From NCBI GenBank assembly GCA_964597275.1, contig CAZQXS010000002.1, positions 191 through 64,190 of the forward strand: DNA of 64,000 bases, in the 5' to 3' direction. Source of the DNA: an uncultured Pseudomonadota bacterium. Its GTDB lineage: Bacteria > SAR324 > NAC60-12. Under the pieces are notes generated by a model. The model saw nothing but the letters and a program-made list of their open reading frames with translations, had not been told where the DNA came from and did not search any database. Below, piece after piece: positions 1 to 64,000 of the stretch. Numbering within the stretch: the stretch's first letter is position 1; every line of letters begins with the position of its first letter. The position numbers and the translations under genes were made by a program.

Positions 1-1046
1 GAGGCTTCCGACAGAAACGGCGGGGTCTTTTCTTTCTTGAGGCGGCGCAGGATCGCTGTGGCTTCGCCCTCCTTCTCGTAAAACCCGATCCGGAGCCGAT
101 ACTGCGGCTGTCCCGATTCCGAGTCCATGCGTGCCGAAAGGTACGACGCATCCACCTTTCCGGCAAGCGCGGCCACGTCCTTGAGCGCCGCCGCCAAATC
201 CGCATAGAGCGGCAGCGTCAGCACCCACGGCTTGTTGAGCGGCTTGCGCAGGTCGAGCAGTTCCTTGGAAAGCTCCTGTGAACTCGGACGCACCGGCCAG
301 AAACTTTCCGGAAACAGCTTTTCTGCCCGGAAATGCTCCAGAATCTCCTGCCCTTGGGTGCGGGCCTCGTCTGGATTCTTGAAGAAGCCCACGCGCACCC
401 GGAACCAGTGGGTGCCCTTGTAGGCGTTTTCGGTGCGGTGCAGGTAGGCGTAGTGCCCTTCGCGTTGAAGCCGACGCATCAGTTCCACCGCCTTGGCGAA
501 CTCCCGTTCCGGGAGCGAGACCATCTGCACGGCGTACTTGCCCCGATTCTTGCGTGAAAGGATGTCGCGCATAGCGTCCACCTCGGAGCGGAACTGCACC
601 TTGAGCCGCTCATCATGCTCGACCAGCAACCAATCCCGCGATGCCTCCACCCACTGTGTGGAGTCGAACTTGGTGCGGTTCTGCACCAGTACGGTGTGCC
701 AACTGCCCTCCGTCACCTCGGCGTCTTCCGAAGCCACCACGGACCAGTAGGGTTCCTCGCCAATCTCCACCAACCGCGATTTCAGCTCTGACGGAATTTC
801 CACCAGCGGTTGGGCCTCGACCGCCGGAGCCTGCCCGTCTTGAGCCGCTTCGGCCACCGCCTCTTGCAACTCCTGCGACATCCCCTCGGAGTTGGGCGGG
901 AGCAGGTGCAGGGACGCCACCACGTTGGGATGGTTCACCGTCTGCTGGAGCATCACCAAGTACCCCAAAACTCCGGCAATCAGAAAATTCAGCAGCCAGA
1001 GCGTGACCGGACGCCAGATGGGCGGATGTGGGACCGTGGCACTCAT
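1..1046 (-). CDS. SPOR-domain protein, partial (3' end beyond window start); N-terminal TM anchor and two SPOR repeats
   Basis: Manual reverse-complement translation from ATG (complement of 1044-1046): MSATVPHPPIWRPVTLWLLNFLIAGVLGYLV... Contains two SPOR-like motifs (HWFRVRVGFF, YRLRIGFYEKEGEA). Not in ORF track because it runs off the window edge. The plus-strand ORFs 232-1073 are shadows of this gene. Confidence 0.5.
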   Translation of the reverse strand, partial: MSATVPHPPIWRPVTLWLLNFLIAGVLGYLVMLQQTVNHPNVVASLHLLPPNSEGMSQELQEAVAEAAQDGQAPAVEAQPLVEIPSELKSRLVEIGEEPYWSVVASEDAEVTEGSWHTVLVQNRTKFDSTQWVEASRDWLLVEHDERLKVQFRSEVDAMRDILSRKNRGKYAVQMVSLPEREFAKAVELMRRLQREGHYAYLHRTENAYKGTHWFRVRVGFFKNPDEARTQGQEILEHFRAEKLFPESFWPVRPSSQELSKELLDLRKPLNKPWVLTLPLYADLAAALKDVAALAGKVDASYLSARMDSESGQPQYRLRIGFYEKEGEATAILRRLKKEKTPPFLSEA

Positions 1047-1162
1047 GTGCGGCTCAATCGTTGGCTGAGGTGACTATTCACTTGCGATCTTGAGTCGGGT
1101 TTCCTAACGTCAACTGCTTGCCCTCATTCAGAGGAGAACACAAACTTACGCAAAATTTCAGC

Positions 1163-2398
1163 ATGCAGGTGGTCAACAACAGGCTTTGTTTCGGCGGACT
1201 GGACGCCCCAACCCTTGTGCAGGAGTTCGGCTCGCCGCTCTACGTTTACGAAGCCGAGGTGTTGCGGGAGCGGTTCCGGAGCTTTCAGGCCGCGTTTTCG
1301 CAAAACGTCCACCTCCATTATGCTATGAAAGCAAATTCCAATCCAACGCTTCTGCGGCGGCTTCAGCAGGAGGGCGCGTGGATTGACGCGGTTTCTCCGC
1401 TGGAGGTGCGGCTGGCGCTGGACGCGGGATTTGCTCCAGAGCGCATCCTGTTCACCGGCAACAACTCGACTCCGGACGAGCTTGATTACTGCATCGCAAA
1501 AGGTGTGCCCGTCAACCTTGGTTCGCTGGAATCGTTGCGACGCTACGGCGAACGGCATCCGGGCACGGAAATCTCGGTGCGCGTGAACCCCGGCATGGGG
1601 GCGGGGCACCATTCGCACTGCATCACCGGAGGCCCGGCCTCCAAGTTCGGCATCTACCATGACCGCGTGGGCACGGCGCTGGAAATCGCCTCGGAAAACC
1701 GTGTCCGCATCATCGGGGTGCATTCCCACATCGGCACGGGCATCTTTGCGCCCGAACCGATGCTGGAGGCGATGGAACTGGTGTTGCAGACTTCCCAACA
1801 ATTTCCAGAGCTGCGCTTCATTGATTTTGGCGGTGGCTACGGCATTCCCTACCGCCCCGACCAAACCCCGCTCGACCTCCCGGAGTTGGGCCGCCAGATG
1901 CAGGAGCGCTTTGCGGCGTTCTGCACGGAATATGGACGGGAGCTGACCATGAAGCTCGAACCCGGTCGCTTCATCATCGGCCCCGCAGGCACGCTGCTGG
2001 TCACAGTGACGAACTTCACGGACACGCCCAAGTACTGCTTTGTCGGCGTGGATTCCGGGTTCAACCACCTCGTGCGTCCCACGATGTACGGCTCGTATCA
2101 CCACGTTCGCAACGCCTCTCGCGTCGAGGGGCCGGAGCAGGAGGTCGTCATCGTCGGCAACATCTGCGAAAGCGGCGACGTCTTCACCCGCAGCGAGGAG
2201 GGCATGACGCGCAAAATTCCGGAGATCGCAGTGGGCGACTGCCTCGCGCTCTGCGATGCTGGAGCCTACGGCATGTCCATGAGTTCGCAGTACAACACCC
2301 GTCCGCGTCCTGCCGAAGTGCTGGTGGAACACGGACAGGCGCAGCTCATCCGCCGCCGCGAAACCTACGAGGATTTGATCGCCTCCTTCAATATCTGA
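1163..2398 (+). CDS. lysA: diaminopimelate decarboxylase
   Basis: ORF 1118..2398; PLP-dependent Orn/DAP/Arg decarboxylase family motifs (GSPLYVYEAEVL, YAMKANSN, EPGRFIIGPAG, CESGD). Start chosen at Met16 (MQVVNN...) by N-terminal alignment to LysA. Confidence 0.85.
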   Translation: MQVVNNRLCFGGLDAPTLVQEFGSPLYVYEAEVLRERFRSFQAAFSQNVHLHYAMKANSNPTLLRRLQQEGAWIDAVSPLEVRLALDAGFAPERILFTGNNSTPDELDYCIAKGVPVNLGSLESLRRYGERHPGTEISVRVNPGMGAGHHSHCITGGPASKFGIYHDRVGTALEIASENRVRIIGVHSHIGTGIFAPEPMLEAMELVLQTSQQFPELRFIDFGGGYGIPYRPDQTPLDLPELGRQMQERFAAFCTEYGRELTMKLEPGRFIIGPAGTLLVTVTNFTDTPKYCFVGVDSGFNHLVRPTMYGSYHHVRNASRVEGPEQEVVIVGNICESGDVFTRSEEGMTRKIPEIAVGDCLALCDAGAYGMSMSSQYNTRPRPAEVLVEHGQAQLIRRRETYEDLIASFNI

Positions 2399-2400
2399 CC

Positions 2401-3804
2401 ATGATCCGCACCAAAATCATCTGCACCATCGGTCCGGTTTCCGAGTCCTACGACATGCTCAAGAGCATGTCAGGCGCAGGCATGAACGTCGCCCGACTCA
2501 ACATGTCCCACGGCGACCACGCCTGGCACCAGAAGGTCATCCGGCACATCAAGACGCTCAACCGCCAAATCCCCACGCCCATTGCGATTTTGCTCGACAC
2601 GCAGGGTCCGGAAATCCGCACCGGCTCGATCTCGGAAGACCTCGACCTTAAGCAGGGCGAGTTCATCACCATCAACGTGCGGGGCGAGAGCGATGTCGAA
2701 ACCACCTCGATCCATGTGGATTACGACGACCTCATCCGCACCGTGAACCCCGGCGACAAGATCACGGTGGACAACGGCCTCATCAACCTGGAGGTGCTGG
2801 AGAAGCACGACCGCGAGATGCGCTGTCAGGTGCTGGACGGCGGGGTGCTGAAGAGCAAGCGGCACGTCAACCTGCCCGGAGTGCGCATCAACCTGCCCGC
2901 GATCACGCAGAAGGATCGGCGCGACATCCTCTTTGGGCTGGAGAACGATGTGGACTTCATCGCCCTTTCCTTTGTGCGCGAGGCCAACGACATCCGGCAG
3001 CTCAGGGAACTGATGGACAAGAAGGTCGGCAAGATCAAGATCGTCGCCAAGATCGAGGATCAGGAAGGAGTGGCCAACTTGGAGCAGATCATCGAGGAAT
3101 CCGATGGCGTGATGGTGGCGCGGGGCGACCTTGGCGTGGAAATCCCGGTCCACACCGTGCCGTCCGTGCAGCGAGAAATCGTGCGCAAGTGCGCCGAGCG
3201 CGGACGCCGCGTGATCGTCGCCACCCACCTGCTCGAATCCATGATCAGCAACCCCATCCCCACCCGCGCCGAGGTCACGGACGTGGCCAACGCCGTCTAT
3301 GAGGAAGCCGATGCGGTGATGCTTTCCGGAGAAACCACGGTGGGCAAGTACCCGCTGCGCTGCATTGACCAACTCGTCAACATCGCCCGCACGATTGAGC
3401 AAAAACCCGGACTTCGCTTCGTCGAAAACCTGCGCTCCGATTCCGACAAGCAATCGCTCTCGAACGCCGCAGTCGCTCTGGCGGAATCGCTGGGAGTGCG
3501 CGGCCTTGTCGTGATCACTCGGCGCGGCGTGATGGCCGAGTACGTCAGCAACTGCCGTCCCACGAACAGCCTCATCTACGCCTTCACCAACGTCAGCCAA
3601 GCCCGCCGCACGATGATGCTCTGTCGGGGCTTGCGCTCCTATCGCATCAACTTCAGCGAGGATCCGGAAAAAACCCTGCAAACCGCCTTCATCGCGCTCA
3701 AGGAACGCGAGGGCTTCCAGTCCGGGGAAAAGGTCGTGGTGATCTCCGACGTGCTGGCCGGCTCCGGCAAGATTGACGCGATCCAGATCCGCCAGCTTCC
3801 CTGA
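2401..3804 (+). CDS. pyk: pyruvate kinase
   Basis: MIRTKIICTIGPVSESYDMLKSM...NVARLNMSHGDH: canonical pyruvate kinase N-terminus and barrel; 467 aa. 2-bp spacing after lysA. Confidence 0.9.
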   Translation: MIRTKIICTIGPVSESYDMLKSMSGAGMNVARLNMSHGDHAWHQKVIRHIKTLNRQIPTPIAILLDTQGPEIRTGSISEDLDLKQGEFITINVRGESDVETTSIHVDYDDLIRTVNPGDKITVDNGLINLEVLEKHDREMRCQVLDGGVLKSKRHVNLPGVRINLPAITQKDRRDILFGLENDVDFIALSFVREANDIRQLRELMDKKVGKIKIVAKIEDQEGVANLEQIIEESDGVMVARGDLGVEIPVHTVPSVQREIVRKCAERGRRVIVATHLLESMISNPIPTRAEVTDVANAVYEEADAVMLSGETTVGKYPLRCIDQLVNIARTIEQKPGLRFVENLRSDSDKQSLSNAAVALAESLGVRGLVVITRRGVMAEYVSNCRPTNSLIYAFTNVSQARRTMMLCRGLRSYRINFSEDPEKTLQTAFIALKEREGFQSGEKVVVISDVLAGSGKIDAIQIRQLP

Positions 3805-3805
3805 G

Positions 3806-5272
3806 ATGCCCCAAGTCGTGATGCTTCAGGGCACTGGCTCTGGAGTCGGGAAAAGCCTGCTCGCCGCCGGACTTTGCCGCTGGCTGGCGAACCGGGACTT
3901 CCGAGTGCTGCCCTTCAAGGCGCAGAACATGGCACTCAACTCCGGGGTCACGCCCGACGGCAAGGAAATCGGACGGGCGCAGGTGCTGCAAGCCGAGGCG
4001 TGCCGCGTAGCGCCGGACGTGCGCATGAACCCCGTGCTGCTCAAACCACAGGGGCCGGGCGTGTCGCAGTTGGTGCGCATGGGCGAAGCCATCCGGGTGT
4101 GTTCTGCACGGGAATACTACACGCTCGCCGAAGAGAATTTCCGGGTGGTGCAAAAGGCGTTTGCCTCGCTGAAAACGGAGGCGGACTGGCTCATCCTCGA
4201 AGGCGCGGGCAGTCCGGCGGAGATCAACCTGCAAGCCACCGACATCGTCAACATGCGCATGGCGGAACACGCGCAAGCCCGCGTGATCGTCGTGGGCGAC
4301 ATTGACCGGGGTGGTGTGTTCGCGTGGCTCAAGGGCACCTACGACCTCGTGCAGGACCGTCACCGCCCGCTCATTCAGGGCTTCCTCATCAATAAGTTCC
4401 GGGGAGACGTTTCCCTGCTCCAGCCCGGAATCCAGCAGTTTGGCGAACACGTCCCGGTTCCCGTGTTGGGCGTGATCCCGTGGCGCGAGTTTGCGCTGGA
4501 GGACGAGGATTCGCAGAATTTGCGTTCGCATCTCGTTCCGGGCGCACGTTTGGAAATCGCGGTGGTCCGCACCCCGTACCTCTCCAACTTCACCGACTTC
4601 GATCCACTCAAGCAGATTCCCGGCGTTTCCGTGCGTTTCACGCGCAATCCGGACGACCTCGCCTCGGCGCGCCTCATCCTCCTGCCCGGCAGCAAGAACA
4701 CCGTGCACGATCTGCGCTTCCTCCACGAATCGGGACTTTCCGACGAACTGCGAAGATTGCACGGGCGCACTTGGATCGCCGGAGTTTGCGGTGGCTACCA
4801 GATGCTCGGCACCGCAGTGGACGATCCCGACGGCATCGAAGACGGCGGTTCTCTTCCCGGACTCGGCCTCCTCAACTTGCAAACCCGCATGGCTCCCGAA
4901 AAAACGTTGGTGCGGCGCGAATACTCCGGGACGGGTTGGCTCAATGGTCTCCGCTGGCCGGCCTACGAAATCCACCACGGACGCACCGAGTTCACTGCTT
5001 CTGCAAGCCCCTCCGCCGCACCTTTTGTCGCAGATGCCCCGGACCTTGGCGTGATTGACTTCAAGAACCGCGTTCTGGGCACCTACCTCCACGGCTTTTT
5101 CGATACTCCGGAAATCGTCCGGCAAGTGCTGTCGCTGCTCACGCCGGAATCCTTCGAGCTACCTCCCGCCTTCCACGACCTCAAGGAGCGCGAACTGGAC
5201 GAACTCGCCGAGTTCCTTGACGAACACTGTGACGTGCCCCGCCTGCTCGGCATGAGTGCCTCTGGAGGGTGA
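3806..5272 (+). CDS. cobQ: cobyric acid synthase (CobQ/CbiP)
   Basis: MPQVVMLQGTGSGVGKSLLAAGLCRWL...PFKAQNMALNS: CobQ N-terminal ATP-binding domain plus C-terminal glutamine amidotransferase domain. Start taken at Met12 of ORF 3773..5272 so it does not overlap pyk. Confidence 0.85.
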   Translation: MPQVVMLQGTGSGVGKSLLAAGLCRWLANRDFRVLPFKAQNMALNSGVTPDGKEIGRAQVLQAEACRVAPDVRMNPVLLKPQGPGVSQLVRMGEAIRVCSAREYYTLAEENFRVVQKAFASLKTEADWLILEGAGSPAEINLQATDIVNMRMAEHAQARVIVVGDIDRGGVFAWLKGTYDLVQDRHRPLIQGFLINKFRGDVSLLQPGIQQFGEHVPVPVLGVIPWREFALEDEDSQNLRSHLVPGARLEIAVVRTPYLSNFTDFDPLKQIPGVSVRFTRNPDDLASARLILLPGSKNTVHDLRFLHESGLSDELRRLHGRTWIAGVCGGYQMLGTAVDDPDGIEDGGSLPGLGLLNLQTRMAPEKTLVRREYSGTGWLNGLRWPAYEIHHGRTEFTASASPSAAPFVADAPDLGVIDFKNRVLGTYLHGFFDTPEIVRQVLSLLTPESFELPPAFHDLKERELDELAEFLDEHCDVPRLLGMSASGG

Positions 5273-5294
5273 GGTGGACCGCGCCACCTTTCAC

Positions 5295-5591
5295 ATGATC
5301 CTGCATTTCGCGGTGCCGCTCGCTTTTGCGCTCGGAGGCTTCCGGGAACGCTGGCGCACGGCGTTTCTGGTGATAATGGCCACGATGGCGGTGGACCTCG
5401 ATCACTTGCTCGCCGATCCGCTCTACGATCCCTTCCGCTGCAGCATCAACTTCCATCCGCTGCACTCCGACCCCGCCATCGGAGTCTATGCCTTGCTCCT
5501 CGTGTTCCCGCTCACGCGCCTGCCCGCCCTCGGATTGCTCATCCACATGTCCCTCGACGGACTCGACTGCATCTGGATGGGCTTGGGGTGA
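5295..5591 (+). CDS. small polytopic membrane protein (hypothetical; possible YdjM-like membrane-bound hydrolase family)
   Basis: ORF 5256..5591; hydrophobic segments and a DLDHLL His/Asp motif. Start ambiguous (GTG at 5256 or ATG at 5295). Confidence 0.35.
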   Translation: MILHFAVPLAFALGGFRERWRTAFLVIMATMAVDLDHLLADPLYDPFRCSINFHPLHSDPAIGVYALLLVFPLTRLPALGLLIHMSLDGLDCIWMGLG

Positions 5592-5719
5592 GTCGGGTTT
5601 TCGCTCGATTATTGCATTCGCTTTGTGTTCAACTGAACAAAAGCACTCAACAGTGCTTCGTCCTGTGTTCACTGGAACTTCTGCGTTGTGCGGGAGCCAC
5701 TTTTTTCAGAGAGGTTGCC

Positions 5720-6781
5720 ATGCTTGCAAACGACGAGATTTCCTCCGGAGAATCCGAAGGCGCGTTCAACGAGTTCATCGAGGAGCAGCTCGAACACCTC
5801 GTGGACAACATCATCAGCGAGGGCGAAATCTCCGGGGCCGGAGAGCGCGGCAGCGAGGTCATCGTTGAGATTGATGACATTGTCGCCCCCACCTTCTCCT
5901 ACGGCGACGATGGCGAGGAGGGCGGTTCCGGAGGGCAGGGGCCGGGACGCGACGGCGGCAAGCTGCGCTTCAGCGTCCCCTTCGACTTCCTCATGGAGCG
6001 CATCGCCCGCACCCTCAAGCTCCCCAACCTCAAAAAGGAGGGCAAGGGGCGCATCAAGGAAATCTCCCACGAGTTCAAGACCTTCGCCCCCGTCGGCTCC
6101 GTGCTGGACAAGAAGCGCACCTTCAAGCGGGTGCTGCGCACCAGCATCGGCATGGAACTCTACGCCCCGGAACAAAACCGCTACGACCTCCAGTTCCGGC
6201 GACGCGACAAACGCTACAAGGTGCCGGAGCGCGTGGAGCGTCCCAAGTTCAAGGCCGTCGTCTTCTACATGGGCGACATCTCCTACTCCACCTACGGCGA
6301 ACGCCTGCGCTTGGAAAAGCGGCTGGTTGGTTTCATCCAGAACTGGATTGATTTCAACTACGGAGCCAAGAGCGTCGAACACCGCTTCTTTGTCCACGAT
6401 GCCGAAGCCTATGAAGTGGAAGAGGAAAACTTCTACCGCGTCGGCAACGCCGGAGGCACCCTCGCCTCGCCGGTCTATCGGCTCGTTCACCAAATCGCCA
6501 CCAACGAGTACGACCCCGGAACCACCAACTTCTACGCCTTCTACTTCGGCGACGGCGAGCTGTTTGACGAGGACGCCAAGGAAATCGTCGGGTTGCTCGA
6601 AGAGCAGATGCGCCCGATCTTCAACCGCATCGGCATCGTCGAGGTCCAGCCCGGACGCCTGAGCCTGCTCAACCGCCAAGTCGCCACGCAGTTCCACCGC
6701 GATGCCGTGATCCGGCTGGGCGAGTTGAATGACCGCCTCGAAACCATCGAGGTGATCAAGACCCTCTTCACGGAGCGCTGA
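5720..6781 (+). CDS. yeaH: YeaH/YhbH family protein (DUF444, vWA-like)
   Basis: Aligns by eye to E. coli YeaH: acidic N-terminus, Gly-rich stretch (GGSGGQGPGRDGG), LPNLKKEG, C-terminal vWA-like region. Start at MLANDEISSGE (Met45 of ORF 5588..6781). Confidence 0.8.
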   Translation: MLANDEISSGESEGAFNEFIEEQLEHLVDNIISEGEISGAGERGSEVIVEIDDIVAPTFSYGDDGEEGGSGGQGPGRDGGKLRFSVPFDFLMERIARTLKLPNLKKEGKGRIKEISHEFKTFAPVGSVLDKKRTFKRVLRTSIGMELYAPEQNRYDLQFRRRDKRYKVPERVERPKFKAVVFYMGDISYSTYGERLRLEKRLVGFIQNWIDFNYGAKSVEHRFFVHDAEAYEVEEENFYRVGNAGGTLASPVYRLVHQIATNEYDPGTTNFYAFYFGDGELFDEDAKEIVGLLEEQMRPIFNRIGIVEVQPGRLSLLNRQVATQFHRDAVIRLGELNDRLETIEVIKTLFTER

Positions 6782-6782
6782 G

Positions 6783-8405
6783 ATGCGCAGCATTCGCACC
6801 GACTCCGCCCTTCACGCACTGGAACAGCGGGTGGTCCATCACGCCAGTGAGTTTGGCCGCACGCTTCCGGAGATGCGCTTTTTCATCCTCGACAGCATGG
6901 AGTTCATGTCACTGCTGGAAAAGGGGGTGTACCCGACCAGCCCGGTCAACATCTGGGAGGGCAAGCGCATGGTCAGCCGCAAGCATCGCGTGGAGACGGG
7001 ACAGGAGTCCGCGATTTACTACGAGGTGGTGCAGACGGGCAATCCCTCCTACGCCTACCTCAACCACACCAACTCGCCAATGATGCAGGCCTCCGTGATG
7101 GCGCATGTCGTGGGGCACTGCGAGTTTTCGGAACTGAACGTGCTTCAGGATTCCACGCAGGACCGCACCGAGTTTGTGATGCACCTGTCCAAAAAGGTGG
7201 ACCTTGCGCGCCAGCAAATGGGCGAGGTGCATTACTCGCAGTACTGGAACGCCTGCGAGTCGCTGCTGCCCCTGATCGCTCCGCACTCGCAGTTCAACCT
7301 CGCCCGCTCCATCGAGACCGACTCGCCCGCGCTCCAGCAGGAAACCGACACCGCCGTTTCCGAATCCCGTGCAATTCCGCCGTTCACGCCAATCTCCGAA
7401 ACGCTGGACAGCCTGCTGCACCCCACCAACCCGGAAGAAGCGTGGCAGCAGGAGTTGCAGACGAAGCTGCGGCAGGAAACCATCAGCCGCAAGGGCTACA
7501 AGCTGCGGGCACCCTGTCAGGACATCTTCGGCTTCCTTCGCGCTCATGCGCCCACCAGCACGGCTGAACGCACCCTGCTGGACTACCTCTACACGGTTCA
7601 CTCCACCCACGATTTCATCCTCCGCACCCAGATCATGAACGAGGGCTGGGCGATGTATTGGGAGAAGAAGATCATGCTGGAACTCTTCAAGGAGCGGGCG
7701 GTGACGGGTATCATTGACTACGCCCGCGTCTTCTCCGGAGTCTGCTTCCCCCGACCCTACTTCGCCCGCAATCCCTACCACCTCGGCTTCCACCTCTGGA
7801 ATCATGTGGAGGAACTGTTTCAGGACGGCAAGGTTTCGCTGGAATACGTCGAGGAAACCGACCAACACGCCAAGGAGACCTGGAAGCGTGAGCCGCGCAA
7901 AAACCCGGTGCGGCACATGGAAGACCTCATCCGCAGCACCACGGATTACGAGTTCCTGCGGCGCTTCCTGACCCCGGAACTCGCGCATGAATTGCACCTC
8001 AACCGCCTTCACAAATCCGAGGCCCAACGGCTGCGGATTCCCCCGGACAGCATCGTCAAAGACGAAGGACCGTGGGTGTGGATGGACCCGGAGCCGATCA
8101 AGGAGGAGATGCTCAACTTCTTCACCCACTTCGCCCGGCCCCGCGTGTACATCATTGACACCGACTTTCAGGATGGCGGCCTGCTGCTCTACCACCGCGA
8201 CGACGGGCGGCGGCTCCGCAAGGACTGGATCAAGCCGACCCTCAAGAACCTCAACATGCTCTGGAAAGGTCCGGTGTACCTGATCTCCCGGAACTGGCTC
8301 TACTCGTTCTCCGCCAACCTTTTCAAGGAAACCGTGGTCACGGAACTGCGCTTCGAGAAAATCCTGGAGCGTGTTCAAAACTCGGAGAAGCCGTTCAAGA
8401 TGTAA
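6783..8405 (+). CDS. spoVR: SpoVR/YcgB family protein
   Basis: 540 aa; conserved SpoVR motifs (MAHVVGHCEF, NEGWAMYWEKKIM). Starts 2 bp after the yeaH stop. Confidence 0.8.
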   Translation: MRSIRTDSALHALEQRVVHHASEFGRTLPEMRFFILDSMEFMSLLEKGVYPTSPVNIWEGKRMVSRKHRVETGQESAIYYEVVQTGNPSYAYLNHTNSPMMQASVMAHVVGHCEFSELNVLQDSTQDRTEFVMHLSKKVDLARQQMGEVHYSQYWNACESLLPLIAPHSQFNLARSIETDSPALQQETDTAVSESRAIPPFTPISETLDSLLHPTNPEEAWQQELQTKLRQETISRKGYKLRAPCQDIFGFLRAHAPTSTAERTLLDYLYTVHSTHDFILRTQIMNEGWAMYWEKKIMLELFKERAVTGIIDYARVFSGVCFPRPYFARNPYHLGFHLWNHVEELFQDGKVSLEYVEETDQHAKETWKREPRKNPVRHMEDLIRSTTDYEFLRRFLTPELAHELHLNRLHKSEAQRLRIPPDSIVKDEGPWVWMDPEPIKEEMLNFFTHFARPRVYIIDTDFQDGGLLLYHRDDGRRLRKDWIKPTLKNLNMLWKGPVYLISRNWLYSFSANLFKETVVTELRFEKILERVQNSEKPFKM

Positions 8406-8414
8406 GGAGGCCTC

Positions 8415-10952
8415 ATGGAAAAAACAGCCCTCACCGCACCCGAAACCGAACCCAATCCCTTCAACGTCCGCGACTTGCTGGGCCTGCGCCAGCGACGCAC
8501 CCTGCGGTTCTCGGAATTCGTGCAGGAGTTTTTGGAGCATCCGGATGACTACCTGCACACCTCGTCCTCGCTGATTGCCGCCGCGATCAAGCATTTCGGC
8601 TTCGAGATCGTGGTGCGCAGCGGCGAGCCGGTGTTGTCCTACAACATCTTCCGGGATCCCTTCAGCAGCGGCATCAACGCGGTGTTTGGTCAGGAGTTCT
8701 GCATCAAGCAGATTCTGGAGATCATCGAATCGGCGGACAAGGAGGTCGGCCCCAACCGGGGCATCATCCTCGTCGGCCCACCTGCGTCTGGAAAGACCAA
8801 CGTGGTGGACTTGCTGGTGCGGGCCTTGGAAGAGTACCTCAAGCAGGCCAACGTGCGGCTCTATTCCTTCCTCTTCCATTTCGAGGGACGCTCAGGGCGC
8901 ACCGTGGACATCCGCTCGGAGTTCCAGCAAAGCCCGGTGCTGCTCTTCCCCACGCTGCTTCAGGGAGAGAACGGCACGCTCTCGCGCCCTCGACAGGAGT
9001 TGTTTGAACACCTTGAGCGACAGCGTCGGGCCGCCGCAAGCGTCCACATTCCGGTGTATTACCAGAACGCCTCGCTCGACAAGCGCACCCTCGATGTGTT
9101 TGAGGGATTGCTGCACAACCCGCGCAATCAGGACAAGTCGCTGTTCGAGCTGCTGGAGGAGTACGTGCGCATCGAGGAGACGGAGTTCTCTGCCGCACAG
9201 GCCAAGGGCATCGCCAACATTGACGAGATGGCGCAACTGCACGTCCAGACCGTTCCCGTGGTGCTGGGGCAGGACGACCTTGAAGTCCTCCGCGAACACA
9301 TTCCGGGCTTCAACCCCTACCGCTACGAAGGCGCAACCGTCGGCTCCAACCGGGGCATCCTGCACATCCACGATGCCTTCGGGGTCAACGGAGAGCGCAT
9401 CCGTGAGAGCGATTACAAGCCGCTGCTCATGCTGCTCGGCAGCGGGCGGGTTTCCGTGGAGTCCACGCAGACTCCGGTGGACACCAACGTCGTCCTCACC
9501 ACCAACATCGAGGAGATGGAACTGCTGGATCACCAGCTCACCTCTTCCAAGCTGCTCGACCGCATCGAGAAGGTGCCCGTCAACTACCTGCTCGATGCCC
9601 GTGGCGAAATGGACATCCTGCGCCGCGACATGGCCAACATCAGCGAGAAGTACGAGGTGGACCCCAACCTCTTCCGGGTCGCGGCCTACTATTCCGTGAT
9701 GACGCGGCTGCTACCGCCCATGCGCCGCAAGTTTCCTCTCGGCTGGAGCGTTGAGAAAACCGAACTCTACCTTGGCATCACACCAGAACAAAAGCTGCTC
9801 ATCTACTCCTCGCTCAACGAGGATCCCGTCGGCACTATCCAGAAACTCCCGCACTGGCACCCGTTCCGAAACGAGGCGCTACGCATGGGCCTGAACCTCT
9901 CCCACCCCGAACACTTCGCCCCCTTCATCAAGCAGCATCCAGATGCCGTGGCCCTGCGGCATTCCGAAATGTTCGAGGAGGAGGAACTCAAGCTCATTGA
10001 CGACGAGTTCATGCGCATGCTGCTTCAGGAGCACTACCCCAACGAGGGGCGCAACGGCATCTCCATCCGGCAGCTTCAGAACGTGATGCGCAACACCATC
10101 GCCAACTCCGACGGCCACAAGGTCCACGTGGGCATCTTCCTCAGCCAACTCAAGAAGATGATTTCGGAGGGGCCGGAATTCCACCACTGGCTGGAAATTG
10201 ACGCGCAGTACACCAGCAAGCGCCGTCCCATCCCGGAGCGCACCCTCGATGGCCTTGACCTCATCGAAGGCGAGGGCGACTTTGGCGATTTTCAGGGGCT
10301 GGTTTCGGTCGTCAAGGCGCTCTACCACACCCTCATCCGCCGCGAGATCACGGTCTGCACGGTGGACCGCGACCCGCTCCAGATCGAAGCCGACCTGCGC
10401 CGCTACCTCCAGCACGCCCTGCTCGCCCGCGCCACCCGCAACAAGGCGTTCGCGCATGTCATGGTGCCGCGCTTCACCTTCATTGACCCCCTTTCCGGAC
10501 GCAAGGTGGACGAACCGGACCTCAACTACATGGCGTCCATCGAGGCGATCCTCACCCCAGACGAAGACTCCACCGAGGCGTTTCGGCAGGAAGTCGCCCA
10601 AAAGTTTCTGGACCTGCAATCCTCCGGAGACCTCGTGCTGGAATCGGACAAGGCCATCCTCACCTCCCGCAACGACAACCTCTTGCAGTGCTTCTCGAAG
10701 GAGTACGCGCAACTGCTCTCGCACCGCAAGGTGGACGACGAGATTGATCCAGAGCTACTGAGCAACGCCTTCTTCCAAAAGCTCAACGACCCGGAAGCCT
10801 TTGAGCGGGCCGTTCCGGCGGTGCGGCAATTCGTCGAGCGCATCCTCCAGAACATGCGGACGCGCTACCGCTACCCCAACTCTATCGCGCTCGCCACCAT
10901 CGTCTTCGCCCTGCGCAAAGGAGTGATTGACTTCCGCAACATCCTCAGCTGA
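8415..10952 (+). CDS. prkA: PrkA-family serine protein kinase (AAA+ N-domain, YeaG-like), unusually long at 845 aa
   Basis: Walker A GPPASGKT. Overall N-to-C collinearity with B. subtilis PrkA / E. coli YeaG (LLGPVGGGKS..., LKANGERSPV...PLCLF vs FHFEGRSG...SPVLLFP). Follows spoVR by 10 bp. Confidence 0.75.
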   Translation: MEKTALTAPETEPNPFNVRDLLGLRQRRTLRFSEFVQEFLEHPDDYLHTSSSLIAAAIKHFGFEIVVRSGEPVLSYNIFRDPFSSGINAVFGQEFCIKQILEIIESADKEVGPNRGIILVGPPASGKTNVVDLLVRALEEYLKQANVRLYSFLFHFEGRSGRTVDIRSEFQQSPVLLFPTLLQGENGTLSRPRQELFEHLERQRRAAASVHIPVYYQNASLDKRTLDVFEGLLHNPRNQDKSLFELLEEYVRIEETEFSAAQAKGIANIDEMAQLHVQTVPVVLGQDDLEVLREHIPGFNPYRYEGATVGSNRGILHIHDAFGVNGERIRESDYKPLLMLLGSGRVSVESTQTPVDTNVVLTTNIEEMELLDHQLTSSKLLDRIEKVPVNYLLDARGEMDILRRDMANISEKYEVDPNLFRVAAYYSVMTRLLPPMRRKFPLGWSVEKTELYLGITPEQKLLIYSSLNEDPVGTIQKLPHWHPFRNEALRMGLNLSHPEHFAPFIKQHPDAVALRHSEMFEEEELKLIDDEFMRMLLQEHYPNEGRNGISIRQLQNVMRNTIANSDGHKVHVGIFLSQLKKMISEGPEFHHWLEIDAQYTSKRRPIPERTLDGLDLIEGEGDFGDFQGLVSVVKALYHTLIRREITVCTVDRDPLQIEADLRRYLQHALLARATRNKAFAHVMVPRFTFIDPLSGRKVDEPDLNYMASIEAILTPDEDSTEAFRQEVAQKFLDLQSSGDLVLESDKAILTSRNDNLLQCFSKEYAQLLSHRKVDDEIDPELLSNAFFQKLNDPEAFERAVPAVRQFVERILQNMRTRYRYPNSIALATIVFALRKGVIDFRNILS

Positions 10953-10953
10953 C

Positions 10954-11484
10954 ATGAAGCCAAAACCCTTGGAGCCAATGCGGATTCGTCCGGAAACCGA
11001 AGCCGATCACGCCGGAGTCCGGCAGGTGCATCTTGAAGCGTTTGGGGGTGCGGAAGAAGCCGATTTGGTGGATCGCCTGCGGGATGCCGGAGCCGACAAG
11101 GTCGCGCTTGTTGCGGAAGTGTCTGGAGTGATTGCGGGGCAGGTGCTGTTCAGTCCCGTCACAGTGGAGAGTTCCCCTGACGATTCGGCAGCACTCGGAC
11201 TCGCGCCGCTCGGAGTCTTTCCCGCTCACCAACGCCAAGGCATCGGCAGTGCCCTCACCCACGCTGGGCTTGCGGCGTGTCGGGACTTGGGCTGCGGGGC
11301 CGTCTTCGTGCTGGGGCACCCGGAATACTACCCGCGCTTCGGCTTCCAACCCGCCTCCGACCACGGACTCTGGTTCGCCGACCTCGGCTTCCGGCCTGCC
11401 TTCATGGCCCTTGAACTGAAGCCAGAAGCACTTGCCCACCTCTCCGGCTCCGTTTCCTACCATCCTGAGTTTGCAGGAGTGTAG
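10954..11484 (+). CDS. GNAT-family N-acetyltransferase
   Basis: 177 aa; acetyl-CoA binding motif region (QRQGIGSAL...G). Start at MKPKPLEPMRIRPET. Confidence 0.7.
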   Translation: MKPKPLEPMRIRPETEADHAGVRQVHLEAFGGAEEADLVDRLRDAGADKVALVAEVSGVIAGQVLFSPVTVESSPDDSAALGLAPLGVFPAHQRQGIGSALTHAGLAACRDLGCGAVFVLGHPEYYPRFGFQPASDHGLWFADLGFRPAFMALELKPEALAHLSGSVSYHPEFAGV

Positions 11485-11500
11485 ATCTTCCTACATTCGT

Positions 11501-13159
11501 TCAATCCGGCTCAATAACGTAGTAGGGGATTTTTTGAGTAGTCGTTTCATAATCTCTCTTAAACATCGGTTTGACCTTGTTCAAAAGCGTCATGTCCAGC
11601 TTGCGATCACCCTTTTCAAGCACAATCTGAGAGAGGTATAGCGTGTTGCCAATTCGATGTAATCCAGCATGGGCAAGGTGATAATTTTCGACAATGTACT
11701 TCCATGACTCCCATGATGCCGCCTGCTTGAGATAGCGTGCGTTAATGTAGATGAAGCGTGAATTGAAGACATCTTCATAATTTCTGATGGCTTCCGTTGA
11801 TGCAGAAAGGTTGGAGCAGTACCTTTGAGCAAAATAACAGGTCGCCACATTTTGAGCAGAGCCAAGTGCAAACATTTTATCTGAGGGGTTTGTTCGTGAT
11901 TTCACATACTCTCCAGCAACGTCCAATCCAAAAAACTGAACATTGTACTGCCGATCAATGCTTGCTTTGACTTCACCATACGCATAACCCAGAATCACAA
12001 TGGAGCCAATGATTGACAAATAGGGTATTTTTATAAATTTTGATATTATCAAAAACACACTATGCAGACTGTATGCAACTCCGAATGAAAACAAATAGAC
12101 ATACGGCATTTGATAGTAATTATGCTGGTTGACATGGTCACTAAAGACAATCATGAAAGGAATGATTGAAAGCAAATTGAGCAATATGAAATAGCGAAAA
12201 TTACTCTTCACAAACAACATGAACAACAACCCAACAGTGAAAATATAAATCAACAAGTACGTGTAATTGTCCAGAAAATACCCAATGGAATCTATCGCCT
12301 TCCAGTATTCAAGGTCAAACGACTGTAACGGCTTGATCCGGCTACTCGCATAGCCCGAATGTCCCGGATTGAGCATCAGACTGGAGATGATGTAGATTGG
12401 AAAAATCAGGACGCTCAAAAATCCGGACCACGGGATCAATTCACGAATCCGGTTGCTTGACCGGAAGGCACGGAACAATTCTTGGTAGGGGATCAAGGCA
12501 AGCAGGGCAATCGAGGGGATCACAAACGCAGACTTGTAAAATCCGGTCAGCGTCCACGCAAGCCCGGTCAGGAGGGAGAACTGCCAAGAAGGCCGAGCTT
12601 TCCATCGGTTGAACAAGACGAAAGTCAGCAGCAGGCAGGCCAACCCCGGAGCTTCCGGTTGGATGTTCCTGCCAAAAAAAACATTGAGCGGCAGGATCGC
12701 CATCACCAAAGCCGTCAGCAAAGACAGGGTCTTGTCCTTGCTGAGTTGTTGTGTGAGGACAAACGAAAGGAAGATCGAACCCAGTGAAAAGAGAATCATT
12801 TGCAGACGGACGCTCCAGACATTCTCTCCCGTGACCTCCCAAACCAGTGCCGCCACATAGGAAATCAAGGGCACTTGAGCATAGGTGTCGAAATCCTTGT
12901 CATCGTAAAAGAACACCTTCCGCTCCAAGGAGAAGCCCTCATGGAAATAATGATGGGCCATGCTCAGGTATTCATTCTCCTTCATGTTGTGATACCCGAT
13001 GCTTGGATAATCCATGTGATAGGAGCGAAGATACGCACCAAACGCGAGAATCACGATCAATCCAAGGTACACCTGATGCTTGAGTGCAAAGGCGAGCAGG
13101 CGTTCCGCATTGATTGCTGGAGTGGGGGTTTCTGCAGGAGATTCGTTCTCTTGCGGCAT
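11501..13159 (-). CDS. GT-C fold glycosyltransferase, family 39 (PMT/ArnT-like) polytopic membrane protein
   Basis: 552 aa, 10+ predicted TM segments; N-terminal loop with DxD-like acidic motif typical of ArnT/PMT_2. The gene and its flanks are markedly AT-richer (~42-45% GC) than the surroundings. Confidence 0.6.
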   Translation of the reverse strand: MPQENESPAETPTPAINAERLLAFALKHQVYLGLIVILAFGAYLRSYHMDYPSIGYHNMKENEYLSMAHHYFHEGFSLERKVFFYDDKDFDTYAQVPLISYVAALVWEVTGENVWSVRLQMILFSLGSIFLSFVLTQQLSKDKTLSLLTALVMAILPLNVFFGRNIQPEAPGLACLLLTFVLFNRWKARPSWQFSLLTGLAWTLTGFYKSAFVIPSIALLALIPYQELFRAFRSSNRIRELIPWSGFLSVLIFPIYIISSLMLNPGHSGYASSRIKPLQSFDLEYWKAIDSIGYFLDNYTYLLIYIFTVGLLFMLFVKSNFRYFILLNLLSIIPFMIVFSDHVNQHNYYQMPYVYLFSFGVAYSLHSVFLIISKFIKIPYLSIIGSIVILGYAYGEVKASIDRQYNVQFFGLDVAGEYVKSRTNPSDKMFALGSAQNVATCYFAQRYCSNLSASTEAIRNYEDVFNSRFIYINARYLKQAASWESWKYIVENYHLAHAGLHRIGNTLYLSQIVLEKGDRKLDMTLLNKVKPMFKRDYETTTQKIPYYVIEPD

Positions 13160-13272
13160 GGCAACTTTCCGGGAAGGTTAAACTTAAAGTATAGATTCAG
13201 TCAATCCTAGGAAAAGCAGATCATAGGACGCTTGGGAAAATACTCAACGTATTATTTTCCCGCACCTCCACA

Positions 13273-14499
13273 TCACCCGATCACCCCAGCCGCTTTCCAC
13301 TCGGCAAGCTGCGCGTCGGTCACGTTCAGGGATGCTCGCAACACGTCCTCGGTGTGCTGTCCCAACGTGGGCGGCGAGTGGCGGTAGGAAACCGGAGTCT
13401 CCGACATCCGGACGGGGCTGGCCAGTAGCCGCAGCGGGTCTCCGGCAAGCGGGTGTTCCATTTCGTGGACCATGCCCCGATGCTGGATTTGCGGGTCGTC
13501 GAGCATTTCCGGCACGGAGTTCACGGGGCCAACGGGCACTCCCAGCGCGGCCAGCCCTTCCAGCCAGTGTTGCTTGGAGCGTTTCCGGGTGAGGTCGTTG
13601 ATGAGGGGAAGGAGGGCGATCCGGTTCTTGACACGGTTCTGGTTGGTGTTGAAGCGGGGATCATCGGCAAGCTCCGGAGCCTCGGCAAACTCGCAGAACT
13701 TGCGAAACTGTCCTTCGTTGCCGATGGCAAGAATGAAGTGGCCGTCCGAGGTGGGGAACACCTGATAGGGCGAGATGTTCGCGTGGGCGTTGCCGTAGCG
13801 TTTGGGCGGCTCCCCGGAGGTGAGGTAGTTGAGGCCGACGTTGACCAGCCACGCCGCATGGGAGTCCAGCAGGGAAAGGTCAATGTGCTGGCCCACGCCG
13901 CCTTGCTCGCGGTGCCGAACGGCAGAGAGAATGGACACTGCCGCGTACATCCCGCACATCACGTCCGCAATCGCCACCCCCACCTTCACCGGCTCCCCTT
14001 CCGGTTCTCCCGTGATGCTCATGATGCCCCCCATGCCCTGGACCATCAGGTCGTATCCAGCTTGGCTGGCGCGGGGTCCGGTTTGTCCAAAGCCCGTGAT
14101 CGAGCAGTAGATCAAGTTCGGAAATTCGGCGTGCAGGGATTCGTAGTCGAGTCCGTACTTCTTCAGGCCGCCGACCTTGAAGTTCTCCAGAAAAATGTCG
14201 CTTTGCTCTGCAAGTTGTCGGATGAGCTGCTGCCCTTCGGGATGGGCAAGGTCAATGGCGACCGAGCGCTTGTTGCGGTTGGCGCTCAAGTAGTAGGCAC
14301 TTTCGGTGGTGTCGTCGCCCTGCGCATCCTTGGCAAAAGGCGGCCCCCAGTTGCGAGTGTCGTCGCCTGCTCCGGGCTTTTCGATCTTGAGGACATCGGC
14401 TCCCAAATCGCCCAGCAGTTGGGCGCAAACGGGTCCGGCAAGGATGCGGCTGAGGTCGAGGATGCGAAGCCCCGCGAGGGGGCCAGTGTTGGTGGTCAT
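13273..14499 (-). CDS. CoA-transferase family III protein (CaiB/BaiF; formyl-CoA transferase-like)
   Basis: MTTNTGPLAGLRILDLSRILAGPVCAQLLGDLGADVLKIEKP...: canonical family III CoA-transferase N-terminus. Confidence 0.85.
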   Translation of the reverse strand: MTTNTGPLAGLRILDLSRILAGPVCAQLLGDLGADVLKIEKPGAGDDTRNWGPPFAKDAQGDDTTESAYYLSANRNKRSVAIDLAHPEGQQLIRQLAEQSDIFLENFKVGGLKKYGLDYESLHAEFPNLIYCSITGFGQTGPRASQAGYDLMVQGMGGIMSITGEPEGEPVKVGVAIADVMCGMYAAVSILSAVRHREQGGVGQHIDLSLLDSHAAWLVNVGLNYLTSGEPPKRYGNAHANISPYQVFPTSDGHFILAIGNEGQFRKFCEFAEAPELADDPRFNTNQNRVKNRIALLPLINDLTRKRSKQHWLEGLAALGVPVGPVNSVPEMLDDPQIQHRGMVHEMEHPLAGDPLRLLASPVRMSETPVSYRHSPPTLGQHTEDVLRASLNVTDAQLAEWKAAGVIG

Positions 14500-14561
14500 G
14501 GAAGGTGAATCACGGATTACAGGTTAACAATAGTTTTCGCAATTTTCTGAATCTAGGCACT

Positions 14562-14649
14562 CCGTTCGCCCTGAGCTTGTCAAAGCCTGTCCTGAGCCAA
14601 GCCGAAGGGGGCGCTTCCGTTCGTACTCCGACAAGCTCAGCACGAACGG
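14562..14649. repeat. REP-like palindromic element, family A ('LSLSKG' repeat), copy 1
   Basis: Inverted repeat CCGTTCGCCCTGAGCTTGTC ... GACAAGCTCAGCACGAACGG. Related copy at 28193-28256. Confidence 0.7.
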
Positions 14650-14791
14650 GAATGCTGTCACCGCAAAAAATTGCGTAAAGTTCTGAAAGCTTTGCACGAA
14701 TCGCCGCCTTCGGCAACCCGAAAGGGAATCCGGACTGGTGTTGCGCCCGGAATCCCGTAAAATCGTCGGGTCACGTTTGCTCGAACCCTGT

Positions 14792-16666
14792 ATGGCCCAA
14801 ACTCCCAACACCGTCCGCATCCTCCCGGAATCGCTGATCAACAAGATCGCCGCCGGAGAAGTCGTGGAACGCCCAGCCTCGGTCGTCAAGGAACTGGTCG
14901 AAAACGCGATTGATGCCGGAGCGAATCAGATTCTGGTGACGGTCAAGAACGGAGGCAAGGATCTGATCTCGGTCGTGGACAACGGCTGCGGGATGACGGA
15001 GGAGAACGCCCGGCTCGCGGTGGAGCGCCACGCGACCAGCAAAATCCAAGACGAGGACGATCTCTTTCGCATCCGCACCCTCGGATTCCGGGGCGAGGCA
15101 CTGGCTTCGATCGCCGCCGTTTCGCAGTTTGAGTTGCTGACCTGCGCAGACGAAGCCGAGGGCGGCATCCGCTTGGCGATTCAGGGCGGCTTCCTCGATC
15201 ACCTTGGGCGCACTGGATTTCCGCAGGGCACCAAAATCACCATCGAGCGGCTCTTCTACAACACCCCCGCCCGCCTCAAGTTCCTCAAGACCACCGCGAC
15301 CGAACTGCACCACATCCAGTCGTGGATCACCCAGCAGGCGCTCTCGCATCCAGAAATCCAATTCCGGCTCACGCACAACCAGCAACTGCTGTTGCACCTG
15401 CCCGGCAGTCAATCGCTGGAGGCGCGGGTGCAACAGTTGTTCGGGGAGGAGTTCCGGGACACCCTGCTGGAAGTTGCGCACAAGGAGGCGTACCTGCGCT
15501 ACGATGGTCTCGTTTCGCTGACCTCAAAACCGCGCACCAGCCGCCGCTGGCAGTACCTTTTCGTTAACGGACGCTCGGTCAAGTGTCCCGCCGTGGCACA
15601 TGGACTCTACGATGGCTACCGCACCTTCCTCGCCAAGGGGCAGCATCCGGCGTTCTTCCTGCGGCTGGAGGTGGACCCCACCGAGATTGATGTCAACGTC
15701 CATCCCGCGAAAACCGAAATCCGCTTCCGCAACAGCCAGATCGTCCACGCGATTCTTGCGGATCAACTGGCGAAGACGCTCAAGGAAGGGGCAAGCCGCC
15801 GCTTCTTCGGGCGCAGCCATGAGGCGGTGTTGCGGCCTTCCGGCCCTGTGGAACAAGCTGGGCTTCCGCTTCCAGAGGATCTGCCCATCGCGCAACCAGA
15901 CGTTGCGGCAGAGCAACGAACCGATCCCCGCGAACTTCCGCCCAAGGGCTCGCTGAAAGCACGAAAACTCACGCCATCCCCAACAACCAGCGGCCCGCCA
16001 TCCGCGACCCGCACGACGGCCCCGGAGCCGATCGAGCAGCAATCGCCTCCGCCTGAAAACCTGATCGTGCTGGAACCTCTGCCGGACGGCCCCAGCCTTT
16101 GGCATCCGTTGGGGCAGCTCGCGCCCGGCTGGTTGCTGGCGGAATCCTCGTCCGGATTAGCGGTGCTTTCGAGCCATGCGTTGCACAGCCATTTGCTCCA
16201 CGAAGCCTACCGCGAAGCGTTTCACAAGAACTCGGTTCCGGTGCGCGAATTCGAGGTGCCGCCTCTGCTGGAACTGCCCCCGCAGGAAACCGTGCTGCTG
16301 GAGCAGAACCAAGCGGCCCTCCAGCAAGGCGGTTTCCGGCTGGATTCCTTCGGCCCCCGGACCTATGCCGTGCAGGCCGTTCCGCGCTGGCTTCCCGAAT
16401 CCGCACTGCGCCCCCTGCTCGACGACTGGATGCGGCGCATTGGCCTGTTTGGCAAACGAGCGCGGCGCGAGGAAACGCATCACGATCTCTGGAAAGTGCT
16501 GGCCGAACATGCCGCCGTCCCGGGCTCGCAGCCACTCTCCCGGCACGATCAGGCGATGCTGCTCGCGCAGTGGGAATTTCTGGGCCGTCCGGTGCGTTCT
16601 GCACTAGGTTCCCGGATTCTCTCGGAGTTTCCATTTGATGAACTCTCCCGACGCATGAAAAACTGA
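14792..16666 (+). CDS. mutL: DNA mismatch repair protein MutL
   Basis: INKIAAGEVVERPASVVKELVENAIDAGA (GHKL ATPase), DNGCGM, transducer and C-terminal dimerization domains. Start at Met19 of ORF 14738..16666. Confidence 0.9.
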   Translation: MAQTPNTVRILPESLINKIAAGEVVERPASVVKELVENAIDAGANQILVTVKNGGKDLISVVDNGCGMTEENARLAVERHATSKIQDEDDLFRIRTLGFRGEALASIAAVSQFELLTCADEAEGGIRLAIQGGFLDHLGRTGFPQGTKITIERLFYNTPARLKFLKTTATELHHIQSWITQQALSHPEIQFRLTHNQQLLLHLPGSQSLEARVQQLFGEEFRDTLLEVAHKEAYLRYDGLVSLTSKPRTSRRWQYLFVNGRSVKCPAVAHGLYDGYRTFLAKGQHPAFFLRLEVDPTEIDVNVHPAKTEIRFRNSQIVHAILADQLAKTLKEGASRRFFGRSHEAVLRPSGPVEQAGLPLPEDLPIAQPDVAAEQRTDPRELPPKGSLKARKLTPSPTTSGPPSATRTTAPEPIEQQSPPPENLIVLEPLPDGPSLWHPLGQLAPGWLLAESSSGLAVLSSHALHSHLLHEAYREAFHKNSVPVREFEVPPLLELPPQETVLLEQNQAALQQGGFRLDSFGPRTYAVQAVPRWLPESALRPLLDDWMRRIGLFGKRARREETHHDLWKVLAEHAAVPGSQPLSRHDQAMLLAQWEFLGRPVRSALGSRILSEFPFDELSRRMKN

Positions 16667-18253
16667 ATGGTTGATGTTGCAAAACGCAGGCGGCTGGGGC
16701 AGGAACGCTCCGGAGGCCGTGCGGCCCGCAGAGCCTTGCGGAAAGCCGAAACCCCGCAGGTCGTGCAGGCCGGAATGCTGGGAGGCGCGTACAAGCCCTT
16801 GCGAGAGGCCGATTTGGAGAAAATCCACTACGCGGCGCTGGAAATCCTCGAAACCGTGGGCATCGGCGAGGCTACCCCGGAGGTGATCGAACTGGCGACC
16901 GAGCGCGGCTGCATCCTCAGCGAGGCCGGGCGACTCTGCTTTCCTCGCGCCTTGGTTGAAGATGTGCTGGCTCAAGCCGCCAACGAGTATGTGGTGCAGA
17001 GCCGTAACCCCGCCCATGCGGATTTGCAGGTGGGCGGCTATCGCGTGCATTACGCCACCAGCGGCGAGGCGGTCACGATCTTTGAATACTCCTCCAAAAC
17101 CTTCCGGCCCTCCACCCTGCTCGACCTCTACGATGCTTGCCGGCTCACCGATCGACTCGAACACATTCACCAGTTCGGACAAACCGTGATTCCCACCGAG
17201 ATCACGGACCTCGACGAACACGACCTGAATGTCGCTTACGCGCTAGTGGCGGGGACGGAGAAGCCCTTCGAGATGACCTTCAACCGCGCCCGGAACATCA
17301 AGCCTGCGGTGGAGCTGTTCGACATGGTTTTGGGCGGCACAGGACGATTTGCCGAAAAGCCCTTCTGCACCTTCGGCGGCTGCCCCATCGTCTCGCCTCT
17401 GCGCTTCGGTGAGGACAGTCTGGACATTCTCGTTGAAACCAGCCGTCTGGGCCTGATCAACGACATCGCCATCGCTCCGCAGGCCGGAGCTACCGCCCCC
17501 GCGCCGCTGGCAGGCTCGTTGGCGCAAGTGACGGCAGAAGGCTTGGCGTGTCTGGCGATTGTGAACCTCATCCGTCCGGGCTGTCCGATGAGCTTTGCGA
17601 TCTGGCCCTTCATCAGCGATTTGCGCACCGGCTCCTTTTCCGGAGGCAGTGGTGAGGAAGCTCTGATCGTCGCGGCGGCGGTACAGATCGGGAAGTTCTA
17701 CAACCTGCCGACCACCGTGCCCTCCAGCATGACCGACTCCAAAATTCCGGATGCGCAGGCAGGCTACGAAAAAGGCATCAGCGCCGTGCTGGCCGGACTG
17801 GCGGGCGGCAACCGGATTCTGGAATCGGCGGGGATGCTCGGCAGCCTGATGGGCTGTTCCTTCGAGGCGCTGGTGATCGACAACGACATGCTCGGCATGG
17901 TGCAGCGCGTGATTCGCGGCATCGAGGTCACGGACGAAACCCTGAGTCTGGACGTGATCAAAGAGGTTGCGCTGGGACCGGGGCACTACCTCGGACACCC
18001 CCAAACGCTGGAGCGGATGCAGAGCGAGTTTTTGTACCCGAAGCTCGCCGACCGCGCTACCCCCGGAGCTTGGGAGCAGGACGGCTCCAAGGACATGCTC
18101 GAACGCGCTCACGAAACCGCCCGTGAAATTCTGTCCGCCCACTACCCGGATCACCTTGACCCAAAAACCGATGCGGCGATTCGAGCAAAATTCCCGATTC
18201 TGCTGCCCCGCGATGCCATGAAACCCAGTTCCCGCTGGACTCCCGTAACTTGA
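16667..18253 (+). CDS. MttB-superfamily methyltransferase homologue (trimethylamine:corrinoid methyltransferase family, no in-frame amber codon), paralogue 1
   Basis: 528 aa. N-terminal GGRAARRALR...GGAYKPL...LEKIHYAALEILETVG and TIM-barrel body typical of the MttB family. Paralogous to 37123..38670. ATG abuts the mutL stop. Confidence 0.85.
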   Translation: MVDVAKRRRLGQERSGGRAARRALRKAETPQVVQAGMLGGAYKPLREADLEKIHYAALEILETVGIGEATPEVIELATERGCILSEAGRLCFPRALVEDVLAQAANEYVVQSRNPAHADLQVGGYRVHYATSGEAVTIFEYSSKTFRPSTLLDLYDACRLTDRLEHIHQFGQTVIPTEITDLDEHDLNVAYALVAGTEKPFEMTFNRARNIKPAVELFDMVLGGTGRFAEKPFCTFGGCPIVSPLRFGEDSLDILVETSRLGLINDIAIAPQAGATAPAPLAGSLAQVTAEGLACLAIVNLIRPGCPMSFAIWPFISDLRTGSFSGGSGEEALIVAAAVQIGKFYNLPTTVPSSMTDSKIPDAQAGYEKGISAVLAGLAGGNRILESAGMLGSLMGCSFEALVIDNDMLGMVQRVIRGIEVTDETLSLDVIKEVALGPGHYLGHPQTLERMQSEFLYPKLADRATPGAWEQDGSKDMLERAHETAREILSAHYPDHLDPKTDAAIRAKFPILLPRDAMKPSSRWTPVT

Positions 18254-18263
18254 TGAGATTGCC

Positions 18264-19655
18264 ATGAGCCTAGAAAACTTTGAACAAATCCGAAGCTTCG
18301 ACAACGAGAACTTCGTGCATCCGTGGGAGAGCATGAAGGCCGTCGGAAGCAACACCCGCACGTTTGCGGAAAATGCGGAAGGCATCTACCTCTATGACGA
18401 AAACGGCCAGAAGCTGATTGACGGCCCCGGCGGGATGTGGTGCGTGCAGATCGGCTACGGACGCAAGGAGATGGCCGAGGCGATTGCCGAACAAGTCCTC
18501 AAGATGCCGTACTACTCGCCGTGGAACATGAGCGCGTCACCGAGCGCGGTGTTGGCCAACAAACTGGCCGAGTTAGCTCCGGGAGACCTGAACCACGTCT
18601 TCTTCACAACCTGCGGCTCCACTGCGGTGGACACCGCCATCCGCTTCGTGCAGTTCTACAACAACGTGCGGGGCTTCCCCCGGAAGAAGCGAATCATCTC
18701 GCGGGAAAAAGCCTACCACGGCAGCACCTTCCTCAGCGCGACCATGAGCGGCAAGGCCCGTGACAAGGATTGGCTGGACACCGCCCGCGAACTGGTGCAT
18801 TTCCTCCCGGATGTCAACCCCAGCCGCCGCCCGGAAGGAGTGGGCCTTGAGGAGTTTCTTGAGGCAAAAATCAGTGATCTCGAAACGGCGATCCAGACGC
18901 TCGGCGCAGAGAACGTCGGTGCCTTCATCGCCGAGCCGGTGCTGGCTTCCGGCGGGGTGATCGTCCCGCCCGCAGGCTATCACCAACGCTGTCTGGAGGT
19001 CTGCCGCAAGCACGATGTGCTGTACATCTCCGATGAGGTCGTGACGGGGTTTGGCCGTTTGGGGCACTGGTTTGCGTCCAAGGAGGTGTTCGGCATCGAG
19101 CCGGACCTGATCACCTGTGCCAAGGGGCTGACCTCCGGCTATGTGCCGATGGGCGCCTGCCTGATCTCCGACCGCATCTTCCGCGAAATCTCCGGAGAAC
19201 GCTCGCAGGGCGCGTCCTTCAGCAACGGCTACACCTACTCCGGACATCCCGTGGCCGCCGCCGCCGCGCTCAAGAACTTGGAGATCATTGAAAACGAGGG
19301 ACTGCTGGAGCATGTCCGCGAAATCTCGCCCTACTTTCAGCAGCGGCTCCGGGAACTGCGCAAGCTGCCGCTGGTGGGCGACACCCGTGGCGTCGGGCTG
19401 GTCGGTTGCATTGAGGGCTGCATCGTGGATCCGGACAATCCGGACGCGCTGGCCATGGACATAGCGATGGGTTCGCGCATTGACAAGCACTGCCAGGCAC
19501 TGGGGCTGATCGTGCGTCCGCTTTTGAACATGTGCGTGTTCTCGCCCCCGCTGATCATCACCCCGGAGCAGATTGACGAAATGTTCAACCTCCTCGAACA
19601 GGGCATCCTCCGGGCGACGGAGGACTTGCGCCAAGAAGGTTTGTGGAAAGGATAA
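18264..19655 (+). CDS. class III (omega) aminotransferase, PLP-dependent
   Basis: 463 aa; class III aminotransferase family architecture with conserved ...AKGLTSGYVPMGA Lys-containing motif and DEVVTGFGRLG. Confidence 0.85.
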   Translation: MSLENFEQIRSFDNENFVHPWESMKAVGSNTRTFAENAEGIYLYDENGQKLIDGPGGMWCVQIGYGRKEMAEAIAEQVLKMPYYSPWNMSASPSAVLANKLAELAPGDLNHVFFTTCGSTAVDTAIRFVQFYNNVRGFPRKKRIISREKAYHGSTFLSATMSGKARDKDWLDTARELVHFLPDVNPSRRPEGVGLEEFLEAKISDLETAIQTLGAENVGAFIAEPVLASGGVIVPPAGYHQRCLEVCRKHDVLYISDEVVTGFGRLGHWFASKEVFGIEPDLITCAKGLTSGYVPMGACLISDRIFREISGERSQGASFSNGYTYSGHPVAAAAALKNLEIIENEGLLEHVREISPYFQQRLRELRKLPLVGDTRGVGLVGCIEGCIVDPDNPDALAMDIAMGSRIDKHCQALGLIVRPLLNMCVFSPPLIITPEQIDEMFNLLEQGILRATEDLRQEGLWKG

Positions 19656-19661
19656 TCCAAG

Positions 19662-21764
19662 ATGACACAACGCGATCCCCGCTACGACATTCTCTTTGAG
19701 CCGGTGCAAATTGGTCCGGTGACGGCCCGCAACCGCTTTTACCAAGTGCCGCACTGCAACGGCATGGGCTATGTGCGGCCCAACACGCTCGCCGCCATGC
19801 GCGGCATCAAGGCCGAGGGTGGCTGGGCGGTGGTCTGCACCGAGGAGGTGGAAATCCACGCCAACTCCGACAACGGCTCGGCGGCGGAAGGGCGGCTCTG
19901 GGACGACGGCGACATTCCGGCACTGGCGAAAATGGCAACCGCGGTGCATGAGCATGGGGCGCTGGCCGGAATCGAGCTCGTTCACGGCGGCTATTCCAAC
20001 GCCAACCACTACAGCCGGATTCCACCGATTGCCCCCAGCGTGGCCTCCGTCAATTCCTACGATCCGGTGCAGGCGCGTGCGATGACCAAGGCCGACATCC
20101 GCGATTTTCGCAAATGGCACCGTCAGGCGGCCCTGCGGGGCAAGCAAGCGGGCTTCGATCTCGTTTATGTCTATGCCGGGCACAACCTGACGCTACTGAT
20201 GCACTTCCTCTCCCGCCGCTTCAACCAGCGCACAGACGAATACGGCGGCTCGCTGGAGAATCGGGTGCGCCTCTTCCGGGAGGTGCTGGAAGACACCAAG
20301 GAGGCCGTGGGCGACCACTGTGCCATTGCGGTGCGTTTTGCGGTGGATGAACTGCTCGGCCCCAAAGGCATCACCAGCGAAAACGAAGGCCGAGAGGTCA
20401 TCGAGATGCTGGCGGAGTTGCCGGACCTCTGGGACGTGAACATCAGCGAGTGGGAAAACGACTCGGCCACCTCGCGCTTTGAGAAAGAGGGCTATCAGGA
20501 ACCGTACATCGGCTTCGTCAAGTCGCTCACCTCCAAGCCCGTGGTGGGCGTGGGGCGCTACACCTCCCCGGACACGATGGTTTCGCTGATCCAGCGCGGC
20601 GTGATGGACATGATCGGCGCGGCGCGGCCCTCGATTGCCGATCCGTTCCTGCCCAAGAAAATCGAGGAGGGCCGCCTTGACGAAATCCGAGAGTGCATCG
20701 GCTGCAACATCTGCGTCGCCGGAGACTGGCTGTCGGTGCCGATGCGCTGCACGCAGAACCCGACGATGGGCGAGGAGTGGCGACGGGGCTGGCATCCAGA
20801 GAAAATCGAAGCCCGCAAGAGCGACGAGGGGGTGTTGGTCGTGGGCGGCGGACCTGCCGGGCTGGAATGCGCCCTCGCGCTCGGCCAGCGCGGCTATCGT
20901 GTGATGCTGGCGGAAGCCTCGGAGGAACTTGGCGGGCGCGTCAGCCGAGAAAGCCGACAGCCCGGACTCGCCGAGTGGGGACGTGTGCGGGATTATCGGG
21001 TAACGCTGCTGGAGAAGCTGGAGCATGTGACCCTTTACCGGGGAAGCGAACTGAGCGCGGACGACATCCTGGAGTTCAGCGCGAAAGACAAATTCGGATT
21101 CTCCCATGTGTTTCTGGCGACTGGAGCGACATGGAGGCGGGACGGCATTGCGCGGGAACACCGCGAGCCGATTCCAGGATTGGATCGTATGACCGTACTC
21201 ACCCCGGACGATCTGATGGACGGACTTTCCGCAAGCGGGCGGGTGGTGATTTTTGACGACGAGCATTACTACATGGGCGGGGTGCTGGCCGAAAAGCTGC
21301 GGCTCGATGGCCATGAGGTTCGGCTGGTCACTCCGGCTCCCGATGTTTCCAACTGGACGCACCACACGATGGAGCAAGGGCGCATCCAGACGCGACTGTT
21401 GGAACTCGGCGTGGAACTCGCGCCGCAACACAATCTTGTTTCCGTGCATTCCGGGGAAGTCGAATTGACCTGTGTCTTCACGGATCGGCGCACGCGCCAT
21501 GCCTGCGACACCTTGGTGTTGGTCACGGAACGCCTGCCGAACAACGGGCTGCACCATGCCTTGCAGGCCAACCCGGAAGCACTCGCTCATGCGGGCATCA
21601 AGACGCTCCGCTGCATCGGCGACTGCTTCGCGCCCGGAATCATCGCCGCCGCCGTGCATTCCGGCCACCTCGCCGCCCGCGAATTTGAGGCCGAGGCTCC
21701 GGGCGAGGTTCCGTTCCTGCGCGAGCGCGTGGTGGTGGAAGGGGTTGACTTCTCAGGGTTTTGA
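19662..21764 (+). CDS. FMN / [4Fe-4S] / ADP-binding amine dehydrogenase of the TMADH / DMADH / DgcA / N-methylproline demethylase family
   Basis: 700 aa. OYE-like TIM barrel N-terminus (FEPVQIGPVTARNRFYQVPHC), CIGCNICVAG...C ferredoxin-like motif, C-terminal GGGPAG nucleotide-binding fold. Confidence 0.8.
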   Translation: MTQRDPRYDILFEPVQIGPVTARNRFYQVPHCNGMGYVRPNTLAAMRGIKAEGGWAVVCTEEVEIHANSDNGSAAEGRLWDDGDIPALAKMATAVHEHGALAGIELVHGGYSNANHYSRIPPIAPSVASVNSYDPVQARAMTKADIRDFRKWHRQAALRGKQAGFDLVYVYAGHNLTLLMHFLSRRFNQRTDEYGGSLENRVRLFREVLEDTKEAVGDHCAIAVRFAVDELLGPKGITSENEGREVIEMLAELPDLWDVNISEWENDSATSRFEKEGYQEPYIGFVKSLTSKPVVGVGRYTSPDTMVSLIQRGVMDMIGAARPSIADPFLPKKIEEGRLDEIRECIGCNICVAGDWLSVPMRCTQNPTMGEEWRRGWHPEKIEARKSDEGVLVVGGGPAGLECALALGQRGYRVMLAEASEELGGRVSRESRQPGLAEWGRVRDYRVTLLEKLEHVTLYRGSELSADDILEFSAKDKFGFSHVFLATGATWRRDGIAREHREPIPGLDRMTVLTPDDLMDGLSASGRVVIFDDEHYYMGGVLAEKLRLDGHEVRLVTPAPDVSNWTHHTMEQGRIQTRLLELGVELAPQHNLVSVHSGEVELTCVFTDRRTRHACDTLVLVTERLPNNGLHHALQANPEALAHAGIKTLRCIGDCFAPGIIAAAVHSGHLAAREFEAEAPGEVPFLRERVVVEGVDFSGF

Positions 21765-21824
21765 GCCTATAGTTGCTGGGTTTTGGCTGGATTGGAGTAT
21801 TCTTTGTGAAATTCGGCCAACATC

Positions 21825-21909
21825 GTCATTCCGGACGAAGCAAAGCGGAGACCCGGAATCCAGAGCAAACGGCCGTGTGGACTGAATTCCCGCCTGCGCG
21901 GGAATGACA
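21825..21909. repeat. REP-like palindromic element, family B ('VIPAQAGIQ' repeat), copy 1
   Basis: GTCATTCCGGACGAAGC...GGAATCCAGAGCAAACGGCCGTGTGGACTGAATTCCCGCCTGCGCGGGAATGACA. Near-identical to 34342-34426. Confidence 0.7.
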
Positions 21910-22002
21910 AGGAATTGTGGATCAACCGGAATGGCTTTAGCGGTCAGAGCAATTTCGTTTTTTCAGTGAATTCAAAGCCAAACCATTGCAAGGAGAGAGA
22001 CA

Positions 22003-23067
22003 ATGAAACAGACACTCAAACGCATGGCCGGGGCGGTCCTCGGACTGCTGATGCTGGGAGGCGTCGCGCACGCCGGAGGCGAAGAACTAGTGGTGTTCGA
22101 CTGGGCAGGGTATGACGACCCGGCCTTCATGGATGCCTATGTGAAGAAGCACGGCAGCATGCCCACCTTCGCGTTTTTCGCGGACGAGGAAGAGGCGTTC
22201 CAGAAAATCCGGGCGGGCTTCCGGGCCGATCTGGCGCATCCCTGCTCGCAGTCGGTGGTGAAGTGGCGCGAAGCCGGGATCATCGAACCTATTGACACCT
22301 CGCGGCTCAAGAACTGGTCTAAGGTGATTTCAAACTTCCGCAACATGGAAGGCTTCGCGGTGGACGGCCAGCAGTGGGTGGTGCCCGTTGATTGGGGTGC
22401 CACGGCCATGACCTACCGCACGGACCAGGTCAGTGCCGCCGATGCCGCCACCTTGCAGTCCTTCGCCAATCCGAAGTTCCAAGGGCGCGTCTCTGTGGGT
22501 GACAACGTGGACGATGCTTACGGGCTGGCGTTCCTCGCCATTGGCATCACGGACTGGACCACAGCGACCGATGCCGATTTGGACAAGGCATCCGCCTTTT
22601 TGCGGAAAGTCCACCAGAACGTCCGCACCTACTGGCAGGATCCCGCCGAACTGCGCCAGCTCATGGCCAGCGGGGAAATCCTGATCTCGTGGGCGTGGAA
22701 CGAAGTCGCGGTGATTCTGGCGGGAGAGGGGCATCCGGTGGCCCTGAAGCGTGACACCAAGGAGGGCGCGTCCACCTGGGTGTGCGGCTACGTGAACATG
22801 GTGGATGGGCCGAACAGCGAGGACATGCTTTACGACTTCCTTGACGCTTGGCTGGATGATGCCACGGCGACCTATCTGGTCACGGCGTGGGGCTACGGCC
22901 ACACCAATGGCGTGGCGATGAACGCCCTAGGGGCCGATGCCTTGGCCGACCTTGGCTTTGGCAGCATCGAGAGCTACTCCAAGAACACGCTCTGGCAGGC
23001 ACCGCTGAACTCCAGAATGCGCGAGAAGATGATCAAGGAATTCGAGCTGATCAAGGCCGGATTCTGA
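22003..23067 (+). CDS. polyamine-type ABC transporter periplasmic substrate-binding protein (PotD/PotF family)
   Basis: 354 aa with signal peptide (MKQTLKRMAGAVLGLLMLGGVAHAG), SBP_bac_1/PotD-like fold. Convergent with the ureohydrolase gene (stops abut at 23067/23068). Confidence 0.8.
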   Translation: MKQTLKRMAGAVLGLLMLGGVAHAGGEELVVFDWAGYDDPAFMDAYVKKHGSMPTFAFFADEEEAFQKIRAGFRADLAHPCSQSVVKWREAGIIEPIDTSRLKNWSKVISNFRNMEGFAVDGQQWVVPVDWGATAMTYRTDQVSAADAATLQSFANPKFQGRVSVGDNVDDAYGLAFLAIGITDWTTATDADLDKASAFLRKVHQNVRTYWQDPAELRQLMASGEILISWAWNEVAVILAGEGHPVALKRDTKEGASTWVCGYVNMVDGPNSEDMLYDFLDAWLDDATATYLVTAWGYGHTNGVAMNALGADALADLGFGSIESYSKNTLWQAPLNSRMREKMIKEFELIKAGF

Positions 23068-24075
23068 TCAGCCTGCGGCAAAGCCGCTGGAGACTTCATC
23101 AAGCCGGGTGCCGATGTGCCCGGCCTGCGCCCCCTTCTTTTGCGCCAGCAGGCACAGGTAGTTGTGGCCGAGGGTTGCTGCCGCCAAGGCGGTGATCTCC
23201 GCATGGTCGTAGGCGGGCGCGACCTCCACAATGTCCATTCCAATCAAATTGAGATCACCCAAGGAGTGCAGGATCGGCAAGGCTTGGGCGGTACTCAAGC
23301 CTCCCACCACCGGAGTCCCGGTTCCCGGAGCAAAGGCCGGGTCGAGACAATCCACGTCAAACGTGATGTAAACCGGATCGTCGGGGGAGACGATGTTATG
23401 GATCGTGTCAATCACGGCCTGCACACCGTGGGCATGCACCCAAGGGGCGTGCAAAACGTTGAAGCCGTGAGTGCAGTAGTTCTGGGTCCGGATTCCGATT
23501 TGCACCGACTTTTCCGGAATCACGATTCCTTCCCGTGCGGCCCGCAAGAACATGGAGCCGTGATCCAGCCGCTCGCCGTCGTCATCCCATGTGTCCGAAT
23601 GCGCGTCAAAGTGGATCAGGGAAAGCGGACCATGCACCTTGTGGTGGGCGCGGAGCAGGGGGTAGGTGATGAAGTGATCGCCCCCAAAACTCAAGAGTGA
23701 GGTGCCCTGCTTCAAAATCGTGTCCGCGTGCCTTTCCACCTTCTCCACCACATTTTGCGGATAGCCGTAGTCCAGCCAGACATCCCCGTAATCCACAACC
23801 GCCAAGTGATCGAAAGGATCGAAGTTGAAGGGGAAGGCGTCCAGTGACGCGATTTCCGTAGAGGCCGCTCGAATTCCACGAGGCCCGAAGCGGGCTCCCG
23901 GACGGTTGCTGGTCGCGCAATCATACGGAATCCCGGTCACGGCCACGTCCACCCTGGTCAGGTCACGGGTGTAGTTGCGGCGCAAGAAACTGAGCGCCCC
24001 AGAGTAGGTCATGTCATTCGAGCGACCGTATAAGCTTTCTCGGCGAAAAGCGCCGTCCCCCACTGGTTTCGTCAT
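23068..24075 (-). CDS. agmatinase / guanidino-acid ureohydrolase (arginase family)
   Basis: 335 aa; arginase-family Mn-binding motifs (GGDHFITYP, DAHSDT, DVDCLDPAFAPGTGTP). Confidence 0.85.
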   Translation of the reverse strand: MTKPVGDGAFRRESLYGRSNDMTYSGALSFLRRNYTRDLTRVDVAVTGIPYDCATSNRPGARFGPRGIRAASTEIASLDAFPFNFDPFDHLAVVDYGDVWLDYGYPQNVVEKVERHADTILKQGTSLLSFGGDHFITYPLLRAHHKVHGPLSLIHFDAHSDTWDDDGERLDHGSMFLRAAREGIVIPEKSVQIGIRTQNYCTHGFNVLHAPWVHAHGVQAVIDTIHNIVSPDDPVYITFDVDCLDPAFAPGTGTPVVGGLSTAQALPILHSLGDLNLIGMDIVEVAPAYDHAEITALAAATLGHNYLCLLAQKKGAQAGHIGTRLDEVSSGFAAG

Positions 24076-24090
24076 GTTCGGTTTGAAAGG

Positions 24091-25221
24091 CTAATTTTGA
24101 GATGAGGATTCCGCCAGCAGCACCAGCGATTCTGCGCCCCAGCCGACGCGGGTGGAGGCACCGTCTGGCAGCACACGCCGTCCGGCGGTGTTGCGCATCG
24201 AGATTGTCAACGGGGTGTCGAGTCCCGCGACTGTGACGGTGTAGTAGGTCATGTCGCCAAGGTAAGCGCTTTCGAGGATTTCGCCCCGCAACTCGAACTC
24301 AGCGCGGTCCTGCTCGTCAAACAGCACGGTGAGCATTTCCGGACGAATGCCGATCGTCACGGCTCCGGGACTGACGGGAGCAGGGATTTGCTCCGGTGCA
24401 ATCGTCACCGTGCCCAGCACTCCGGCATCCACGGTGGGGGCTTCGTCCGCCTCGGAAATCAGCGTTCCCTGAATGAAGTTCATCACGCCAATGAACGAGG
24501 CCACCCGCTTGGAAACGGGTCGGCGGTAGAGTTCCTGCGGCGAGGCCAGTTGGGCGATTTGGCCATCGAACATCACGGCGATCCGGTCGCTCATGGTCAG
24601 GGCTTCCTCCTGATCATGGGTGACGAGGATGAACGTGATGCCCACCGAACGCTGCAAGTGCCGCAGTTCCACCTGCATCTGCTCCCGGAGCTTCTTGTCG
24701 AGCGCGGAAAGCGGCTCGTCGAGCAGCAGCACCTTGGGTTGCATGACCAGCGCACGAGCCAGTGCCACCCGCTGCCGCTGGCCTCCGGAAAGCGCATACG
24801 CAGGCCGCTGGTTGTAGTCCGCCAAGTCCACCAGCTTCAGCACCTCGTTCACACGGCGGGTGGTTTCGGCCTTTCCGAGCTTGAGGCGCTTGAGTCCGTA
24901 ACCGACATTCTCCTCCACGTTGAGGTGCGGAAAAATCGCGTAGGACTGGAACACCATGTTGGTCGGACGCTCGTTCGCCTCGACCCCCTGCATGGAGGTT
25001 CCGGCGATGGCGATGCTGCCGTCAGTGGGCTGCTCGAATCCGGCAATCATCCGGAGCAGGGTGGTCTTGCCGCATCCAGACGGTCCCAGCAACGAGAAGA
25101 ACTCGCCCTCACGGATGTTGGCGCTCACGCCGTTGACCGCTGCAACCGCCCCGAAATGCTTCACGACTCCATCCAGTTCCACGATGGGCCGGACCGTTTG
25201 CGTTGTTTGTGAATCCGTCAT
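24091..25221 (-). CDS. polyamine-type ABC transporter ATP-binding protein (PotA-like)
   Basis: Walker A GPSGCGKTT, signature LSGGQRQRVALARAL, Walker B LLLDEPLSALD, C-terminal TOBE domain. Start at internal Met229 (MTDSQTTQTV...) of ORF 24091..25905, overlapping potC stop by 4 bp. The 228-aa upstream extension is a GC-rich antisense artefact. Confidence 0.85.
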   Translation of the reverse strand: MTDSQTTQTVRPIVELDGVVKHFGAVAAVNGVSANIREGEFFSLLGPSGCGKTTLLRMIAGFEQPTDGSIAIAGTSMQGVEANERPTNMVFQSYAIFPHLNVEENVGYGLKRLKLGKAETTRRVNEVLKLVDLADYNQRPAYALSGGQRQRVALARALVMQPKVLLLDEPLSALDKKLREQMQVELRHLQRSVGITFILVTHDQEEALTMSDRIAVMFDGQIAQLASPQELYRRPVSKRVASFIGVMNFIQGTLISEADEAPTVDAGVLGTVTIAPEQIPAPVSPGAVTIGIRPEMLTVLFDEQDRAEFELRGEILESAYLGDMTYYTVTVAGLDTPLTISMRNTAGRRVLPDGASTRVGWGAESLVLLAESSSQN

Positions 25222-26039
25222 GGTTCCGGCAGTCCTCCAAGTTGGACTTGCCCCCCCGTCAGCCGATTCATGCGCCTCCGGAAATACTCTCCGAGCGAGA
25301 GCAGCACCAGCGAAAGCAACAGCAGCAGAAAACCGAGTGCCATCACGCCCGGAAGCTTGGCCGGAAAGCGGAGCTGCCCCCAGATGTAAACGGGCAGGGT
25401 GGCTTGCGTGCCCGTCAGAAAAAACGCGATGATGAACTCGTCGAGCGAGAGCGTGAACGCGATCAGGAAGCTGGAGAGCAACCCCGGAGTGACCAGCGGC
25501 AGGATCACCCTCCGGAAAGTGCCCCAGCGCGTTTCGCCCAGGTCCAGCGAAGCTTCCTCCAGACTCTGGTCCATGTTCGCAAACGCCGAGGAGAGAATCG
25601 CAATCGAGAAGGGCATGCAGAGCAGGGTGTGCCCAAGGATCACCGTCCAAAGCGAGAGCGGCAGCCCCAACTGCATCAACACCACCAGCAGGGACACGCC
25701 GATGATGATCTCCGGAAGCACGAGGGGCAGCATCAGGAACGAGACCATCGCCTTCTTCCCGAAAAACTCGTAACGCGCCGAAGCCCGTGAGGCCAGCACA
25801 CCGAGGCAGGTGCTGAGAATCGCGGTACTGATGGCCACGAGCAAGGAGTTTTGCAGAGAGCCTTGAAGCGAGGTTTCCTTGGCCAAGCCCGTGAACCAGC
25901 CCCAAGTGAAGCTCTTGAGGGGGAAGGCGATGATGGTGCTGTCGTTGAAGGCGAACACGGGCAGCAGCAGCACTGGAGCATAGAGGAACCCTAGGTAGGT
26001 GATCGCAAACAGCTTCAGGGAGCGGGAGCGGTCGTTCAT
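25218..26039 (-). CDS. ABC transporter permease (PotC/PotI-like)
   Basis: 273 aa, 6 TM, EAA-like loop (SLDEFIIAFFLTG). 4-bp overlaps on both sides. Confidence 0.85.
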   Translation of the reverse strand: MNDRSRSLKLFAITYLGFLYAPVLLLPVFAFNDSTIIAFPLKSFTWGWFTGLAKETSLQGSLQNSLLVAISTAILSTCLGVLASRASARYEFFGKKAMVSFLMLPLVLPEIIIGVSLLVVLMQLGLPLSLWTVILGHTLLCMPFSIAILSSAFANMDQSLEEASLDLGETRWGTFRRVILPLVTPGLLSSFLIAFTLSLDEFIIAFFLTGTQATLPVYIWGQLRFPAKLPGVMALGFLLLLLSLVLLSLGEYFRRRMNRLTGGQVQLGGLPEP

Positions 26040-26914
26040 GTGCTGTGCTTCCTCAGCCAGCGGCGGTTGAGCGCGACAAACATCAGGGCGATCATGCTGA
26101 CAATGCCCATCGCCGAAACCGCGAGTGCCGCTCCCAGCGGGGCGTTGTTGGCCTTGCTGAACTGCACCTGAATCATGTTGGCGATCATCAGCCCGTCCTT
26201 GCCGCCCACCAGTTTCGGGGTCACATAGTCGCCGATGGTGGGGATGAAGACGATCAAGGCGGCGGCCACTACTCCGGGCATGGACAGGGGCAGGGTAACG
26301 CGCAAGAACCTCCGCAGCGGGCTGTCCCCCAGGTCCGTGGCGGCTTCCAGCAGGCTGCGGTCAACCTTTTCCAGTGCCACGAAGATCGGCAGAATCGCAA
26401 ACGGTGCCCACGCATGGGTGAGCGCGATGATGACTGCGTTGGCGTTGTAGAGGATGAAGGTCAGCGGCTCCTCGATCACGCCCAGCCATTCCAGCGAGCT
26501 GTTCAGCACCCCGTTGTAGCCAAGAATCACCTTCCAGAGGAACACGCGCAGGAGGTAGCTCGTCCAGAACGGAATGGTGACCAGAAACAGCCACAGCGCT
26601 TTGCGGTTGCCGCCGTAGAAGGAGATGAAGTAGGCCATCGGGTAGGCAAGCAGCACCGTCGCCAGTGTCACTGCCGCCGAGATGCCCAGCGACCGCAACA
26701 TCAGCAGACGGTAGAGCGGATGCGTCCACGCCTCGATGTAGTTGTCAAGCTTGAAGCTGCGGTCCAGCACTAGGTAGTCCTGCGTCCAGAACCCCAGCAG
26801 GACGATCAACAACAACGGAGCCGCCAGCAACAGCAGGGAATAGCCGAAGGGCAATCCGATGAGCGCCAGCCCCCGGCGGGAGTCGCTGCCGGTCCATGAT
26901 CGAGCCGTGGTCAC
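26036..26914 (-). CDS. ABC transporter permease (PotB/PotH-like)
   Basis: 292 aa, 6 TM, BPD_transp_1 topology. Confidence 0.85.
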   Translation of the reverse strand: MTTARSWTGSDSRRGLALIGLPFGYSLLLLAAPLLLIVLLGFWTQDYLVLDRSFKLDNYIEAWTHPLYRLLMLRSLGISAAVTLATVLLAYPMAYFISFYGGNRKALWLFLVTIPFWTSYLLRVFLWKVILGYNGVLNSSLEWLGVIEEPLTFILYNANAVIIALTHAWAPFAILPIFVALEKVDRSLLEAATDLGDSPLRRFLRVTLPLSMPGVVAAALIVFIPTIGDYVTPKLVGGKDGLMIANMIQVQFSKANNAPLGAALAVSAMGIVSMIALMFVALNRRWLRKHST

Positions 26915-28131
26915 TCGGCCTCCAAAAAGGCAGCTTGCGCCGCGTTGTTGCGTTCGGCGACCCTGCCACGGGACGGTTCTGCGTCCTGACGCATCACGGG
27001 CAGGATTTCGCGTAGCGCATCGTGGTAGGAGCGCACTCCGTATTCGAGATCCGAAAGCAGGATGCCCTCGTAGCCGCTGGATTTCATCGCCTCGAAGGAC
27101 CAGAGCGTCAACTGCCGATCCTCCTCCACGGCGGTCGCGTCAATGCGGGTGGAGAGGTAGCGGGCCAGTCGCAGGGGTCGGCTTTCGTCCGGACGCTTGT
27201 AAATCGCGCCGCGCACTCCCGCGCTTTGTGCGGAAAAAGGGATGTCCTGATAAAACATCACGCAGTCCGGATACAGCCCCAGCACCAAATTCGGGAACAT
27301 CCCAAGATACACCCACGCCCGTGGCAGTTCCCGGTACGGCGATTCCAGTTGGTCGAGCAGTTTTTTGTAGTGCCGCACACTCCAGAGCCGCCCGGAGCCT
27401 TCGTTGAAGGGAGCGTAGGAGCGGCAGATTCCATTCACAAACGGCTCGTCCAGATAACCATTGCCGTACAAGTCGTGCAGGGAGGGGTGGGCGCGGGCGA
27501 CGTGGTAGCCTTCGTTGTCCACATCGCGGATGGATTTCCAGTTGATGGCTTCCGGAGGGGTGCAGGAAATCGGCTCGACGGGCAGCAGGTCTGCGGGGAA
27601 GTAGCTCACCATTTCCTCGTCAAACTGCGCCAGCACCTCGGCGACCGCAGGCTGGGGGCCGGGCTTGAAGCGCACGAAGACGAAGCCGTGCCAGATTTCC
27701 ATCTCCAGCGGCTTCAGCCCCCACTGCTCGGAGTCCAGTTCCGGGAACGTCCGGGCCTTGGCCGCGCCCCGCAATTTTCCGTCCAAGCCATAGGACCAGC
27801 CGTGAAACGGACAGATGATCGCCCCCCGGCAACGTCCTTCGGCGGCCTCCACCACGCGGGAACCGCGATGCCGGCAGACATTGTGAAACGCCCGGACCTG
27901 ATGGTCGTCGCCCCGCACGATCAGTGCCCGCTCGTTCACCAGATCGAAGGTGAGGTAGCTCCCCGGCTCCGGAAGGTCGCAGACATGACACGCCAGTTGC
28001 CAGTGCCTCCGAAACAGTTCCTCGGCCTCCAGCTCAAACAGTTCCTCACTGAAGTAGGTCCATGCGGGCAGGCCGGAGCGGTCCCAGCCGGGCGGCGGCT
28101 CAAGACCGGGAGCAAGGGCGATGGCATTCAT
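26911..28131 (-). CDS. Rieske [2Fe-2S] non-haem iron oxygenase, alpha-subunit-like (GbcA/Stc2/CntA-type)
   Basis: Rieske motif CRHRG-x17-CPFHGW, catalytic domain with mononuclear iron ligands (NEGYHVARAHP). Start at Met52 (MNAIALAPG...) of ORF 26911..28284; the upstream extension reads through repeat A2. First gene of the minus-strand operon Rieske-potB-potC-potA-ureohydrolase. Confidence 0.8.
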   Translation of the reverse strand: MNAIALAPGLEPPPGWDRSGLPAWTYFSEELFELEAEELFRRHWQLACHVCDLPEPGSYLTFDLVNERALIVRGDDHQVRAFHNVCRHRGSRVVEAAEGRCRGAIICPFHGWSYGLDGKLRGAAKARTFPELDSEQWGLKPLEMEIWHGFVFVRFKPGPQPAVAEVLAQFDEEMVSYFPADLLPVEPISCTPPEAINWKSIRDVDNEGYHVARAHPSLHDLYGNGYLDEPFVNGICRSYAPFNEGSGRLWSVRHYKKLLDQLESPYRELPRAWVYLGMFPNLVLGLYPDCVMFYQDIPFSAQSAGVRGAIYKRPDESRPLRLARYLSTRIDATAVEEDRQLTLWSFEAMKSSGYEGILLSDLEYGVRSYHDALREILPVMRQDAEPSRGRVAERNNAAQAAFLEAE

Positions 28132-28192
28132 GCGGAATGTTTTTTTCGTCGCAAGCAGGACTCTCCCAAAATTCGGGCAATGGTGGAACTCT

Positions 28193-28256
28193 CCGTTCGT
28201 GCTGAGCCTGTCGAAGCATGAACGGAAGCGCCCTTCGACAGGCTCAGGGCGAACGG
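28193..28256. repeat. REP-like palindromic element, family A ('LSLSKG' repeat), copy 2
   Basis: CCGTTCGTGCTGAGCCTGTCGAAG-loop-CTTCGACAGGCTCAGGGCGAACGG, perfect 24-bp stem. Generates spurious ORF 28128..28328 (…FALSLSKGASVHAS…). Confidence 0.75.
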
Positions 28257-28568
28257 GATCTCCAAATTTCGACAATCCATGCAAGCCCTGACCGTTTCAA
28301 ATCCGACGTATCCTAAGTCACCAAGCAATTCCTGTCAAGCCAGTGCTATTTTTCCTCATCGCTCAGTGTGAGCGATTTGGGACTTTCAGTCTCAAAAGCA
28401 ATAGAAATTTTTTCGTAACGCCTTTACATTTTCCGGGTTTCTCATAAGATACTGGTTGCCTGCCTGTTCTGGAAGGCAGGAACACTATCGGCTGCCACAA
28501 CGGAGTGAGTCCTTCATACGTTTTCGGTAAGTCGTCTTTTCTTCAACCCTCTTTTTGGAGAGGCTTCA

Positions 28569-30149
28569 ATGCGATCAAAAGCAATCAAACTCATCTCCCT
28601 GCTGGGAATGGCAGTGCTGGCGTTGGCAGTGGCCAATGTGCAGGCTGGCACCCCAAAGCGTGGTGGCACCCTGATCTGGAGTGTCAGTGGAACGCCCCGT
28701 CACCTCAACCCGGCGGTGCAGTCCGGCATTGCCACGGGGCAGCCCGGAGCGCAGCTTTTTGCCACTCCGCTGCGCTTTGACGAGAACTGGAACCCGCAAC
28801 CCTATCTGGCCCAGTCTTGGAGCATCTCCGACGACGGTCTTTCGGTGACGCTCAACCTTGTGGAAGGCGCGACCTTCCACGACGGCAAGCCAATCACCTC
28901 CAAGGACGTCAAGTTCTCCATCAACACGATCAAGGCCAACCATCCGTTCAAGACGATGTTTGCTCCGGTTAAAGACGTTGAGACTCCGGACAAACACACG
29001 GCGGTGATCAAGCTCTCCAAACCACACCCTGCCTTGTTACTGGCACTGTCCTCGCAGTTGGGTGCCATCATTCCAGAACATATCTATGGCGATGGACAGG
29101 ACCCCAAGAAGCATCCGCGCAACTCTGAGAATGTCGTGGGTTCCGGCCCCTTCAAGCTGGTGGAGTTTGTCCGCGATCAGCACATCATCATGGAGCGCTA
29201 CGACGGTTTCTTCATTAAGGGTCGTCCGTATCTTGACAAGATCGTGCAACGCATTATTAGGGACGGCTCTGTAAGGGTTTTGGGCCTCAAGAACGGAGAA
29301 ATTCACATCTCTCCGTTTGAAGCCCTGCCTCAGAATATCAACTCCTCCAAGAAGGAAGCGCACCTGACGGCAACCGATCAGGGTTATGCTGCGATTGGCC
29401 CAATCGTCTGGTTGGCGTTCAACACTAAGCGTGAGCCTACGAGCGACAAGCGTGTTCGGCAGGCTATCGCCCATGCGGTGGACCGAAATTTCATCGTCAA
29501 GGCAATCATGCTCGGGTCCTCGAAACCAGCGTACACTGGCATTCACCCGGACAGTGTCTTCCACGAACCGAATGTGGACCGCTACGACCTTGACCTCGAA
29601 AAGGCCAATGCCATCCTTGATGAGGCGGGATATGCACGAGGGAGCGACGGCATGCGCTTCAAGCTCCACATTGACTACGGTTGGGCAGGAGTCAAAAATC
29701 TCGCTGAGTACCTCAAGCCTCAACTCAAAAAGATCGGCATTGACGTAACCGTGAGGGCCTCTCCTGATTTCCCATCTTGGGCCAAGCGCATTTCCACTTG
29801 GGATTTCGACATGACTTGGGACGTGGTCTTCAACTGGGGTGACCCCGTGATTGGTGTCCACCGCACCTACCTGTGCAACAACGCCAAAAACGGCGTGATC
29901 TGGTCTAACACCCAGCAGTACTGCAACCCGATCGTTGATTCGGTGCTGGATCTGGCTGGAAAGGAGAACAACCAAGATAAACGCATCGCGCTCTACTCCA
30001 TTGCTCAGAGAATGCTGGCCGAAGACTTGCCGGTTTACTGGACCCATACCCTCCCCTACCACACCATTTACAACCACACCAAGGTAGGCAATCCTCCCCA
30101 GACCATTTGGGGAACGTCCTCTCCGCTGGATGAAGTCTATCTGAAGTAG
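28569..30149 (+). CDS. ABC transporter substrate-binding protein, family 5 (peptide/opine/nickel-type, DppA/OppA-like)
   Basis: 526 aa with signal peptide (MRSKAIKLISLLGMAVLALAVANVQA), SBP_bac_5 architecture. Confidence 0.85.
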   Translation: MRSKAIKLISLLGMAVLALAVANVQAGTPKRGGTLIWSVSGTPRHLNPAVQSGIATGQPGAQLFATPLRFDENWNPQPYLAQSWSISDDGLSVTLNLVEGATFHDGKPITSKDVKFSINTIKANHPFKTMFAPVKDVETPDKHTAVIKLSKPHPALLLALSSQLGAIIPEHIYGDGQDPKKHPRNSENVVGSGPFKLVEFVRDQHIIMERYDGFFIKGRPYLDKIVQRIIRDGSVRVLGLKNGEIHISPFEALPQNINSSKKEAHLTATDQGYAAIGPIVWLAFNTKREPTSDKRVRQAIAHAVDRNFIVKAIMLGSSKPAYTGIHPDSVFHEPNVDRYDLDLEKANAILDEAGYARGSDGMRFKLHIDYGWAGVKNLAEYLKPQLKKIGIDVTVRASPDFPSWAKRISTWDFDMTWDVVFNWGDPVIGVHRTYLCNNAKNGVIWSNTQQYCNPIVDSVLDLAGKENNQDKRIALYSIAQRMLAEDLPVYWTHTLPYHTIYNHTKVGNPPQTIWGTSSPLDEVYLK

Positions 30150-30255
30150 ATTTCACCCTTGCACAAATGGCTCCCATGCTTTGCGTGGGAGCCTCTGGCA
30201 ACATTAGGATTTCGGATAGTGACCCAAGGGAATGTGATCGCCGCTTCCCTTTTTT

Positions 30256-30333
30256 GTCATCCCCGCACAGGCGGGAATCCAGAATTTTCAGTGAGTTACA
30301 GGCTCCCTGGATCCCCGCCTGTGCGGGGATGAC
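30256..30333. repeat. REP-like palindromic element, family B variant ('VIPAQAGIQ'), copy 3
   Basis: GTCATCCCCGCACAGGCGGGAATCCAG-loop-CTGGATCCCCGCCTGTGCGGGGATGAC. Generates spurious peptide ...FVIPAQAGIQ... Confidence 0.7.
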
Positions 30334-30344
30334 GAATTGCAGAA

Positions 30345-30377
30345 GACGCGATTCGCGGGCATGGCTCGCTCCTACGG
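30345..30377. repeat. REP-like element, family C ('VGAGHARESR'), copy 1
   Basis: ACGCGATTCGCGGGCATGGCTCGCTCCTACGG. Near-identical to 35385-35417. Contains palindrome GCGGGCATGGC(T/C)CGC. Confidence 0.65.
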
Positions 30378-30417
30378 ATTCTCGAAGAAGCAACCCACTC
30401 CTTTTCTCCAAACCACG

Positions 30418-31398
30418 GTGCAATTCCTTTCGATCACGATCAAGCGGGTCGGCTTTGGGCTGGTGCTGCTACTGGCCGTGCTGGTGCTGAATTTTTCCCT
30501 GATGCACCTCGCTCCGGGAGACATTGCGGACACTATCGCCATTGATGCCGGAGGTGCGGACGAGGAGGTGATGGCCGCGATCCGCAAGGACTACGGTCTG
30601 GACCTGCCTGTCTGGCAGCAGTTGCTGAAGTACCTCGCCAAGGTCGCCGTCCTCGATCTGGGCTACTCCTTCTACTACAACATCTCCGTTACCGACCTGA
30701 TTCTCGAACGCCTGCCCGCAACGCTCCTGCTGGTGATCAGCGCCCAGATGTTGGCGATCACGGTTGGGGTCGTACTTGGCGTGATGGCCGCCCGCAAACC
30801 CAAGGGACTCACGAGCCACTTCGTCACCGTGCTCGCGCTGGTAGGCTACTCCGCCCCCGTGTTCTGGACGGGGATCATGCTGATCATCCTATTTTCCTCC
30901 ACCTTCCCTGTCTTTCCGATTGCAGGAATGATGGATGTCTCGGTGGAACGCGAGGGATTTGCCCACGTGCTGGATGTCTTGCACCACCTCGCGTTGCCCT
31001 CCGTCACGCTCGCTTCTATCTTCCTTGCTCTTTACAGTCGTCTTGCGCGGGCGAGCATGCTGGATGTGCTGGGGTCGGACTATGTGCGCACTGCACAGGC
31101 TAAAGGACTGTCGGAGTTTCTGGTCGTGTACAAGCATGCCCTGCGCAATGCATTGCTTCCGGTGGTAACGATGGCAGGGCTAGTATTTTCCGGGGTAATT
31201 TCAGGGGCCGTGCTGGTGGAAACCGTCTTTAGCTGGCCGGGATTGGGCACACTGGCTGTGCAGGCCATCGTGGCCCGTGACACGCCTACGATTCTCGGCA
31301 TTCTCTTCTTTTCCTCGCTGGTGGTGGTGGTGGCCAACCTGCTCACCGATCTTGTGTACCGCGTCATTGACCCCCGCATCAAGACCTCCAATGCCTGA
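30418..31398 (+). CDS. ABC transporter permease (DppB/OppB-like)
   Basis: ORF 30337..31398. The N-terminal 27 codons lie inside repeat C1 (MARSYGFSKK...), so a GTG start at 30418 (VQFLSITIKRVGFGLVLLLAVLVLNFSLMHLAPGD) is preferred; start uncertain. Confidence 0.7.
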   Translation: MQFLSITIKRVGFGLVLLLAVLVLNFSLMHLAPGDIADTIAIDAGGADEEVMAAIRKDYGLDLPVWQQLLKYLAKVAVLDLGYSFYYNISVTDLILERLPATLLLVISAQMLAITVGVVLGVMAARKPKGLTSHFVTVLALVGYSAPVFWTGIMLIILFSSTFPVFPIAGMMDVSVEREGFAHVLDVLHHLALPSVTLASIFLALYSRLARASMLDVLGSDYVRTAQAKGLSEFLVVYKHALRNALLPVVTMAGLVFSGVISGAVLVETVFSWPGLGTLAVQAIVARDTPTILGILFFSSLVVVVANLLTDLVYRVIDPRIKTSNA

Positions 31399-32284
31399 AC
31401 CACAAGCCGCGCAAGCCAAGCCCGAATTGGAGGCGGTCCGGGAGGAGCATCCCCTGATGGAAACCGTCCGCATGTTCGCCAAGAACTACTCGGCAGTGGC
31501 TGGGTTCTCCGTGTTGTCCGTCATCGTGGTTGTCTCTCTGATCGGACCGCTCGTTTACACCACTGATCCATTTGAGATGGTTTGGGCACCCTTCACCCAT
31601 CCTGGAAATGAAGGTTTCATTTTGGGAACCGATTACCTAGGACGCGACCTGCTGGCCCAAATCATCCACGGCGGAAAAGCCACATTGGCTGTCGGCTGCG
31701 CGGCGGCTTTGCTCAGTGTCTTCATCGGCATCACCATCGGCGCCCTCTCCGGGTTCTACCGGGGCTGGGTGGAAGAGGTGTTGATGCGCATCACGGAGTT
31801 TTTTCAGGTGCTGCCGACTTTGCTGTTCTCAATGGTGATTGTCGCGCTTTTTGGTGCCTCGCTTCCGGTGATCACCTTCGCCATCGGCATTGTGAGTTGG
31901 ACGGCGGTGGCCCGGATCACGCGGGCGGAGTTCTTGCGCATCCGTGAACTCGAATACGTCACGGCCTCGCGCTCGGTCGGGGCACGGAACTTTTACCTGA
32001 TGATGCAGGTGATCCTGCCCAACGCGCTTCCGCCGATTGTCGTGCAGGCCACACTGATGGTTGGCTCGGCCATCCTCTTCGAGGCCGGACTGAGCTTCCT
32101 CGGACTCAGCGACCCCAACGTGATGAGTTGGGGAGCGATCATGGGCAACAACCGTCAGTACATCTTGCAGGAGAGTTTCACGCTCATGTATCCCGGACTG
32201 GCGATCTTCATCACCGTGCTGGCCATCAGTCTCGTCGGTGACGGTCTCAATGACGCGCTCAATCCCAAACTGCGTCAGCGCTGA
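31391..32284 (+). CDS. ABC transporter permease (DppC/OppC-like)
   Basis: Start at MPEPQAAQAKPE (Met39 of ORF 31277..32284), overlapping the upstream permease stop by 8 bp. Five to six TM segments, EAA loop. Confidence 0.8.
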   Translation: MPEPQAAQAKPELEAVREEHPLMETVRMFAKNYSAVAGFSVLSVIVVVSLIGPLVYTTDPFEMVWAPFTHPGNEGFILGTDYLGRDLLAQIIHGGKATLAVGCAAALLSVFIGITIGALSGFYRGWVEEVLMRITEFFQVLPTLLFSMVIVALFGASLPVITFAIGIVSWTAVARITRAEFLRIRELEYVTASRSVGARNFYLMMQVILPNALPPIVVQATLMVGSAILFEAGLSFLGLSDPNVMSWGAIMGNNRQYILQESFTLMYPGLAIFITVLAISLVGDGLNDALNPKLRQR

Positions 32285-33292
32285 ATGATGCCCGATTCGA
32301 TTCTTTCCGTCGAAAACCTGACCGTCACCTTCAAGACCCGCTTTGGGTTGATCCCGGTGATTGACGATGTTTCCTTCGGCATTGCGCCGGGGGAGATTCT
32401 GGGGATTGTCGGGGAGTCCGGTTGTGGAAAAACGATGACCTCGCTGGCGATCATGCGGCTGATGCCGGAACAGGGCAAGGTCACGGGCGGGACAATCCGC
32501 CTTGCCGGGGAAGACTTGGTGCTGGCCTCGGAGCCGCGCATGCGGGACATCCGGGGCAACGAAATCTCGATGGTCTTTCAGGAGCCGATGACCTCGCTCA
32601 ATCCCGTCTTCAGTGTGGGTGAGCAAATCGCCGAGGTGCTGATCGCCCATCAGGGCTTGAGCAAGCGCGAAGCCAAGTCACAGGCGGTGGGGTTGTTGGA
32701 AGCGGTCAAGATTCCCCTGCCCGCCCGCCGCGTCAATGACTACCCGCATCAGCTTTCCGGAGGCATGCGCCAGCGCGTGATGATCGCCATCGCGCTCGCC
32801 TGCAAGCCCAAGGTGCTGATCGCGGACGAGCCGACCACCGCACTGGACGTGACCGTGCAGGCGCACATCTTCGAGCTGCTTCAGGAACTCCGGGACCAGA
32901 CCGGAACCTCGATCATCCTCATCACCCACGACATGGCCTCGGTCGCCGAGATGGCCGAGCGCGTGATGGTCATGTACGCCGGACGCAAGGTGGAGGAAGG
33001 CCCGGTGCGCGAAGTGCTGACCAATCCACTGCATCCCTACACGCAAGGGTTGATCGCCTGCGTGCCGCACCTCACAGAAACGATCACTCCGGAACGGCAC
33101 GACCTGCTGGAGATTCCGGGCATGGTGCCCCCGATGCGGCATTTTGGGCGCAACGAATGCCTGTTTGCGCCGCGTTGCAAGTTTGTCGAGGAGCGTTGCC
33201 GCAACGAGCGTCCGATGGACGGCGAACGCGCCGCCAATCACCTTGCCGCCTGCTGGGTGGAAAACCCGAACGCCGAGAAGGTTTTCGCATGA
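32285..33292 (+). CDS. ABC transporter ATP-binding protein (DppD/OppD-like)
   Basis: Walker A GESGCGKT, signature [12 protein letters not shown], Walker [12 protein letters not shown], oligopeptide C-terminal domain. Confidence 0.85.
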
Positions 33293-34263
33293 CCGCCGAA
33301 GCCACTGTCCTCGAAGTCAACGATCTGGCGGTGCGTTTTCGTATGAAGCGCAAGCACCTTTTTGATCCGCCGAGCCATGTCCATGCCGTGGATGGCGTGT
33401 CCTTCACGGTGGAGCGCGGCAAGACGCTGGGACTCGTCGGCGAATCCGGTTCCGGGAAAACGACGACCGGGCTGGCGATTGCCCGCTTAGTTGAGGCCAA
33501 CGGCGGTTCTGTGAAGATCAAGGGCACCGAGGTCTTGGGGCTGGAAGGCGAAGCTCTCCGCAATCAGCGACAGCACATCCAGTTCGTCTTTCAGGATCCC
33601 TATTCCTCGCTGAATCCGCGATTGCGGGCGGGTCGGCTGGTCCGGGAAGCGTTGGACCGCCTCAAGGTGGGAACGCCCGCCGAGCGCAGTCAGCGCGTCA
33701 GCGAGTTGTTCGGGCAGGTGGGGCTGAGTCGGGAGCAGGAGCGGCTGTTTCCGCATCAATTTTCCGGCGGGCAACGACAACGACTGGGCATCGCCCGTGC
33801 GCTGGCGTCGCATCCGGATTTGCTGATTTGCGACGAGCCGGTTTCTGCGCTGGACGTGGCGGTGCAGGCACAAATCCTCAACCTGCTCCGACGGCTCCAG
33901 CAGGACATGGGCCTGACCTACCTCTTCATCTCCCACGACCTCGGTGTGGTCCAGCACATGTGCGACGAAATCGCGGTCATGTACGTTGGGCAGATCGTGG
34001 AGCAGACCGACCGCGTGTCGCTCTTCCAGAATCCGTTGCACCCCTACACCAAGGGCTTGCTTGCCTCGGTGCCGTCCGCCGACCCCAACCGCCAACGCAC
34101 CAAGCAGACGAGCATCATGGGCGAGCCACCGAGTCCGGTGGACCCGCCTCCGGGCTGCCGCTTCGCCTCACGCTGTCCGCTTGCGGAAGACCGTTGCCGC
34201 GCCGAAACTCCCGCCCTGCGCCCCATCGAATCCGGACACCGCGTGGCCTGCCACTTGGTGTAG
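33289..34263 (+). CDS. ABC transporter ATP-binding protein (DppF/OppF-like)
   Basis: Start at [15 protein letters not shown] (Met45 of ORF 33157..34263), 4-bp ATGA overlap. GESGSGKTT, FSGGQRQRLGIA, LICDEPVSALD. Confidence 0.85.
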   Translation: MTAEATVLEVNDLAVRFRMKRKHLFDPPSHVHAVDGVSFTVERGKTLGLVGESGSGKTTTGLAIARLVEANGGSVKIKGTEVLGLEGEALRNQRQHIQFVFQDPYSSLNPRLRAGRLVREALDRLKVGTPAERSQRVSELFGQVGLSREQERLFPHQFSGGQRQRLGIARALASHPDLLICDEPVSALDVAVQAQILNLLRRLQQDMGLTYLFISHDLGVVQHMCDEIAVMYVGQIVEQTDRVSLFQNPLHPYTKGLLASVPSADPNRQRTKQTSIMGEPPSPVDPPPGCRFASRCPLAEDRCRAETPALRPIESGHRVACHLV

Positions 34264-34341
34264 TTTCAAACACAACACCTGAGTTGCACATTCCGTTTCC
34301 GACTGGGCAGTGGTTTTTGTGTAAATGATGCCCTCTCCTCC

Positions 34342-34426
34342 TGTCATTCCGGGCGGAGCGGAGCGGAGACCCGGAATCCAGAGCAAACGGCCGTGTGGCT
34401 GGATTCCCGCCTGCGCGGGAATGACA
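34342..34426. repeat. REP-like palindromic element, family B ('VIPAQAGIQ'), copy 2
   Basis: Near-identical to 21825-21909. Generates spurious ORF 34168..34446 (MSVFTSAVIPAQAGIQPHG...). Confidence 0.7.
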
Positions 34427-34484
34427 GCAGAGGTGAAGACGCTCATTGAACGGCCCCCACCCTCAATTTTTGCGCAAGCCCTGT

Positions 34485-35243
34485 TCAGACCGTGAAAAGC
34501 TTACCGAATTGCGGCAGGGCATCGTCAACTCCGGCCAGCCGCAGGCAGTGCCACGCGAGCGCGTGGTTGCTGGAGGTGACGGGCTTGCCCAACTCGTCCT
34601 CCAGCCGCTTCACCTCGGCGGCGATGCGCAGGTTGGTGCAGGAGACAAACACGGTGTCCACTGACTCGTGCTGTCCCAATTCCAGCACCACCTTCCCAAT
34701 GCACTCCGGGGTCATCTGCCCTACCTTGTTGTCGTCCTCCTCGTTGAACGATCCGATCACCGGGATTTCAAACCCCTGATTCTCAAAGTAATCCCGCAGG
34801 TCTTGGTTGATCTCGTCACGATAGGGCGTGATCAGCGCAAAATTGCAAGTGTGCATCGCCGAAAGCGCGGCCACGGTCGCCGTGATCGGATTGGTCGTCT
34901 TCACCTCCGGGCGCACCGAGCGGATGCAGCGGTCCACCTCCCTCTCTCCGATGTAGAGCGATCCGGAAGTGCAGCCGTAGCCGATCACATCCAGCGGCAT
35001 TCCAGGCAGGATCACGTCCGCGCAATCGGCAAGCTTGTCCTGCATCGCCCGCAAGGTGTCCGGGGTGATGGTCGCCGCATTGGCCAGCCGGTTACCATAA
35101 ATCGCCACGCCGGGCAGGTTGAGCAGTAGCCGGAACTCATGCTCAATCACATGATCGGTTGCCAGCGTCAGCAGGCCGATAGCCGCCTGTGAGCGGATTT
35201 CCGCACTCAGTTCATAGGGCAGAGATTGCAGGTTGATCGACAT
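34485..35243 (-). CDS. Asp/Glu/hydantoin racemase superfamily protein (maleate isomerase / arylmalonate decarboxylase / EutA-like)
   Basis: 252 aa; two catalytic Cys-containing motifs in the characteristic positions (IGYGCTSGS and VFVSCTNLR). Confidence 0.7.
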   Translation of the reverse strand: MSINLQSLPYELSAEIRSQAAIGLLTLATDHVIEHEFRLLLNLPGVAIYGNRLANAATITPDTLRAMQDKLADCADVILPGMPLDVIGYGCTSGSLYIGEREVDRCIRSVRPEVKTTNPITATVAALSAMHTCNFALITPYRDEINQDLRDYFENQGFEIPVIGSFNEEDDNKVGQMTPECIGKVVLELGQHESVDTVFVSCTNLRIAAEVKRLEDELGKPVTSSNHALAWHCLRLAGVDDALPQFGKLFTV

Positions 35244-35366
35244 GGTCGGTTCCTGTGGTGCAACGGTTAGTGGAGTTTAAGGGCGAGTACACTTTCAAGA
35301 AAATCGTAGCTCCAGAACCGCAGAAAAGCAACCTATAGTGATTCTGATTAACTTTTGAACACCTCG

Positions 35367-35417
35367 TTGTAGGAGCGTTCCCTGGACGCGATTCGCGGGC
35401 ATGGCCCGCTCCTACGG
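35367..35417. repeat. REP-like element, family C ('VGAGHARESR'), copy 2, within a longer hairpin
   Basis: GTAGGAGCG-TTCCCTGGACGCGATTCGCGGGCATGGC-CCGCTCCTAC. Generates spurious ORFs 35348..35575(-) and the MARSYGAS... start of 35401..36267. Confidence 0.65.
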
Positions 35418-35487
35418 TGCTTCGGGTTCGGAAGAAACAAAAACAGATACAATTCTTGTTCAGAATCACTACACATGCGAGCAGGCA

Positions 35488-36219
35488 TCAGGGCAGGGGC
35501 AGCTTGGCCATGCGTCCGCCGTCCACGGTGTAGATTTGTCCAGTCACAAATGCCGCCGCGTCCGAGGCCAGCCACGCCACGAGTTCCGCGACTTCTTCAG
35601 GAGTTCCGGTGCGCCCCACCGGATGGATGCCTCCGATGTCCTTGCGAAACTGCTCCGGAGCGGGCATGGCGTTGATGAAATCCACGTTGAGTTCGGTGTC
35701 AATCCAGCCCGGTGCCACGGCGTTGCAGCGAATCCCCTCCGGGCCATGATCCACCGCAACCGCACGGGTGAGCCCATGCAACCCGGCCTTGGAGGCGCAG
35801 TAAGCTGGATGCCGGGGATTCGACCCCAGCCCCTCGATGGAGCCGATGTTGACAATCGCCCCCCGCCCGCGCAAGAGCGGGAGGGCGTGCTTGATCAGCA
35901 GGAACGGTGCCCGCAGGTTGACCGCGAGGGTGCGCTCCCAATCGGTCAGCGGCATTTCCGCCACCGTGCCTTCGAGCATCACGCCCGCATTGTTGACCAG
36001 AATGTCCAGCCGACCTGCTTGAGATTTCAGTTGGGCGATGACCGCTTCCGGCACTTCCGGATCAGCAAGGTCCGCCCGGATGGTCTCGAAGCCGTCCGCA
36101 TTCTGCCGCTGGGCGGTGAACACGCGGATGCCGTCCACCGCAAAACGCCGGGCACAGGCCAGCCCGATTCCGCTGCGACCGCCCGTCACCAGTGCCACCT
36201 TTTGCACCGACTCGCTCAT
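35488..36219 (-). CDS. short-chain dehydrogenase/reductase (SDR)
   Basis: Start at MSESVQKVALVTGGRSGIG (Met15 of ORF 35488..36261). TGxxxGxG, NNAG, catalytic YxxxK (YCASK). Confidence 0.85.
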   Translation of the reverse strand: MSESVQKVALVTGGRSGIGLACARRFAVDGIRVFTAQRQNADGFETIRADLADPEVPEAVIAQLKSQAGRLDILVNNAGVMLEGTVAEMPLTDWERTLAVNLRAPFLLIKHALPLLRGRGAIVNIGSIEGLGSNPRHPAYCASKAGLHGLTRAVAVDHGPEGIRCNAVAPGWIDTELNVDFINAMPAPEQFRKDIGGIHPVGRTGTPEEVAELVAWLASDAAAFVTGQIYTVDGGRMAKLPLP

Positions 36220-36956
36220 GCGACCGCCTTTCCGCCGTTGACCTCCACCAGTGCCCCACACATGTAGCGCGACTGCTCCGAGGCCAGAAATCGCACCACG
36301 TCGGCGATGTCCTCTGGCTCCGCGATCCGGCCCAGCGGCACTGAGGCGTTCAGTTCTGAAACGGCACGATCCGGGTCAAGTCCGCGAATCTCGAATCCCG
36401 TCCGCAGCATCGGCGTGTTGACCTCGTTGGGGCAGACGGCGTTGACCCGGATGCCCTGATGCGCATGGTCCTTGCCCAAGCACTGCGTCAAGGAGGCCAG
36501 CGCCGCCTTGGACATGCAGTAGAGCGGATGGTTCGGCCCCGGATAGACCCCCCAGCACGATGCGACGTTGACAATGGCCCCGCCACCCCGCTCGGCAAGC
36601 ATCGGAATCGCCGCCCGGCAAATGCGAAACGGCGCTTCGACATTGACGGTCACCGAAAGCTGGAAATCCTCGTCGCTGGCTTCCGTCACCGGACCACGGC
36701 GGATGATGCCCGCGTTGTTGACCACGATGTCCAGCCCGCCCAAAGCTTCCACCGCTCGCTGCGGCAGGGCATCGCAATAGTCCGGATCAGACAAATCACC
36801 CGGAAGCTTCACATCCCCGGCAATTTCCCCTGCGTGTTGGTCCGCTCCGGCGACCGCCGCACCGGACGCAGACAGGGCTTTCACAATCGCCTGCCCAATG
36901 CCGCCCGCTGCACCCGTGACCAACGCCTTCTTTCCGGACAAATCTATCAAGTCCAT
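36216..36956 (-). CDS. short-chain dehydrogenase/reductase (SDR)
   Basis: MDLIDLSGKKALVTGAAGGIG, NNAG, YCMSK. 4-bp overlap with the downstream SDR gene (tandem pair). Confidence 0.85.
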   Translation of the reverse strand: MDLIDLSGKKALVTGAAGGIGQAIVKALSASGAAVAGADQHAGEIAGDVKLPGDLSDPDYCDALPQRAVEALGGLDIVVNNAGIIRRGPVTEASDEDFQLSVTVNVEAPFRICRAAIPMLAERGGGAIVNVASCWGVYPGPNHPLYCMSKAALASLTQCLGKDHAHQGIRVNAVCPNEVNTPMLRTGFEIRGLDPDRAVSELNASVPLGRIAEPEDIADVVRFLASEQSRYMCGALVEVNGGKAVA

Positions 36957-37122
36957 CCTCTTCCTCTTTTTACCAATTCAAGCACACTTATTTCTTCTGA
37001 AAAAACACGGCTCCATCTTGATCTTTCGGATTCTCTGAGGCAAGGTGAAACGCTCTCTTTTTTGCGACGGGCGGAGAGTGCCTCCGCCCGATGCCATTCA
37101 TTCTTTCCACCACCGGACTGTC

Positions 37123-38670
37123 ATGAGCGCATCCCGTCCGCGCAAACGCGGAGGCAGCGAGGCCCGCCGCCGTTTCACTGCCGAGCGCCGTGATCCCATG
37201 CTGGGAACCCTCTCCCGCAACCTGCCGATTGTCGAACCGCTGGATCCGGAGCAGGTCGAGCGCATTGACCACGAATCCATGCGCATCCTCGAAGAGGTCG
37301 GCGTGATCTTCCGCGACCCGATTGCGCTGGAGGACTGGAAGCAGGCAGGAGCGAGAGTGGATGGCGAGCGCGTGTACTTTGATCGAGGGCACATCCGGGA
37401 GCTGATTGCCAGCATTCCCTCCAACATCACGCTCCACGCCCGCGATCCCAAAAAGACCGTCCAACTTGGCGGTCCGCACTCGATCTTCGTGCCAATGACC
37501 GGAGCGCCCTACTTGCGCGACTTGGAGGACGTGCGGCGCAATCCGACGCTGGAGGACTTGGCGACCTTCCACAAGCTCTGCCAGATGCTGCCTGCGATTC
37601 ACTCCTCTGCGCATCACATCGTGGAACCGATGGACCATCCGGTGCCGCATCGCCACCTGCGCATCACCTACTCGTCCATGAAGCACTCGGACAAGACCTT
37701 CATGGGCATGACCACCTCCGGGAAGAACGCCGAGGATGTTCTGGACCTGTGCGCAATCCTCTTCGGTGCGGATTTTCTGGAAGAGCATCCGGTGGTGACG
37801 GGCAACATCAACGGCAACTCGCCGCTCGTCTGGGACGCGACCATGCTCGGTGCGCTGCGGGCCTTTTCCCGGCGCAACCAGTCGGTGCTGTGTTCGCCGT
37901 TCGTGCTGGGCGGGGCAAACACCCCGGCTTCTGTGGTTCCCTCGGTGGTGCAACTCAACGCCGAGGCGCTTTCCGCGCTGGCCTACACGCAGGTGGTGCG
38001 CAAGGGCACCCCGGCGATTTACGGGCACTACCTCTCCACCGTCTCCATGCAGTCTGGCGCACCGATGGCCGGGACTCCGGAAATCTCGCTGATGAACTTC
38101 ATGATCGGGCAGCTGGCACGGTTCTACGACGTGCCGTGGCGCACCTCCAACACGCTCGGCGGGGCAAAGACCTTCGATGCCCAGGCCGGCTACGAAAGCG
38201 CCTCGACGCTGATGGCGGTCCTGCTTGCCGGAGCGCACTACCTCTGGCATTCTGCTGGGTGGAACGAAGCCGGAATGCACTGCTCAATTGCCAAGTTTGT
38301 CGTGGATGCCGAACAGTGCGCAATGGGCTACCGCATGACCGAAGGCCCACGCTGGGACGACTTTGACGAGGCGCTGGCCGCCGTCCGCGACATCGGCCCC
38401 GGCGGACACTACCTCGGCCATCCGCACACGCTGGCCAACTTCGAGCGGGCCTTCTTCATGCCCCAACTCTTTGACAACAACTCCATCGAGCAGTGGAAGG
38501 CCGAAGGCTCCAAGGAAATCACGGAACGGGCACTGGGCTACGCCAAGAAATTGCTGCGCGACTACGAAGAGCCTAAACTGGATCAAGCCGTCAACGAGGC
38601 ACTGCTGGACTACATCGCCCGCCGCGAACGGGAAATCCCGGAAGATCAGGGCTTGAATGAAACCTATTAA
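37123..38670 (+). CDS. MttB-superfamily methyltransferase homologue (no in-frame amber codon), paralogue 2
   Basis: Start at MSASRPRKRGGSEARRRF... (Met27 of ORF 37045..38670), chosen by alignment with paralogue 1. Shared motifs (…GHYLGHP…TL..…) with 16667..18253. Confidence 0.8.
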   Translation: MSASRPRKRGGSEARRRFTAERRDPMLGTLSRNLPIVEPLDPEQVERIDHESMRILEEVGVIFRDPIALEDWKQAGARVDGERVYFDRGHIRELIASIPSNITLHARDPKKTVQLGGPHSIFVPMTGAPYLRDLEDVRRNPTLEDLATFHKLCQMLPAIHSSAHHIVEPMDHPVPHRHLRITYSSMKHSDKTFMGMTTSGKNAEDVLDLCAILFGADFLEEHPVVTGNINGNSPLVWDATMLGALRAFSRRNQSVLCSPFVLGGANTPASVVPSVVQLNAEALSALAYTQVVRKGTPAIYGHYLSTVSMQSGAPMAGTPEISLMNFMIGQLARFYDVPWRTSNTLGGAKTFDAQAGYESASTLMAVLLAGAHYLWHSAGWNEAGMHCSIAKFVVDAEQCAMGYRMTEGPRWDDFDEALAAVRDIGPGGHYLGHPHTLANFERAFFMPQLFDNNSIEQWKAEGSKEITERALGYAKKLLRDYEEPKLDQAVNEALLDYIARREREIPEDQGLNETY

Positions 38671-38757
38671 GACACGACTTTCCTTGTGCCTGCATAAGGC
38701 CTTGTTTAATGTGTAATTACACATTAAAGTAAGTCAACCCTTCTCCTAGAGGAGAAC

Positions 38758-38937
38758 ATGACCAAACGCGAACTTCTGAAGGTGCTTAAGAAGGCGGGAT
38801 GGCAGCTCATCCGAGAAGGAAAGCACGAAGTGTAGGGAAAGGACGGGCAAACGATTCCGATCCCAAGACACAAGGGGGACATTCCGGTTGGGACAGCCAA
38901 CAACATCCTCAAGCGAGCCGGAATCAAGCAGAGCTAG
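38758..38937 (+). pseudogene. hicA: hicA toxin gene inactivated by an amber nonsense mutation (TAG at 38821-38823)
   Basis: Manual translation: MTKRELLKVLKKAGWQLIREGKHEV*GKDGQTIPIPRHKGDIPVGTANNILKRAGIKQS*. Matches the HicA consensus (GSHHvY..DG...tiP.H.gKDi..GTl..ILKQAGI). The stop replaces the conserved aromatic (Tyr). Confidence 0.6.
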
Positions 38938-38957
38938 CGAGCTACGAAAAAAGGATT

Positions 38958-39347
38958 ATGGAATACTTCAATGCGGTTTTCACAGAAGAAGACGCTTCTG
39001 TTTTAGTCTCGATTCCTGATGTGGAAATCTGTGAGACGTTCGGGGGTTGTTGGGAGGAAGCCTACGAAAATGCGGTGGATGCCCTCGCTGCCTGCCTATC
39101 GGTTCCAGAAACGATCGTTCATGCCAAGAGTTCGCTCGACCTATTGCAATCGAAGCACCCAGACGCTCAGATTATCCCGATTCCGGTGGACGAGAAAATC
39201 AAGCAGTCCTACGAACAAACCAAGCGGTTTAACGTGATTTTCCCTCAGAGCTTGCTGACTGCTGTTGATGAGTACCGAGCCAAAACAGGCTGGAAGCGCT
39301 CCGCATTTTTGGCGGTTGCCGCTAAGGAGTATATTGAATCTCACTAA
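38958..39347 (+). CDS. hicB: HicB-family antitoxin with C-terminal ribbon-helix-helix
   Basis: MEYFNAVFTEEDASVLVSIPDVEICETFGGCWEEAYENAVDAL... plus C-terminal RHH (FNVIFPQSLLTAVDEYRAKTGWKRSAFLAVAAKEYI). Low-GC region. The ORF track's 38799 start is an upstream read-through. Confidence 0.65.
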   Translation: MEYFNAVFTEEDASVLVSIPDVEICETFGGCWEEAYENAVDALAACLSVPETIVHAKSSLDLLQSKHPDAQIIPIPVDEKIKQSYEQTKRFNVIFPQSLLTAVDEYRAKTGWKRSAFLAVAAKEYIESH

Positions 39348-39361
39348 AACCAAGGAGATCT

Positions 39362-40267
39362 GTGCAATTTGAAGGAATCTACACCCCGATCATCACGCCG
39401 CACACGGAAGACGGGGCCATTGACAAGGAAGCCTTTGCGGAGGTGGCGGAGTACCTGATCGCCTCTGGAGTCCACTGCATCGTGGTGGGTGGCTCCACCG
39501 GAGAGTACTACGCCCAGACCAACGAGGAGCGCATCGAGTTGATGAATTTCGCCCGCGAGGTCATCAACCAGCGCACCCTGCTGATGGTCGGAACCGGAGC
39601 CACGCGCACGGAGGATTGCGTGATGTTCGCCAAGGCCGCCAAGGAGTCGGGGGCGGATTTTCTGCTGATCAACTCCCCGCCGTATGCCGTGCCGACCGAT
39701 CTGGAGAACGCAATGCACGCGCTTCAGATTGACCGGGCCGCAAACCTGCCGATCATGCTCTACAACTATCCCGGACGCACCGGAACCCACATGGGCGAGG
39801 AGTTTCTGGACCGGGTGGGACGCTCGCCGAATTTCTGCGGCATCAAGGAAAGTTCCGGGGACATCAACCGCGTCCACCTGCTCGCCCGCGACTATCCGCA
39901 CATCGGACTGTGCTGCGGCATGGACGACCAAGCGCTGGAGTTCTTCGCGTGGGGAGCGCGGTGTTGGGTTTGCGCTGGCTCCAACTTCCTTCCCAAGGAA
40001 CACAACGCCCTCTACGAAGCCTGCGCCCTCGAAGGCGATTACACCAAGGGGCGGCGCATCATGTCAGCGCTGTTGCCTTTGATGCGCGTGCTGGAGCAGG
40101 GCGGAAAGTTCGTGCAGAGCGTCAAGTACGGCTGCGAGTTGGAAGGGCTGCGCCCCGGATCGCCGCGAGCGCCGCTACGCCCCCTCACCAAAGACGAGAA
40201 GCGCGAACTGGAGCAGGTGATTCGCACCCTGAAAACCACGATTTCCAACATCCTAGCGGAAGGCTGA
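39362..40267 (+). CDS. DapA/NAL-family class I aldolase/lyase (dihydrodipicolinate synthase family; e.g. pyrroline-hydroxy-carboxylate deaminase or keto-deoxy-acid aldolase)
   Basis: 301 aa; GSTGE motif, Schiff-base Lys in ...GIKESSGD..., TIM barrel length typical of the family. Confidence 0.8.
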   Translation: MQFEGIYTPIITPHTEDGAIDKEAFAEVAEYLIASGVHCIVVGGSTGEYYAQTNEERIELMNFAREVINQRTLLMVGTGATRTEDCVMFAKAAKESGADFLLINSPPYAVPTDLENAMHALQIDRAANLPIMLYNYPGRTGTHMGEEFLDRVGRSPNFCGIKESSGDINRVHLLARDYPHIGLCCGMDDQALEFFAWGARCWVCAGSNFLPKEHNALYEACALEGDYTKGRRIMSALLPLMRVLEQGGKFVQSVKYGCELEGLRPGSPRAPLRPLTKDEKRELEQVIRTLKTTISNILAEG

Positions 40268-40270
40268 TCC

Positions 40271-41788
40271 ATGTCTGATTTGTTGACTCACGAAGAATAT
40301 CTTGCGCTCGCCAAGAACCTCAGCTTCCCGAGCACCAGCTTTGTGGATGGCTCCTTCCGGGCGGCACAGTCCGGTAAGACCTTTCCTACGATCAATCCCG
40401 CCACGGGAGCAACGCTCGCCGAAGTCGCGGCGTGTGGTCCGGAAGATGTGGACTTCGCCGTGCAGAAAGCACGGGAGGCGTTTGACGACGGTCACTGGCG
40501 CTGCCAGCATCCGAACGAACGCAAGGAGGTGCTGATCCGGCTGGCCAAGTTGATTTCCCGAAATCGGCGGGAACTCGCCGTGATGGAAAGCCTCGACAGC
40601 GGCAAGCCGATCCGCGACTGCGAGACGATTGACGTTCCGGAGACAATCCACACGCTCAAGTGGCACGCGGAGCTGATTGACAAGCTCTACGACCAAACCG
40701 CCCCTGTGGGCGAGGATGCACTGGCGGTGATCAGCCGTGAGCCGATTGGCGTGGTTGGAGCCGTGTTGCCGTGGAACTTTCCGATGCTGATGCTGGCATG
40801 GAAGATCGGCCCTGCGCTTGCCGCCGGGAATTCCGTGATCGCCAAGCCCGCCGAACAGACTTCGCTGACCGCTCTGCGGATTGCCGAACTGACGATGGAG
40901 GCAGGGGTTCCTGCGGGAGTGCTGAACGTGCTGACCGGATTCGGCCCGGAGGTGGGCGAACCGCTCGGTCGGCATCCGAACGTGGACATGGTGAGCTTCA
41001 CCGGGTCCACCGAAACGGGGCGGCGCTTCCTGCACTACGCGGCGGACTCCAACCTCAAGAAGGTGGTGCTGGAGTGCGGCGGCAAGAACCCGTTCGTGGT
41101 CTTCGACGACGCGGAGGAACTCGACTTGATCGCCGAGCATGTCGTCAACGGAGCCTTCTGGAACATGGGAGAGAACTGCTCGGCGGCCTCCCGGCTGATT
41201 GTCCATGAGGCGGTCAAGCAGCCCCTGCTGGAACGCGTACTGGCCCGGGCCGGGGAATGGCGCACGGGCGATCCGCTCAATCCGGTCAACCAGCTTGGGG
41301 CGCTCGTGGATCAGGAACACTTCGACAAGGTCTGCTCCTATTTGGAGCAAGGCAAGACAGCGAAGGCAAAACTCATTTTGGGTGGCAGCGCGGTTGATGG
41401 CGTTTACGTCGAGCCGACTATCTTCGATGGGGTGTCCCCAGAAGCTTCGCTGGCCCGCGAGGAAATCTTCGGCCCGGTCCTCTCCGTCCTCACCGTCACC
41501 AGCAACGATGCCGCCATCGCTCTGGCAAACGACACCGATTATGGCCTGACCGCCTCGGTCTTTTCTGGAAACGCCAAACGCGCCCTCCGCGCCGCCCGCG
41601 CCCTGCGGGCCGGGACCGTCACCGTCAACTGCTACGGCGAAGGTGACATCACCACGCCTTTTGGCGGATACAAGCAGTCCGGCTTCGGCGGACGCGACAA
41701 TTCGATCCACGCCCACGACCAGTACACGGAACTCAAGACCATCTGGGTGGACCTCTCCGACCGAGCCGCTGGGGAGGCGGTGGAATGA
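40271..41788 (+). CDS. NAD(P)-dependent aldehyde dehydrogenase
   Basis: 505 aa; catalytic Cys in ...GENCSAASR..., Glu in LECGGKNP, GxGxxG-like FTGSTETG. Confidence 0.85.
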   Translation: MSDLLTHEEYLALAKNLSFPSTSFVDGSFRAAQSGKTFPTINPATGATLAEVAACGPEDVDFAVQKAREAFDDGHWRCQHPNERKEVLIRLAKLISRNRRELAVMESLDSGKPIRDCETIDVPETIHTLKWHAELIDKLYDQTAPVGEDALAVISREPIGVVGAVLPWNFPMLMLAWKIGPALAAGNSVIAKPAEQTSLTALRIAELTMEAGVPAGVLNVLTGFGPEVGEPLGRHPNVDMVSFTGSTETGRRFLHYAADSNLKKVVLECGGKNPFVVFDDAEELDLIAEHVVNGAFWNMGENCSAASRLIVHEAVKQPLLERVLARAGEWRTGDPLNPVNQLGALVDQEHFDKVCSYLEQGKTAKAKLILGGSAVDGVYVEPTIFDGVSPEASLAREEIFGPVLSVLTVTSNDAAIALANDTDYGLTASVFSGNAKRALRAARALRAGTVTVNCYGEGDITTPFGGYKQSGFGGRDNSIHAHDQYTELKTIWVDLSDRAAGEAVE

Positions 41789-41864
41789 CAAAAGAGCCTG
41801 GGGTGGAATGTCCACCCCAAAACCCAATCGGGACTTCCTGAACCCTAACCCATCCCATGCAATG

Positions 41865-42995
41865 TCCAATCGCTTGAAAAGTGTTCTGCTCCTTGTGCTT
41901 TTTGCATCCGTTGCATGCTCCAAGGCGGTGACCACCAGCAAAACGATCCCCATGCCAAGTGGGCCGATTGAGACGGTGAACCAGTGCCAAGTTCTGGACA
42001 CCCACACCTACTGCTTGTCCGCTCAAGCCCCGGCTCCTCCCGCGACACCCGGACCATGGGGAGAGCTTTCGGCCTACTCCCCTGAAGTGTTCTGTGCTTC
42101 TGACTTGCCCGCCAACATTTGTGACGAAATCACAACCGCCCTGCTGGCAGCGGCTGTAGAATGGGGGAACTATGGTCCACTGGAGTACTGGGTCTTGGGC
42201 ATTGACCAACCAGCGGCTCAGACCCTGACTAAGCTTTACTGTGGACGACGTGACCAGCGGGGACAGTTTGCCAAGGCCCGCTGCCTGCGGAGGCACAACA
42301 ACTCGCGACATGGATTTGAGTCCTATCGTGCAACCGGAGCAGAAGCCGTTGCCTCTGGCAGGCCCAGAGGAAGTGCGGGTCTGAATGGAAATCGTGACTG
42401 GGGAATTCATTTTTTCACATCGTCACTCCCCGTCGGGTTCACGGATCTGTTCAAGGTTCCGGGGGTCGAAGAGCAGAAGACGGTCTTTCACGAGTACTTT
42501 CATGCCGTGCAGCACTCACACATCCAAACCAAAGACCGGAACCAGCGGGATCAACTCCTTGGCCCGGTCTGGTTCAACGAAGGAGGTGCCGAGTACATGG
42601 CCCAAAAGGCGACCAAGAAGTTGCGAGAGTCTGGGGCACTCCCTGAATTGAACGAAACGGGCCGCTGGCCCTTTGTCTTCAAAGAAAAAATGCAGAGAAA
42701 GCTCAGGAAGGGTCTGAAAAAGCTGAAAAGCTGCTCTGGCCTACGGTTGCAGGACTTGACCTACGAGACACCTTGCAAAGGCGCCCACTACGATTTGGGA
42801 GCTTGGGCACATGCCTACCTTGACCATAAGTTCGGCTCGCAGGCATTGCTGGGAACCTTCTACCCCAGCCTCAACGAATTGGGCTGGGAGGGGGCGTTCA
42901 CGAAGGCTTACGGCATAACCTCCGAAGAGTTCTATACGGAGTTCGATCAATTTCTGAAGCTGCCGCTCAATCAGCAGATGGCGATCCTCCCCTAG
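41865..42995 (+). CDS. secreted/lipoprotein-like hypothetical protein with HExxH motif (putative zinc-dependent hydrolase)
   Basis: Start at MSNRLKSVLLLVLFASVAC (signal peptide with possible lipobox), taken instead of ORF start 41643, which overlaps the ALDH gene. HEYFHAVQH motif. Somewhat lower GC. Confidence 0.45.
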   Translation, partial: SNRLKSVLLLVLFASVACSKAVTTSKTIPMPSGPIETVNQCQVLDTHTYCLSAQAPAPPATPGPWGELSAYSPEVFCASDLPANICDEITTALLAAAVEWGNYGPLEYWVLGIDQPAAQTLTKLYCGRRDQRGQFAKARCLRRHNNSRHGFESYRATGAEAVASGRPRGSAGLNGNRDWGIHFFTSSLPVGFTDLFKVPGVEEQKTVFHEYFHAVQHSHIQTKDRNQRDQLLGPVWFNEGGAEYMAQKATKKLRESGALPELNETGRWPFVFKEKMQRKLRKGLKKLKSCSGLRLQDLTYETPCKGAHYDLGAWAHAYLDHKFGSQALLGTFYPSLNELGWEGAFTKAYGITSEEFYTEFDQFLKLPLNQQMAILP

Positions 42996-43062
42996 CCTAA
43001 GCGATTTTTCCACAGAGCGGCTAAATCCAGAGACGGCACGGAATCACACTTCATCAGAGACC

Positions 43063-44409
43063 ATGTCCCAATCCATCAAGGTCGGCAACATCAATCACGG
43101 CAACCCCGGGGTTTCGGGGTGGTACGCGATTCTTCCAGAGCCGGAGCCGCCCCGGATTTTGGAGGAAGCGATCACCGCCGGCTGGCTGGTGATCGGCGGT
43201 GGCTTTGCGGGGCTGTCGGCGGCCCGGCGGCTCCAGCAACTCCGGGAGGGAGAGCGCATCGTGTTACTGGACGCAATCCGCATCGGCGAGGGCAGTTCCG
43301 GGCGCAACTCCGGTTTCATGATTGATCTCCCCCACGACATCAGCACGGACAGCTACGCCGGAGCCGTGGAGCGCGATGTCCAGCAAACCCGGCAAAACCG
43401 CTACGCCATTGACTTTGCCGCCGGAGCCGCCGAGGAATACGGATTTGCGCAAGAGGTGTTCAATCCGTGCGGGAAGATCAACGCCGCCGCCAGTGAATCC
43501 GGAGATCAGCACAACCGGGAGTACGTGGAACACCTGAAGGCGATGGGGGAAGAGGCCACCTGGCTGGATGCGGCAGACATGAAGCGCATCACCGGAAGCG
43601 ACTACTACCTGAGTGGGCTACTCACGCCCAAAACGGTGACGATCCAGTCGGCGGCCTACGTCCGGGGCTTCGCGGCGGGGCTTTCCCCGCAGGTGGAGAT
43701 TTACGAAAACACGCCCGTGGTTGCGCTGGAGCGGCGCGATGGCGTTTGGACCGCACGCACACCGCAAGGCTCCGTCTCCGCACCCAAGGTGATCCTCAGC
43801 GTCAACGGACACCTCCAGAGCTTCGGCTTCCTCAAGCGGCGGCTGATGCACATCTTCCTCTACGCCTCGATGACCCGTGCCCTGAGCGAAGCAGAGATGC
43901 ACAAGCTTGGAGGCGAACCGAGTTGGGGCGTGGCTCCGGCCAATCCCTTCGGCTCGTCGGTCCGCAAGATTTCCGGGGTCGGCGGACACCGCATCCTGAC
44001 GCGCAACAAGTTCCACTTCTCGGCCTCGCTGGAAGCGTCCGAACGCGACATCCAGCGGGCGGTGCGGGATCACGACCGCAGCTTTCGGCGGCGCTTCCCG
44101 ATGCTCAAGGATGTGGAGATGGAATACCGCTGGGGCGGACGCTTGTGCCTGAGTTGGAATAGCGTCCCGGTGTTTGGCGAATTGGAAGAGGGACTGTTTG
44201 CGGCCTGCTGCCAAAACGGGCTGGGCGCATCCAAAGGCACACTCTCTGGAATGCTGGCGGCAGAATACGCCTCCGGGTTCGAGAACTCCTACATCAAGGA
44301 CTACCTCAACGAAGCCCAACCCACCCGTCTGCCTCCGGAGCCGTTTGCCACGATTGGTGCCACCGCCTACCTCAACTGGCAAGAGTGGCGGGCGGGGCTG
44401 GAAAAATGA
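43063..44409 (+). CDS. FAD-dependent oxidoreductase, PuuB/OrdL-like (gamma-glutamylputrescine oxidase / DAO family)
   Basis: N-terminus WYAILPEPE...VIGGGFAGLSAARRL...GSSGRNSGF is characteristic of the PuuB/OrdL branch of the DAO family. Confidence 0.75.
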   Translation: MSQSIKVGNINHGNPGVSGWYAILPEPEPPRILEEAITAGWLVIGGGFAGLSAARRLQQLREGERIVLLDAIRIGEGSSGRNSGFMIDLPHDISTDSYAGAVERDVQQTRQNRYAIDFAAGAAEEYGFAQEVFNPCGKINAAASESGDQHNREYVEHLKAMGEEATWLDAADMKRITGSDYYLSGLLTPKTVTIQSAAYVRGFAAGLSPQVEIYENTPVVALERRDGVWTARTPQGSVSAPKVILSVNGHLQSFGFLKRRLMHIFLYASMTRALSEAEMHKLGGEPSWGVAPANPFGSSVRKISGVGGHRILTRNKFHFSASLEASERDIQRAVRDHDRSFRRRFPMLKDVEMEYRWGGRLCLSWNSVPVFGELEEGLFAACCQNGLGASKGTLSGMLAAEYASGFENSYIKDYLNEAQPTRLPPEPFATIGATAYLNWQEWRAGLEK

Positions 44410-44449
44410 GCCGCCGCTGAACGGCTTAGAGTTCCGGGAGAATTCCGGC

Positions 44450-45485
44450 CTAGTAGAGTTCGCCCAACTGCTCTCGATAGGGTGTCAGGTCAAAGCCTTT
44501 TTCCTGAAGCCAGCCCTCATTGTAGTACGTCTCCAAGTAGCGTTCTCCGCCATCACAAATCATGGAGACGACACTGCCGTTCTCTCCGCGCTGGTTCAGT
44601 TCCGAGATGAGTTGGAAGGCCGCATAGACGTTGGTTCCGGTGGAGCCGCCGCATTTGCGGTTCAGGAGCTTTTCCAGAAAATGGATCGTGGCATAGGCGG
44701 CGGCATCCGGGACCTTGATCATCCGGTCAATGACCGAGGGGAGGAAGGAAGGCTCCACACGAGGCCGACCAATGCCCTCGATGTTGGAGGCTTTCCAGAA
44801 AGTCAGAGTGGAGTCTCCTGTTTGGAAAGCGTCATAAAACACCGAATTCTGAGGGTCCGGAACACAAAGCCGAGTCTGACGGCGCTTGTAGCGGAGGTAG
44901 CAGCCAATCGTGGCGGACGTTCCGCCCGTGCCCGCGCTGATCACGATCCAAGAGGGTTCGGCAAACCGTTCGCGCTGCATCTGCGTGAAGATGGACTCGG
45001 CGATGTTGTTGTTGCCCCGCCAGTCCGTCGCCCGTTCGGCAAAGGTGAACTGGTCCATGTAGTGTCCGTTTTGCGCTTTTGCCAACCTCGCGGCCTCCGA
45101 GTAGATGTCCTTGGCCTCCACAAAGTGGCACTGCCCATCATAAAAGTTGATCTGATCAATCTTCTCCTGCGAGGTGCCTTTGGGCATGACCGCGATGAAG
45201 GGTAAGCCGAAGTCTTGCGAAGTAGGCTTCGGAAACCGCCGTGCTGCCCGAAGAGGATTCGATGATCGGGGTGCCCTCGGAAATCAAGCCGTTGCAGAGT
45301 CCGTAGAGGAACAAGGAGCGGGCGAGGCGGTGCTTGAGGCTCCCCGTCGGATGGGTGGATTCATCCTTCAGGTAGAGGTCAACCTACTTGGCCGAGGGCA
45401 AGTCCACCCAGATGAGGTGGGTGTCCGACGAGCGTTGGAAATCCGCTTCAATCGTGGTGATCGCTTGGTTGACCCAATCTCTCAT
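44450..45485 (-). pseudogene. fold-type II PLP-dependent enzyme (Trp-synthase-beta superfamily, cysteine-synthase/threonine-dehydratase-like), disrupted by in-frame TAG and a frameshift
   Basis: Manual minus-strand translation from ATG at 45485: [67 protein letters not shown]...[21 protein letters not shown]-Lys motif SLKHR. Then a frame change near 45190 into ORF 44450..45187 ([12 protein letters not shown]...GGTSATIG...). Confidence 0.5.
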
Positions 45486-45490
45486 CCGAG

Positions 45491-46123
45491 TCACTTTGTC
45501 CCGAAAATCCGGTCTCCGGCATCGCCGAGTCCGGGAAGGATGTAGGCGTGGTCGTTGAGCTTGTCGTCGAGGGCTGCCGCATAGACAGGCACATCGGGAT
45601 GCTCCTCGTTAAAATGCCGCACACCTTCCGGGGCGGCGAGCAGGCAGACGAAGCGGATGGAGGTCGCACCGCTTTCCTTGAGCCGGGAAACGGCGGCGGC
45701 TGAGGAATGTCCGGTGGCCAGCATCGGGTCCAGCACGATCACGAGCCGCTCCTCCACGGGATCAGGAAGCTTGAGATAGTACTCCACTGCCGCCAGCGTT
45801 TCCGGATCGCGGTAGAGGCCGATGTGCCCCACACGGGCGGAAGGGATCATGGCCAAGAAACCGTCCAGCAATCCCATTCCGGCCCGCAGGATCGGCACGA
45901 GGCAGAGCTTCTTGCCGCCCAAAAACGGTGCGTTCATCTTCTGCAACGGCGTTTCGATCTCCTCGTACTTCAACGGCAAATCCTTGGTCACCTCATAGGC
46001 CAGCAGCATTCCGACCTCGCGGACGAGATCGCGGAAGCCCTTGGTGGAGGTGTCCTTGATGCGCATCAGCGAGAGCTTGTGCTGCACGAGTGGGTGGTTG
46101 ATGTGAGTAAACTTTTCAGACAT
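45491..46123 (-). CDS. upp: uracil phosphoribosyltransferase
   Basis: Start at [21 protein letters not shown] (Met38 of ORF 45491..46234). Canonical Upp motifs ([16 protein letters not shown]). Confidence 0.85.
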
Positions 46124-46151
46124 GGAATTCTCCTGAACGGGTGAGCAAAAA

Positions 46152-47402
46152 TCAGAACACGGTGCCGTCGCTGGCAATTTGGATTGGCGGCGCACCGTCC
46201 GGACGTTTGGTGTGAGCAAGGGCGCGTCCGGCACTCCAGGTGCCGCCTTGCAGAATGCGGCTCAGCGGCAACGCTTCCGGAGTGCGCTTCAACTCGGCGC
46301 GAACACCTTGGGCGATTTCATCGAGCAGGCAAACGGTCAGCGCCCGCCACTCGACAATCACCTCCGAATCCACCGCATGAGTGGACTTCAGAACCTCTGA
46401 ATGCTTGGGTTCCAGCACCCCAAGGTCCACGAACAGCCCGCCATTGCGATACTCTGGAAGTCCGGTGAGTGCGTCCAAGTCCACAATGCGCAGGCCCGAT
46501 TCCTCCAGCGGCTCCACCAGCGAGTACGCCAGCCACTGCGAAAGCTTGTGAAACGGAATCAAGCCGTCGGTGAGGCCATCGGCCTGCACCACCGGATGCC
46601 GCCAAACATCGCCGAGCGGCTGTCCGTCCATTTCCAGACGTGAGGGCCAGATGCGGCTGAAGCAGTCCAGCAACGCACGCAAGATGGCCGCTGCCGGAAG
46701 CGAATGGGAGCCGTCCTCATTTGGAGTGGCTTCGCCCCAAAACCAGTCGGCCAAATCGCCGATGCGGGCTGGAGCGCCACCAAATTGGCTGGGGCGGGTG
46801 GTCAGCCCCTCGCCAAGTTTCCGGAGCAGTTCCGCCCGTGCCTCCAAGCCCACCAGCGGGTTGTCGTCCGTAACCTGAAACCCCTCCGCCAGCTTTTCGG
46901 TGCGGAAGTTTCGGAGTCCTTCGGCATCCGCCTGAAAAGGCCTGCCCGGATTGCTGGAAAACGCACCATCGGCGAACAGGTAGAAGCTGGCAAGGGCAAG
47001 TCCTTCGGAGCGTCCGTGGGTGCGACGGTCCAGAGGGTTCTGAAACCACCAATCGGCTCCGGCTCCGGCATCCAGCAACACGCTGGTGACGGCGAGTTCA
47101 AACTGCACGCGCAGGCGTTCGCGGGCATCGGTTTCGGCACGAGGCCGCAAAACCGGAGTGGCGTGGTCCACGCCATCCACCACAAAATGCCGCCAGCGGC
47201 TGTGGTGCGGGATGTCGAGTTCGGGATAGTTCTTTCGGATTTCGGCGACCACCGTTTTCACTGCTTCGGGCAGGCGTTCCGGAACCAGCCGGAAATGCTC
47301 CAGCCGATCCGCTTGTGCCGCGTCGTACACCATTCTGCAACGTTCCCGGATCATCTCTGGAGAACGCAAGTGCGTGATGGCTGCCTCTGCGTCCATGCTC
47401 AA
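46152..47402 (-). CDS. URC4-like protein (DUF1688 family, uracil catabolism-associated)
   Basis: 416 aa. Size and conservation pattern of DUF1688/URC4. 4-bp overlap with the upstream URC1-like gene; immediately followed by upp. Confidence 0.6.
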
Positions 47403-48652
47403 AACTCTCCCAAGTCGCGTCCCGTGGTTTCTCCCAACGCGCCGGGGTCGATGGTTTCGGCAGTGAAGTAGCCCGCCGCTTTTTTTGCGTCCATTTCTAC
47501 CTTCGCATCGTCCGGAATCTGGTCGTCTGGAATCGCCACGCGCTCGCCGACTGTGATGCCCTGCCCAGCGATGGCGTCGTATTTCATGTTGCTCATCGAA
47601 ACGAGATGGTCAATGTGGGTGATCCCCAGCCAGTGCAGCACGTCTGGCATGAGCTGCTGAAAGCGCATGTCCTGCACTCCCGCGATGCACTCGGTGCGCT
47701 CAAAGTAGGTTTCGGCGCGGTCCCCGCCCTCCTGCCGCTTGCGGGCGTTGTACACGAGAAACTTCGTGACCTCGCCCAAGGCGCGGCCTTCCTTGCGGAA
47801 GTACGCGATCACGCCCGCGCCTCCCTGCTGGGCGGTTTCCACACAGACCTCGATGCCGTGGATGAGGTAGGGGCGGCAGGTGCAGATGTCCGAGCCGAAC
47901 ACGTCCGAGCCGTTGCATTCGTCGTGAACGCGGCAAGCGAGCTTGCGCTTGGAATCGGTGATCGCCTCCGGATCGCCCACGATGTACACCGTGATGCTGC
48001 CAATCGGCGGAAGAAACACATGGTGGTCCGGTCGGGTGACAAGTTCCGGAAACATGCCCCCGGTTTGCTCAAAAAGACTGCGGCGCAGTTGCGACTCGTC
48101 AATGCCAAAGCGCTTGGCCACGCCCGGAAGATGCCAGACCGGTTCGACCGCAACCTTGGTCACGGCGACCTCACCGGACTCCAGCAGGAAGGTTCCGTCC
48201 GGCTCCAGACGCCCTTCCTTGACGGCCATCTGGAATTCTGGAAGGTGCAGCCGCGCCTTCGTCACCGCAATCGTTGGGCGGACATCCAAGCCGGAGTTCA
48301 ACTCATCCGCAAACACTTCTCCAACGAGGTGACCAAAGGGATCGAGCGATACAATCTTTTCCGGGTCGCTCCACTGCGGATACGGCCCGAATGGTACAAT
48401 CGGCGTGGTGTCGGTGAGGTCCGGCACGTGGTCCGCATCCAGTTGCCCGGAGGCCACCGCAAGGGCGCGGTAGATGGCATACGAACCGGAGTGGGTGCCG
48501 ATGACGTTGCGCTTGGCCGGGGTTTGCACCGAACCGATCACCGGGCCTCGGATTTTGGGATCGGCCTCCCCCCACTGGATTTTCGGGCCGCGCTGTTCCT
48601 TACGCCCCGGATGGGAGGTCAATACGATGTGTTTGGGTTTGTCCATGCTCAT
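47399..48652 (-). CDS. URC1-like GTP cyclohydrolase II paralogue (RibA family)
   Basis: RibA zinc motif CNGSDVFGSDICTC with an N-terminal extension (about 418 aa versus about 200 for RibA). Start at MSMDKPKHIVL (ATG at 48652). Confidence 0.7.
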   Translation of the reverse strand: MSMDKPKHIVLTSHPGRKEQRGPKIQWGEADPKIRGPVIGSVQTPAKRNVIGTHSGSYAIYRALAVASGQLDADHVPDLTDTTPIVPFGPYPQWSDPEKIVSLDPFGHLVGEVFADELNSGLDVRPTIAVTKARLHLPEFQMAVKEGRLEPDGTFLLESGEVAVTKVAVEPVWHLPGVAKRFGIDESQLRRSLFEQTGGMFPELVTRPDHHVFLPPIGSITVYIVGDPEAITDSKRKLACRVHDECNGSDVFGSDICTCRPYLIHGIEVCVETAQQGGAGVIAYFRKEGRALGEVTKFLVYNARKRQEGGDRAETYFERTECIAGVQDMRFQQLMPDVLHWLGITHIDHLVSMSNMKYDAIAGQGITVGERVAIPDDQIPDDAKVEMDAKKAAGYFTAETIDPGALGETTGRDLGEF

Positions 48653-48817
48653 TGCTGGTTGAGGGAGTTCCCGTGCCGAAGCGCGACAACAAATCACTAC
48701 CATACCCAAAAATTGCCTAGGAAGGCAACCCGGAAAAGCAGATTGGGTGCGGAAAATTTCAGAATGCCGCCGTCGGCAAAGTCCGGCGGGCTTTGGAACG
48801 GAAGGCGATTTGGAAGC

Positions 48818-50446
48818 TCACGCCCCCTTGGATTCCTGCCGAACTTCGGAGGCCAGCCGCCCCAAGGCGTAGTCGTCAAGGTCGGCGAATTTCATCCACT
48901 CGGCCAACCGGGGCTGCACGCGCCGCACTTCCCGAAAGAGTTCCTGCGCGATGTGGCGGTAGCCCGGATGTCCTTGGGGGGTGCTGCGCAACTCCACGAG
49001 CCATGTCAGCGCCCGCAGGTTGACGTGCATGGACCAGCGGATGCGATAGGCCATCGGCACCACATACTGGGCTTCGTGCGGAAAATCCTCTGCAATCGTC
49101 TCAAACGCTTCCGCCGCCTGCGCCATTGCATCATGGTAGGGCTGGGAGAGCTTGGTGTCTTCCAGTTCCGCTGGGGTGTCGTAGCCGAAGCGTGTGGTCA
49201 GCGGCTGCCGCCATTGCGTGAGCATCCGGTGGCGGTGCAGGTCGCGGTACATGCCGTAGTCGCCCAGCAGGTCGAAGGTGTAGAACACGCGCTCCAACGC
49301 CCGTGGTGGCTTGTGGCGGCGGTGTTCGCGCAGGGCAATGCTTTCCCGGACAAGGCGCTCGCGCTCAGCGTCGGGCAGTTCCCGTACCTGCGCCTGCACC
49401 TGCGGAAGCGGCAATGCGGTGTGTTCGTACAGCAAGGCCGCAATCAGTTTTTCCTCGGCATCCGCATCCCATTCCACCAAACGCACTTCCCCGGAAGATC
49501 CGGGCGGGATCGCAAGCGGCTCGGCACTAGCTGACTCAAGCTGTGCCGCCACCGACCGAATGTGCTGCTGCAAGGCTCCCGTGAAGTCCGCATAGCTTTG
49601 GAAGTGCCGATGCTCCGGATGGGCGCGGCGGATGAAGGACGGGGCGACCTTCGCCAGTTCCTCCCACGCGGTTTGGGCGATGTCCTGAAACTCCTGAAGC
49701 GGTTCAATGCGAAGCCGGGCGATGAGGCTTTCAAAGAACCGTCCGTTACCGAACACACCCATGTTCGTGAGGGTTGCGGCGGGTAGCAGCCCTCGGATGA
49801 GGTCGAAGCCCAAGGCGCGGACTGAGCGTTCGTAAGCGGCCTCCGGCGTGTCCGGATCGCGGGGCAGGCGGCTGCGGACGTACTCGCGGACGGGTTCGTT
49901 GAGTTGAACGTAGGTGTCGAACAGCGTGCGGCAGGCGCTCAGGTAGCGTTCCCGATGCTCCGAATTGAGCAGACGCGGCTCCTTGTAAAAGCGATAATCG
50001 CCCGCAACTTTCTGTCCGAACGAAACATAGCGCGTGGACTTCTCCAGCGGCGAGCCGCCGATGCGGGCGTCTTCCAGCGTTTTGGTCGCCAGAATCGAGA
50101 CTTCCTCCACCGCCAGATGTGCCCCGCCGAGTTCGCCGATGGAGTCGTCCCCGTAGCCATCGAGAATGCGGTCGTAGAACGACTGGGCGCGTCCGACTGC
50201 CAGTGCGGAGGCTTGGGCGGAACTTCCCGTGCCGCCCTGAATCGCGGAAAATTCAGCGGCCTCGTCATCAATGAACTCCCGAAGCAACAGCCGCCGCAAC
50301 CCCAGCGTGGAGCGGGAGTAGCGGGAGAAGAGTGCGCCCTTGATCACCTCCGGGAGGTTCGTGAGCGCAAAGATGGAGCGATCGGTGTTGGTGACGTAGG
50401 GCGCGAGCCGCGCTTGTTCGTCTGGAGTGAAGGACTCGCCAGTCAA
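48818..50446 (-). CDS. thyX: FAD-dependent thymidylate synthase ThyX, long (about 540 aa) two-lobed form
   Basis: ThyX-type RHR motif region (HRHRML..), about 2x canonical ThyX length. First codon is TTG (complement of 50444-50446); there is no in-frame ATG near the N-terminus. Confidence 0.55.
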   Translation of the reverse strand: MTGESFTPDEQARLAPYVTNTDRSIFALTNLPEVIKGALFSRYSRSTLGLRRLLLREFIDDEAAEFSAIQGGTGSSAQASALAVGRAQSFYDRILDGYGDDSIGELGGAHLAVEEVSILATKTLEDARIGGSPLEKSTRYVSFGQKVAGDYRFYKEPRLLNSEHRERYLSACRTLFDTYVQLNEPVREYVRSRLPRDPDTPEAAYERSVRALGFDLIRGLLPAATLTNMGVFGNGRFFESLIARLRIEPLQEFQDIAQTAWEELAKVAPSFIRRAHPEHRHFQSYADFTGALQQHIRSVAAQLESASAEPLAIPPGSSGEVRLVEWDADAEEKLIAALLYEHTALPLPQVQAQVRELPDAERERLVRESIALREHRRHKPPRALERVFYTFDLLGDYGMYRDLHRHRMLTQWRQPLTTRFGYDTPAELEDTKLSQPYHDAMAQAAEAFETIAEDFPHEAQYVVPMAYRIRWSMHVNLRALTWLVELRSTPQGHPGYRHIAQELFREVRRVQPRLAEWMKFADLDDYALGRLASEVRQESKGA

Positions 50447-50498
50447 TGGGGAAGCAAGCTAGTGGGGCGGAACCGGAGGCACGGCCCCGCCCTCAAGA

Positions 50499-51095
50499 TT
50501 ATGCCGCAGGGAGGCCGACCGAATTGGGCAGTGCCTCGGCTTGGGACTTGGGTTTTGGGAGGTCCGCATCCAAGAACTTAGTGACTTCGTTGGGCTGGTA
50601 CTCGTCCTTGAGCAAATCACGGGTGAAGTCGAAGGTGGTGCGGGACGCATAGGCCATCGAGATCACGCCCGTGTCCATCCGGATCGCCTCCTTCGGGCAC
50701 GCCTCCACGCAAAGCCCACAAAAGACGCAGCGCAGCTCGTCAATGTCGAAGCGCACCGGGTACTTCTCCACCGAAAGATCCGGGTGATCGCCCGCGTCAA
50801 TGTGGATGCACTTGGCCGGACACACGGTCTCACACATGTAGCAGGCCACGCACTTGAGGAAGCCATCCTCCCGGCGCGTGAGCCGATGCCGTCCGCGCCA
50901 GCGCATCGACACGGGCCGCTGCTCTTCCGGATACTGTACCGTCACCACGTCCTTCGCCCCAAAGAGGTTGCGGAAGAAGTGGCTGACGGTCAGCCGGAAT
51001 CCAGTGAAGATCGCCGGCAGATAGAGGGACTCCTTGAATCCGTCCACCCGCTGCATCTGTTTGACTTTGAGTTCCATCGAAAATCCTCCAATCAA
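50499..51095 (-). CDS. nuoI: NADH-quinone oxidoreductase subunit I
   Basis: Two 4Fe-4S ferredoxin motifs (CVACYMCETVCP, CVFCGLCVEACP). Start may be Met1, Met7 (51077) or Met14. Confidence 0.85.
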   Translation of the reverse strand: MIGGFSMELKVKQMQRVDGFKESLYLPAIFTGFRLTVSHFFRNLFGAKDVVTVQYPEEQRPVSMRWRGRHRLTRREDGFLKCVACYMCETVCPAKCIHIDAGDHPDLSVEKYPVRFDIDELRCVFCGLCVEACPKEAIRMDTGVISMAYASRTTFDFTRDLLKDEYQPNEVTKFLDADLPKPKSQAEALPNSVGLPAA

Positions 51096-51109
51096 TTGTT
51101 GATGCTCAA

Positions 51110-51229
51110 TTAATGTGTCGCTTCGGCAGGTTGGCTCTTCGAGGACTTGGCTGCATGCCTTAGGGCATCAAACATAACCAACACAATCCCCCCCAGAAAA
51201 ACCAGAAACGAAACAATCAGCCATTCCAT
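51110..51229 (-). CDS. possible 39-aa single-TM membrane peptide between nuoH and nuoI
   Basis: MEWLIVSFLVFLGGIVLVMFDALRHAAKSSKSQPAEATH. AT-rich, no homology assignable. Confidence 0.2.
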   Translation of the reverse strand: MEWLIVSFLVFLGGIVLVMFDALRHAAKSSKSQPAEATH

Positions 51230-51307
51230 TTTACAAATCCTCCAATTCATCAATTTTTCGATAGGCCGCTTTTCGGATTTCGACATTCTGTGTTCACGAT
51301 ACAAGCC

Positions 51308-52381
51308 TTAGACAAAGATCAGGATGACCGCTGCCGTGGCCACGGTGTTCGCCAGCGAGAGCGGCAGCAGCTTTTTCCAGCCGAGCGCCATCGTCTGGTC
51401 AAAGCGGAACTTCGGCACGGTCCAGCGCAGTTGAATCTGGAACCAGCAACAGAAGACCACGAACACGGTGAACTTGGTGAACTGAAGCACCCGCACCAGC
51501 CACTCCGGGGCACTTTCCCAAAGATGGAGCCACGGCACATGGTAGCCGCCAAAGAAGAGCGTGGTGATCAGCGCGGCAACCCCAACGATGGCCACGTACT
51601 CCGCCAGCATGAACGCCGACCAGCGCATTCCCGAATACTCCAAGAAGTAGCCCGCGACAATTTCGGATTCGCCCTCCGGTGCGTCAAACGGCGCCCGCTT
51701 GGTTTCCGCCACCAAGGCCGTGGTGAAGAGCAGGAAGCCGAGCGGCTGGGTCAGGATTCCCCACTTGGGAATCAGGCTTCCGAACCAGTAGGCGTTTTGG
51801 CCGTCCACGATTTCACTGACACGGGTGGAGCCATAGACCATGAAGATGCCCATCAGCGCAAGCCCCATGAAGACCTCGTAGGAAATCATCTGCGCCGAAG
51901 CGCGGGTGCCGCCGAGCAGGGCGAACTTGCTGTTGGAACTGGCCCCGGCGAGGACTGCGCCATAAACACTCAGGGAGGTGATGGCGAAGATGAAGAGCAG
52001 TCCGGGCTCGATGTCCGTGATCTGAAAGGTGAAGCCTCCGAGGGGTGCAGCAATGGGCACAATCGCAAAAACCGAAACCCCGGCGATCAGCCCAAAGAAC
52101 GGCGCAATCAGGTAGAGGAAGCGATCCGAGCCTTCCGGCATCGTGTCTTCCTTAAAGATGGATTTGAGGCCATCAGCGGCAATGTGCGCCAGCCCACGCC
52201 CCCGGAAGCTGCCAACGTTCGCCCGATTCGGGCCGACCCGATCCTGCACCATCGCGCTCCACTTGCGCTCCATCAGCGTCATCAAAGTGCCGAGCGGCAT
52301 GGCGAACAGCATGATCATGAAAACAATCTTCAGGATCGTCTGGACCAGCGGAATCGAGAGAATTTCAAGCAGTAGGTTCAT
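51308..52381 (-). CDS. nuoH: NADH-quinone oxidoreductase subunit H
   Basis: 357 aa, 8 TM; ...VQDRVGPNRA... and other NuoH/ND1 signature regions. Confidence 0.9.
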   Translation of the reverse strand: MNLLLEILSIPLVQTILKIVFMIMLFAMPLGTLMTLMERKWSAMVQDRVGPNRANVGSFRGRGLAHIAADGLKSIFKEDTMPEGSDRFLYLIAPFFGLIAGVSVFAIVPIAAPLGGFTFQITDIEPGLLFIFAITSLSVYGAVLAGASSNSKFALLGGTRASAQMISYEVFMGLALMGIFMVYGSTRVSEIVDGQNAYWFGSLIPKWGILTQPLGFLLFTTALVAETKRAPFDAPEGESEIVAGYFLEYSGMRWSAFMLAEYVAIVGVAALITTLFFGGYHVPWLHLWESAPEWLVRVLQFTKFTVFVVFCCWFQIQLRWTVPKFRFDQTMALGWKKLLPLSLANTVATAAVILIFV

Positions 52382-52409
52382 TTCCGTTCTCGGCCTTGCG
52401 GCAAAGGGT

Positions 52410-53018
52410 TCACACGTTGTCGAGGATTTGAAAGTGTGCTTCGGTGGGCGCTCGCATCACGCCGTTGATCGGCAGGATGTCCTGCGGGCACGCCGAAAAC
52501 GCGACCACCACATCCACCTCGGCCCGTAGCACCACATAGCTCCCCGGAGTCGAAACCGGAGCCTCCCACGCCAAGCCGCCCTCCACGGTCCACGGGATGT
52601 GCATGAAGAGGTTGAGCGGACTCGGCGTTTCCGGCTCCTTGAGGCCGAGTTCCTTCATGCCTGCGGTGAGGTTGTCGGTGCAGTTGTCGTGATACTCCGT
52701 GCAGCCGAGCAAGCCAAAGCGCGGGTTGTCACACGCCGCCATCAGGGTGTCGTGAACGCCTCCGGACGTGTCCTCCATCAAGGTGAGGATCGGGCGTCGC
52801 TGGTTGGTCACGAGCGTGTCGCCCACCTCTGGACGCAGTTTCATGTAGTAGGGACGGCTGTGTTCCATGGACATGAACTCCGACAGGTCATCGGCCCGGA
52901 AGGCCCAAGTGTCCACCACCTGCGCTCCATGCGTGTTGATGACCTTCACGCCCTGTCCGGCCTTCACCTGAGCCGCCTTGCCTCGGCGGGCGGGGATGGT
53001 GATCACTTCGTTTGACAT
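52410..53018 (-). CDS. DUF1989 ('urea carboxylase-associated') family protein, lone copy
   Basis: 202 aa; family otherwise found as tandem pairs next to urea/guanidine carboxylase (carboxyguanidine deiminase subunits). Confidence 0.55.
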   Translation of the reverse strand: MSNEVITIPARRGKAAQVKAGQGVKVINTHGAQVVDTWAFRADDLSEFMSMEHSRPYYMKLRPEVGDTLVTNQRRPILTLMEDTSGGVHDTLMAACDNPRFGLLGCTEYHDNCTDNLTAGMKELGLKEPETPSPLNLFMHIPWTVEGGLAWEAPVSTPGSYVVLRAEVDVVVAFSACPQDILPINGVMRAPTEAHFQILDNV

Positions 53019-53031
53019 TTCACTCTCTTTA

Positions 53032-53331
53032 CTAAATCGTAGGCTGAATGGCTTTGTTCGGCCAACTGTTCTCCACCGTAAACGACTGACCCAACGTTCT
53101 CAAGTGGCTGAATTCCTGCTCCCGCAGTTTTCCCCGGATTTCTTCAAAGGATTTCACCACATCCTCGGCATACAACTTTTCTCCACAATGCAGGCACACC
53201 TCCGCAGAGACTTTCATGGAAACCGTGTGTCCCCCACCGCTCAGGAGCTTTTCGACCTGCTTGCTCTGCAAGTCACCACCACAGACAGGGCATTTTTCAA
53301 ATGGCCTCATTTTTTCATTCTCATTTTCCAA
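53032..53331 (-). CDS. YgiT-type zinc-finger protein (MqsA-N-like; putative antitoxin)
   Basis: CPVCGG...CLHCGE zinc ribbon. 99 aa, low GC. Overlaps the upstream DUF4258 gene by 25 bp. Confidence 0.6.
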   Translation of the reverse strand: MENENEKMRPFEKCPVCGGDLQSKQVEKLLSGGGHTVSMKVSAEVCLHCGEKLYAEDVVKSFEEIRGKLREQEFSHLRTLGQSFTVENSWPNKAIQPTI

Positions 53332-53621
53332 TCAACCCACCGATCAGGATCTGGCCGATAGACCGTGATCAAAACAGCCCACGAGTTTTCTTGATTGTAG
53401 GCCCAAACACTATGGATTGGCTCCCCTGTAAAATTCTTACCCAGAATCAGACAGCTTGGATAAGGTTTGTCGGTTGGGTAATCCTCAATGATTTCGCCTT
53501 GAATCACCGAAGTGTAAATTTCTTCGTAGGTCAGATTGTCATCAACCGCCTCCTCGTCTGCGTGATTAGTGATTCTTACTTGAGTCTCCCGGATTGCCTG
53601 AATGATACTCTCTATCTCCAT
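53307..53621 (-). CDS. DUF4258-domain protein (putative toxin partner of YgiT zinc-finger protein)
   Basis: Start at MEIESIIQAIRETQVRITNHADEE (Met54 of ORF 53307..53780). 104 aa, low GC, matching DUF4258 length and pattern. Confidence 0.5.
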   Translation of the reverse strand: MEIESIIQAIRETQVRITNHADEEAVDDNLTYEEIYTSVIQGEIIEDYPTDKPYPSCLILGKNFTGEPIHSVWAYNQENSWAVLITVYRPDPDRWVDWKMRMKK

Positions 53622-53640
53622 CCTTACCGATCCAGTTCCC

Positions 53641-54603
53641 CTACGGGGTCTGTCCGCCAAGAATCCCTGCCAGCTTGTCCGAATCCACGTTGCCCCCGGA
53701 CACGACACAAACCACGTTTCCGCCTCCCGCTTGGCCGGAGAGTGCGGCCGCAACCGGGGCGGCTCCTGCCCCCTCAGCAATCACGTGATTCCGTTCGGCG
53801 ACAATCCTGAGCGCGGAAGTCACTTCCTCCAGCGAAGTCACCAAGGAGCCATCCAGCAACCGACTCGCCAGCGGGAACATCTCCGGGAAGACCCTGGGAG
53901 AACTGATGCCATCCACCAAGCTAGGCGTGTGCTCGACTTCCGTCGGCTCGCCCGCAGCCAATGATGCGGCAAACGGCGCTCCCGTCTCCACCTCAGAGGC
54001 GAATAACTTCACCTCCGGTTTGAGCGAGCGCAGGGTGGAGGCAATACCGCAACTGAGACCACCGCCTCCATACGGGGTGATGATGGTCTCCACCTCGGGC
54101 AAATCCTCAAGGATTTCAAGGCCAATCGTGCCATTGCCCGCCATCACGGTCGGATTGCTGAACGGGTGAACAAAGAACCCCTCCATCCCTTCGAGCCTGT
54201 GAGTCTGGGCGACCTGCATCAATTCGGCGAACGAAGTTTTGACAACCTCCCCTCCGAGCCGTGCAATTGCGGCCAGCTTTGACTCGGGAGCGCGTTCAGG
54301 CACGACGACGGTGCAGGGTACCCCCAAGTGCTTGGCGCACCAAGCAACCGCTTGTCCGGTATTCCCAGGACTGACCGTCCACAATCCTTGACTGAGCTGT
54401 TCCTTGCTGGCCAAGCTCACGGTGTTAAACACCCCCCGCAGCTTGAAGGAGCCTACGGGCTGCAAATTCTCCAGCTTCAGGTAGATTCGGGCAGGCGCAT
54501 CCTCCACGTTCAACCGCACCAGTGGAGTGCGAACCGCCACGCCAGCAATCCTGCTCTGTGCCGCTCGCACCTCCTCAATGCGAATCGGTTCATGAGGCTT
54601 CAC
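53641..54603 (-). CDS. PLP-dependent threonine/serine dehydratase family enzyme (fold-type II)
   Basis: LKLENLQPVGSFKLRG (PLP-Lys motif), GGGGL glycine loop; 320 aa. Confidence 0.8.
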   Translation of the reverse strand: MKPHEPIRIEEVRAAQSRIAGVAVRTPLVRLNVEDAPARIYLKLENLQPVGSFKLRGVFNTVSLASKEQLSQGLWTVSPGNTGQAVAWCAKHLGVPCTVVVPERAPESKLAAIARLGGEVVKTSFAELMQVAQTHRLEGMEGFFVHPFSNPTVMAGNGTIGLEILEDLPEVETIITPYGGGGLSCGIASTLRSLKPEVKLFASEVETGAPFAASLAAGEPTEVEHTPSLVDGISSPRVFPEMFPLASRLLDGSLVTSLEEVTSALRIVAERNHVIAEGAGAAPVAAALSGQAGGGNVVCVVSGGNVDSDKLAGILGGQTP

Positions 54604-54773
54604 AAAGTACCTTCCTTACCGTTGAAGTTAAGCGGGCAATTGTGAAAACAATTTGATCATCATCCAGATAATCGCAACCACCCCGGCAAAAGTAGCTCCC
54701 AATATCCACTGGATCAAAGTGATTCGTCCTTCAATACCGATCATGTCCGCTTTTGCGACAAGCACGGTCTCCC

Positions 54774-56003
54774 TCACCGATCCAACTCTCCTCCGATCAT
54801 GTTGATGGAGCCGAAGATCGGCACGATGTCGGCGATGTAGTGTCCAACGGTCATGTGCTTCATGGCCTGGACGTAGTTGAAGCACGGGGGCCGCAACCGG
54901 ACCCGCACGGGGTCGCCGGAGCCGTCCGAGACAACATAGAAGCCGACCTCGCCATTGCCGCCCTCGACGGCTGTGTAGGCTTCCCCTTCCGGAGGCTGGT
55001 GGCCTTCCATGACCATCTTGAAGTGCTCGATCAGCCCCTCGATGTTGCCGTAAACCTCCTTCTTGTCCGGATAATGCACCCAGCGCTGGTCGGTCATGAT
55101 CGGGCCGTAGGGCATCTTGTCGGCGGCCTGCTCGATGATGGAAATGCTCTGGCGCATTTCCTCCATGCGCACGAGATAGCGGTCGAAGCAGTCCCCGACG
55201 GTGCCCACCGGAATCTCGAAATCAAGCTCGTCATAAACCGAGTGGGCATCGGAACGCCGCACGTCAAACGGCACCCCGCAGGCTCGCAACATCGGCCCGG
55301 AGAAACCGAAGGAAAGCGCGTCTTCCTTGGAGATCGGCCCCACGTCCTTGACGCGGTCAATGAAAATCTTGTTCTTCGAGAGCAGCTTGTCGCATTCGTC
55401 AAGGATGTCCTTCACCTTATCGAGCCGTTCCTGCAAGTCGTCAAGGAAACCGTCCGGAAGGTCGGTGGCGTTGCCGCCGAAGCGTGTCCAGTTGGTCGTC
55501 AGCCGTGCCCCGCTGACTTGCTCGACGAGTTCCCACAGGTACTCGCGGGCCTTGATGAACCAGAGGAAGAAGGTGAAGGCTCCCACTTCCATCGCCGCCG
55601 CGCCCACGCAGGTGAGGTGGTCGGTGATCCGGGAGATCTCGCCCATGATGACGCGGGTGAACTCAGCACGGCGCGGCACCTCGACCCCGTAGAGCTTTTC
55701 CACCGCCATCGAGTAGCCGATGTTGTTGAGCAGAGGCGAGACGTAGTTGAGGCGGTCGGTGTAGGGAATCACCTGAATCCACTTCGAGTTCTCGGACTCC
55801 TTCTCGAAGCCCCGATGCAGGTAGCCGATTTCCGGAACCATGTCCACGATCATCTCGCCATCCACATAGGTGGTGAAGCGCACGATTCCGTGCATGGCGG
55901 GATGGGCCGGCCCCACCTCAATCGCCATGATCGAGGTGTCCTCGTCCGCTTCGATAGGAATTCCGGAAAGCCGGGGTTCTGCGAGTGCGGTGTCCATGCT
56001 CAT
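54774..56003 (-). CDS. nuoD: NADH-quinone oxidoreductase subunit D
   Basis: 409 aa; [NiFe]-hydrogenase large-subunit-like fold with NuoD motifs. 4-bp overlap with nuoC. Confidence 0.9.
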   Translation of the reverse strand: MSMDTALAEPRLSGIPIEADEDTSIMAIEVGPAHPAMHGIVRFTTYVDGEMIVDMVPEIGYLHRGFEKESENSKWIQVIPYTDRLNYVSPLLNNIGYSMAVEKLYGVEVPRRAEFTRVIMGEISRITDHLTCVGAAAMEVGAFTFFLWFIKAREYLWELVEQVSGARLTTNWTRFGGNATDLPDGFLDDLQERLDKVKDILDECDKLLSKNKIFIDRVKDVGPISKEDALSFGFSGPMLRACGVPFDVRRSDAHSVYDELDFEIPVGTVGDCFDRYLVRMEEMRQSISIIEQAADKMPYGPIMTDQRWVHYPDKKEVYGNIEGLIEHFKMVMEGHQPPEGEAYTAVEGGNGEVGFYVVSDGSGDPVRVRLRPPCFNYVQAMKHMTVGHYIADIVPIFGSINMIGGELDR

Positions 56004-56548
56004 GCCCTTCCGTACTGGTTGCGTTCGTCAATTTCTCGCAGTTCGATGATCGGCTGCTGGCGGTCCATGGGATAGTCCTTGCGGAGGGGGTGCCCTTCGA
56101 ACTGGTCGTACATGAGCAGGCGCGTGAGGTTGGGGTGTCCGGTGAACTCGATGCCGAACATGTCCCAGCACTCGCGCTCGTACCAGTTGACGACCTCCCA
56201 AAGCTCGTGGATCGAATCCACCCGGCAGTCGTCTTCCGGCAGCGGGGTCTTGACGCGCAGGCGGTGGCCGTGGGTGAGCGACTTGAAGTGATAGACCACT
56301 TCAAAGCGCGGATCGCGGCCTTGTTCAAAATAATCGACGGCGGTGAGGTCCACCATCAGCTCGAACTTGCAACGCGGGTCGTCGCGCAGGAACTGGCAGA
56401 CGGGCACAATCGCGTCGCGCTTGATGCGGACGGTCTCATCGCCCCGGTGGTTGTGGAAGTCAAGCAGCGTGTCTGGAAACTGCTGCTGGAGCAGGGCGGT
56501 GAGCATCCCCGGGGCTTCAGATTCCGAAGCGGTAGTGGTCTTAGTCAT
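56000..56548 (-). CDS. nuoC: NADH-quinone oxidoreductase subunit C
   Basis: 182 aa; NuoC/30-kDa subunit motif ...ERECWDMFGI.F.GHP.LRR.L. Confidence 0.85.
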   Translation of the reverse strand: MTKTTTASESEAPGMLTALLQQQFPDTLLDFHNHRGDETVRIKRDAIVPVCQFLRDDPRCKFELMVDLTAVDYFEQGRDPRFEVVYHFKSLTHGHRLRVKTPLPEDDCRVDSIHELWEVVNWYERECWDMFGIEFTGHPNLTRLLMYDQFEGHPLRKDYPMDRQQPIIELREIDERNQYGRA

Positions 56549-56580
56549 GGGCGTGGGTCAGGACGGATTTTACCGCAGGG

Positions 56581-57285
56581 TCAGGACTCTTCGCGGAGTG
56601 CCTCTTTCTTGCGCTGATCGGCAGGGGAGTCGTAGCCCATGTGCGGGCGCACGACCACGTTTTCATCGGAGTACACATAGCCGGGCTTGGTGCTGCGGTT
56701 GCTCTTGGGGTTCTGCATGTTCTCCAGCACCTGCTTGTCCGAAATCTGGAAGTAGCGGCTGAGTTGATCCAGCTTTTGCTCGCGGTGCCGAGCCATCTCC
56801 GGGTTGAGCATCCCGCTCTTGACGGTCGGCCCGTCGTTCTGGATGCGGTGCTGCAACTCCATCAGGCCATCCAGCACCGCTTCCGGACGCGGCGGGCAGC
56901 CCGCGATGTACACGTCCACTGGAATCAGGCGGTCAATGCCCTGAAGCACCGAATAGTTCTGGTAGAAGCCGCCGGAGGACGCACACGCTCCAAAGGCCAT
57001 CACCCACTTCGGCTCCGCCATCTGGTCGTAGATCGTCTTCAGCACCGGAGCCATCTTGTGCGTGATCGTGCCCACCACCCAGAGGACATCCGACTGCCTA
57101 GGCGAAAAACGCGGGATTTCCGCGCCAAAGCGCGAGATGTCGTAGTGGGAACACGCCGCCGCCATGTACTCCATCCCGCAACATGCGGTCACGAAGGGGT
57201 ACTGGAACAGCGAGAATTTGCGCGACCAGTTGACCACGTTGTCGAAGGTGGTGGTCAGAAAGTCACCGTAGTTTGCAGCAGCCAT
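56581..57285 (-). CDS. nuoB: NADH-quinone oxidoreductase subunit B (with C-terminal extension)
   Basis: CCGMEYM...GACASSGG...GCPPRPE cluster N2 ligands; about 60-aa extra C-terminal tail. Confidence 0.9.
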
Positions 57286-57309
57286 GATTCTCCTAAGTTC
57301 GTGGTTCTG

Positions 57310-57672
57310 TCACTCCCATTCGAGCGCACCTTTTTTCCAATCATAGACCAACCCGAGCGTCAGCACCAAAATGAACACCATGCTGGCGATGAAGCCGAAC
57401 CAGCCGAGTTCCCGGATCTGCACCGTCCACGGGTAGAGAAAGACGATCTCGACGTCGAACACCAGAAACACCAGCGCGGTCATGAAGAACTTGACGTCGT
57501 AGCGGTGCCCCTCCATGCCCTCACGAATGAATCCGGATTCAAACGGAGCCGCCTTTTCACGAGTGCGCAGCTTGGGGCCGATCACCAAACCAACGATGGT
57601 GAACACCCCCGCAAGGCCAACGCCCACAAGGATCAGGATCAGGATGGGAAGGTAGTCGTTGGTGATGGTCAT
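57310..57672 (-). CDS. nuoA: NADH-quinone oxidoreductase subunit A
   Basis: 120 aa, 3 TM; ...PFESGF...RYDVKFFMTALVFLVFDVEIVFLYPW. Confidence 0.85.
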   Translation of the reverse strand: MTITNDYLPILILILVGVGLAGVFTIVGLVIGPKLRTREKAAPFESGFIREGMEGHRYDVKFFMTALVFLVFDVEIVFLYPWTVQIRELGWFGFIASMVFILVLTLGLVYDWKKGALEWE

Positions 57673-57755
57673 GCAACGTTTCTTGGAGTGGACGAACAGG
57701 TCCGGTTAAAGTCTTCGCAGTATTTCATCGGCCCCTTGGATTGTCAATGGAATTC

Positions 57756-59696
57756 CTAGCGCACTGCCGTACCCGGAGCCGCGGCTTCCGGTGCCTCGAC
57801 CACAGTGATCGTGATACCGTCGTCCGACGCGAGGACCATGCCTTCCGAAAGCTCCCCGCGCAGCTTAGCAGGCTTGAGGTTGGCCACGACCACCACGCGC
57901 TTGCCGAGCATTTGCTCCGGAGCGTAGAACTCCGCCACGCCGGAAACGATGCTGCGCAAGCGTCCCTCGCCCAAATCCACCTGCGAAACCAGCAGCTTGT
58001 CCGATTTCTCCACACGGCGGCACTCCCGGATGACCCCCACCTTCAACTCAATCTGCTGGAAGGTGTCAATACCGATTTCGTTTCCAGAGTCCGCAGCCTC
58101 AGCTTTTGGCTTGGGGGCGGCTTCGGGCTTGGCTTTTTTCTCTGGTTTGGGAGCCGATTGTGTGGAAGTCGCCTGCAATTTAGGAAACAGCGGGAACGGT
58201 TCGGGAAGCGTCGTGCCCGGCTGCAAACCTCCGGGAGTCAGTTGCTCAAACGCAAGCGTCTGCTCGGACAAGCCCAGCAGCCGACTCGCCTCTGCCATCT
58301 TTTCCGGCATAACCGGCTGGAGCAGTCCGACCAGAATGCGCGAGCAGTCCAACGCCGTGTACAGCACCGTTCCGAGCAGTTCGTGCTGGTCCGGCTCCTT
58401 GGCCAGCTTCCACGGCTTGTGTTCGTCAATGTACTTGTTGACCGCACTCGCGAGTTGGGTCACCAGTTCCAGCGCACGATGCGGCTGAAACTCGCGCACC
58501 CGTTCCCGGACGCGGCCCACGCCTTCCACAAACTCGCGGCGCAGGTTGGTTTCCAACTCGGCCAGTTCGCCGCACAGGGGCACCTGCCCGTCAAAGTTCT
58601 TACGGGAAAGCGTGATCGAGCGGCTGATGAGGTTGCCGAGGTTGTTGGCGAGATCACCGTTGTAGCGGGCAAGCGCGAGTTCTTCCGTGAAATTCGAGTC
58701 CTCCCCAAAGCTCATTTCGCGCAACAGGAAATAGCGCAGTGCGTCCACGCCCACGGTGTCCTTCAGGTCCAGCGGGCTGACGACGTTCCCCAGCGACTTG
58801 CTCATCTTGCTGCCGCCGATCACCCAGTGTCCGTGAACCACCAGCTTTTGGTAAACGGGCATCCCTGCCGCCTTGAGCATGCACGGCCAGTAGATGCCGT
58901 GCGTCTTGAGGATGTCCTTGCCGATGATGTGGTGGCAGTGCGGCCAGAACTTCTGGTAGTTCGGAGCGTCCGGCCAGCCGAGGGCATTGGGGTAGTTCAG
59001 CAGGGCATCGAACCAGACGTAGGTGACGAACTCACGGTCGAATGGCAACTCAATGCCCCAACTCAGACGGCTTTTGGGACGCGAAATACAGAGGTCTTGC
59101 AGAGGGGCTTCGAGAAAACGCAACAGTTCGTTGCGATAGCGTCCGGGATAGACCAACTCCGGATTGCCCTCCAACAACTGCACCAGCCAGTCCTGATAGG
59201 CGCTCATCCGAAAGAAGTAATTCTGCTCCTTGTGCGGTTGGGGCGGCTTTTGGTGGTCCGGACAGTCGCCCTCCGGGGTCAGTTCCGACTCGTCCAAGAA
59301 ACGCTCGCAGCCGACGCAGTACAGCCCCTCGTATTCCTTGAGGTAGATTTCGCCCTGATCGTGGATTTTCTGCAACACCGCCTGCACCCGCGACTTGTGT
59401 TCCGGGTCGGTCGTGCGGATGAACTGGTCGTGCGCAATGTGCAACGGCGGCCACAATTCCCGGAACTCCGAAGCCATGCGGTCCACGAATTCCTGCGGGG
59501 CGATTCCGGCCTGTGCCGCCGACTCCGCGATCTTCTGCCCGTGTTCGTCCGTGCCCGTCAGAAAATACGCCTCCTCGCCAAACAGCCGCCGATAGCGCAC
59601 AAACACATCCGTCGCAATCGTCGTGTACGCATGCCCGATGTGCGGGTGGCTGTTGACGTAGTAGATCGGAGTGGTGACGTAGAAAGTTTCGCTCAT
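57756..59696 (-). CDS. metG: methionine--tRNA ligase with C-terminal EMAP-like tRNA-binding domain
   Basis: HIGH motif (HPHIGHAY), zinc knuckle CVGCERF...CPDH, KMSKS. 646 aa. Confidence 0.9.
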   Translation of the reverse strand: MSETFYVTTPIYYVNSHPHIGHAYTTIATDVFVRYRRLFGEEAYFLTGTDEHGQKIAESAAQAGIAPQEFVDRMASEFRELWPPLHIAHDQFIRTTDPEHKSRVQAVLQKIHDQGEIYLKEYEGLYCVGCERFLDESELTPEGDCPDHQKPPQPHKEQNYFFRMSAYQDWLVQLLEGNPELVYPGRYRNELLRFLEAPLQDLCISRPKSRLSWGIELPFDREFVTYVWFDALLNYPNALGWPDAPNYQKFWPHCHHIIGKDILKTHGIYWPCMLKAAGMPVYQKLVVHGHWVIGGSKMSKSLGNVVSPLDLKDTVGVDALRYFLLREMSFGEDSNFTEELALARYNGDLANNLGNLISRSITLSRKNFDGQVPLCGELAELETNLRREFVEGVGRVRERVREFQPHRALELVTQLASAVNKYIDEHKPWKLAKEPDQHELLGTVLYTALDCSRILVGLLQPVMPEKMAEASRLLGLSEQTLAFEQLTPGGLQPGTTLPEPFPLFPKLQATSTQSAPKPEKKAKPEAAPKPKAEAADSGNEIGIDTFQQIELKVGVIRECRRVEKSDKLLVSQVDLGEGRLRSIVSGVAEFYAPEQMLGKRVVVVANLKPAKLRGELSEGMVLASDDGITITVVEAPEAAAPGTAVR

Positions 59697-59705
59697 TTGA
59701 TGCGT

Positions 59706-59999
59706 TCAGTCCGAGGGCAACACAATCCCCGGCTCTTCCGGGTGGGGACGATAGAGGACCAGCGTTTTGCCGATCACCTGCACCACCGCCACCTCCTCGC
59801 GTCCGTCCAACTCGGCGGCGCACTCCTTCTGCGAGATCGGACTGTTTTCCATCACCTTCACCTTGATCAACTCGTTGGCGAGCAGGCGGGCTTCGATCTG
59901 CTTGAAGGCGTCGTCGGTGAGTCCGGCCTTGCCGATGTTGACCACGGGTTTGAGGGCGTGGGCGAGTCCGCGCAGGTAGCGTTTTTGTGATCCGGTCAT
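59706..59999 (-). CDS. yhbY: ribosome assembly RNA-binding protein YhbY (CRS1/YhbY domain)
   Basis: 97 aa; LTGSQKRYLRGLAH...VNIGKAGLTD...KVK motif set. Confidence 0.75.
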   Translation of the reverse strand: MTGSQKRYLRGLAHALKPVVNIGKAGLTDDAFKQIEARLLANELIKVKVMENSPISQKECAAELDGREEVAVVQVIGKTLVLYRPHPEEPGIVLPSD

Positions 60000-60138
60000 G
60001 CGGAAGGTGCAGTCGTCAGTGGTCAGTGGTCGGTTGCTCGATGCGGCGGGCGCAGCGAGTCCCTCAAGCCTTGATCTCCAAGCAAGCAGGCTACCAAGCG
60101 GCTCTGCGCCTCACAAGCCGATTCCCCCCCAATACATT

Positions 60139-61248
60139 TCAGCGCAGGGGCGGGTAGATGAAGCGGAAGTGGATCACCAGTTCGTCCTCCGTGAAGTCCT
60201 CTGGCAGCGCAGGCAGTTGCCCGGAAGCCAGCAGAGCGGAGATCACCGAGGCTTCCATCTCCGGCGAGGCCAGCACGACGTTGGTGACTTCGTAGGAATT
60301 CAGCATTCCAGAGCGGGACACGCGCACCAGCACAAAGACATCGCCTCCCTGCGGACGCAGGCCGCGTGCGTAATCCAGCGGCGGGTTGTTGCCCCAGGTG
60401 TAGCGCAGCGTCTTCGCCCAGCGGCCCATGTACGATTCATAGGGCCAGTCGTAGGAGTTGAGCGTGAAGAAGCCCCCGCCGGGCTGCCCGGAGTCTCCCA
60501 TGCCCGGAGGTGGGGGAATGGCCGATGGTTGGTTTTGGGAAAGCGCTGGATTCGCGGGCTTGGGCAGTTCCCCCCCAGCTTGGAGCGCCCCGGAGAGTTT
60601 CAGGAGTTTCGGAGGCTCCGTCATGCCTTCGCGCAGAAACCACTGCTTCGGAAGCGGAGGAGGCTCCGCCACCTGTGGCACCACTCCGGCGGACTGCGGC
60701 TGGGGCGGGAGCGCGGGCTGACCCGGACTCCGTGCGGGACTCGGCAGATTGGGCTCCAGCCGCGCCAGCAGCTTTTCTTCAGATTCGGCGGATTCCGCAT
60801 CCGTTTCCGCAGGTTGGGGCGTGGGGGCTGCGGCATCCGTGGACCGTTGCGTTTGAGGTTGTTCCGCAGGTTTCGGCTCCGGGGCGGGAGGCTTAGGTTC
60901 GGGCGGGCGGGAAGCGCTCTTGAGCTGCTTCATGCTCAACTGCTCCGCCGGAGTTTCCTGAATGAGGTCTTCGAGTTGATCAGTTTCCAGTTCCTCCACG
61001 GGAGGTTGCGGGACGGGGGGCTTTTCCGCAGGCGACGGCGCGGCAAGCGGTTGCGATGAAAGTTCTGGCTGGGAACCCGGAAGCATGGGCGCGGGCGGTG
61101 TCCAGTGTTCCAGTTCGATGAGCAGGGGATTTTCCAGAGGCGGCGGGGGCCGGAACCACTGCACCACCAGCGGAATCAGCGCGACGTGGAGTCCAAGGAC
61201 CAGCCCAAGGATGCCCAGCCGGAGCGGCAGCGGCGTCCCGGTCGGCAT
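60139..61248 (-). CDS. TonB-family energy transducer (N-terminal TM anchor, Pro-rich linker, C-terminal TonB domain)
   Basis: N-terminal hydrophobic helix, extended P/E/K-rich spacer, C-terminal beta-rich domain (DVFVLVRVSRSGMLNSYEV...). Preferred over antisense ORF 59998..61059(+). Confidence 0.6.
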   Translation of the reverse strand: MPTGTPLPLRLGILGLVLGLHVALIPLVVQWFRPPPPLENPLLIELEHWTPPAPMLPGSQPELSSQPLAAPSPAEKPPVPQPPVEELETDQLEDLIQETPAEQLSMKQLKSASRPPEPKPPAPEPKPAEQPQTQRSTDAAAPTPQPAETDAESAESEEKLLARLEPNLPSPARSPGQPALPPQPQSAGVVPQVAEPPPLPKQWFLREGMTEPPKLLKLSGALQAGGELPKPANPALSQNQPSAIPPPPGMGDSGQPGGGFFTLNSYDWPYESYMGRWAKTLRYTWGNNPPLDYARGLRPQGGDVFVLVRVSRSGMLNSYEVTNVVLASPEMEASVISALLASGQLPALPEDFTEDELVIHFRFIYPPLR

Positions 61249-61251
61249 CGC

Positions 61252-61536
61252 TCACGCCTCAATGACGCGGGGCACCTTGAAGAAGCGGTTTTCCAGATAG
61301 GGGCTGAACTGCTCCGGGGAAACCGGAGAGTCGGCGGCGCGGTCCTCCCGTACCCGTGGGGCCAACACCGATTCGGCAGCCTCGGCGTTTTCCGGAAGTT
61401 CCACCGCGTTGAGCCGCTCAAAGTAATCGAGAATGGTACCGAACTGCTGGGCAAACTCCTGCTCCTCCTCCGGAGTCAGTTCCAGCGAGGCGAGCTTGGC
61501 GATCTTGCGGACGTCCTCGATGCTGAAGGCGCTCAT
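61252..61536 (-). CDS. gatC: Asp-tRNA(Asn)/Glu-tRNA(Gln) amidotransferase subunit C
   Basis: 94 aa; MSAFSIEDVRKIAKLASLELTPEE...ILDYFERLN typical GatC. Confidence 0.8.
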   Translation of the reverse strand: MSAFSIEDVRKIAKLASLELTPEEEQEFAQQFGTILDYFERLNAVELPENAEAAESVLAPRVREDRAADSPVSPEQFSPYLENRFFKVPRVIEA

Positions 61537-61970
61537 GCAGACCCCATCAGCCGGACCTCGGCCTGCGCGACCACCTTCTCGTCCACAAAGGCTTTGGCGC
61601 TGAAGACCCAGAACTGCTTCTTGCGGTTGGCCAGCGTGGACTCGATCACCAACTGGTCTCCGGGCACGACCTGCTTGCGGAACTTCGCGTCGTTGACTCC
61701 CGCATAAAACGCCATCAGTCCGTGGTCCTCCGGCATCACCGAGTCAATGATGAACGCGCTCGTCTGCGCCATCGCCTCCAGTTGCAGCACGCCCGGAAAC
61801 ACTGCCATCTCCGGGAAGTGCCCTTGGAAAATCTGCTCGTTGATGGTCACGTTCTTGACCGCCCTGCAGAACTCCCCCTCGCGCACCTCCAGCACGCGGT
61901 CAATCATCAAAAAGGGGTAGCGGTGCGGCAGAATCTTGCGGATTGCTTCAATGTCCTTGGTCACGGTCAC
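61533..61970 (-). CDS. fabZ: 3-hydroxyacyl-[ACP] dehydratase FabZ
   Basis: LPHRYPFLMIDRV...HFPEMAVFPGVL hot-dog fold with catalytic His/Glu. Confidence 0.9.
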   Translation of the reverse strand: MTVTKDIEAIRKILPHRYPFLMIDRVLEVREGEFCRAVKNVTINEQIFQGHFPEMAVFPGVLQLEAMAQTSAFIIDSVMPEDHGLMAFYAGVNDAKFRKQVVPGDQLVIESTLANRKKQFWVFSAKAFVDEKVVAQAEVRLMGSA

Positions 61971-62491
61971 TCCGAGGCTTTGAGGGCGTTGTAGTGATCA
62001 ATCACCTTTTGGGTGAGGTCGGTGGTCTCCTGCTTCATGTAAAGGATCACCTGTGCGGCGTTGCGCTCCAGCACAAGGTCGAACTGCTCGCGGATCGAAA
62101 CCGTGCGGATCGAGCCTTTGAGTTCGCTGAAAATCCCCTCCGTCAACTGGCGTTCCTGTGCCCGTAGTTCCTGCTCGAACTGCCGCGCCTGCTCCTGCAA
62201 CTGCTGCTGGCGGCGCTGCAACTCCTGCTCCTTCTGCTGACGCGCCGACTGCGTGAGCAGCGGGTTGTTGCGCAATTCCTCCACCAACTGCCGCAGTTCC
62301 TCCTCCTCGGCCTGAAACTCCTTCTGCTTCTGCCGACCCCGCGCCTCCAGCACGTTGCGCGAGCGGATGCCCGCCTCCGATTCGTTGAGGGCGCGGCTGA
62401 GGTCCACCACCCCGATCTTGAACGCCCACGCCGGCGACGCCACCCCCAGTAGGGCCACCACCAACCAGAGCACCAGATGCTGCTTTTTCAT
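61967..62491 (-). CDS. skp: OmpH/Skp-family periplasmic chaperone
   Basis: Signal peptide MKKQHLVLWLVVALLGVASPAWA, then a long coiled-coil with Q/E/R-rich repeats. Alternative start Met1 at 62509. Confidence 0.7.
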   Translation of the reverse strand: MKKQHLVLWLVVALLGVASPAWAFKIGVVDLSRALNESEAGIRSRNVLEARGRQKQKEFQAEEEELRQLVEELRNNPLLTQSARQQKEQELQRRQQQLQEQARQFEQELRAQERQLTEGIFSELKGSIRTVSIREQFDLVLERNAAQVILYMKQETTDLTQKVIDHYNALKASE

Positions 62492-62651
62492 AAACGTCCT
62501 GTGTTCCATACCCCGATGAGTCTAACGGACTGACGCAGGAACTCAAGCCCGGAAGCACTCAGGGTGCCGCCGCCCCTGCGCTTGACTTCTGAAACAGGAT
62601 TGCTAGCCTTTGCACACTCAAGTACTTCATGAAAAAATACAGAAACCTTGA

Positions 62652-63209
62652 ATGAACCTGCAAGCCTCTGTCTTTATCGCGACCAGCCTTGATGGTTACA
62701 TCGCACGGGAGAACGGCGATGTGGACTGGCTCATTGCCGCAAACACTCAAGTCCCCGCAGGGGAAGATTGCGGCTTTTTCGTGTTTATGGAATCCGTAGA
62801 TGTTCTGGTGATGGGGAGCCGATCCTTTGAGAAGGTGCTTTCCTTCGGAGAGTGGCCCTACGGAGAGAAAGCCGTCGTGGTTCTCAGTCACCGGAACCTC
62901 ACCATTCCGGGGCCTTTGCAAAACACCGTCACGCTCTCCTCCGAATCCCCTGCTGCTCTGTGTGACCGTTTGTCTCAAAACGGCGTGAAACGCCTCTATG
63001 TGGATGGCGGTGCCATCATCCAAAGCTTCCTGAAAGCCGGGTTGCTTACCGATTTCACCATCACGGCCATTCCCGTGTTGTTAGGCAAGGGCATCCCGCT
63101 TTTTGGCGACCTTGAAGCCGACCTTCCTTTGGAACATCAAGAAACAAAGGTTTACGACTTTGGCTTTGTTCAATCCAAGTATCGCATGAACCCACACCTG
63201 AGTCGGTAA
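62652..63209 (+). CDS. dihydrofolate reductase-family protein (RibD C-terminal / YwjB-like)
   Basis: 185 aa; IATSLDGYIA...DW motif, LVMGSRSF, GG..IQ: RibD_C/DHFR-like fold. Confidence 0.7.
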   Translation: MNLQASVFIATSLDGYIARENGDVDWLIAANTQVPAGEDCGFFVFMESVDVLVMGSRSFEKVLSFGEWPYGEKAVVVLSHRNLTIPGPLQNTVTLSSESPAALCDRLSQNGVKRLYVDGGAIIQSFLKAGLLTDFTITAIPVLLGKGIPLFGDLEADLPLEHQETKVYDFGFVQSKYRMNPHLSR

Positions 63210-63211
63210 AG

Positions 63212-64000
63212 ATGTCCCAACCCGACATTGCGATCATCGGCGGCGGCATCATCGGGTCCGCCCTCGCATACTTTCTGGCGCGGAGCGGACGGGCGGGGGC
63301 CATCGTGGTGCTGGAAGCTGATCTCGATTATCAACGGGCGACCACCCCCACAGGCGCGGGCGGCATCCGGCAGTTGTTCAGCCTTCCGGAAAATATCTGG
63401 ATGTCGCAGCACTCGCTTCAGTTCTACCGGGAGTTTGCCGAGACGATGGCACTGGACGGGACGACGGCGGACATTGATTTTGAGCAGCGCGGCTACCTGT
63501 TTGTGGTGGTCGAATCCGGGACCAAGCAACTGGAGGCCAACCATCGGCTGCAAGTGTCGCAGGGGGTGAACGCCCAACTGCTGACCCGGGCGGAACTGCA
63601 AACCCGCTTTCCCTCGCTGGGGCTGGACAACATCGCGCTCGGCTGCTTTTCCCCGGACGATGGCACGATCACGACCACCAAGGCGTTGCAGGGGTTCCGC
63701 CGCCAAGCCGAAGCCTTGGGCGTGACTTACCGACAAGCACGGGTGGCCGGATTGGAGTTCGCCAACGGACGGGTGCAGTCCGCCTTGCTGGACGGAGGGG
63801 AGACTGTCAGGGCCAAGGCGTTTGCGTGTGCGGCAGGGGCGTGGTCTCAGGAGGTAGTGGCGATGGCCGGGTTGCCGCTTCCGGTGGTGCCGCTCTGCCG
63901 CGTCAAGCACTACTGGGAGTGCGATTCAGTAACCGAGCCGCTCCCGCTCGTCAAGGACGAATCCGGGATGTTCTTTCGTCCGCAAGGCGCGGGCTTTGTG
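63212..64000 (+). CDS. FAD-dependent oxidoreductase (DAO family), partial; runs off window end
   Basis: ATG at 63212: MSQPDIAIIGGGIIGSALAYFLAR... (GxGxxG dinucleotide fold). Not in ORF track because no stop lies within the window. Confidence 0.6.
   Translation, partial: MSQPDIAIIGGGIIGSALAYFLARSGRAGAIVVLEADLDYQRATTPTGAGGIRQLFSLPENIWMSQHSLQFYREFAETMALDGTTADIDFEQRGYLFVVVESGTKQLEANHRLQVSQGVNAQLLTRAELQTRFPSLGLDNIALGCFSPDDGTITTTKALQGFRRQAEALGVTYRQARVAGLEFANGRVQSALLDGGETVRAKAFACAAGAWSQEVVAMAGLPLPVVPLCRVKHYWECDSVTEPLPLVKDESGMFFRPQGAGFV

What the first reader, a model, noticed from the sequence alone, without database searches (positions are those of the whole stretch)
5720..10952. yeaH-spoVR-prkA stress module in non-canonical order with an 845-aa PrkA
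The conserved but functionally obscure PrkA/YeaG, YeaH/YhbH (DUF444) and SpoVR/YcgB trio is present as a compact operon with 2-bp and 10-bp gaps. The kinase gene is last rather than first, and the PrkA protein is about 200 aa longer than the B. subtilis and E. coli proteins. The module governs nitrogen-starvation and sporulation-associated adaptation in model organisms, yet its molecular mechanism is unresolved. An enlarged kinase with a rearranged operon is a useful variant for dissecting it.
Basis: partly seen in the sequence, partly recalled or inferred. Interest (0 to 1): 0.5.

Follow-up and report, generated by a model that had tools for sequence, protein, structure and literature searches.

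The report
Second PrkA paralogue with YeaH and SpoVR
The three genes are real, but the 845-residue "kinase" is a distinct second PrkA-type AAA+ ATPase that usually follows prkA1-yeaH-spoVR in a four-gene cluster, so this window shows a split version of that cluster, not a shuffled ordinary operon.

Summary
yeaH/DUF444 (5720-6781), spoVR (6783-8405) and an 845-aa PrkA-like gene (8415-10952) lie on the + strand with 1-nt and 9-nt spacers. The length is genuine: a strong Shine-Dalgarno site precedes ATG 8415, and about 830-aa homologues (53-100% identity, about 98% coverage) occur in many phyla.

The interpretation needs correcting. The protein is not an enlarged YeaG orthologue (NCBIfam YeaG equivalog 14.6 bits against a 576 cut-off). 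It belongs to a tight, separate paralogue family that I call PrkA2.

- In 52 of 68 informative related loci, PrkA2 is the fourth gene of prkA1(739 aa)-yeaH-spoVR-prkA2.
- 11 loci share the window's three-gene form, and 5 have prkA2 alone.
- In three MAGs where PrkA2 is not next to prkA1, PrkA1 is encoded on another contig.

The extra ~200 aa is spread over more than ten indels. The largest family-specific one covers residues ~469-519. A confident AlphaFold model (pLDDT 94) matches only AAA+ folds, with no kinase or protease fold. All ATPase motifs are intact, and YeaH keeps a complete MIDAS motif.

Most likely this is an AAA+/VWA/SpoVR remodelling module with two ATPase paralogues. Interest is moderate: a new variant of a known, mechanistically unresolved system.

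The parts
5592..5719 (+). Intergenic leader upstream of yeaH. It contains a perfect 7-bp palindrome AAGCACT-caac-AGTGCTT (5641-5658), a stem plus T-run (5678-5705) and the Shine-Dalgarno-like GAGAGG 5 nt before the ATG.
   Evidence: Sequence read and scan. No sigma-70 or sigma-54 consensus above chance. No Rfam match. A regulatory role was not tested.
5720..6781 (+). yeaH/yhbH-type DUF444 protein, 353 aa, with a VWA-like C-terminal part carrying a complete MIDAS motif: DISYS at residues 186-190 (nt 6275-6289), GGT at 245-247, GDGE at 277-280.
   Evidence: Pfam DUF444 2.2e-41. NCBIfam equivalog cut-offs are not reached (best 155 against 388). MIDAS residues are at least 95% conserved in 65 orthologues (coordinates). 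The gene at this position of the canonical operon is described as VWA-containing in PMC3188799.
6783..8405 (+). SpoVR/YcgB-family protein, 540 aa. Its start is 1 nt after the yeaH stop. Conserved motifs are MAHV-GHCEF (residues 106-115) and MNEGWAMYWE (285-294).
   Evidence: Pfam SpoVR 8.5e-43. SpoVR_C scores 22.4 bits, below its 27.6 cut-off. Conservation across 64 orthologues. No solved relative by sequence.
8415..10952 (+). Long PrkA paralogue ('PrkA2'), 845 aa: N-terminal domain, AAA+ core with inserts, lid, a family-specific helical insertion, and a helical C-terminal PrkA domain.
   Evidence: Pfam AAA_PrkA and PrkA_C at 52 bits each. YeaG equivalog 14.6 of 576 bits. 264 family members found. 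hhalign probability 99.4% against PrkA1/YeaG, collinear. AlphaFold2 pLDDT 94, pTM 0.89. AAGGAGG 5 nt before the ATG.
8775..8801 (+). Walker A motif GPPASGKTN (residues 121-129; K127).
   Evidence: Invariant in 24 family members. G121, P122 and K127 are invariant across 113 PrkA-like proteins.
9357..9380 (+). Walker B strand ILHIHDAF (residues 315-322; D320). It aligns with the VEIHE of PrkA1 and the MEFVE of YeaG.
   Evidence: H317, H319, D320 and F322 are invariant in the family. Alignment.
9495..9713 (+). Sensor-1 N364 (LTTN), arginine finger R383 (LLDRIE) and sensor-2 R431 (MTRLL).
   Evidence: N364, R383 and R431 are invariant in the family. R383 and R431 are invariant and N364 at least 90% conserved across 113 PrkA-like proteins.
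9819..9971 (+). Family-specific insertion, residues ~469-519, containing the conserved LPHWHPFRNE (W481, F484 and E487 invariant). PrkA1, YeaG and 86 other PrkA-like proteins have no counterpart.
   Evidence: hhalign gap. Merged alignment: 48-aa insertion at residues 473-520. Occupancy below 20% in 86 other PrkA-like proteins. Modelled as short helices with pLDDT above 90.
10954..11484 (+). GNAT acetyltransferase, 176 aa, starting 1 nt after the PrkA2 stop. It is probably co-transcribed here but is not part of the conserved module.
   Evidence: Sequence. Pfam Acetyltransf_9/1/7. Absent next to PrkA2 in all 80 related loci.

Best explanation
**Shown.** The window carries a yeaH(VWA/MIDAS)-spoVR-prkA2 operon. 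The 845-aa product belongs to a compact, phylum-spanning family of about 830-aa PrkA paralogues ('PrkA2'). This family is distinct from the YeaG/PrkA orthologue line. In most genomes that have it, it is the fourth gene of a cluster prkA1(739 aa)-yeaH-spoVR-prkA2. The window and its closest relatives represent a split form in which prkA1 is no longer adjacent. PrkA2 keeps every AAA+ ATPase motif, and YeaH keeps a full metal-ion-dependent adhesion site.

**Inferred.**

- The window's organism still encodes PrkA1 elsewhere, as three related MAGs do.
- PrkA2 is an ATP-driven AAA+ motor, not a Hanks kinase and not a Lon-type protease. It works with PrkA1, possibly in a mixed ring.
- YeaH acts as the VWA adaptor and SpoVR as partner or target. 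This mirrors MoxR-type AAA+/VWA remodelling pairs.
- The output is starvation or stress adaptation, as for YeaG-YeaH-YcgB.
For: **Identity.**

- Pfam hits are above threshold, but the YeaG equivalog is far below cut-off.
- BLASTP to YeaG gives only 24% identity over 164 aa.
- hhalign is collinear with PrkA1/YeaG at 99.4% probability.
- PrkA1 matches the solved 692-aa PrkA (9xip) end to end at 3e-71, while PrkA2 reaches only 2.8e-20.

**Distinct family.** A profile search of 1.84 billion representatives gave only about 5 full-length clusters at 800-1438 bits. Scores then drop to 250 bits or less.

**Gene order.**

- 52 loci are four-gene, 11 three-gene and 5 solitary.
- The same 'PrkA last' layout occurs in a distant lineage, where the first gene is PrkA1-type (hhalign E 6.6e-65).

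**PrkA1 elsewhere in the same MAG.** This holds for JAFGKU, JAFGRV and JAYOTF. JAYOTF carries the PrkA2 that is 72% identical to the window's.

**Motifs.**

- Walker A, D320, N364, R383 and R431 are invariant.
- PrkA1 motifs are also invariant.
- The YeaH MIDAS motif is conserved.

**Functional linkage of the trio.** Cofitness of yeaG, yeaH and ycgB in six bacteria (10.1101/072470). Operon confirmed by RT-PCR in R. etli (PMC3188799). Purified B. anthracis PrkA showed no kinase or protease activity (PMC13001217).
Against: - No PrkA1 is present in the 64-kb window. Its presence elsewhere in this genome is inferred from relatives only.
- Nothing here shows a physical PrkA1-PrkA2, PrkA-YeaH or PrkA-SpoVR interaction.
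- In both independent splits, and in the loci with solitary prkA2, the genes can be separated. This argues against an obligatory stoichiometric complex encoded in cis.
- Published work reports kinase activity for E. coli YeaG and protease activity for B. subtilis PrkA (PMC9512850). An enzymatic C-terminal domain therefore cannot be excluded from a model alone.
Confidence: 0.65

Rival explanations
1. One reading: this is the ordinary prkA-yeaH-spoVR operon with the kinase gene moved to the end, and the kinase is an orthologue enlarged by a ~200-aa inserted domain.
For: In the window the PrkA-like gene is indeed last and 201 aa longer than YeaG.
Against: - 52 related loci carry a canonical-order prkA1-yeaH-spoVR followed by this gene as a fourth member.
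- Both paralogues coexist in the same genomes.
- The YeaG equivalog score is 14.6 against a 576 cut-off.
- The extra length is scattered over at least 14 indels.
Confidence: 0.04
2. PrkA2 is the only PrkA of this organism. PrkA1 was lost, and PrkA2 alone, as a homo-oligomer, serves YeaH and SpoVR. The three-gene operon is then a self-sufficient alternative module.
For: - No PrkA1 lies within 64 kb.
- In two independent lineages it is prkA2, not prkA1, that stays with yeaH-spoVR.
- PrkA2 has all its ATPase motifs.
Against: All three MAGs that could be checked keep PrkA1 on another contig. Solitary PrkA1 loci are common: minCDE-VKOR-PrkA1 and dnaA-gyrB-PrkA1-serA.
Confidence: 0.2
3. PrkA2 is an enzyme in the classical sense. 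Either it is a Ser/Thr protein kinase like the activity reported for YeaG, or it is an ATP-dependent Lon-like protease like the activity reported for B. subtilis PrkA, with the C-terminal domain providing catalysis.
For: - Pfam names the C-terminal domain 'PrkA serine protein kinase'.
- The best Foldseek matches include the LonC AAA-like domain.
- Kinase and protease activities are reported in the literature (PMC9512850).
Against: - No Pkinase or Lon_C Pfam hit.
- Residues 531-845 are modelled as almost entirely helical.
- Structural hits cover only the AAA+ part, with no kinase or S16 peptidase chain in the top lists.
- Purified B. anthracis PrkA lacked both activities, and the earlier protease signal was attributed to a contaminant (PMC13001217).
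Confidence: 0.12
4. The 845-aa length is an annotation artefact: an upstream extension or a fusion of two genes.
For: The window protein has 14 more N-terminal residues than most family members.
Against: - The whole 830-aa core aligns without breaks in 24 or more homologues from many phyla.
- There is a strong Shine-Dalgarno site at the annotated start.
- The single-chain model has pLDDT 94.
Confidence: 0.01

Closest known systems
E. coli YeaG-YeaH plus YcgB, B. subtilis PrkA-YhbH plus SpoVR, and the R. etli prkA-vWA-spoVR operon
   Same: The same three protein families (PF08298/PF06798, PF04285, PF04293), genomically linked. AAA+ motifs and the VWA/MIDAS motif are conserved. These systems have stress and starvation roles and strong mutual cofitness (10.1101/072470; PMC3188799).
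   Different: The window's PrkA-like protein is not the YeaG orthologue: 24% identity over 164 aa, and the equivalog score is far below cut-off. It is a second paralogue, 200 aa longer, and sits after spoVR. YeaH is about 75 aa shorter than E. coli YeaH. All three proteins miss the NCBIfam equivalog thresholds.
Haloarchaeal signature cluster: two adjacent PrkA genes plus DUF444 plus SpoVR (PMC3102087)
   Same: Two PrkA paralogues are encoded together with one DUF444 and one SpoVR gene, as in 52 bacterial relatives of this locus.
   Different: [quoted passage not shown] Here the order is PrkA1-YeaH-SpoVR-PrkA2, and in the window PrkA1 is missing from the cluster. I did not test whether the haloarchaeal second paralogue is orthologous to this family.
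PDB 9xip/9xiq/9xir 'Serine protein kinase' (692 aa), the only solved PrkA-family protein found
   Same: Shares the N-terminal region and AAA+ lid with PrkA2 (E 2.8e-20). It matches the partner PrkA1 end to end (3e-71).
   Different: PrkA2 aligns only in two stretches (residues 32-157 and 348-451). The structure was not in the fold libraries searched, and no paper describing it was found.
MoxR-class AAA+/VWA chaperone pairs (NorQ-NorD, CbbQ-CbbO, RavA-ViaA, BchI-BchD)
Lon / LonC proteases
   Different: No Lon protease domain was detected by Pfam or by fold. TM-scores are about 0.2 over the whole chain.

Membership tests
PrkA superfamily (Pfam PF08298 AAA_PrkA + PF06798 PrkA_C) | Both Pfam domains score above their gathering scores and occur in N-to-C order. 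| tested here: met
   52.0 and 52.3 bits against cut-offs of 25, at residues 250-437 and 531-745. hhalign probability 99.4% and collinear with PrkA1/YeaG.
PrkA superfamily (Pfam PF08298 AAA_PrkA + PF06798 PrkA_C) | Intact AAA+ motifs: Walker A Lys, Walker B acid, sensor-1 Asn, Arg finger, sensor-2 Arg. | tested here: met
   K127, D320, N364, R383 and R431 are invariant in 24 family members. K127, R383 and R431 are invariant across 113 PrkA-like proteins.
YeaG/PrkA orthologue group (NCBIfam NF011999 equivalog) | Whole-protein score at or above the curated equivalog cut-off of 576 bits. | tested here: not met
   14.6 bits. BLASTP to E. coli YeaG gives 24% identity over 164 aa.
YeaG/PrkA orthologue group (NCBIfam NF011999 equivalog) | First gene of a prkA-yeaH(-spoVR) operon. 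| tested here: not met
   It is the last gene here. In 52 relatives another protein, PrkA1, occupies the first position.
Long PrkA2 paralogue family (defined here by alignment A1) | An approximately 825-848-aa protein with GPPASGKTN, LHIHDAF, YKPLLMLLGS and the 469-519 insertion containing HWHPFRNE. | tested here: met
   The window sequence is the reference row, and all motifs are present. The insertion is absent from 86 other PrkA-like proteins.
Two-PrkA four-gene cluster (prkA1-yeaH-spoVR-prkA2; compare the haloarchaeal signature cluster) | Two PrkA paralogues encoded in one cluster with DUF444 and SpoVR. | tested here: not met
   Only one PrkA-like gene lies in the 64-kb window. The feature is met in 52 of 68 informative related loci. 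The window is a split derivative.
YeaH/YhbH (DUF444, PF04285) | Pfam DUF444 above its gathering score, and a VWA-type MIDAS motif (DxSxS...T...D). | tested here: met
   142.8 bits against a cut-off of 27. DISYS, GGT and GDGE are at least 95% conserved. NCBIfam equivalog cut-offs are not reached.
SpoVR/YcgB (PF04293) | Pfam SpoVR above its gathering score. | tested here: met
   147 bits against a cut-off of 27. The C-terminal SpoVR_C model is just below its cut-off (22.4 against 27.6). The equivalog NF008737 scores 81.7 against 679.
Hanks-type Ser/Thr protein kinases | A protein-kinase fold or Pkinase signature with a catalytic loop and P-loop. | tested here: not met
Lon-family ATP-dependent proteases | An S16 peptidase domain with a Ser-Lys dyad following the AAA+ module. 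| tested here: not met
   No Lon_C Pfam hit. Lon and LonC structural matches cover only the AAA-like part, 163-274 aligned residues.
MoxR-class AAA+/VWA remodelling systems | A MoxR-type AAA+ protein (AAA_3/AAA_5 signature) paired with a VWA/MIDAS protein. | tested here: inconclusive
PrkA module function (stress/starvation signalling) | Induction by, or a phenotype under, nutrient limitation, and mutual dependence of the three or four genes. | not testable with these tools
   Only literature on distant orthologues is available (10.1101/072470; PMC3188799; PMC13001217).

The most novel reading that the evidence does not exclude
PrkA1 and PrkA2 are obligate partners that assemble into a mixed AAA+ ring, as with Rvb1/2 or Pex1/6. 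This ring uses the MIDAS protein YeaH as adaptor to remodel or load SpoVR, or a SpoVR-bound client. The PrkA2-specific 469-519 insertion would be the paralogue-specific docking surface. On this reading, single-PrkA systems such as E. coli and Bacillus are the reduced form of an ancestral two-motor machine. That machine is also carried by large phages (L105, L106).
Probability: 0.25. Interest if true: 0.6.

Novelty: new variant of a known kind. Interest (0 to 1): 0.4.

Why it matters
The PrkA/YeaG-YeaH-SpoVR module is one of the most widespread bacterial gene trios without an agreed biochemical mechanism. Kinase, protease and inactive-ATPase claims conflict.

Many bacteria, some phages and, per the literature, haloarchaea encode two strongly diverged PrkA paralogues around one YeaH and one SpoVR. 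Both paralogues keep their ATPase motifs, which points towards a multi-subunit AAA+ machine and away from a simple kinase.

This gives concrete experiments:
- mixed-ring assembly of PrkA1 and PrkA2;
- the role of the 469-519 insertion;
- use of cultured hosts that carry the module, Acanthopleuribacter pedis and Sulfidibacter corallicola.

For this window specifically, the practical consequence is an annotation correction. The gene is a PrkA2-type paralogue in a split cluster, not an enlarged YeaG in a rearranged operon.

Tried and rejected
- **Promoters.** Sigma-54 (TGGCAC-N5-TTGCW) and sigma-70 scans upstream of yeaH found nothing above chance.
- **Rfam** on 5000-11600 gave no match.
- **PADLOC defence models** gave no meaningful hit, so the module is not a known defence system.
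- **First AlphaFold run** with 24 close homologues was poor (pLDDT 67.5, AAA core below 50) and was discarded. The 113-sequence run replaced it.
- **afdb50 fold library** was unavailable.
- **Sequence search of YeaH and SpoVR against PDB** found no relatives.
- **Synteny of flanks.** CobQ, pyruvate kinase, GNAT, PMT and CoA-transferase are not conserved next to the module in relatives, so the flanks are not part of it.
- **Upstream accessory genes.** A Cro/C1-type HTH gene (L005-L009, L044) and a DUF3047-like secreted protein (L003, L004) precede yeaH in some relatives. Both are absent from the window.
- **Names for the ~750-aa next-nearest PrkA-like proteins.** The only organisms named were Planctomycetota, plus one partial Burkholderiales entry, all as 'serine protein kinase PrkA'. 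No link to the haloarchaeal second paralogue could be made.
- **Linking PrkA1 to the MAGs of L003-L009 and L044** failed within the look-up cap. Links were obtained only for JAYOTF, JAFGKU and JAFGRV.
- **Paper for PDB 9xip.** None was found in the library.


Full report
**1. Observation**

The + strand of the window carries three closely spaced ORFs.
- 5588/5720-6781. This is 353 aa from ATG 5720, which is preceded by GAGAGG at 5 nt.
- 6783-8405, 540 aa.
- 8415-10952, 845 aa.

Pfam assigns them to DUF444 (2.2e-41), SpoVR (8.5e-43), and AAA_PrkA plus PrkA_C (7e-14 and 8.5e-14), all above gathering score.

The spacers are 1 nt and 9 nt. AAGGAGG lies 5 nt before ATG 8415. E. coli YeaG is 644 aa, so the '200 aa longer' statement is correct.

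**2. The 845-aa protein is not an enlarged YeaG**

- The curated YeaG equivalog model scores 14.6 bits against a cut-off of 576.
- BLASTP to YeaG finds 24% identity over 164 residues.
- Pfam AAA_PrkA scores fall in a series: 623 bits for YeaG, 169 for the partner 'PrkA1' described below, and 52 for the window protein.
- The protein nonetheless has many full-length homologues of 825-846 aa at 55-100% identity and about 98% coverage. They come from SAR324, other 'Deltaproteobacteria', Acidobacteriota (including cultured Acanthopleuribacter pedis), Verrucomicrobiota, Lentisphaeria and Calditrichota.
- A profile search of 1.84 billion cluster representatives returned only about five full-length 50%-identity clusters at 800-1438 bits. 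Scores then drop abruptly to 250 bits or less for other PrkA-like proteins of mostly 740-920 aa.

This is a tight and separate subfamily. Its length is a family trait, not an artefact.

**3. Gene order in relatives**

A scan of one genome per species gave 104 confirmed matches, and 80 distinct loci were kept for analysis. I surveyed them by tblastn with the window's three proteins, E. coli YeaG and YeaH, and the upstream PrkA of locus L010.

| Arrangement | Loci |
|---|---|
| Four genes on one strand: PrkA1 (739 aa) - YeaH - SpoVR - long PrkA ('PrkA2') | 52 |
| YeaH - SpoVR - PrkA2, with at least 2.3 kb upstream and no PrkA1 | 11 |
| PrkA2 alone | 5 |
| Too short to classify | 12 |

- The 11 three-gene loci come from two lineages: the window's closest relatives (L003-L007, L009, L044) and four Zodletone Spirochaetales MAGs.
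- PrkA1 is the canonical-type protein. It aligns end to end with the only solved PrkA-family structure (9xip, 692 aa, E 3e-71). PrkA2 reaches only 2.8e-20 in two stretches.
- PrkA1 is also much more conserved (mostly 74-92% identity across phyla) than PrkA2 (53-72%).
- A distant lineage shows the same layout: PrkA1-type (hhalign E 6.6e-65) - DUF444 - SpoVR - 147-aa ORF - PrkA of 796 aa.

The canonical order prkA-yeaH-spoVR (PMC3188799; 10.1101/072470) is therefore preserved in this group. The window's 'kinase last' gene is an additional paralogue appended to it.

**4. Where is PrkA1 in the three-gene genomes?**

The 64-kb window has none. In three MAGs where PrkA2 is not adjacent to PrkA1, PrkA1 is encoded on another contig of the same assembly.

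| MAG | PrkA1 contig | PrkA2 contig |
|---|---|---|
| Spirochaetales | JAFGKU010000124 | JAFGKU010000225 (yeaH-spoVR-prkA2) |
| Spirochaetales | JAFGRV010000012 | JAFGRV010000070 |
| JAYOTF | JAYOTF010000014 (minCDE-VKOR-PrkA1) | JAYOTF010000010 (solitary PrkA2, 72% identical to the window's) |

Other solitary PrkA1 loci exist, including dnaA-gyrB-PrkA1-serA and VKOR-PrkA1. I therefore infer, but have not shown, that the window's organism also keeps PrkA1 elsewhere. I could not link PrkA1 to the MAGs of L003-L009 within the look-up cap.

**5. Where the extra residues are**

- Profile-profile alignment is collinear from residue 19 to 738 of PrkA2, against residues 1-638 of PrkA1.
- A merged alignment shows at least 14 indels of 6 aa or more relative to YeaG. 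Several are shared with PrkA1, for example a 27-aa insert after Walker A and a 23-25-aa insert near residue 590.
- Compared with 86 other PrkA-like proteins, four segments are family-specific: residues 469-519, 599-619, 677-688 and 182-191.
- The 469-519 segment carries the invariant W481, F484 and E487 within LPHWHPFRNE.

There is no single 200-aa inserted domain.

**6. Structure and motifs**

- With a 113-sequence alignment, AlphaFold2 gave pLDDT 94 and pTM 0.89.
- The model shows these regions in order:
  - an N-terminal alpha/beta domain;
  - an AAA+ core with a large insert between Walker A and Walker B;
  - a beta-hairpin (residues 345-354) just before the sensor-1 strand;
  - a lid;
  - the helical family-specific insertion;
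  - an almost entirely helical C-terminal region.
- Walker A (GPPASGKTN), the Walker B acid D320, sensor-1 N364, arginine finger R383 and sensor-2 R431 are invariant.
- PrkA1 keeps the equivalent residues, so neither paralogue looks like a dead subunit.
- YeaH keeps a full MIDAS motif (DISYS...GGT...GDGE). SpoVR keeps two His/Glu-rich motifs.

**7. Mechanism**

What is shown:
- an AAA+ ATPase paralogue with intact motifs;
- a VWA/MIDAS protein and a SpoVR protein encoded in one translationally coupled unit;
- co-occurrence with a second, canonical PrkA in most genomes.

What is inferred:
- The system works as an ATP-driven remodelling machine, in which YeaH is the adaptor. This is by analogy with MoxR/VWA pairs such as NorQ-NorD.
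- PrkA1 and PrkA2 cooperate, possibly in a mixed ring.

Published data fit one pathway of uncertain chemistry:
- strong cofitness of yeaG, yeaH and ycgB (10.1101/072470);
- a protease claim for B. subtilis PrkA (PMC9512850);
- no kinase or protease activity in carefully purified B. anthracis PrkA (PMC13001217).

Against a strict cis-encoded complex, the genes can be separated: 11 three-gene loci, 5 solitary prkA2 loci, and solitary prkA1 loci.

**8. Comparison with known systems and novelty**

- Two PrkA genes with DUF444 and SpoVR were noted as a haloarchaeal signature cluster (PMC3102087).
- I found no description of the bacterial PrkA1-YeaH-SpoVR-PrkA2 arrangement or of this long paralogue family. 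Databases label its members 'hypothetical protein' or 'PrkA AAA domain-containing protein'.
- The window is a split derivative of that arrangement.

I rate it a new variant of a known kind. Interest is moderate, because it offers a new handle on an unresolved, very widespread module.

**9. Side observations**

Distant members of the family lie in phage-like DNA.
- An IMG/VR contig (L106) has a major head protein 1.5 kb from SpoVR-PrkA2-PrkA1.
- A 56-kb contig (L105) carries ribonucleotide reductase, the four-gene module, McsA/McsB-like genes, ThyA and thioredoxin.
- A third contig (L103) has a PrkA2-like gene among about 30 small unannotated ORFs.
- PHROGs already holds families of unknown function for PrkA, SpoVR and DUF444.

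Noticed in passing
window 10954-11484 (+): A GNAT acetyltransferase gene starts 1 nt after the PrkA2 stop (TGAcATG), so it is probably co-transcribed. It is not found next to PrkA2 in any of the 80 related loci.
   Followed up: partly
window 11501-13159 (-): A PMT_2-type (family 39-like) glycosyltransferase gene lies in a patch of about 41% G+C, against about 61% for the rest of the window. It may have been acquired horizontally.
   Followed up: no
window 5295-5591 (+) and 5641-5658: A small DUF6122 membrane protein (98 aa, Pfam 2e-32) lies between the CobQ-like gene and yeaH. Among relatives only L004 shares it. The leader of yeaH contains a perfect palindrome AAGCACT-caac-AGTGCTT whose function is unknown.
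   Followed up: partly
L106 (IMGVR_UViG_3300009149_008416) 5998-17276: A phage contig carries a major head protein (phrog_2522, 2.8e-63), then SpoVR, PrkA2 (48% identity) and PrkA1 (69% identity), with the two PrkA genes adjacent. An intein-containing glycosyltransferase follows. No YeaH homologue was detected in the 20 kb held.
   Followed up: partly
L105 (JGI 3300041081 contig, 56 kb) 1-18547: A phage-like context: ribonucleotide reductase, PrkA1-DUF444-SpoVR-PrkA2 (848 aa, 45% identity), then a UVR/McsA-like gene, a McsB-type protein arginine kinase and a DHH protein. ThyA, thioredoxin and many small ORFs follow. The McsAB neighbours hint at a link to protein quality control.
   Followed up: no
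L103/L104 2829-5222: The most divergent full-length family member (797 aa, 39% identity) stands alone among about 30 small same-strand ORFs without Pfam hits. This looks like phage DNA.
   Followed up: no
L010-L081, PrkA1 genes (for example L010 3086-5305): PrkA1 is unusually conserved: mostly 74-92% identity between phyla, and always about 739 aa. PrkA2, YeaH and SpoVR of the same clusters are 53-81% identical. The two paralogues are under very different constraint.
   Followed up: partly
L005-L009, L044/L083 (for example L083 6369-7100): In the marine SAR324-like three-gene loci, a Cro/C1-type HTH protein (about 243 aa) is encoded directly upstream of yeaH on the same strand. It is a candidate regulator and is absent from the window.
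   Followed up: partly
L003 4460-5173, L004 4552-5268, L086 5150-6127: A secreted DUF3047-like protein precedes yeaH in the two closest three-gene loci. A DUF3047 gene also lies near an unrelated solitary PrkA-like gene (P0140). This may be coincidence.
   Followed up: no
window 9447-9476 (PrkA2 residues 345-354): The confident model places a beta-hairpin between helix alpha3 and the sensor-1 strand. This looks like the pre-sensor-1 hairpin of the Clp/Lon/NtrC/MCM/MoxR group. It sits uneasily with the 'Clade III' assignment proposed for B. anthracis PrkA (PMC13001217).
   Followed up: no

What the first reader, a model, noticed from the sequence alone, without database searches (positions are those of the whole stretch)
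28569..44409. Catabolic island 2 around a second MttB paralogue: Dpp-type ABC importer, racemase-superfamily enzyme, tandem SDRs, DapA-family lyase, ALDH, PuuB-like FAD oxidase
A second MttB-superfamily paralogue (37123..38670) lies between a divergently oriented tandem SDR pair and a Asp/Glu/hydantoin-racemase-family gene on one side. On the other side is a DapA-family lyase, aldehyde dehydrogenase and PuuB/OrdL-type FAD oxidase block, with a five-gene family-5 ABC importer upstream. DapA-family deaminase + ALDH + FAD D-amino-acid-type dehydrogenase is the core of hydroxyproline-type catabolism (HypD/HypH/HypO logic). MttB homologues have been shown elsewhere to demethylate proline betaine. 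Together this suggests uptake and demethylation of an N-methylated imino or amino acid, followed by oxidative ring opening. The two MttB paralogues may act sequentially or on different betaines.
Basis: inference. Interest (0 to 1): 0.6.

Follow-up and report, generated by a model that had tools for sequence, protein, structure and literature searches.

The report
B12-type hydroxyproline-betaine breakdown gene cluster
This stretch of a marine SAR324 bacterium's genome is a real, widely conserved gene cluster that most likely imports and breaks down a methylated hydroxyproline-type osmolyte, probably hydroxyproline betaine, and its first methyl-removing step appears to use a vitamin-B12-type methyltransferase rather than the oxygen-dependent enzyme described so far.

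Summary

The core is not a chance juxtaposition. I examined 48 genomes that carry an ortholog of the second MttB paralogue (75-92% identical) with at least 8 kb of flank on each side. Within 10 kb:
- 38 carry the DapA-like/ALDH/FAD-oxidase triad.
- 25 carry the SDR pair.
- 15 carry, immediately after MttB, an ortholog of HpbD, the characterised 4-hydroxyproline betaine 2-epimerase.

In Cereibacter sphaeroides 2.4.1 the same cluster sits next to the experimentally studied rsHpbD and the HpbHIJ transporter.

MttB2 keeps the two carboxylate-binding residues of the glycine betaine enzyme MtgB but lacks its two aromatic residues. This argues for a bulkier carboxylate betaine as substrate.

The SAR324 version is a variant:
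- There is no HpbD. A two-cysteine EutA-like racemase-family gene is present instead.
- A Dpp-type importer replaces the ProX type.
- There is no regulator.
- Two insertions interrupt the cluster: a decayed hicAB module and an unannotated secreted HExxH protein.

Best reading: (hydroxy)proline betaine is imported, epimerised, demethylated via a corrinoid, demethylated a second time, and converted by oxidase, deaminase and ALDH to 2-oxoglutarate.

No biochemistry supports the MttB, SDR or EutA-like roles. I class it as a new variant of a known pathway, of moderate interest.

The parts
28569..30149 (+). Family-5 (Dpp/Opp/Nik-type) periplasmic substrate-binding protein of the importer
   Evidence: PF00496, 289 bits. 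All NCBIfam equivalogs score far below their cut-offs. 94% identical in L001 only. Unrelated family-5 SBPs and Dpp-type operons also flank MttB2 in Roseibium.
30337..32284 (+). Two ABC permeases (DppB-like 30337-31398; DppC-like 31391-32284)
   Evidence: BPD_transp_1, BPD_transp_1_N and OppC_N domains. Gene calls.
32285..34263 (+). Two ABC ATPases with the oligo_HPY C-terminal domain (32285-33292; 33289-34263)
   Evidence: ABC_tran plus oligo_HPY. Gene calls.
34485..35243 (-). EutA-like/AMDase-family (Asp/Glu racemase superfamily) protein; candidate 2-epimerase taking the place of HpbD
   Evidence: PF17645, 81.7 bits. NCBIfam EutA 210.8 bits, below its cut-off of 318. Both catalytic-position cysteines are present (GYGCTSGS, VSCTNL), aligned to maleate isomerase and AMDase. 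Homologs at 53-58% identity sit beside DAO and RidA genes. Next to MttB only here and in L001.
35488..36219 (-). SDR1, classical short-chain dehydrogenase with an NADP(H)-type signature
   Evidence: adh_short_C2, 206 bits. TGGRSGIG...TAQR motif and S/YxxxK, conserved in 39 orthologs. Co-located with MttB2 in 25 of 48 loci.
36216..36956 (-). SDR2, classical short-chain dehydrogenase with an NAD(H)-type signature
   Evidence: adh_short_C2, 182 bits. TGAAGGIG...GAD motif. Matches PDB 3UXY at E=1.1e-108, an SDR with no assigned function; its R. sphaeroides origin is from memory, not shown by the tool output.
37123..38670 (+). MttB2: non-pyrrolysine MttB-superfamily methyltransferase; candidate (hydroxy)proline betaine:corrinoid methyltransferase
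   Evidence: PF06253, 697.9 bits. TIGR02369 274.5 bits, below its cut-off of 525. PDB 4YYC 2.8e-142; MtgB 2QNE/9YCE 1e-103. At the MtgB positions Y97/R312/H348/F356 it has T126/R340/H376/G384, invariant in 120 orthologs. Followed by HpbD in relatives.
38758..39347 (+). Inserted hicAB toxin-antitoxin remnant, not part of the pathway: hicA with an in-frame TAG at 38833-38835; hicB at 38958-39347
   Evidence: HicA_toxin 57.6 bits when read through the stop; HicB_lk_antitox 53 bits. GC3 of 0.56 against about 0.78 for neighbouring genes. Absent from relatives.
39362..40267 (+). DHDPS/NAL-family lyase; candidate pyrroline-4-hydroxy-2-carboxylate dehydratase/deaminase
   Evidence: PF00701, 193.7 bits. 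NCBIfam dapA 183.5 bits, below its cut-off of 206.15. Schiff-base Lys motif (GIKESSG) and GSTGE instead of GTTGE. 58-76% identical orthologs in 56 of 80 loci, plus Rhizobium, Paracoccus, Cereibacter and Leisingera plasmids, usually behind a GntR gene.
40271..41788 (+). NAD(P)-dependent aldehyde dehydrogenase; candidate 2-oxoglutarate semialdehyde dehydrogenase
   Evidence: PF00171, 561.6 bits. Best NCBIfam hit PuuC, 556.8 bits, below its cut-off of 850; GucD 358.7. PDB 7UYY 1.8e-224, then AldA/KauB/PuuC-like enzymes. Orthologs at 63-78% identity in 55 of 80 loci; absent from L001.
41862..42995 (+). Inserted gene, not part of the pathway: secreted HExxH...NEGxAEY (gluzincin-like) protein of an undescribed family
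   Evidence: Open frame with an N-terminal hydrophobic signal-like segment. 434 cluster representatives at E<=1e-3, with H210/E211/H214/E240 conserved. No Pfam or NCBIfam family above cut-off. Public annotation calls only 79 aa.
43063..44409 (+). DAO-family FAD oxidoreductase; candidate cis-4-hydroxy-D-proline (or N-methyl derivative) oxidase/dehydrogenase
   Evidence: PF01266, 150 bits. Weak NCBIfam hits to L-pipecolate oxidase only. No PDB sequence match below 1e-10. Orthologs at 40-85% identity in 58 of 80 loci, always beside the ALDH and DapA-like genes.
19662..21764 (+).
   Evidence: Oxidored_FMN plus Pyr_redox_2. Same architecture as, and 27% identical to, the Rhizobium flavin oxidoreductase next to the triad. 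A 56% ortholog sits directly upstream of MttB2 in Roseovarius azorensis L077. Other OYE-type genes directly follow MttB2 in Nioella.
26911..28131 (-).
   Evidence: Rieske plus Ring_hydroxyl_A. Best NCBIfam hit GbcA, 139.7 bits, well below its cut-off of 670. Gene call. Rieske genes also lie near MttB2 in Ruegeria and Leisingera.

Best explanation
The region is a catabolic cluster for a hydroxylated, N-methylated imino-acid osmolyte. The most likely substrate is 4-hydroxyproline betaine, possibly also proline betaine. It is a B12-type variant of the known Hpb pathway.

Proposed steps (all inferred; none is shown biochemically):
1. The Dpp-type ABC system imports the betaine.
2. The two-cysteine EutA-like enzyme inverts C2. 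This is the job HpbD does in relatives, and it yields the D-configured isomer.
3. MttB2 transfers one N-methyl group to a corrinoid protein. That protein is encoded elsewhere, as with the MtgC/MtgD module of aerobic marine bacteria. The methyl group ends up on tetrahydrofolate.
4. A flavoprotein removes the second methyl group. The candidate is the OYE/TMADH-type enzyme at 19662-21764.
5. The DAO-family enzyme oxidises cis-4-hydroxy-D-proline to pyrroline-4-hydroxy-2-carboxylate.
6. The DHDPS-family enzyme dehydrates and deaminates that product to 2-oxoglutarate semialdehyde.
7. The ALDH oxidises the semialdehyde to 2-oxoglutarate.

The conserved NAD-type plus NADP-type SDR pair has no place in the published pathway. 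My best guess is an oxidise-then-reduce inversion of the ring hydroxyl through a keto intermediate.

What is shown: gene content, family membership, conserved synteny and active-site residue patterns.
For: Synteny:
- MttB2 orthologs (75-92% identical) in Alpha- and Gammaproteobacteria, Chloroflexota and SAR324 carry the triad within 10 kb in 38 of 48 well-flanked loci, the SDR pair in 25 of 48, and HpbD in 15 of 48.

Link to the characterised Hpb system:
- The gene after MttB in Roseibium matches pdHpbD (4E8G/4IZG/4J1O) at E=2e-162 and pbHpbD (2PMQ/4H2H) at 4.5e-133.
- The C. sphaeroides 2.4.1 plasmid has MttB, enolase, SDR, SDR, then FAD-oxidase, ALDH, DHDPS, GntR, then ProVWX, then GlxA. The enolase is 78% identical to pdHpbD. 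Gene order fits hpbD=RSP_4007 and hpbHIJ=RSP_4000-3998 of PMC3950512.
- The same layout occurs on a Leisingera plasmid.

The triad as a hydroxyproline module:
- It sits with a 4-hydroxyproline epimerase in Paracoccus methylovorus.
- It sits with a stachydrine-type flavin demethylase, ETF, formaldehyde-detoxification genes, ProX and putA in Rhizobium.
- It matches the DAAO/DHDPS/ALDH logic described for tHyp-B users (PMC4113996).

MttB2 pocket:
- The carboxylate binders R340 and H376 are kept. The glycine-betaine-specific aromatic residues are replaced by T126 and G384. All four positions are invariant in 120 orthologs.
- The R. pomeroyi glycine betaine enzymes MtgB1/2 sit in unrelated contexts.

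Other support:
- Aerobic marine bacteria including SAR324 carry MtgC/D, and the substrates of their extra MttB paralogues are an open question (PMC12478193).
- The EutA-like protein has both cysteines of the two-base mechanism, and its homologs pair with DAO and RidA genes.
- OYE-type demethylase candidates adjoin MttB2 in Roseovarius and Nioella.
- Hydroxyproline betaine and proline betaine occur in marine plankton.
Against: - No enzyme of this cluster family other than HpbD has been assayed. The accessible Hpb paper (PMC3950512) never mentions the MttB or SDR genes; the original Nature 2013 paper could not be read.
- The window itself has no HpbD, ProX, 4-hydroxyproline epimerase or regulator, and no corrinoid or pterin-binding gene.
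- In a close relative of P. denitrificans (HpbD 95% identical to pdHpbD), the HpbD neighbourhood has different neighbours and no orthologs of this triad. In P. denitrificans itself, where the pathway was proven genetically, the Rieske demethylases are essential.
- The closest characterised relatives of the ALDH are amino-aldehyde dehydrogenases (PuuC/KauB), not GucD-type 2-oxoglutarate semialdehyde dehydrogenases.
- The DAO resembles pipecolate oxidase and PuuB types only weakly.
- The DapA-like protein is at most 38% identical to any S. meliloti megaplasmid paralogue.
- The SDR pair is unexplained by the model.
- The closest relative, L001, lacks both the SDRs and the ALDH.
Confidence: 0.55

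Rival explanations
1. The cluster degrades a different N-methylated compound by amine-oxidase and aldolase chemistry. Candidates are a hydroxylated pipecolate or lysine-type betaine, or hydroxyproline by the 'mammalian' route. In that route the DAO enzyme oxidises the C-N bond distal to the carboxylate, the PuuC-like ALDH oxidises the resulting amino-aldehyde, and the DHDPS-family enzyme acts as a 4-hydroxy-2-oxo-acid aldolase releasing pyruvate.
For: - The nearest characterised relatives of the ALDH are PuuC, KauB and betaine-aldehyde dehydrogenases rather than GucD.
- The only NCBIfam hits of the DAO are weak, to L-pipecolate oxidase and aminophosphonate oxidoreductase.
- The DapA-like protein is equidistant (about 30%) from DHDPS and KDG aldolases in the PDB.
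- A class-III aminotransferase accompanies the cluster in the window and in Roseovarius azorensis.
- Orthology of the triad to assayed hydroxyproline enzymes was not demonstrated.
Against: - The triad recurrently sits with enzymes that make D-configured (hydroxy)proline substrates: HpbD, 4-hydroxyproline epimerase and the EutA-like racemase. These would be pointless for an L-specific distal oxidation.
- No aminotransferase is conserved in the cluster.
- The published tHyp-B pathway uses exactly the DAAO/DHDPS/ALDH superfamilies.
Confidence: 0.2
2. MttB2 is simply a glycine betaine methyltransferase (an MtgB). It is co-located with hydroxyproline genes because osmolyte-catabolism genes tend to cluster, so the demethylase and the triad are not steps of one pathway.
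For: - MtgB is the only MttB-family activity shown in aerobic marine bacteria (PMC12478193).
- MttB2 keeps the carboxylate-binding Arg and His of MtgB.
- 9 of 48 well-flanked loci have MttB2 without the triad, SDRs or HpbD nearby.
Against: - Both aromatic residues that bind the trimethylammonium group in MtgB are replaced by Thr and Gly in all 120 orthologs. In MtgB the Y97A and F356L substitutions raise Km several hundred-fold.
- The glycine-betaine-induced R. pomeroyi MtgB1/2 lie in unrelated neighbourhoods.
- MttB2 is in the same operon as HpbD, directly upstream, in many genomes.
- No dimethylglycine or sarcosine genes lie in the cluster.
Confidence: 0.12
3. In this SAR324 genome the cluster is decaying or no longer works as a unit. 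It has lost HpbD and all regulators, has been invaded by hicAB and an unrelated gene, and is flanked by a pseudogene.
For: - No GntR, GlxA, LysR or HpbD homolog is in the window.
- A hicA pseudogene and an inserted secreted-protease-like gene split the operons.
- A frameshifted Cds1-like gene lies directly downstream.
- The sister contig L001 lacks the SDRs and the ALDH.
Against: - All catabolic ORFs are intact and full length, with catalytic motifs preserved.
- Their GC3 matches the host.
- MttB2, DapA, DAO, the importer and EutA are 81-94% identical to L001, which indicates purifying selection.
Confidence: 0.08

Closest known systems
[quoted passage not shown] 2013, Kumar et al. 2014)
   Same: - The orthologous cluster in C. 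sphaeroides 2.4.1 contains the characterised rsHpbD and adjoins the Pro-B-induced HpbHIJ transporter.
- The overall logic matches: import, C2 epimerisation, two N-demethylations, then a DAAO-family oxidase, a DHDPS-family deaminase and an ALDH giving 2-oxoglutarate.
   Different: - The published first demethylase is a Rieske monooxygenase (HpbB1C1). Here a corrinoid-type MttB homolog sits in the operon.
- The window has no HpbD (an EutA-like gene instead), no ProX-type transporter (a Dpp type instead) and no regulator.
- A conserved SDR pair has no role in the published scheme.
MtpB of Eubacterium limosum (proline betaine:corrinoid methyltransferase) and other non-Pyl MttB-superfamily quaternary-amine methyltransferases (MtgB, MtcB, MtyB, MthB)
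   Same: - Same superfamily and TIM-barrel fold family (PF06253).
- No pyrrolysine codon.
- The Arg and His that bind the substrate carboxylate are conserved.
   Different: - Those enzymes come from strict anaerobes, where they feed acetogenesis or methanogenesis and have dedicated corrinoid partners next door.
- MttB2 belongs to aerobic marine and soil bacteria, has no partner gene nearby, and sits inside an oxidative catabolic cluster.
MtgBCD(E) split methionine synthase/glycine betaine demethylase of Ruegeria pomeroyi (Mausz et al. 2025)
   Same: - An aerobic, cobalamin-dependent system in which interchangeable MttB-family subunits are thought to use one shared MtgC/MtgD core.
- SAR324 is reported to carry mtgC.
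   Different: - MtgB1/2 act on glycine betaine and lie in other genomic contexts.
- MttB2 lacks the glycine-betaine-type aromatic pair.
- mtgC and mtgD were not found in this window.
Bacterial D-hydroxyproline route (4HypE/HypRE, HypO/LhpB, HypD/LhpC, HypH/LhpG)
   Same: The same three enzyme superfamilies occur in a single operon. Relatives associate them with a 4-hydroxyproline epimerase.
   Different: - The sequences form their own subfamilies. The DapA-like protein is at most 38% identical to S. meliloti megaplasmid paralogues.
- The DAO has no close solved or curated relative.
- The ALDH is PuuC/KauB-like.
EutA of ectoine/hydroxyectoine utilisation clusters
   Same: Best NCBIfam match (210.8 bits). 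EutA is a predicted racemase acting on a cyclic hydroxylated amino-acid-like osmolyte (the role of EutA is from my own knowledge of the Eut/Doe literature).
   Different: - The score is below the EutA cut-off of 318.
- No eutB, eutC, eutD or eutE lies nearby. The adjacent PALP gene is a Cds1-like pseudogene.
- Its homologs pair with DAO and RidA genes rather than with ectoine genes.

Membership tests
MttB superfamily (PF06253) | Full-length match to the MTTB profile above the gathering score | tested here: met
   697.9 bits against a cut-off of 25, covering profile positions 2-500 of 500.
Pyrrolysine-type trimethylamine methyltransferase MttB (TIGR02369) | Score above the equivalog cut-off, and an in-frame UAG (pyrrolysine) codon | tested here: not met
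   274.5 bits against a cut-off of 525. The ORF 37123-38670 is uninterrupted. PDB MttB 7XCL matches only at 3e-31.
MtgB glycine betaine:corrinoid methyltransferase | Glycine-betaine-binding residues Y97 and F356 (cation-pi) plus R312 and H348 (carboxylate) | tested here: not met
   MttB2 has T126, G384, R340 and H376. The carboxylate pair is kept and the aromatic pair is lost, in all 120 orthologs.
Corrinoid-dependent three-component methyltransferase system | A cognate corrinoid protein and a methylcorrinoid:THF methyltransferase | tested here: inconclusive
   Most of the long ORFs (of at least ~180 aa) in the window were scanned; several were not. No B12-binding or pterin-binding domain was found among those scanned. 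Such genes are unlinked in R. pomeroyi too, and SAR324 is reported to have mtgC. The rest of the genome was not available.
Hpb (hydroxyproline betaine/proline betaine) catabolic cluster | HpbD, an enolase-superfamily betaine 2-epimerase/racemase | tested here: not met
   No HpbD homolog in the window (tblastn). It is present directly after the MttB2 ortholog in 15 of 48 well-flanked relatives and in C. sphaeroides and Leisingera.
Hpb (hydroxyproline betaine/proline betaine) catabolic cluster | Rieske-type demethylase HpbB1C1 and flavin demethylase HpbA | tested here: inconclusive
   A Rieske alpha subunit lies at 26911-28131. It is only weakly GbcA-like (139.7 bits against a cut-off of 670), and no reductase partner was seen. 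An OYE/TMADH-type flavoprotein lies at 19662-21764. No HpbA or HpbB1 reference sequences were available.
Hpb (hydroxyproline betaine/proline betaine) catabolic cluster | A DAAO-family oxidase, a DHDPS-family deaminase and an ALDH encoded together | tested here: met
   All three families are present and co-conserved. The activity assignment is inferred from context only.
Hpb (hydroxyproline betaine/proline betaine) catabolic cluster | ProX-type betaine ABC transporter (HpbHIJ) | tested here: not met
   No ProX homolog in the window. A Dpp-type family-5 system is present instead.
True dihydrodipicolinate synthase DapA (lysine biosynthesis) | Score above the TIGR00674 cut-off; GTTGE motif; biosynthetic context | tested here: not met
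   183.5 bits against a cut-off of 206.15. The motif is GSTGE. Orthologs lie in catabolic operons headed by a GntR regulator, together with the ALDH and FAD oxidase.
EutA (ectoine utilisation) | Score above the TIGR02990 cut-off and linkage to eutBCDE | tested here: not met
   210.8 bits against a cut-off of 318. No eut genes are nearby, and the neighbouring PALP gene is a Cds1-like pseudogene.
Two-base (Cys/Cys) racemases and isomerases of the Asp/Glu racemase superfamily | Two catalytic cysteines at the conserved positions | tested here: met
   The GYGCTSGS and VSCTNL cysteines align with the maleate isomerase Cys pair and with AMDase position 74 and Cys188 (residue roles are from my own knowledge of those enzymes).
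Puu putrescine pathway (PuuB/PuuC) | PuuC and PuuB equivalog scores, and presence of PuuA and PuuD | tested here: not met
   PuuC scores 556.8 bits against a cut-off of 850, and there is no PuuB model hit. No glutamine-synthetase-like or amidotransferase gene lies in the island.
HicAB type II toxin-antitoxin | Intact HicA toxin and HicB antitoxin genes | tested here: not met
   hicB is intact (53 bits). hicA matches PF07927 (57.6 bits) only when an in-frame TAG at 38833-38835 is read through.

The most novel reading that the evidence does not exclude
The MttB2 family is 75-92% identical across SAR324, Chloroflexota, roseobacters, rhizobia and Gammaproteobacteria. It may be the substrate-binding subunit of a widespread, oxygen-independent, cobalamin-dependent demethylase for hydroxyproline betaine and proline betaine. 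It would plug into the shared MtgC/MtgD core of aerobic bacteria. This would be the first substrate assignment for one of the many 'extra' MttB paralogues of marine heterotrophs.

The reading carries two further undescribed steps:
- An NAD/NADP SDR couple that inverts or oxidises the ring hydroxyl.
- In SAR324, an EutA-like two-cysteine enzyme acting as a non-homologous replacement for the enolase-type epimerase HpbD.
Probability: 0.35. Interest if true: 0.65.

Novelty: new variant of a known kind. Interest (0 to 1): 0.5.

Why it matters
Aerobic marine bacteria carry many MttB-family paralogues. The only activity shown so far is glycine betaine demethylation, and the 2025 R. pomeroyi study explicitly leaves the substrates of the others open.

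This cluster gives one very conserved paralogue family a concrete, testable substrate class: hydroxyproline betaine or proline betaine, both found in marine plankton.

If the reading is right:
- Vitamin B12 availability would be tied to the turnover of a further group of algal and protist osmolytes.
- The textbook Hpb pathway would have a parallel route that needs no oxygen for its first step, plus extra steps (the SDR pair).
- SAR324, an abundant deep-ocean lineage, would be implicated in betaine cycling.

A genetically tractable organism is available for the test. C. sphaeroides 2.4.1 already has hpbD mutants and carries the same cluster.

Tried and rejected
1. I tried to show that the DapA-like, ALDH and DAO proteins are orthologs of assayed hydroxyproline enzymes.
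   - A tblastn search of plasmids found S. meliloti paralogues at only 28-38% identity.
   - The one S. meliloti region I opened is a polysaccharide cluster, not the hyp cluster.
   - The HpbD neighbourhood of a close relative of P. denitrificans (HpbD 95% identical to pdHpbD; L091) has Zn-ADH, OCD and Pro_racemase neighbours and no triad orthologs.
   - Orthology therefore remains unproven.
2. The Nature 2013 Hpb paper and the 2014 MtgB paper are not held. The supplements of the mBio paper are not held either. The HpbE/F/G naming therefore rests on my memory and on PMC4113996.
3. I asked whether the PALP gene downstream could be an EutB-like partner of the EutA-like gene. It cannot: it is a frameshifted Cds1-like cysteine desulfhydrase.
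4. I asked whether the Asp_Glu_race gene near MttB2 in Hoeflea is the same family as the window's EutA-like gene. No significant similarity was found.
5. I asked whether the DAO genes beside EutA-like homologs are orthologs of the window's DAO. They are not.
6. The promoter and terminator scan of the island gave counts at shuffle level and was not used.
7. Searches for papers on the C. sphaeroides locus tags, or linking MttB to proline or hydroxyproline betaine in aerobes, found nothing relevant.
8. I considered that the PGAP GO term 'glyoxylate catabolic process' on the DHDPS-family orthologs might point to a HOG aldolase. I rejected it as generic, because both unrelated DHDPS paralogues in Paracoccus carry it.

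Full report
**Origin and observation.** The window comes from a SAR324 cluster MAG. The MttB paralogue at 37123-38670 is 100% identical to an NCBI SAR324 protein on a 118.7-kb contig, and the public gene calls for that contig map onto the window with an offset of 27122.

- A five-gene Dpp-type importer, 28569-34263. It has an SBP_bac_5 protein, two permeases and two ATPases with the oligo_HPY domain.
- An Asp/Glu-racemase/AMDase-family gene, 34485-35243 (-).
- Two tandem SDRs, 35488-36956 (-), divergent from the MttB paralogue.
- The MttB paralogue itself (PF06253, 697.9 bits).
- A DHDPS-family gene, 39362-40267.
- An ALDH, 40271-41788.
- A DAO-family FAD oxidoreductase, 43063-44409.

The first MttB paralogue is at 16667-18253.

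- A hicA/hicB module lies between MttB and the DapA-like gene. hicA carries an in-frame TAG at 38833-38835.
- A 377-aa secreted HExxH protein lies between the ALDH and the oxidase.

Both insertions have lower GC3 than the catabolic genes, which match the host. Neither is present in relatives.

**Is the grouping more than chance?** Yes. I scanned one genome per GTDB species with MttB2. This returned at least 593 related loci; the best 80 were kept, at 75-92% identity. They come from Alpha- and Gammaproteobacteria, Chloroflexota and SAR324-like MAGs.

tblastn of the window's proteins against these loci gave the following counts within 10 kb, for the 48 loci with at least 8 kb on both sides of MttB:

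| Feature | Loci (of 48) | Identity |
|---|---|---|
| DapA-like/ALDH/DAO triad | 38 | 55-78% (DAO 40-60%) |
| SDR pair | 25 | 60-76% in most loci |
| HpbD ortholog | 15 | 59-66% to the Roseibium HpbD |

The importer and the EutA-like gene are shared only with the closest relative, L001. L001 in turn lacks the SDRs and the ALDH. The conserved core is therefore MttB2 + SDR pair + triad. Transport, epimerisation and regulation are lineage-specific.

**The link to a characterised system.** In Roseibium hamelinense the gene directly after the MttB2 ortholog is an enolase-superfamily protein. It matches PDB 4E8G/4IZG/4J1O at E=2e-162 and 2PMQ/4H2H at 4.5e-133. The mBio 2014 paper identifies these entries as P. 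denitrificans HpbD and a 'related proline betaine racemase'. Orthologs of this gene follow MttB2 in 22 of the 80 loci.

In Cereibacter sphaeroides 2.4.1 a 114-kb plasmid carries these genes in order:
- MttB family, enolase-like, SDR, SDR.
- On the opposite strand: FAD oxidoreductase, ALDH, DHDPS family, GntR.
- A ProV/W/X betaine transporter, then a GlxA-family regulator.

The enolase-like protein is 78% identical to pdHpbD. Counting genes from the published hpbJ/I/H (RSP_3998-4000) to hpbD (RSP_4007) fits this order exactly. The MttB gene would then be the next locus; this is my inference from gene order.

Kumar et al. showed that rsHpbD racemises Pro-B and epimerises Hyp-B. They also showed that hpbD and hpbHIJ are induced by Pro-B. 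Their text never mentions the methyltransferase or the SDRs. A Leisingera plasmid has the same layout, and its enolase gene is the closest plasmid-borne relative of P. bermudensis HpbD.

**The triad.** The DHDPS/ALDH/FAD operon also occurs without MttB:
- On Rhizobium plasmids it lies behind a GntR gene. Its neighbours are a large NADH:flavin oxidoreductase, ETF, glutathione-dependent formaldehyde detoxification genes, a proline/glycine-betaine ABC system, a GlxA regulator and putA.
- In Paracoccus methylovorus it lies next to a 4-hydroxyproline epimerase and a glycine-betaine-type transporter.

The DapA-like protein fails the true-DapA test:
- It scores 183.5 bits against a cut-off of 206.15.
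- It has GSTGE rather than GTTGE.

Sequence-level orthology to assayed enzymes was not established:
- S. meliloti megaplasmid paralogues are at most 38% identical.
- The DAO has no solved relative below 1e-10.
- The ALDH is nearest to PuuC/KauB-type amino-aldehyde dehydrogenases.
- A contig with a 95%-identical pdHpbD has different neighbours and no triad orthologs.

This is why an aldolase/amino-aldehyde route is kept as the main rival.

**What MttB2 is likely to bind.** The 2026 MtgB study defines Y97 and F356 as cation-pi partners of glycine betaine, and R312 and H348 as carboxylate binders. It notes that R312, and partly H348, are kept in the carnitine, butyrobetaine, proline betaine and phosphocholine enzymes, while the aromatic pair is not.

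Mapping through the phmmer alignment to 2QNE gives T126, G384, R340 and H376 in MttB2. These four residues are invariant in all 120 closest orthologs. MttB2 therefore looks like a methyltransferase for a carboxylate-bearing quaternary amine with a roomier pocket than MtgB.

Two further points argue against glycine betaine. In MtgB, Y97A and F356L raise Km several hundred-fold. The glycine-betaine-induced MtgB1/2 of R. pomeroyi lie beside guaA and an outer-membrane protein gene, not in such a cluster.

MttB1 has G/T/E/L at the same four columns. It lacks the carboxylate binders, so it probably acts on a different, non-carboxylate substrate rather than working sequentially with MttB2.

No corrinoid or pterin-binding partner was found among the window ORFs scanned. 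This matches the dispersed MtgC/MtgD arrangement of R. pomeroyi. That study reports mtgC in SAR324 and leaves the substrates of the extra MttB paralogues open.

**Lineage-specific parts.**
- *EutA-like protein.* It scores below the EutA cut-off. It retains both cysteines at the positions of the maleate isomerase pair, so a two-base racemase/epimerase mechanism is feasible. Its 53-58% homologs sit beside DAO-family and RidA genes, an arrangement expected for a racemase feeding a D-specific oxidase. I infer that it substitutes for HpbD, or for a 4-hydroxyproline epimerase, in SAR324. This is not shown.
- *Dpp-type importers.* These recur next to MttB2 in Roseibium at only 23-41% identity. C. sphaeroides uses ProVWX and Hoeflea uses TRAP systems.
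- *Candidate second demethylase.* An OYE/TMADH-type flavoprotein at 19662-21764 is the candidate. A 56% ortholog, with the island-1 aminotransferase and Pot-type transporter, lies directly upstream of MttB2 and the triad in Roseovarius azorensis. Other OYE-type genes follow MttB2 in Nioella.
- *Rieske subunit.* A GbcA-like Rieske subunit is divergent from the importer, so an O2-dependent route may coexist with the corrinoid route.

**The SDR pair.** Both SDRs have intact catalytic S/YxxxK motifs.
- SDR2 and its 39 orthologs end strand beta-2 with Asp, the NAD signature.
- SDR1 and its orthologs carry TGGRSGIG...TAQR, the NADP signature.

The cofactor rules come from the established SDR classification, which is my own knowledge. 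SDR2 matches PDB 3UXY, an SDR structure without assigned function. HpbD genes in Paracoccus and Leisingera are also accompanied by alcohol dehydrogenases. I propose an oxidise/reduce inversion of the ring hydroxyl. This is the weakest part of the model, and the published pathway has no such step.

**Comparison with the known, and verdict.** The region works like the Hpb pathway combined with an MtpB/MtgB-type corrinoid demethylation. It is not a canonical Hpb cluster, because HpbD, the ProX transporter and the regulator are absent from the window. It is also not an MtgB system.

Literature searches found no paper assigning the MttB or SDR genes of this cluster, or linking MttB homologs to proline or hydroxyproline betaine in aerobes. 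Hydroxyproline betaine and proline betaine are present in marine plankton holobionts.

My verdicts:
- Novelty: a new variant of a known pathway.
- Interest: moderate (0.5).
- Confidence in the specific model: 0.55.

Noticed in passing
window 38758-39347: A hicAB toxin-antitoxin module is inserted between MttB2 and the DapA-like gene. hicA (38758-37 nt further, ending 38937) has an in-frame TAG at 38833-38835 and matches HicA_toxin (57.6 bits) only when read through. hicB (38958-39347) is intact. GC3 is 0.56 against about 0.78 for the neighbouring genes.
   Followed up: yes
window 41862-42995: A 377-aa ORF has a signal-like N-terminus and conserved HEYFH...NEGGAEY motifs (gluzincin-like). It has 434 homologous cluster representatives (67 at E<=1e-30) but no Pfam or NCBIfam family. 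The public annotation of the contig calls only a 79-aa fragment here.
   Followed up: partly
window 44450-45314 (-): A Cds1-like L-cysteine desulfhydrase (PALP family) is split by a frameshift near 45160-45190. The N-terminal 52 aa and the C-terminal 245 aa lie in different frames. This is a probable pseudogene or an assembly error.
   Followed up: partly
window 16667-18253 and 18264-28284: MttB1 has G/T/E/L at the four MtgB substrate-binding positions and so lacks the carboxylate-binding Arg and His. It scores higher than MttB2 against the Pyl-type MttB model (375 vs 274 bits). It sits with a class-III aminotransferase, an OYE/TMADH-type flavoprotein, a PotD-type ABC system, an agmatinase-family enzyme and a Rieske oxygenase. 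This suggests a different, non-carboxylate methylated amine as its substrate.
   Followed up: partly
L077 (Roseovarius azorensis) 2-15746; L009, L053, L060 about 7900-11540: In R. azorensis, orthologs of the island-1 aminotransferase (57%), Pot-type ABC genes and OYE flavoprotein (56%) lie directly upstream of the MttB2 ortholog and the triad. In other Roseovarius species an MttB1-like paralogue (43%) immediately precedes MttB2. The two 'islands' of the window are therefore physically linked elsewhere.
   Followed up: partly
L001 234-11119: The closest relative (MttB2 92%, SBP 94%) has the importer, EutA-like, MttB, DapA-like and DAO genes. It has no SDR pair, ALDH, hicAB or HExxH gene. The SDRs and the ALDH are therefore dispensable, or encoded elsewhere, in that lineage.
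   Followed up: partly
L001-L080: MttB2 is unusually conserved for a catabolic enzyme: 75-82% identity between SAR324, Chloroflexota, Alpha- and Gammaproteobacteria. This suggests very strong constraint, recent horizontal spread, or both. Many copies are on plasmids or chromids (Leisingera, Cereibacter, Mesorhizobium, Neorhizobium).
   Followed up: no
L091 934-6532; L092 26405-28620: HpbD genes of the Paracoccus (pdHpbD-like) type are followed by a Zn-dependent alcohol dehydrogenase, an OCD/mu-crystallin gene and a Pro_racemase-family gene. Leisingera carries a second MR/MLE gene paired with an alcohol dehydrogenase. Alcohol dehydrogenases thus recur next to betaine epimerases, although the published pathway has no such step.
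   Followed up: no
window 5588-10952 and 3773-5272: A DUF444/SpoVR/PrkA-like three-gene set and a cobQ (cobyric acid synthase) gene lie upstream in the window. cobQ is consistent with the B12 biosynthetic capacity that a corrinoid-dependent MttB would need.
   Followed up: no

What the first reader, a model, noticed from the sequence alone, without database searches (positions are those of the whole stretch)
38758..39347. HicAB module in a low-GC islet with the HicA toxin knocked out by a Tyr to amber mutation; antitoxin intact
Manual translation from 38758 gives a textbook HicA sequence, interrupted by TAG exactly at the conserved aromatic following the GxH(H)V motif. A TAT/TAC to TAG change is a single-base substitution. 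The downstream HicB, with a C-terminal RHH DNA-binding domain, is intact (38958..39347). The whole segment is AT-richer than its flanks. This looks like a horizontally acquired toxin-antitoxin system caught in the act of toxin inactivation, leaving an orphan antitoxin/regulator.
Basis: seen in the sequence. Interest (0 to 1): 0.5.

Follow-up and report, generated by a model that had tools for sequence, protein, structure and literature searches.

The report
Decaying HicA toxin, intact HicB antitoxin
This is an ordinary hicAB toxin-antitoxin pair in an uncultured marine SAR324-type bacterium whose toxin gene has been knocked out by a stop codon, and related assemblies show the same tryptophan codon was hit twice independently (TAG and TGA) while the intact version is still rare in the population.

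Summary
The hicA-hicB pair is real (Pfam HicA_toxin 57.5 bits, HicB_lk_antitox 53.1 bits), and so is the low-GC islet (about 0.50 against 0.63). The in-frame TAG is at 38833-38835, not 38821-38823. The ancestral codon was Trp (TGG), not Tyr.

In 27 assemblies of this lineage, codon 26 is TGA in 18, TAG in 8 and TGG in 1. All close homologues have Trp there. These are therefore two independent G>A nonsense mutations in one codon, not an assembly error and not recoding. One TGA contig carries a second stop (R19*).

hicB is intact, with only one synonymous SNP. A perfect 24-bp palindrome, probably its operator, lies upstream.

A sister lineage carries intact hicAB at the same mttB|DHDPS junction. 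Its dS (about 0.8-0.9) is similar to that of the flanking genes, and dN/dS is about 0.05-0.07. The islet is therefore old and the inactivation recent. A related SAR324 MAG has the empty site.

Three further independent hicA lesions occur in the sister lineage. Loss of the toxin before the antitoxin is a documented route of TA decay (PMC13617665). Verdict: ordinary, well supported, modest interest.

The parts
38671..39351 (+). hicAB islet (about 680 bp) inserted between the mttB-family stop codon (38668-38670) and the Shine-Dalgarno sequence and GTG start of the DHDPS-family gene (39362)
   Evidence: In the related SAR324 MAG L012, the mttB TAA is followed by only 14 nt (ctttaaggagacat) before the DHDPS GTG, so that site is empty. 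GC is 0.48-0.52 against 0.62-0.65. L011 has a different 450-bp insert at the same junction.
38705..38728 (.). Perfect 24-bp palindrome TTTAATGTGTAA|TTACACATTAAA, 30 nt upstream of the hicA ATG; putative HicB (RHH) operator overlapping the promoter
   Evidence: the repeat finder I2: 12-nt arms, 100% complementary, no spacer. It is conserved in the sister lineage with a symmetric change in both half-sites (TAATGTG...CACATTA becomes TAGTGTG...CACACTA in L091). HicB proteins of B. pseudomallei and Y. pestis bind palindromic operators at the -10 region (PMC11594946). Binding here is inferred.
38750..38754 (+). Shine-Dalgarno sequence AGGAG of hicA
   Evidence: Read directly from the sequence.
38758..38937 (+). 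hicA pseudogene (59 codons plus terminal TAG); only residues 1-25 can be translated
   Evidence: Translation. Pfam HicA_toxin, 57.5 bits. PDB sequence hits 4C26, 6G26 and 1WHZ.
38833..38835 (+). Premature stop codon (TAG in this window) at codon 26, ancestrally Trp (TGG). Polymorphic in the population: TGA 18, TAG 8, TGG 1
   Evidence: Trp in the closest homologues. The position is three residues after the catalytic His, like the hydrophobic-core Phe27 of B. pseudomallei HicA (PMC3969222; positional comparison made by me).
38951..38955 (+). hicB's own Shine-Dalgarno-like AAGGA
   Evidence: Read directly from the sequence. The sister lineage has GAGGAG at the equivalent place.
38958..39347 (+). 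hicB, an intact 129-aa antitoxin: N-terminal HicB fold plus C-terminal RHH
   Evidence: PF15919, 53.1 bits over residues 7-122. Aligned over residues 3-126 to B. pseudomallei HicB 6G1N, and over 85-126 to the RHH of Y. pestis HicB3 4P78. The identical protein occurs on at least 16 contigs. The only SNP (39161) is synonymous. dN/dS is 0.071 against the sister lineage.

Best explanation
The locus is a small chromosomal type II hicAB toxin-antitoxin islet in a high-GC member of the SAR324 cluster. It sits between a non-pyrrolysine mttB-family methyltransferase gene and a DHDPS-family gene.

In the working state, which is retained in a sister lineage and in one assembly of this lineage, hicA encodes a 58-59-aa dsRBD-like RNase toxin with a G21-K22-H23 catalytic loop. 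hicB encodes an antitoxin that sequesters HicA through its N-terminal domain. HicB probably represses the operon through its C-terminal RHH domain at the 24-bp palindrome in the promoter (inferred).

In this window the Trp26 codon TGG has mutated to TAG. Translation stops two residues after the catalytic His, before beta2, beta3, the conserved PRHxGD loop and alpha2. The toxin is therefore null (inferred from the truncation).

A second, independent G>A hit in the same codon (TGG>TGA) is the commoner allele in the population. hicB, its Shine-Dalgarno sequence and the operator are intact, so the cell is left with an autoregulated antitoxin without a cognate toxin. This is the first step of the known toxin-first decay of chromosomal TA modules.

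Shown here: the family assignments, the stop, the three alleles, the ancestral Trp, orthology and long-term purifying selection, the empty site, and further decay on TGA alleles. Inferred: loss of toxicity, HicB binding to the operator, and the reason the null alleles are frequent.
For: - Family assignment.
- Stop codon and frame.
- The 261 nt around hicA are identical in 11 assemblies except for codon 26, which is TAG, TGA or TGG. Extended survey: TGA 16, TAG 8, TGG 1, plus two more TGA contigs.
- The 13 closest homologues (72-93% identity) have Trp at this position.
- A sister lineage has intact hicA (TGG) and hicB at the same mttB|DHDPS junction.
- dS and dN/dS against the sister lineage: hicA 0.83 and 0.047; hicB 0.90 and 0.071; mttB 0.65 and 0.065; DHDPS 0.75 and 0.10.
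- L012 has the empty site.
- TAG lies mostly on one flanking haplotype (7 of 8), whereas TGA is found on both (10 and 6). This fits separate origins only weakly.
- Post-inactivation decay: L116 (TGA allele) also carries R19 CGA>TGA and G30R. L117 carries I56T.
- Independent hicA lesions in the sister lineage: a 1-nt deletion in a G-run (L099), a replaced 5' end plus catalytic H23Y (L100), and a deleted 3' part (L097, L098). hicB is intact in L099 and L100.
- Of 125 coding SNP sites in 20 genes over 20 kb, only 3 are nonsense, and 2 of those are this codon.
- Literature: toxin-only pseudogenisation is among the commonest forms of TA erosion, and toxin inactivation precedes antitoxin loss (PMC13617665).
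Against: - No reads, transcripts or proteins were available, so loss of toxicity and continued hicB expression are inferred.
- The assemblies are consensus sequences. Several may be re-assemblies of the same sequencing runs (ENA SUTE22-1 SAMN102318xx-9xx against Logan SRR80623xx), so the 18:8:1 count is not a population frequency.
- Two hits in one codon are somewhat unexpected under uniform mutation: P about 0.04-0.12 given two nonsense mutations. A local mutational hotspot (TGGGG, or CCCCA on the other strand) or selection for this particular truncation cannot be told apart.
Confidence: 0.88

Rival explanations
1. The two null alleles are frequent because selection favours loss of HicA. This would be a soft sweep by recurrent loss-of-function mutation, for example because toxin activation is costly, rather than neutral decay.
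For: - Two independent nonsense alleles together occupy 26 of 27 assemblies, and the intact allele is seen once.
- Both hicA SNPs are nonsense. The neutral expectation for 2 of 2 is about 2.5e-3 with the observed Ts:Tv.
- hicA was under strong purifying selection until recently (dN/dS 0.047).
- At least three other independent lesions occur in the sister lineage.
Against: - The assemblies are not independent samples.
- A mutational hotspot in the G-run, followed by drift or hitch-hiking, could give the same picture.
- Other pseudogenes or nonsense alleles occur nearby: codon 222 of the 377-aa gene, and a frameshifted PALP gene. Relaxed selection is therefore not special to hicA.
- In the sister lineage the intact allele predominates.
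Confidence: 0.4
2. The stop is recoded or leaky, so some full-length HicA is still made (an attenuated rather than dead toxin). TAG could be read as pyrrolysine, or TGA as selenocysteine or as Trp by near-cognate read-through.
For: - The window contains an Rfam PYLIS_3 hit (17729-17828, 55.9 bits) and two MttB-family genes.
- UGA is the leakiest bacterial stop and is misread by tRNA-Trp, which would restore the wild-type residue (general knowledge).
Against: - The PYLIS hit lies in an uninterrupted MttB paralogue with AUG where the model has UAG, so it reflects coding-sequence homology.
- TAG ends ordinary genes in the window (30147, 34261, 42993, and hicA itself).
- The same codon is TAG, TGA or TGG in different assemblies, which does not fit dedicated Pyl or Sec insertion.
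- No SECIS or PYLIS match lies near the stop, even at E up to 10, and the downstream fold is unremarkable (z -1.9).
- There is no tRNA gene in the window.
- One TGA contig has acquired a second in-frame stop at codon 19 and a G30R change, as expected for an unconstrained pseudogene.
- The base after the stop is G, which is not a leaky context (general knowledge).
Confidence: 0.03
3. The stop codon is a sequencing or assembly error, and hicA is intact in the organism.
For: Only the single TGG assembly (L009).
Against: 26 assemblies from JGI, ENA, Logan and NCBI, made with different pipelines and samples, carry a stop here in two different forms. Most show no other difference in hicA.
Confidence: 0.01

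Closest known systems
Burkholderia pseudomallei HicAB (PDB 4C26 HicA H24A; 6G26 complex; 6G1N HicB)
   Same: - hicA-then-hicB gene order.
- A roughly 60-aa HicA with a Gly-x-His catalytic loop and a core aromatic three residues after the His.
- A HicB with an N-terminal HicA-binding domain and a C-terminal RHH.
- A palindromic operator in the promoter.
- These are the best PDB sequence hits (HicA E 2.7e-5, HicB E 3.5e-5 over residues 3-126).
   Different: The relationship is distant: E-values of about 1e-5 and alignments with few identical residues. Here the toxin ORF is cut at codon 26. No experimental data exist for this module.
Yersinia pestis HicA3-HicB3 (PDB 4P78, 4P7D)
   Same: An RHH-type HicB that represses the hicA promoter through operators overlapping the -10 region. 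The RHH segment aligns to residues 85-126.
   Different: Only the RHH part is detectably similar. Y. pestis has two 15-bp operators, whereas this locus has a single 24-bp palindrome.
Toxin-first erosion of chromosomal type II TA modules (Photorhabdus survey, Belot et al. 2026, PMC13617665)
   Same: - A TA islet without mobile-element genes, lying between conserved chromosomal genes.
- The toxin is pseudogenised while the antitoxin stays intact.
- Presence, absence and replacement all occur at one spot among relatives (and here).
   Different: Here the process is seen as a within-population polymorphism in an uncultured marine SAR324 lineage. There are two independent nonsense alleles in one Trp codon, and the ancestral allele is still present.
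Orthologous hicAB of the sister SAR324 lineage (HicA P0039, P0040 and MAU06799.1; HicB MAU06798.1)
   Same: Same insertion site, same operator and about 85% nucleotide identity. HicA differs at only 3 or more residues plus the C-terminal Ser.
   Different: hicA is intact (TGG) in most contigs. HicB is 131 aa; the window's hicB ends two codons earlier through CAA>TAA.

Membership tests
HicA toxin (PF07927) | Sequence match to the family profile above the curated threshold | tested here: met
   57.5 bits against a cut-off of 27, E 1.4e-15, covering profile positions 2-58 of 58 when the stop is replaced by a residue. PDB hits 4C26, 6G26 and 1WHZ.
HicA toxin (PF07927) | Catalytic Gly-x-His loop (Gly22 and His24 of B. 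pseudomallei HicA are required for toxicity) | tested here: met
   G21-K22-H23 is present. His23 is at least 90% conserved among 36 homologues. The functional importance comes from PMC3969222.
HicA toxin (PF07927) | Complete open reading frame encoding the whole dsRBD-like alpha-beta-beta-beta-alpha domain | tested here: not met
   In-frame TAG at codon 26 (38833-38835). No in-frame ATG, GTG or TTG lies downstream to restart translation. This is a pseudogene of a HicA family member, not a functional member.
HicA toxin (PF07927) | RNase toxicity that is neutralised by the cognate HicB | not testable with these tools
   Needs a kill-rescue assay with the TGG, TAG and TGA alleles.
HicB antitoxin (PF15919, RHH subtype) | Profile match above the threshold over the full length | tested here: met
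   53.1 bits against 27, residues 7-122 of 129. NCBI names the identical protein a HicB family antitoxin of a SAR324 cluster bacterium (MEE2717816.1).
HicB antitoxin (PF15919, RHH subtype) | C-terminal ribbon-helix-helix DNA-binding domain | tested here: met
   Residues 85-126 align to the RHH of 4P78, and residues 3-126 align to 6G1N. There is a weak BrnA (RHH) hit over residues 79-120. This is sequence-level evidence only; no structure was predicted.
HicB antitoxin (PF15919, RHH subtype) | Palindromic operator in the hicAB promoter | tested here: met
   A perfect 24-bp palindrome at 38705-38728, conserved with a symmetric two-sided change in the sister lineage. Actual binding was not tested.
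Type II TA operon | Adjacent co-oriented toxin and antitoxin genes, each with its own ribosome-binding site, forming a mobile islet | tested here: met
   The gap is 20 nt and Shine-Dalgarno sequences precede both genes. L012 has the empty site.
Pyrrolysine (UAG) recoding | The in-frame UAG is conserved among orthologues; Pyl machinery or a PYLIS element is present | tested here: not met
   The codon varies between TAG, TGA and TGG. The only PYLIS hit lies in a paralogue that lacks UAG. There is no tRNA gene in the 64 kb. TAG terminates other genes. The rest of the genome was not examined.
Selenocysteine (UGA) recoding | A SECIS hairpin directly downstream of the UGA | tested here: not met
   No SECIS match at E up to 10. 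The downstream fold is not distinctive.

The most novel reading that the evidence does not exclude
The codon-26 stops may not be simple null alleles. They could be dosage-attenuating alleles of a reversible one-step toggle (TGG<->TAG or TGA). Rare near-cognate read-through by tRNA-Trp would regenerate exactly the wild-type HicA at a very low level, and a single A>G transition would restore the full toxin. The population would then hold 'armed', 'nearly disarmed' and revertible states under balancing or fluctuating selection, for example from phage pressure. The repeated use of this one Trp codon would then be adaptive rather than a coincidence.
Probability: 0.04. Interest if true: 0.6.

Novelty: new member of a known kind. 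Interest (0 to 1): 0.27.

Why it matters
For annotation:
- hicA should be marked as a pseudogene with ancestral Trp26.
- The 182-aa 'HicB' ORF called in several assemblies should be trimmed to 129 aa.
- The PYLIS hit elsewhere in the window should not be read as evidence of pyrrolysine use.

For biology, the locus is a clean natural snapshot of the first step of toxin-antitoxin decay in an abundant uncultured deep-ocean lineage. The ancestral allele, two independent null alleles and secondary decay are all visible at once. It could be used to test whether toxin loss is selected or neutral. It does not reveal a new kind of system.

Tried and rejected
- **Pyrrolysine decoding.** This was prompted by the Rfam PYLIS_3 hit at 17729-17828. 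I rejected it because the hit is inside an uninterrupted non-Pyl MttB paralogue with AUG in place of UAG. TAG is also an ordinary stop here, and the codon is TGA or TGG in other assemblies.
- **Sec or programmed read-through.** No SECIS was found, the downstream structure is unremarkable, and one TGA allele has a second stop.
- **Assembly error.** Excluded by 26 stop-bearing assemblies.
- **Restart downstream of the stop.** No in-frame start codon is present.
- **Metagenome scans.** The exact-pattern scan of metagenome contigs found nothing. The HicB-based scan found only one locus that I already held. That collection evidently lacks these samples, so the allele survey relied on exact-protein look-ups instead.
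- **The different insert in L011.** Its 69-aa ORF gave no Pfam hit, so my guess that it is antitoxin-like is unsupported.
- **Promoter scan.** It did not call a sigma-70 promoter upstream of hicA. The TTGTTT-17 nt-TAAAGT arrangement around the palindrome is my own weak reading.
- **Structure prediction.** Not run. Sequence evidence was judged sufficient.

Full report
**1. What the sequence shows**

Frame 38758..38937 (+) translates to MTKRELLKVLKKAGWQLIREGKHEV*GKDGQTIPIPRHKGDIPVGTANNILKRAGIKQS*. With a residue in place of the stop it matches Pfam HicA_toxin over the whole profile (57.5 bits, cut-off 27). It also hits the solved HicA proteins 4C26, 6G26 and 1WHZ.

The next gene, 38958..39347, is an uninterrupted 129-aa HicB (PF15919, 53.1 bits). 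It aligns over residues 3-126 to B. pseudomallei HicB (6G1N). Its last 40 residues align to the RHH of Y. pestis HicB3 (4P78).

GC drops to about 0.50 across 38600-39400, from about 0.63 in the flanks. GC3 is 0.56-0.68 in hicAB and 0.80 in the flanking genes.

The core observation therefore holds, with one correction. The in-frame TAG is at 38833-38835 (codon 26).

**2. The ancestral codon is Trp, and there are three alleles**

An exact-protein look-up of HicB returned the same locus from JGI, ENA and NCBI assemblies. Over 261 nt around hicA, all eleven sequences are identical except in codon 26, which is TAG, TGA or TGG.

Further look-ups were made through the 182-aa ORF that some gene callers annotate. 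They bring the survey to 27 assemblies: TGA 18, TAG 8, TGG 1.

The 13 closest HicA homologues (72-93% identity) have Trp here, in the motif HEVWGKDG. The change is therefore Trp26 TGG>TAG, not Tyr>amber. TGG>TGA is a second, independent G>A transition in the same codon.

TAG lies mostly on one flanking haplotype (7 of 8), whereas TGA occurs on both (10 and 6). This fits separate origins only weakly. An assembly error is excluded.

By position, Trp26 lies three residues after the catalytic His, like the hydrophobic-core Phe27 of B. pseudomallei HicA. G21 and H23 correspond to the essential Gly22 and His24 (PMC3969222). The stop removes beta2, beta3, the conserved loop and alpha2.

**3. Recoding was considered and rejected**

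The window has an Rfam PYLIS_3 hit at 17729-17828. It lies in an uninterrupted MttB paralogue (16667-18253) with AUG where the model has UAG, so it reflects coding-sequence homology.

- TAG terminates ordinary genes in the window: 30147-49, 34261-63, 42993-95, and hicA itself.
- No SECIS or PYLIS match lies near the stop, even at E up to 10.
- The downstream RNA fold is unremarkable (z -1.9).
- No tRNA gene is present in the 64 kb.
- One TGA contig (L116) has gained a second in-frame stop (R19 CGA>TGA) and a G30R change. Another (L117) has I56T. This is the behaviour of an unconstrained pseudogene.

**4. Host, islet and age**

The flanking DHDPS-family protein is 81-88% identical to proteins from SAR324-cluster MAGs. 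NCBI labels the identical HicB as coming from a SAR324 cluster bacterium (MEE2717816.1).

The mttB|DHDPS junction differs among relatives:
- In SAR324 MAG L012 the junction is empty: TAA, then 14 nt, then GTG.
- In L011 the same junction holds a different 450-bp insert.
- A sister lineage (L091-L096) carries orthologous hicAB at exactly this site, with an intact 58-aa HicA (TGG) and a 131-aa HicB.

Divergence from the sister lineage:

| Gene | dS | dN/dS |
|---|---|---|
| hicA | 0.83 | 0.047 |
| hicB | 0.90 | 0.071 |
| mttB | 0.65 | 0.065 |
| DHDPS | 0.75 | 0.10 |

The module is therefore a variable islet of foreign composition. It has been inherited vertically with its flanks, with both genes under purifying selection, for a long time. 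Only the knock-out is recent.

The nearest HicB relatives outside SAR324 (about 64-66% identity) come from Desulfobacter and other 'Deltaproteobacteria'.

**5. Regulation**

A perfect 24-bp palindrome (38705-38728) lies 30 nt upstream of the hicA start. In the sister lineage it is conserved, with a matching change in both half-sites. RHH-type HicB proteins bind such palindromes at the promoter (PMC11594946).

I infer that HicB still represses its own promoter. hicB has its own Shine-Dalgarno-like AAGGA, so its translation need not depend on hicA.

**6. Is this more than ordinary decay?**

Over the 20.4-kb shared region there are 150 variable columns. Of the 125 variable sites that fall in the 20 genes, 76 are synonymous, 46 non-synonymous and 3 nonsense. 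Two of the three nonsense sites are this codon.

With the observed transition bias, the chance that both hicA SNPs are nonsense is about 2.5e-3. Given two nonsense hits, the chance that they fall in the same codon with different changes is about 0.04.

In the sister lineage I found three more independent lesions:
- a 1-nt deletion in a G-run (L099);
- a replaced 5' end plus catalytic H23Y (L100);
- a deleted 3' part (L097, L098).

hicB is intact in L099 and L100.

[quoted passage not shown] I cannot decide here whether the high share of null alleles reflects selection against the toxin or a G-run hotspot plus drift. The assemblies are consensus sequences, and some may be re-assemblies of the same runs.

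**7. Verdict**

This is a real hicAB module with a recently inactivated toxin and a retained antitoxin. The codon position, the ancestral residue and the implied recency of acquisition are wrong.

The kind of system and the process are both known. The population-level detail, with two independent stops in one Trp codon and the ancestral allele still present, is neat but of modest interest.

Noticed in passing
window 17729-17828 (+), within ORF 16667-18253: An Rfam PYLIS_3 (mttB pyrrolysine insertion sequence) hit at 55.9 bits, above the gathering score. It lies inside an uninterrupted non-Pyl MttB-family paralogue, and the position of the model's UAG is AUG. The hit comes from coding-sequence homology and could mislead annotation into inferring Pyl use.
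   Followed up: yes
L011 3554-4000 (uncultured proteobacterium MAG CAJWCD010000006.1): The same mttB|DHDPS junction carries a different 450-bp insert with a 69-aa ORF (3719-3928) that has no Pfam hit. Together with the empty site in L012 and hicAB here, this intergenic spot looks like a recurrent landing site for small cassettes in SAR324 relatives.
   Followed up: partly
window 42525 (codon 222 of the 377-aa ORF 41862-42995, +): A second nonsense polymorphism in the neighbourhood: CAA in most assemblies and TAA in L004 and L010. The protein has no confident Pfam domain (a weak Peptidase_M9 hit, E 8e-4).
   Followed up: partly
window about 44450-45485 (-): The PALP-family (cysteine synthase-like) gene appears to be a pseudogene. 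The N-terminal part (..[19 protein letters not shown]..) is in a different frame from the 245-aa C-terminal ORF and is preceded by an in-frame stop. Gene callers split or truncate it in all assemblies.
   Followed up: partly
window 38799-39347 (+): A 182-aa ORF is called as 'HicB' in ENA and Logan assemblies. It is the real 129-aa hicB plus a spurious 53-codon N-terminal extension that runs out of frame across the dead hicA. This annotation artefact becomes possible once hicA is no longer called.
   Followed up: yes
window 39345-39347: hicB ends two codons earlier than in the sister lineage (..ESH* against ..ESHQS*) because of a CAA>TAA change. In the sister lineage the hicB stop overlaps the DHDPS Shine-Dalgarno sequence (CTAAGGAGA).
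   Followed up: no
L116 (ENA ERZ23499007 scaffold_8950), hicA codons 19 and 30: This TGA-allele contig has an additional in-frame stop (R19 CGA>TGA) and a G30R change, which shows ongoing decay after the first knock-out.
   Followed up: yes
window whole (GC 0.60) against L013-L018 (GC 0.43-0.47): This SAR324-related lineage and its sister (0.57) are much more GC-rich than the other SAR324 MAG loci retrieved. The hicAB islet's GC (about 0.50) is closer to that of those lower-GC relatives.
   Followed up: no
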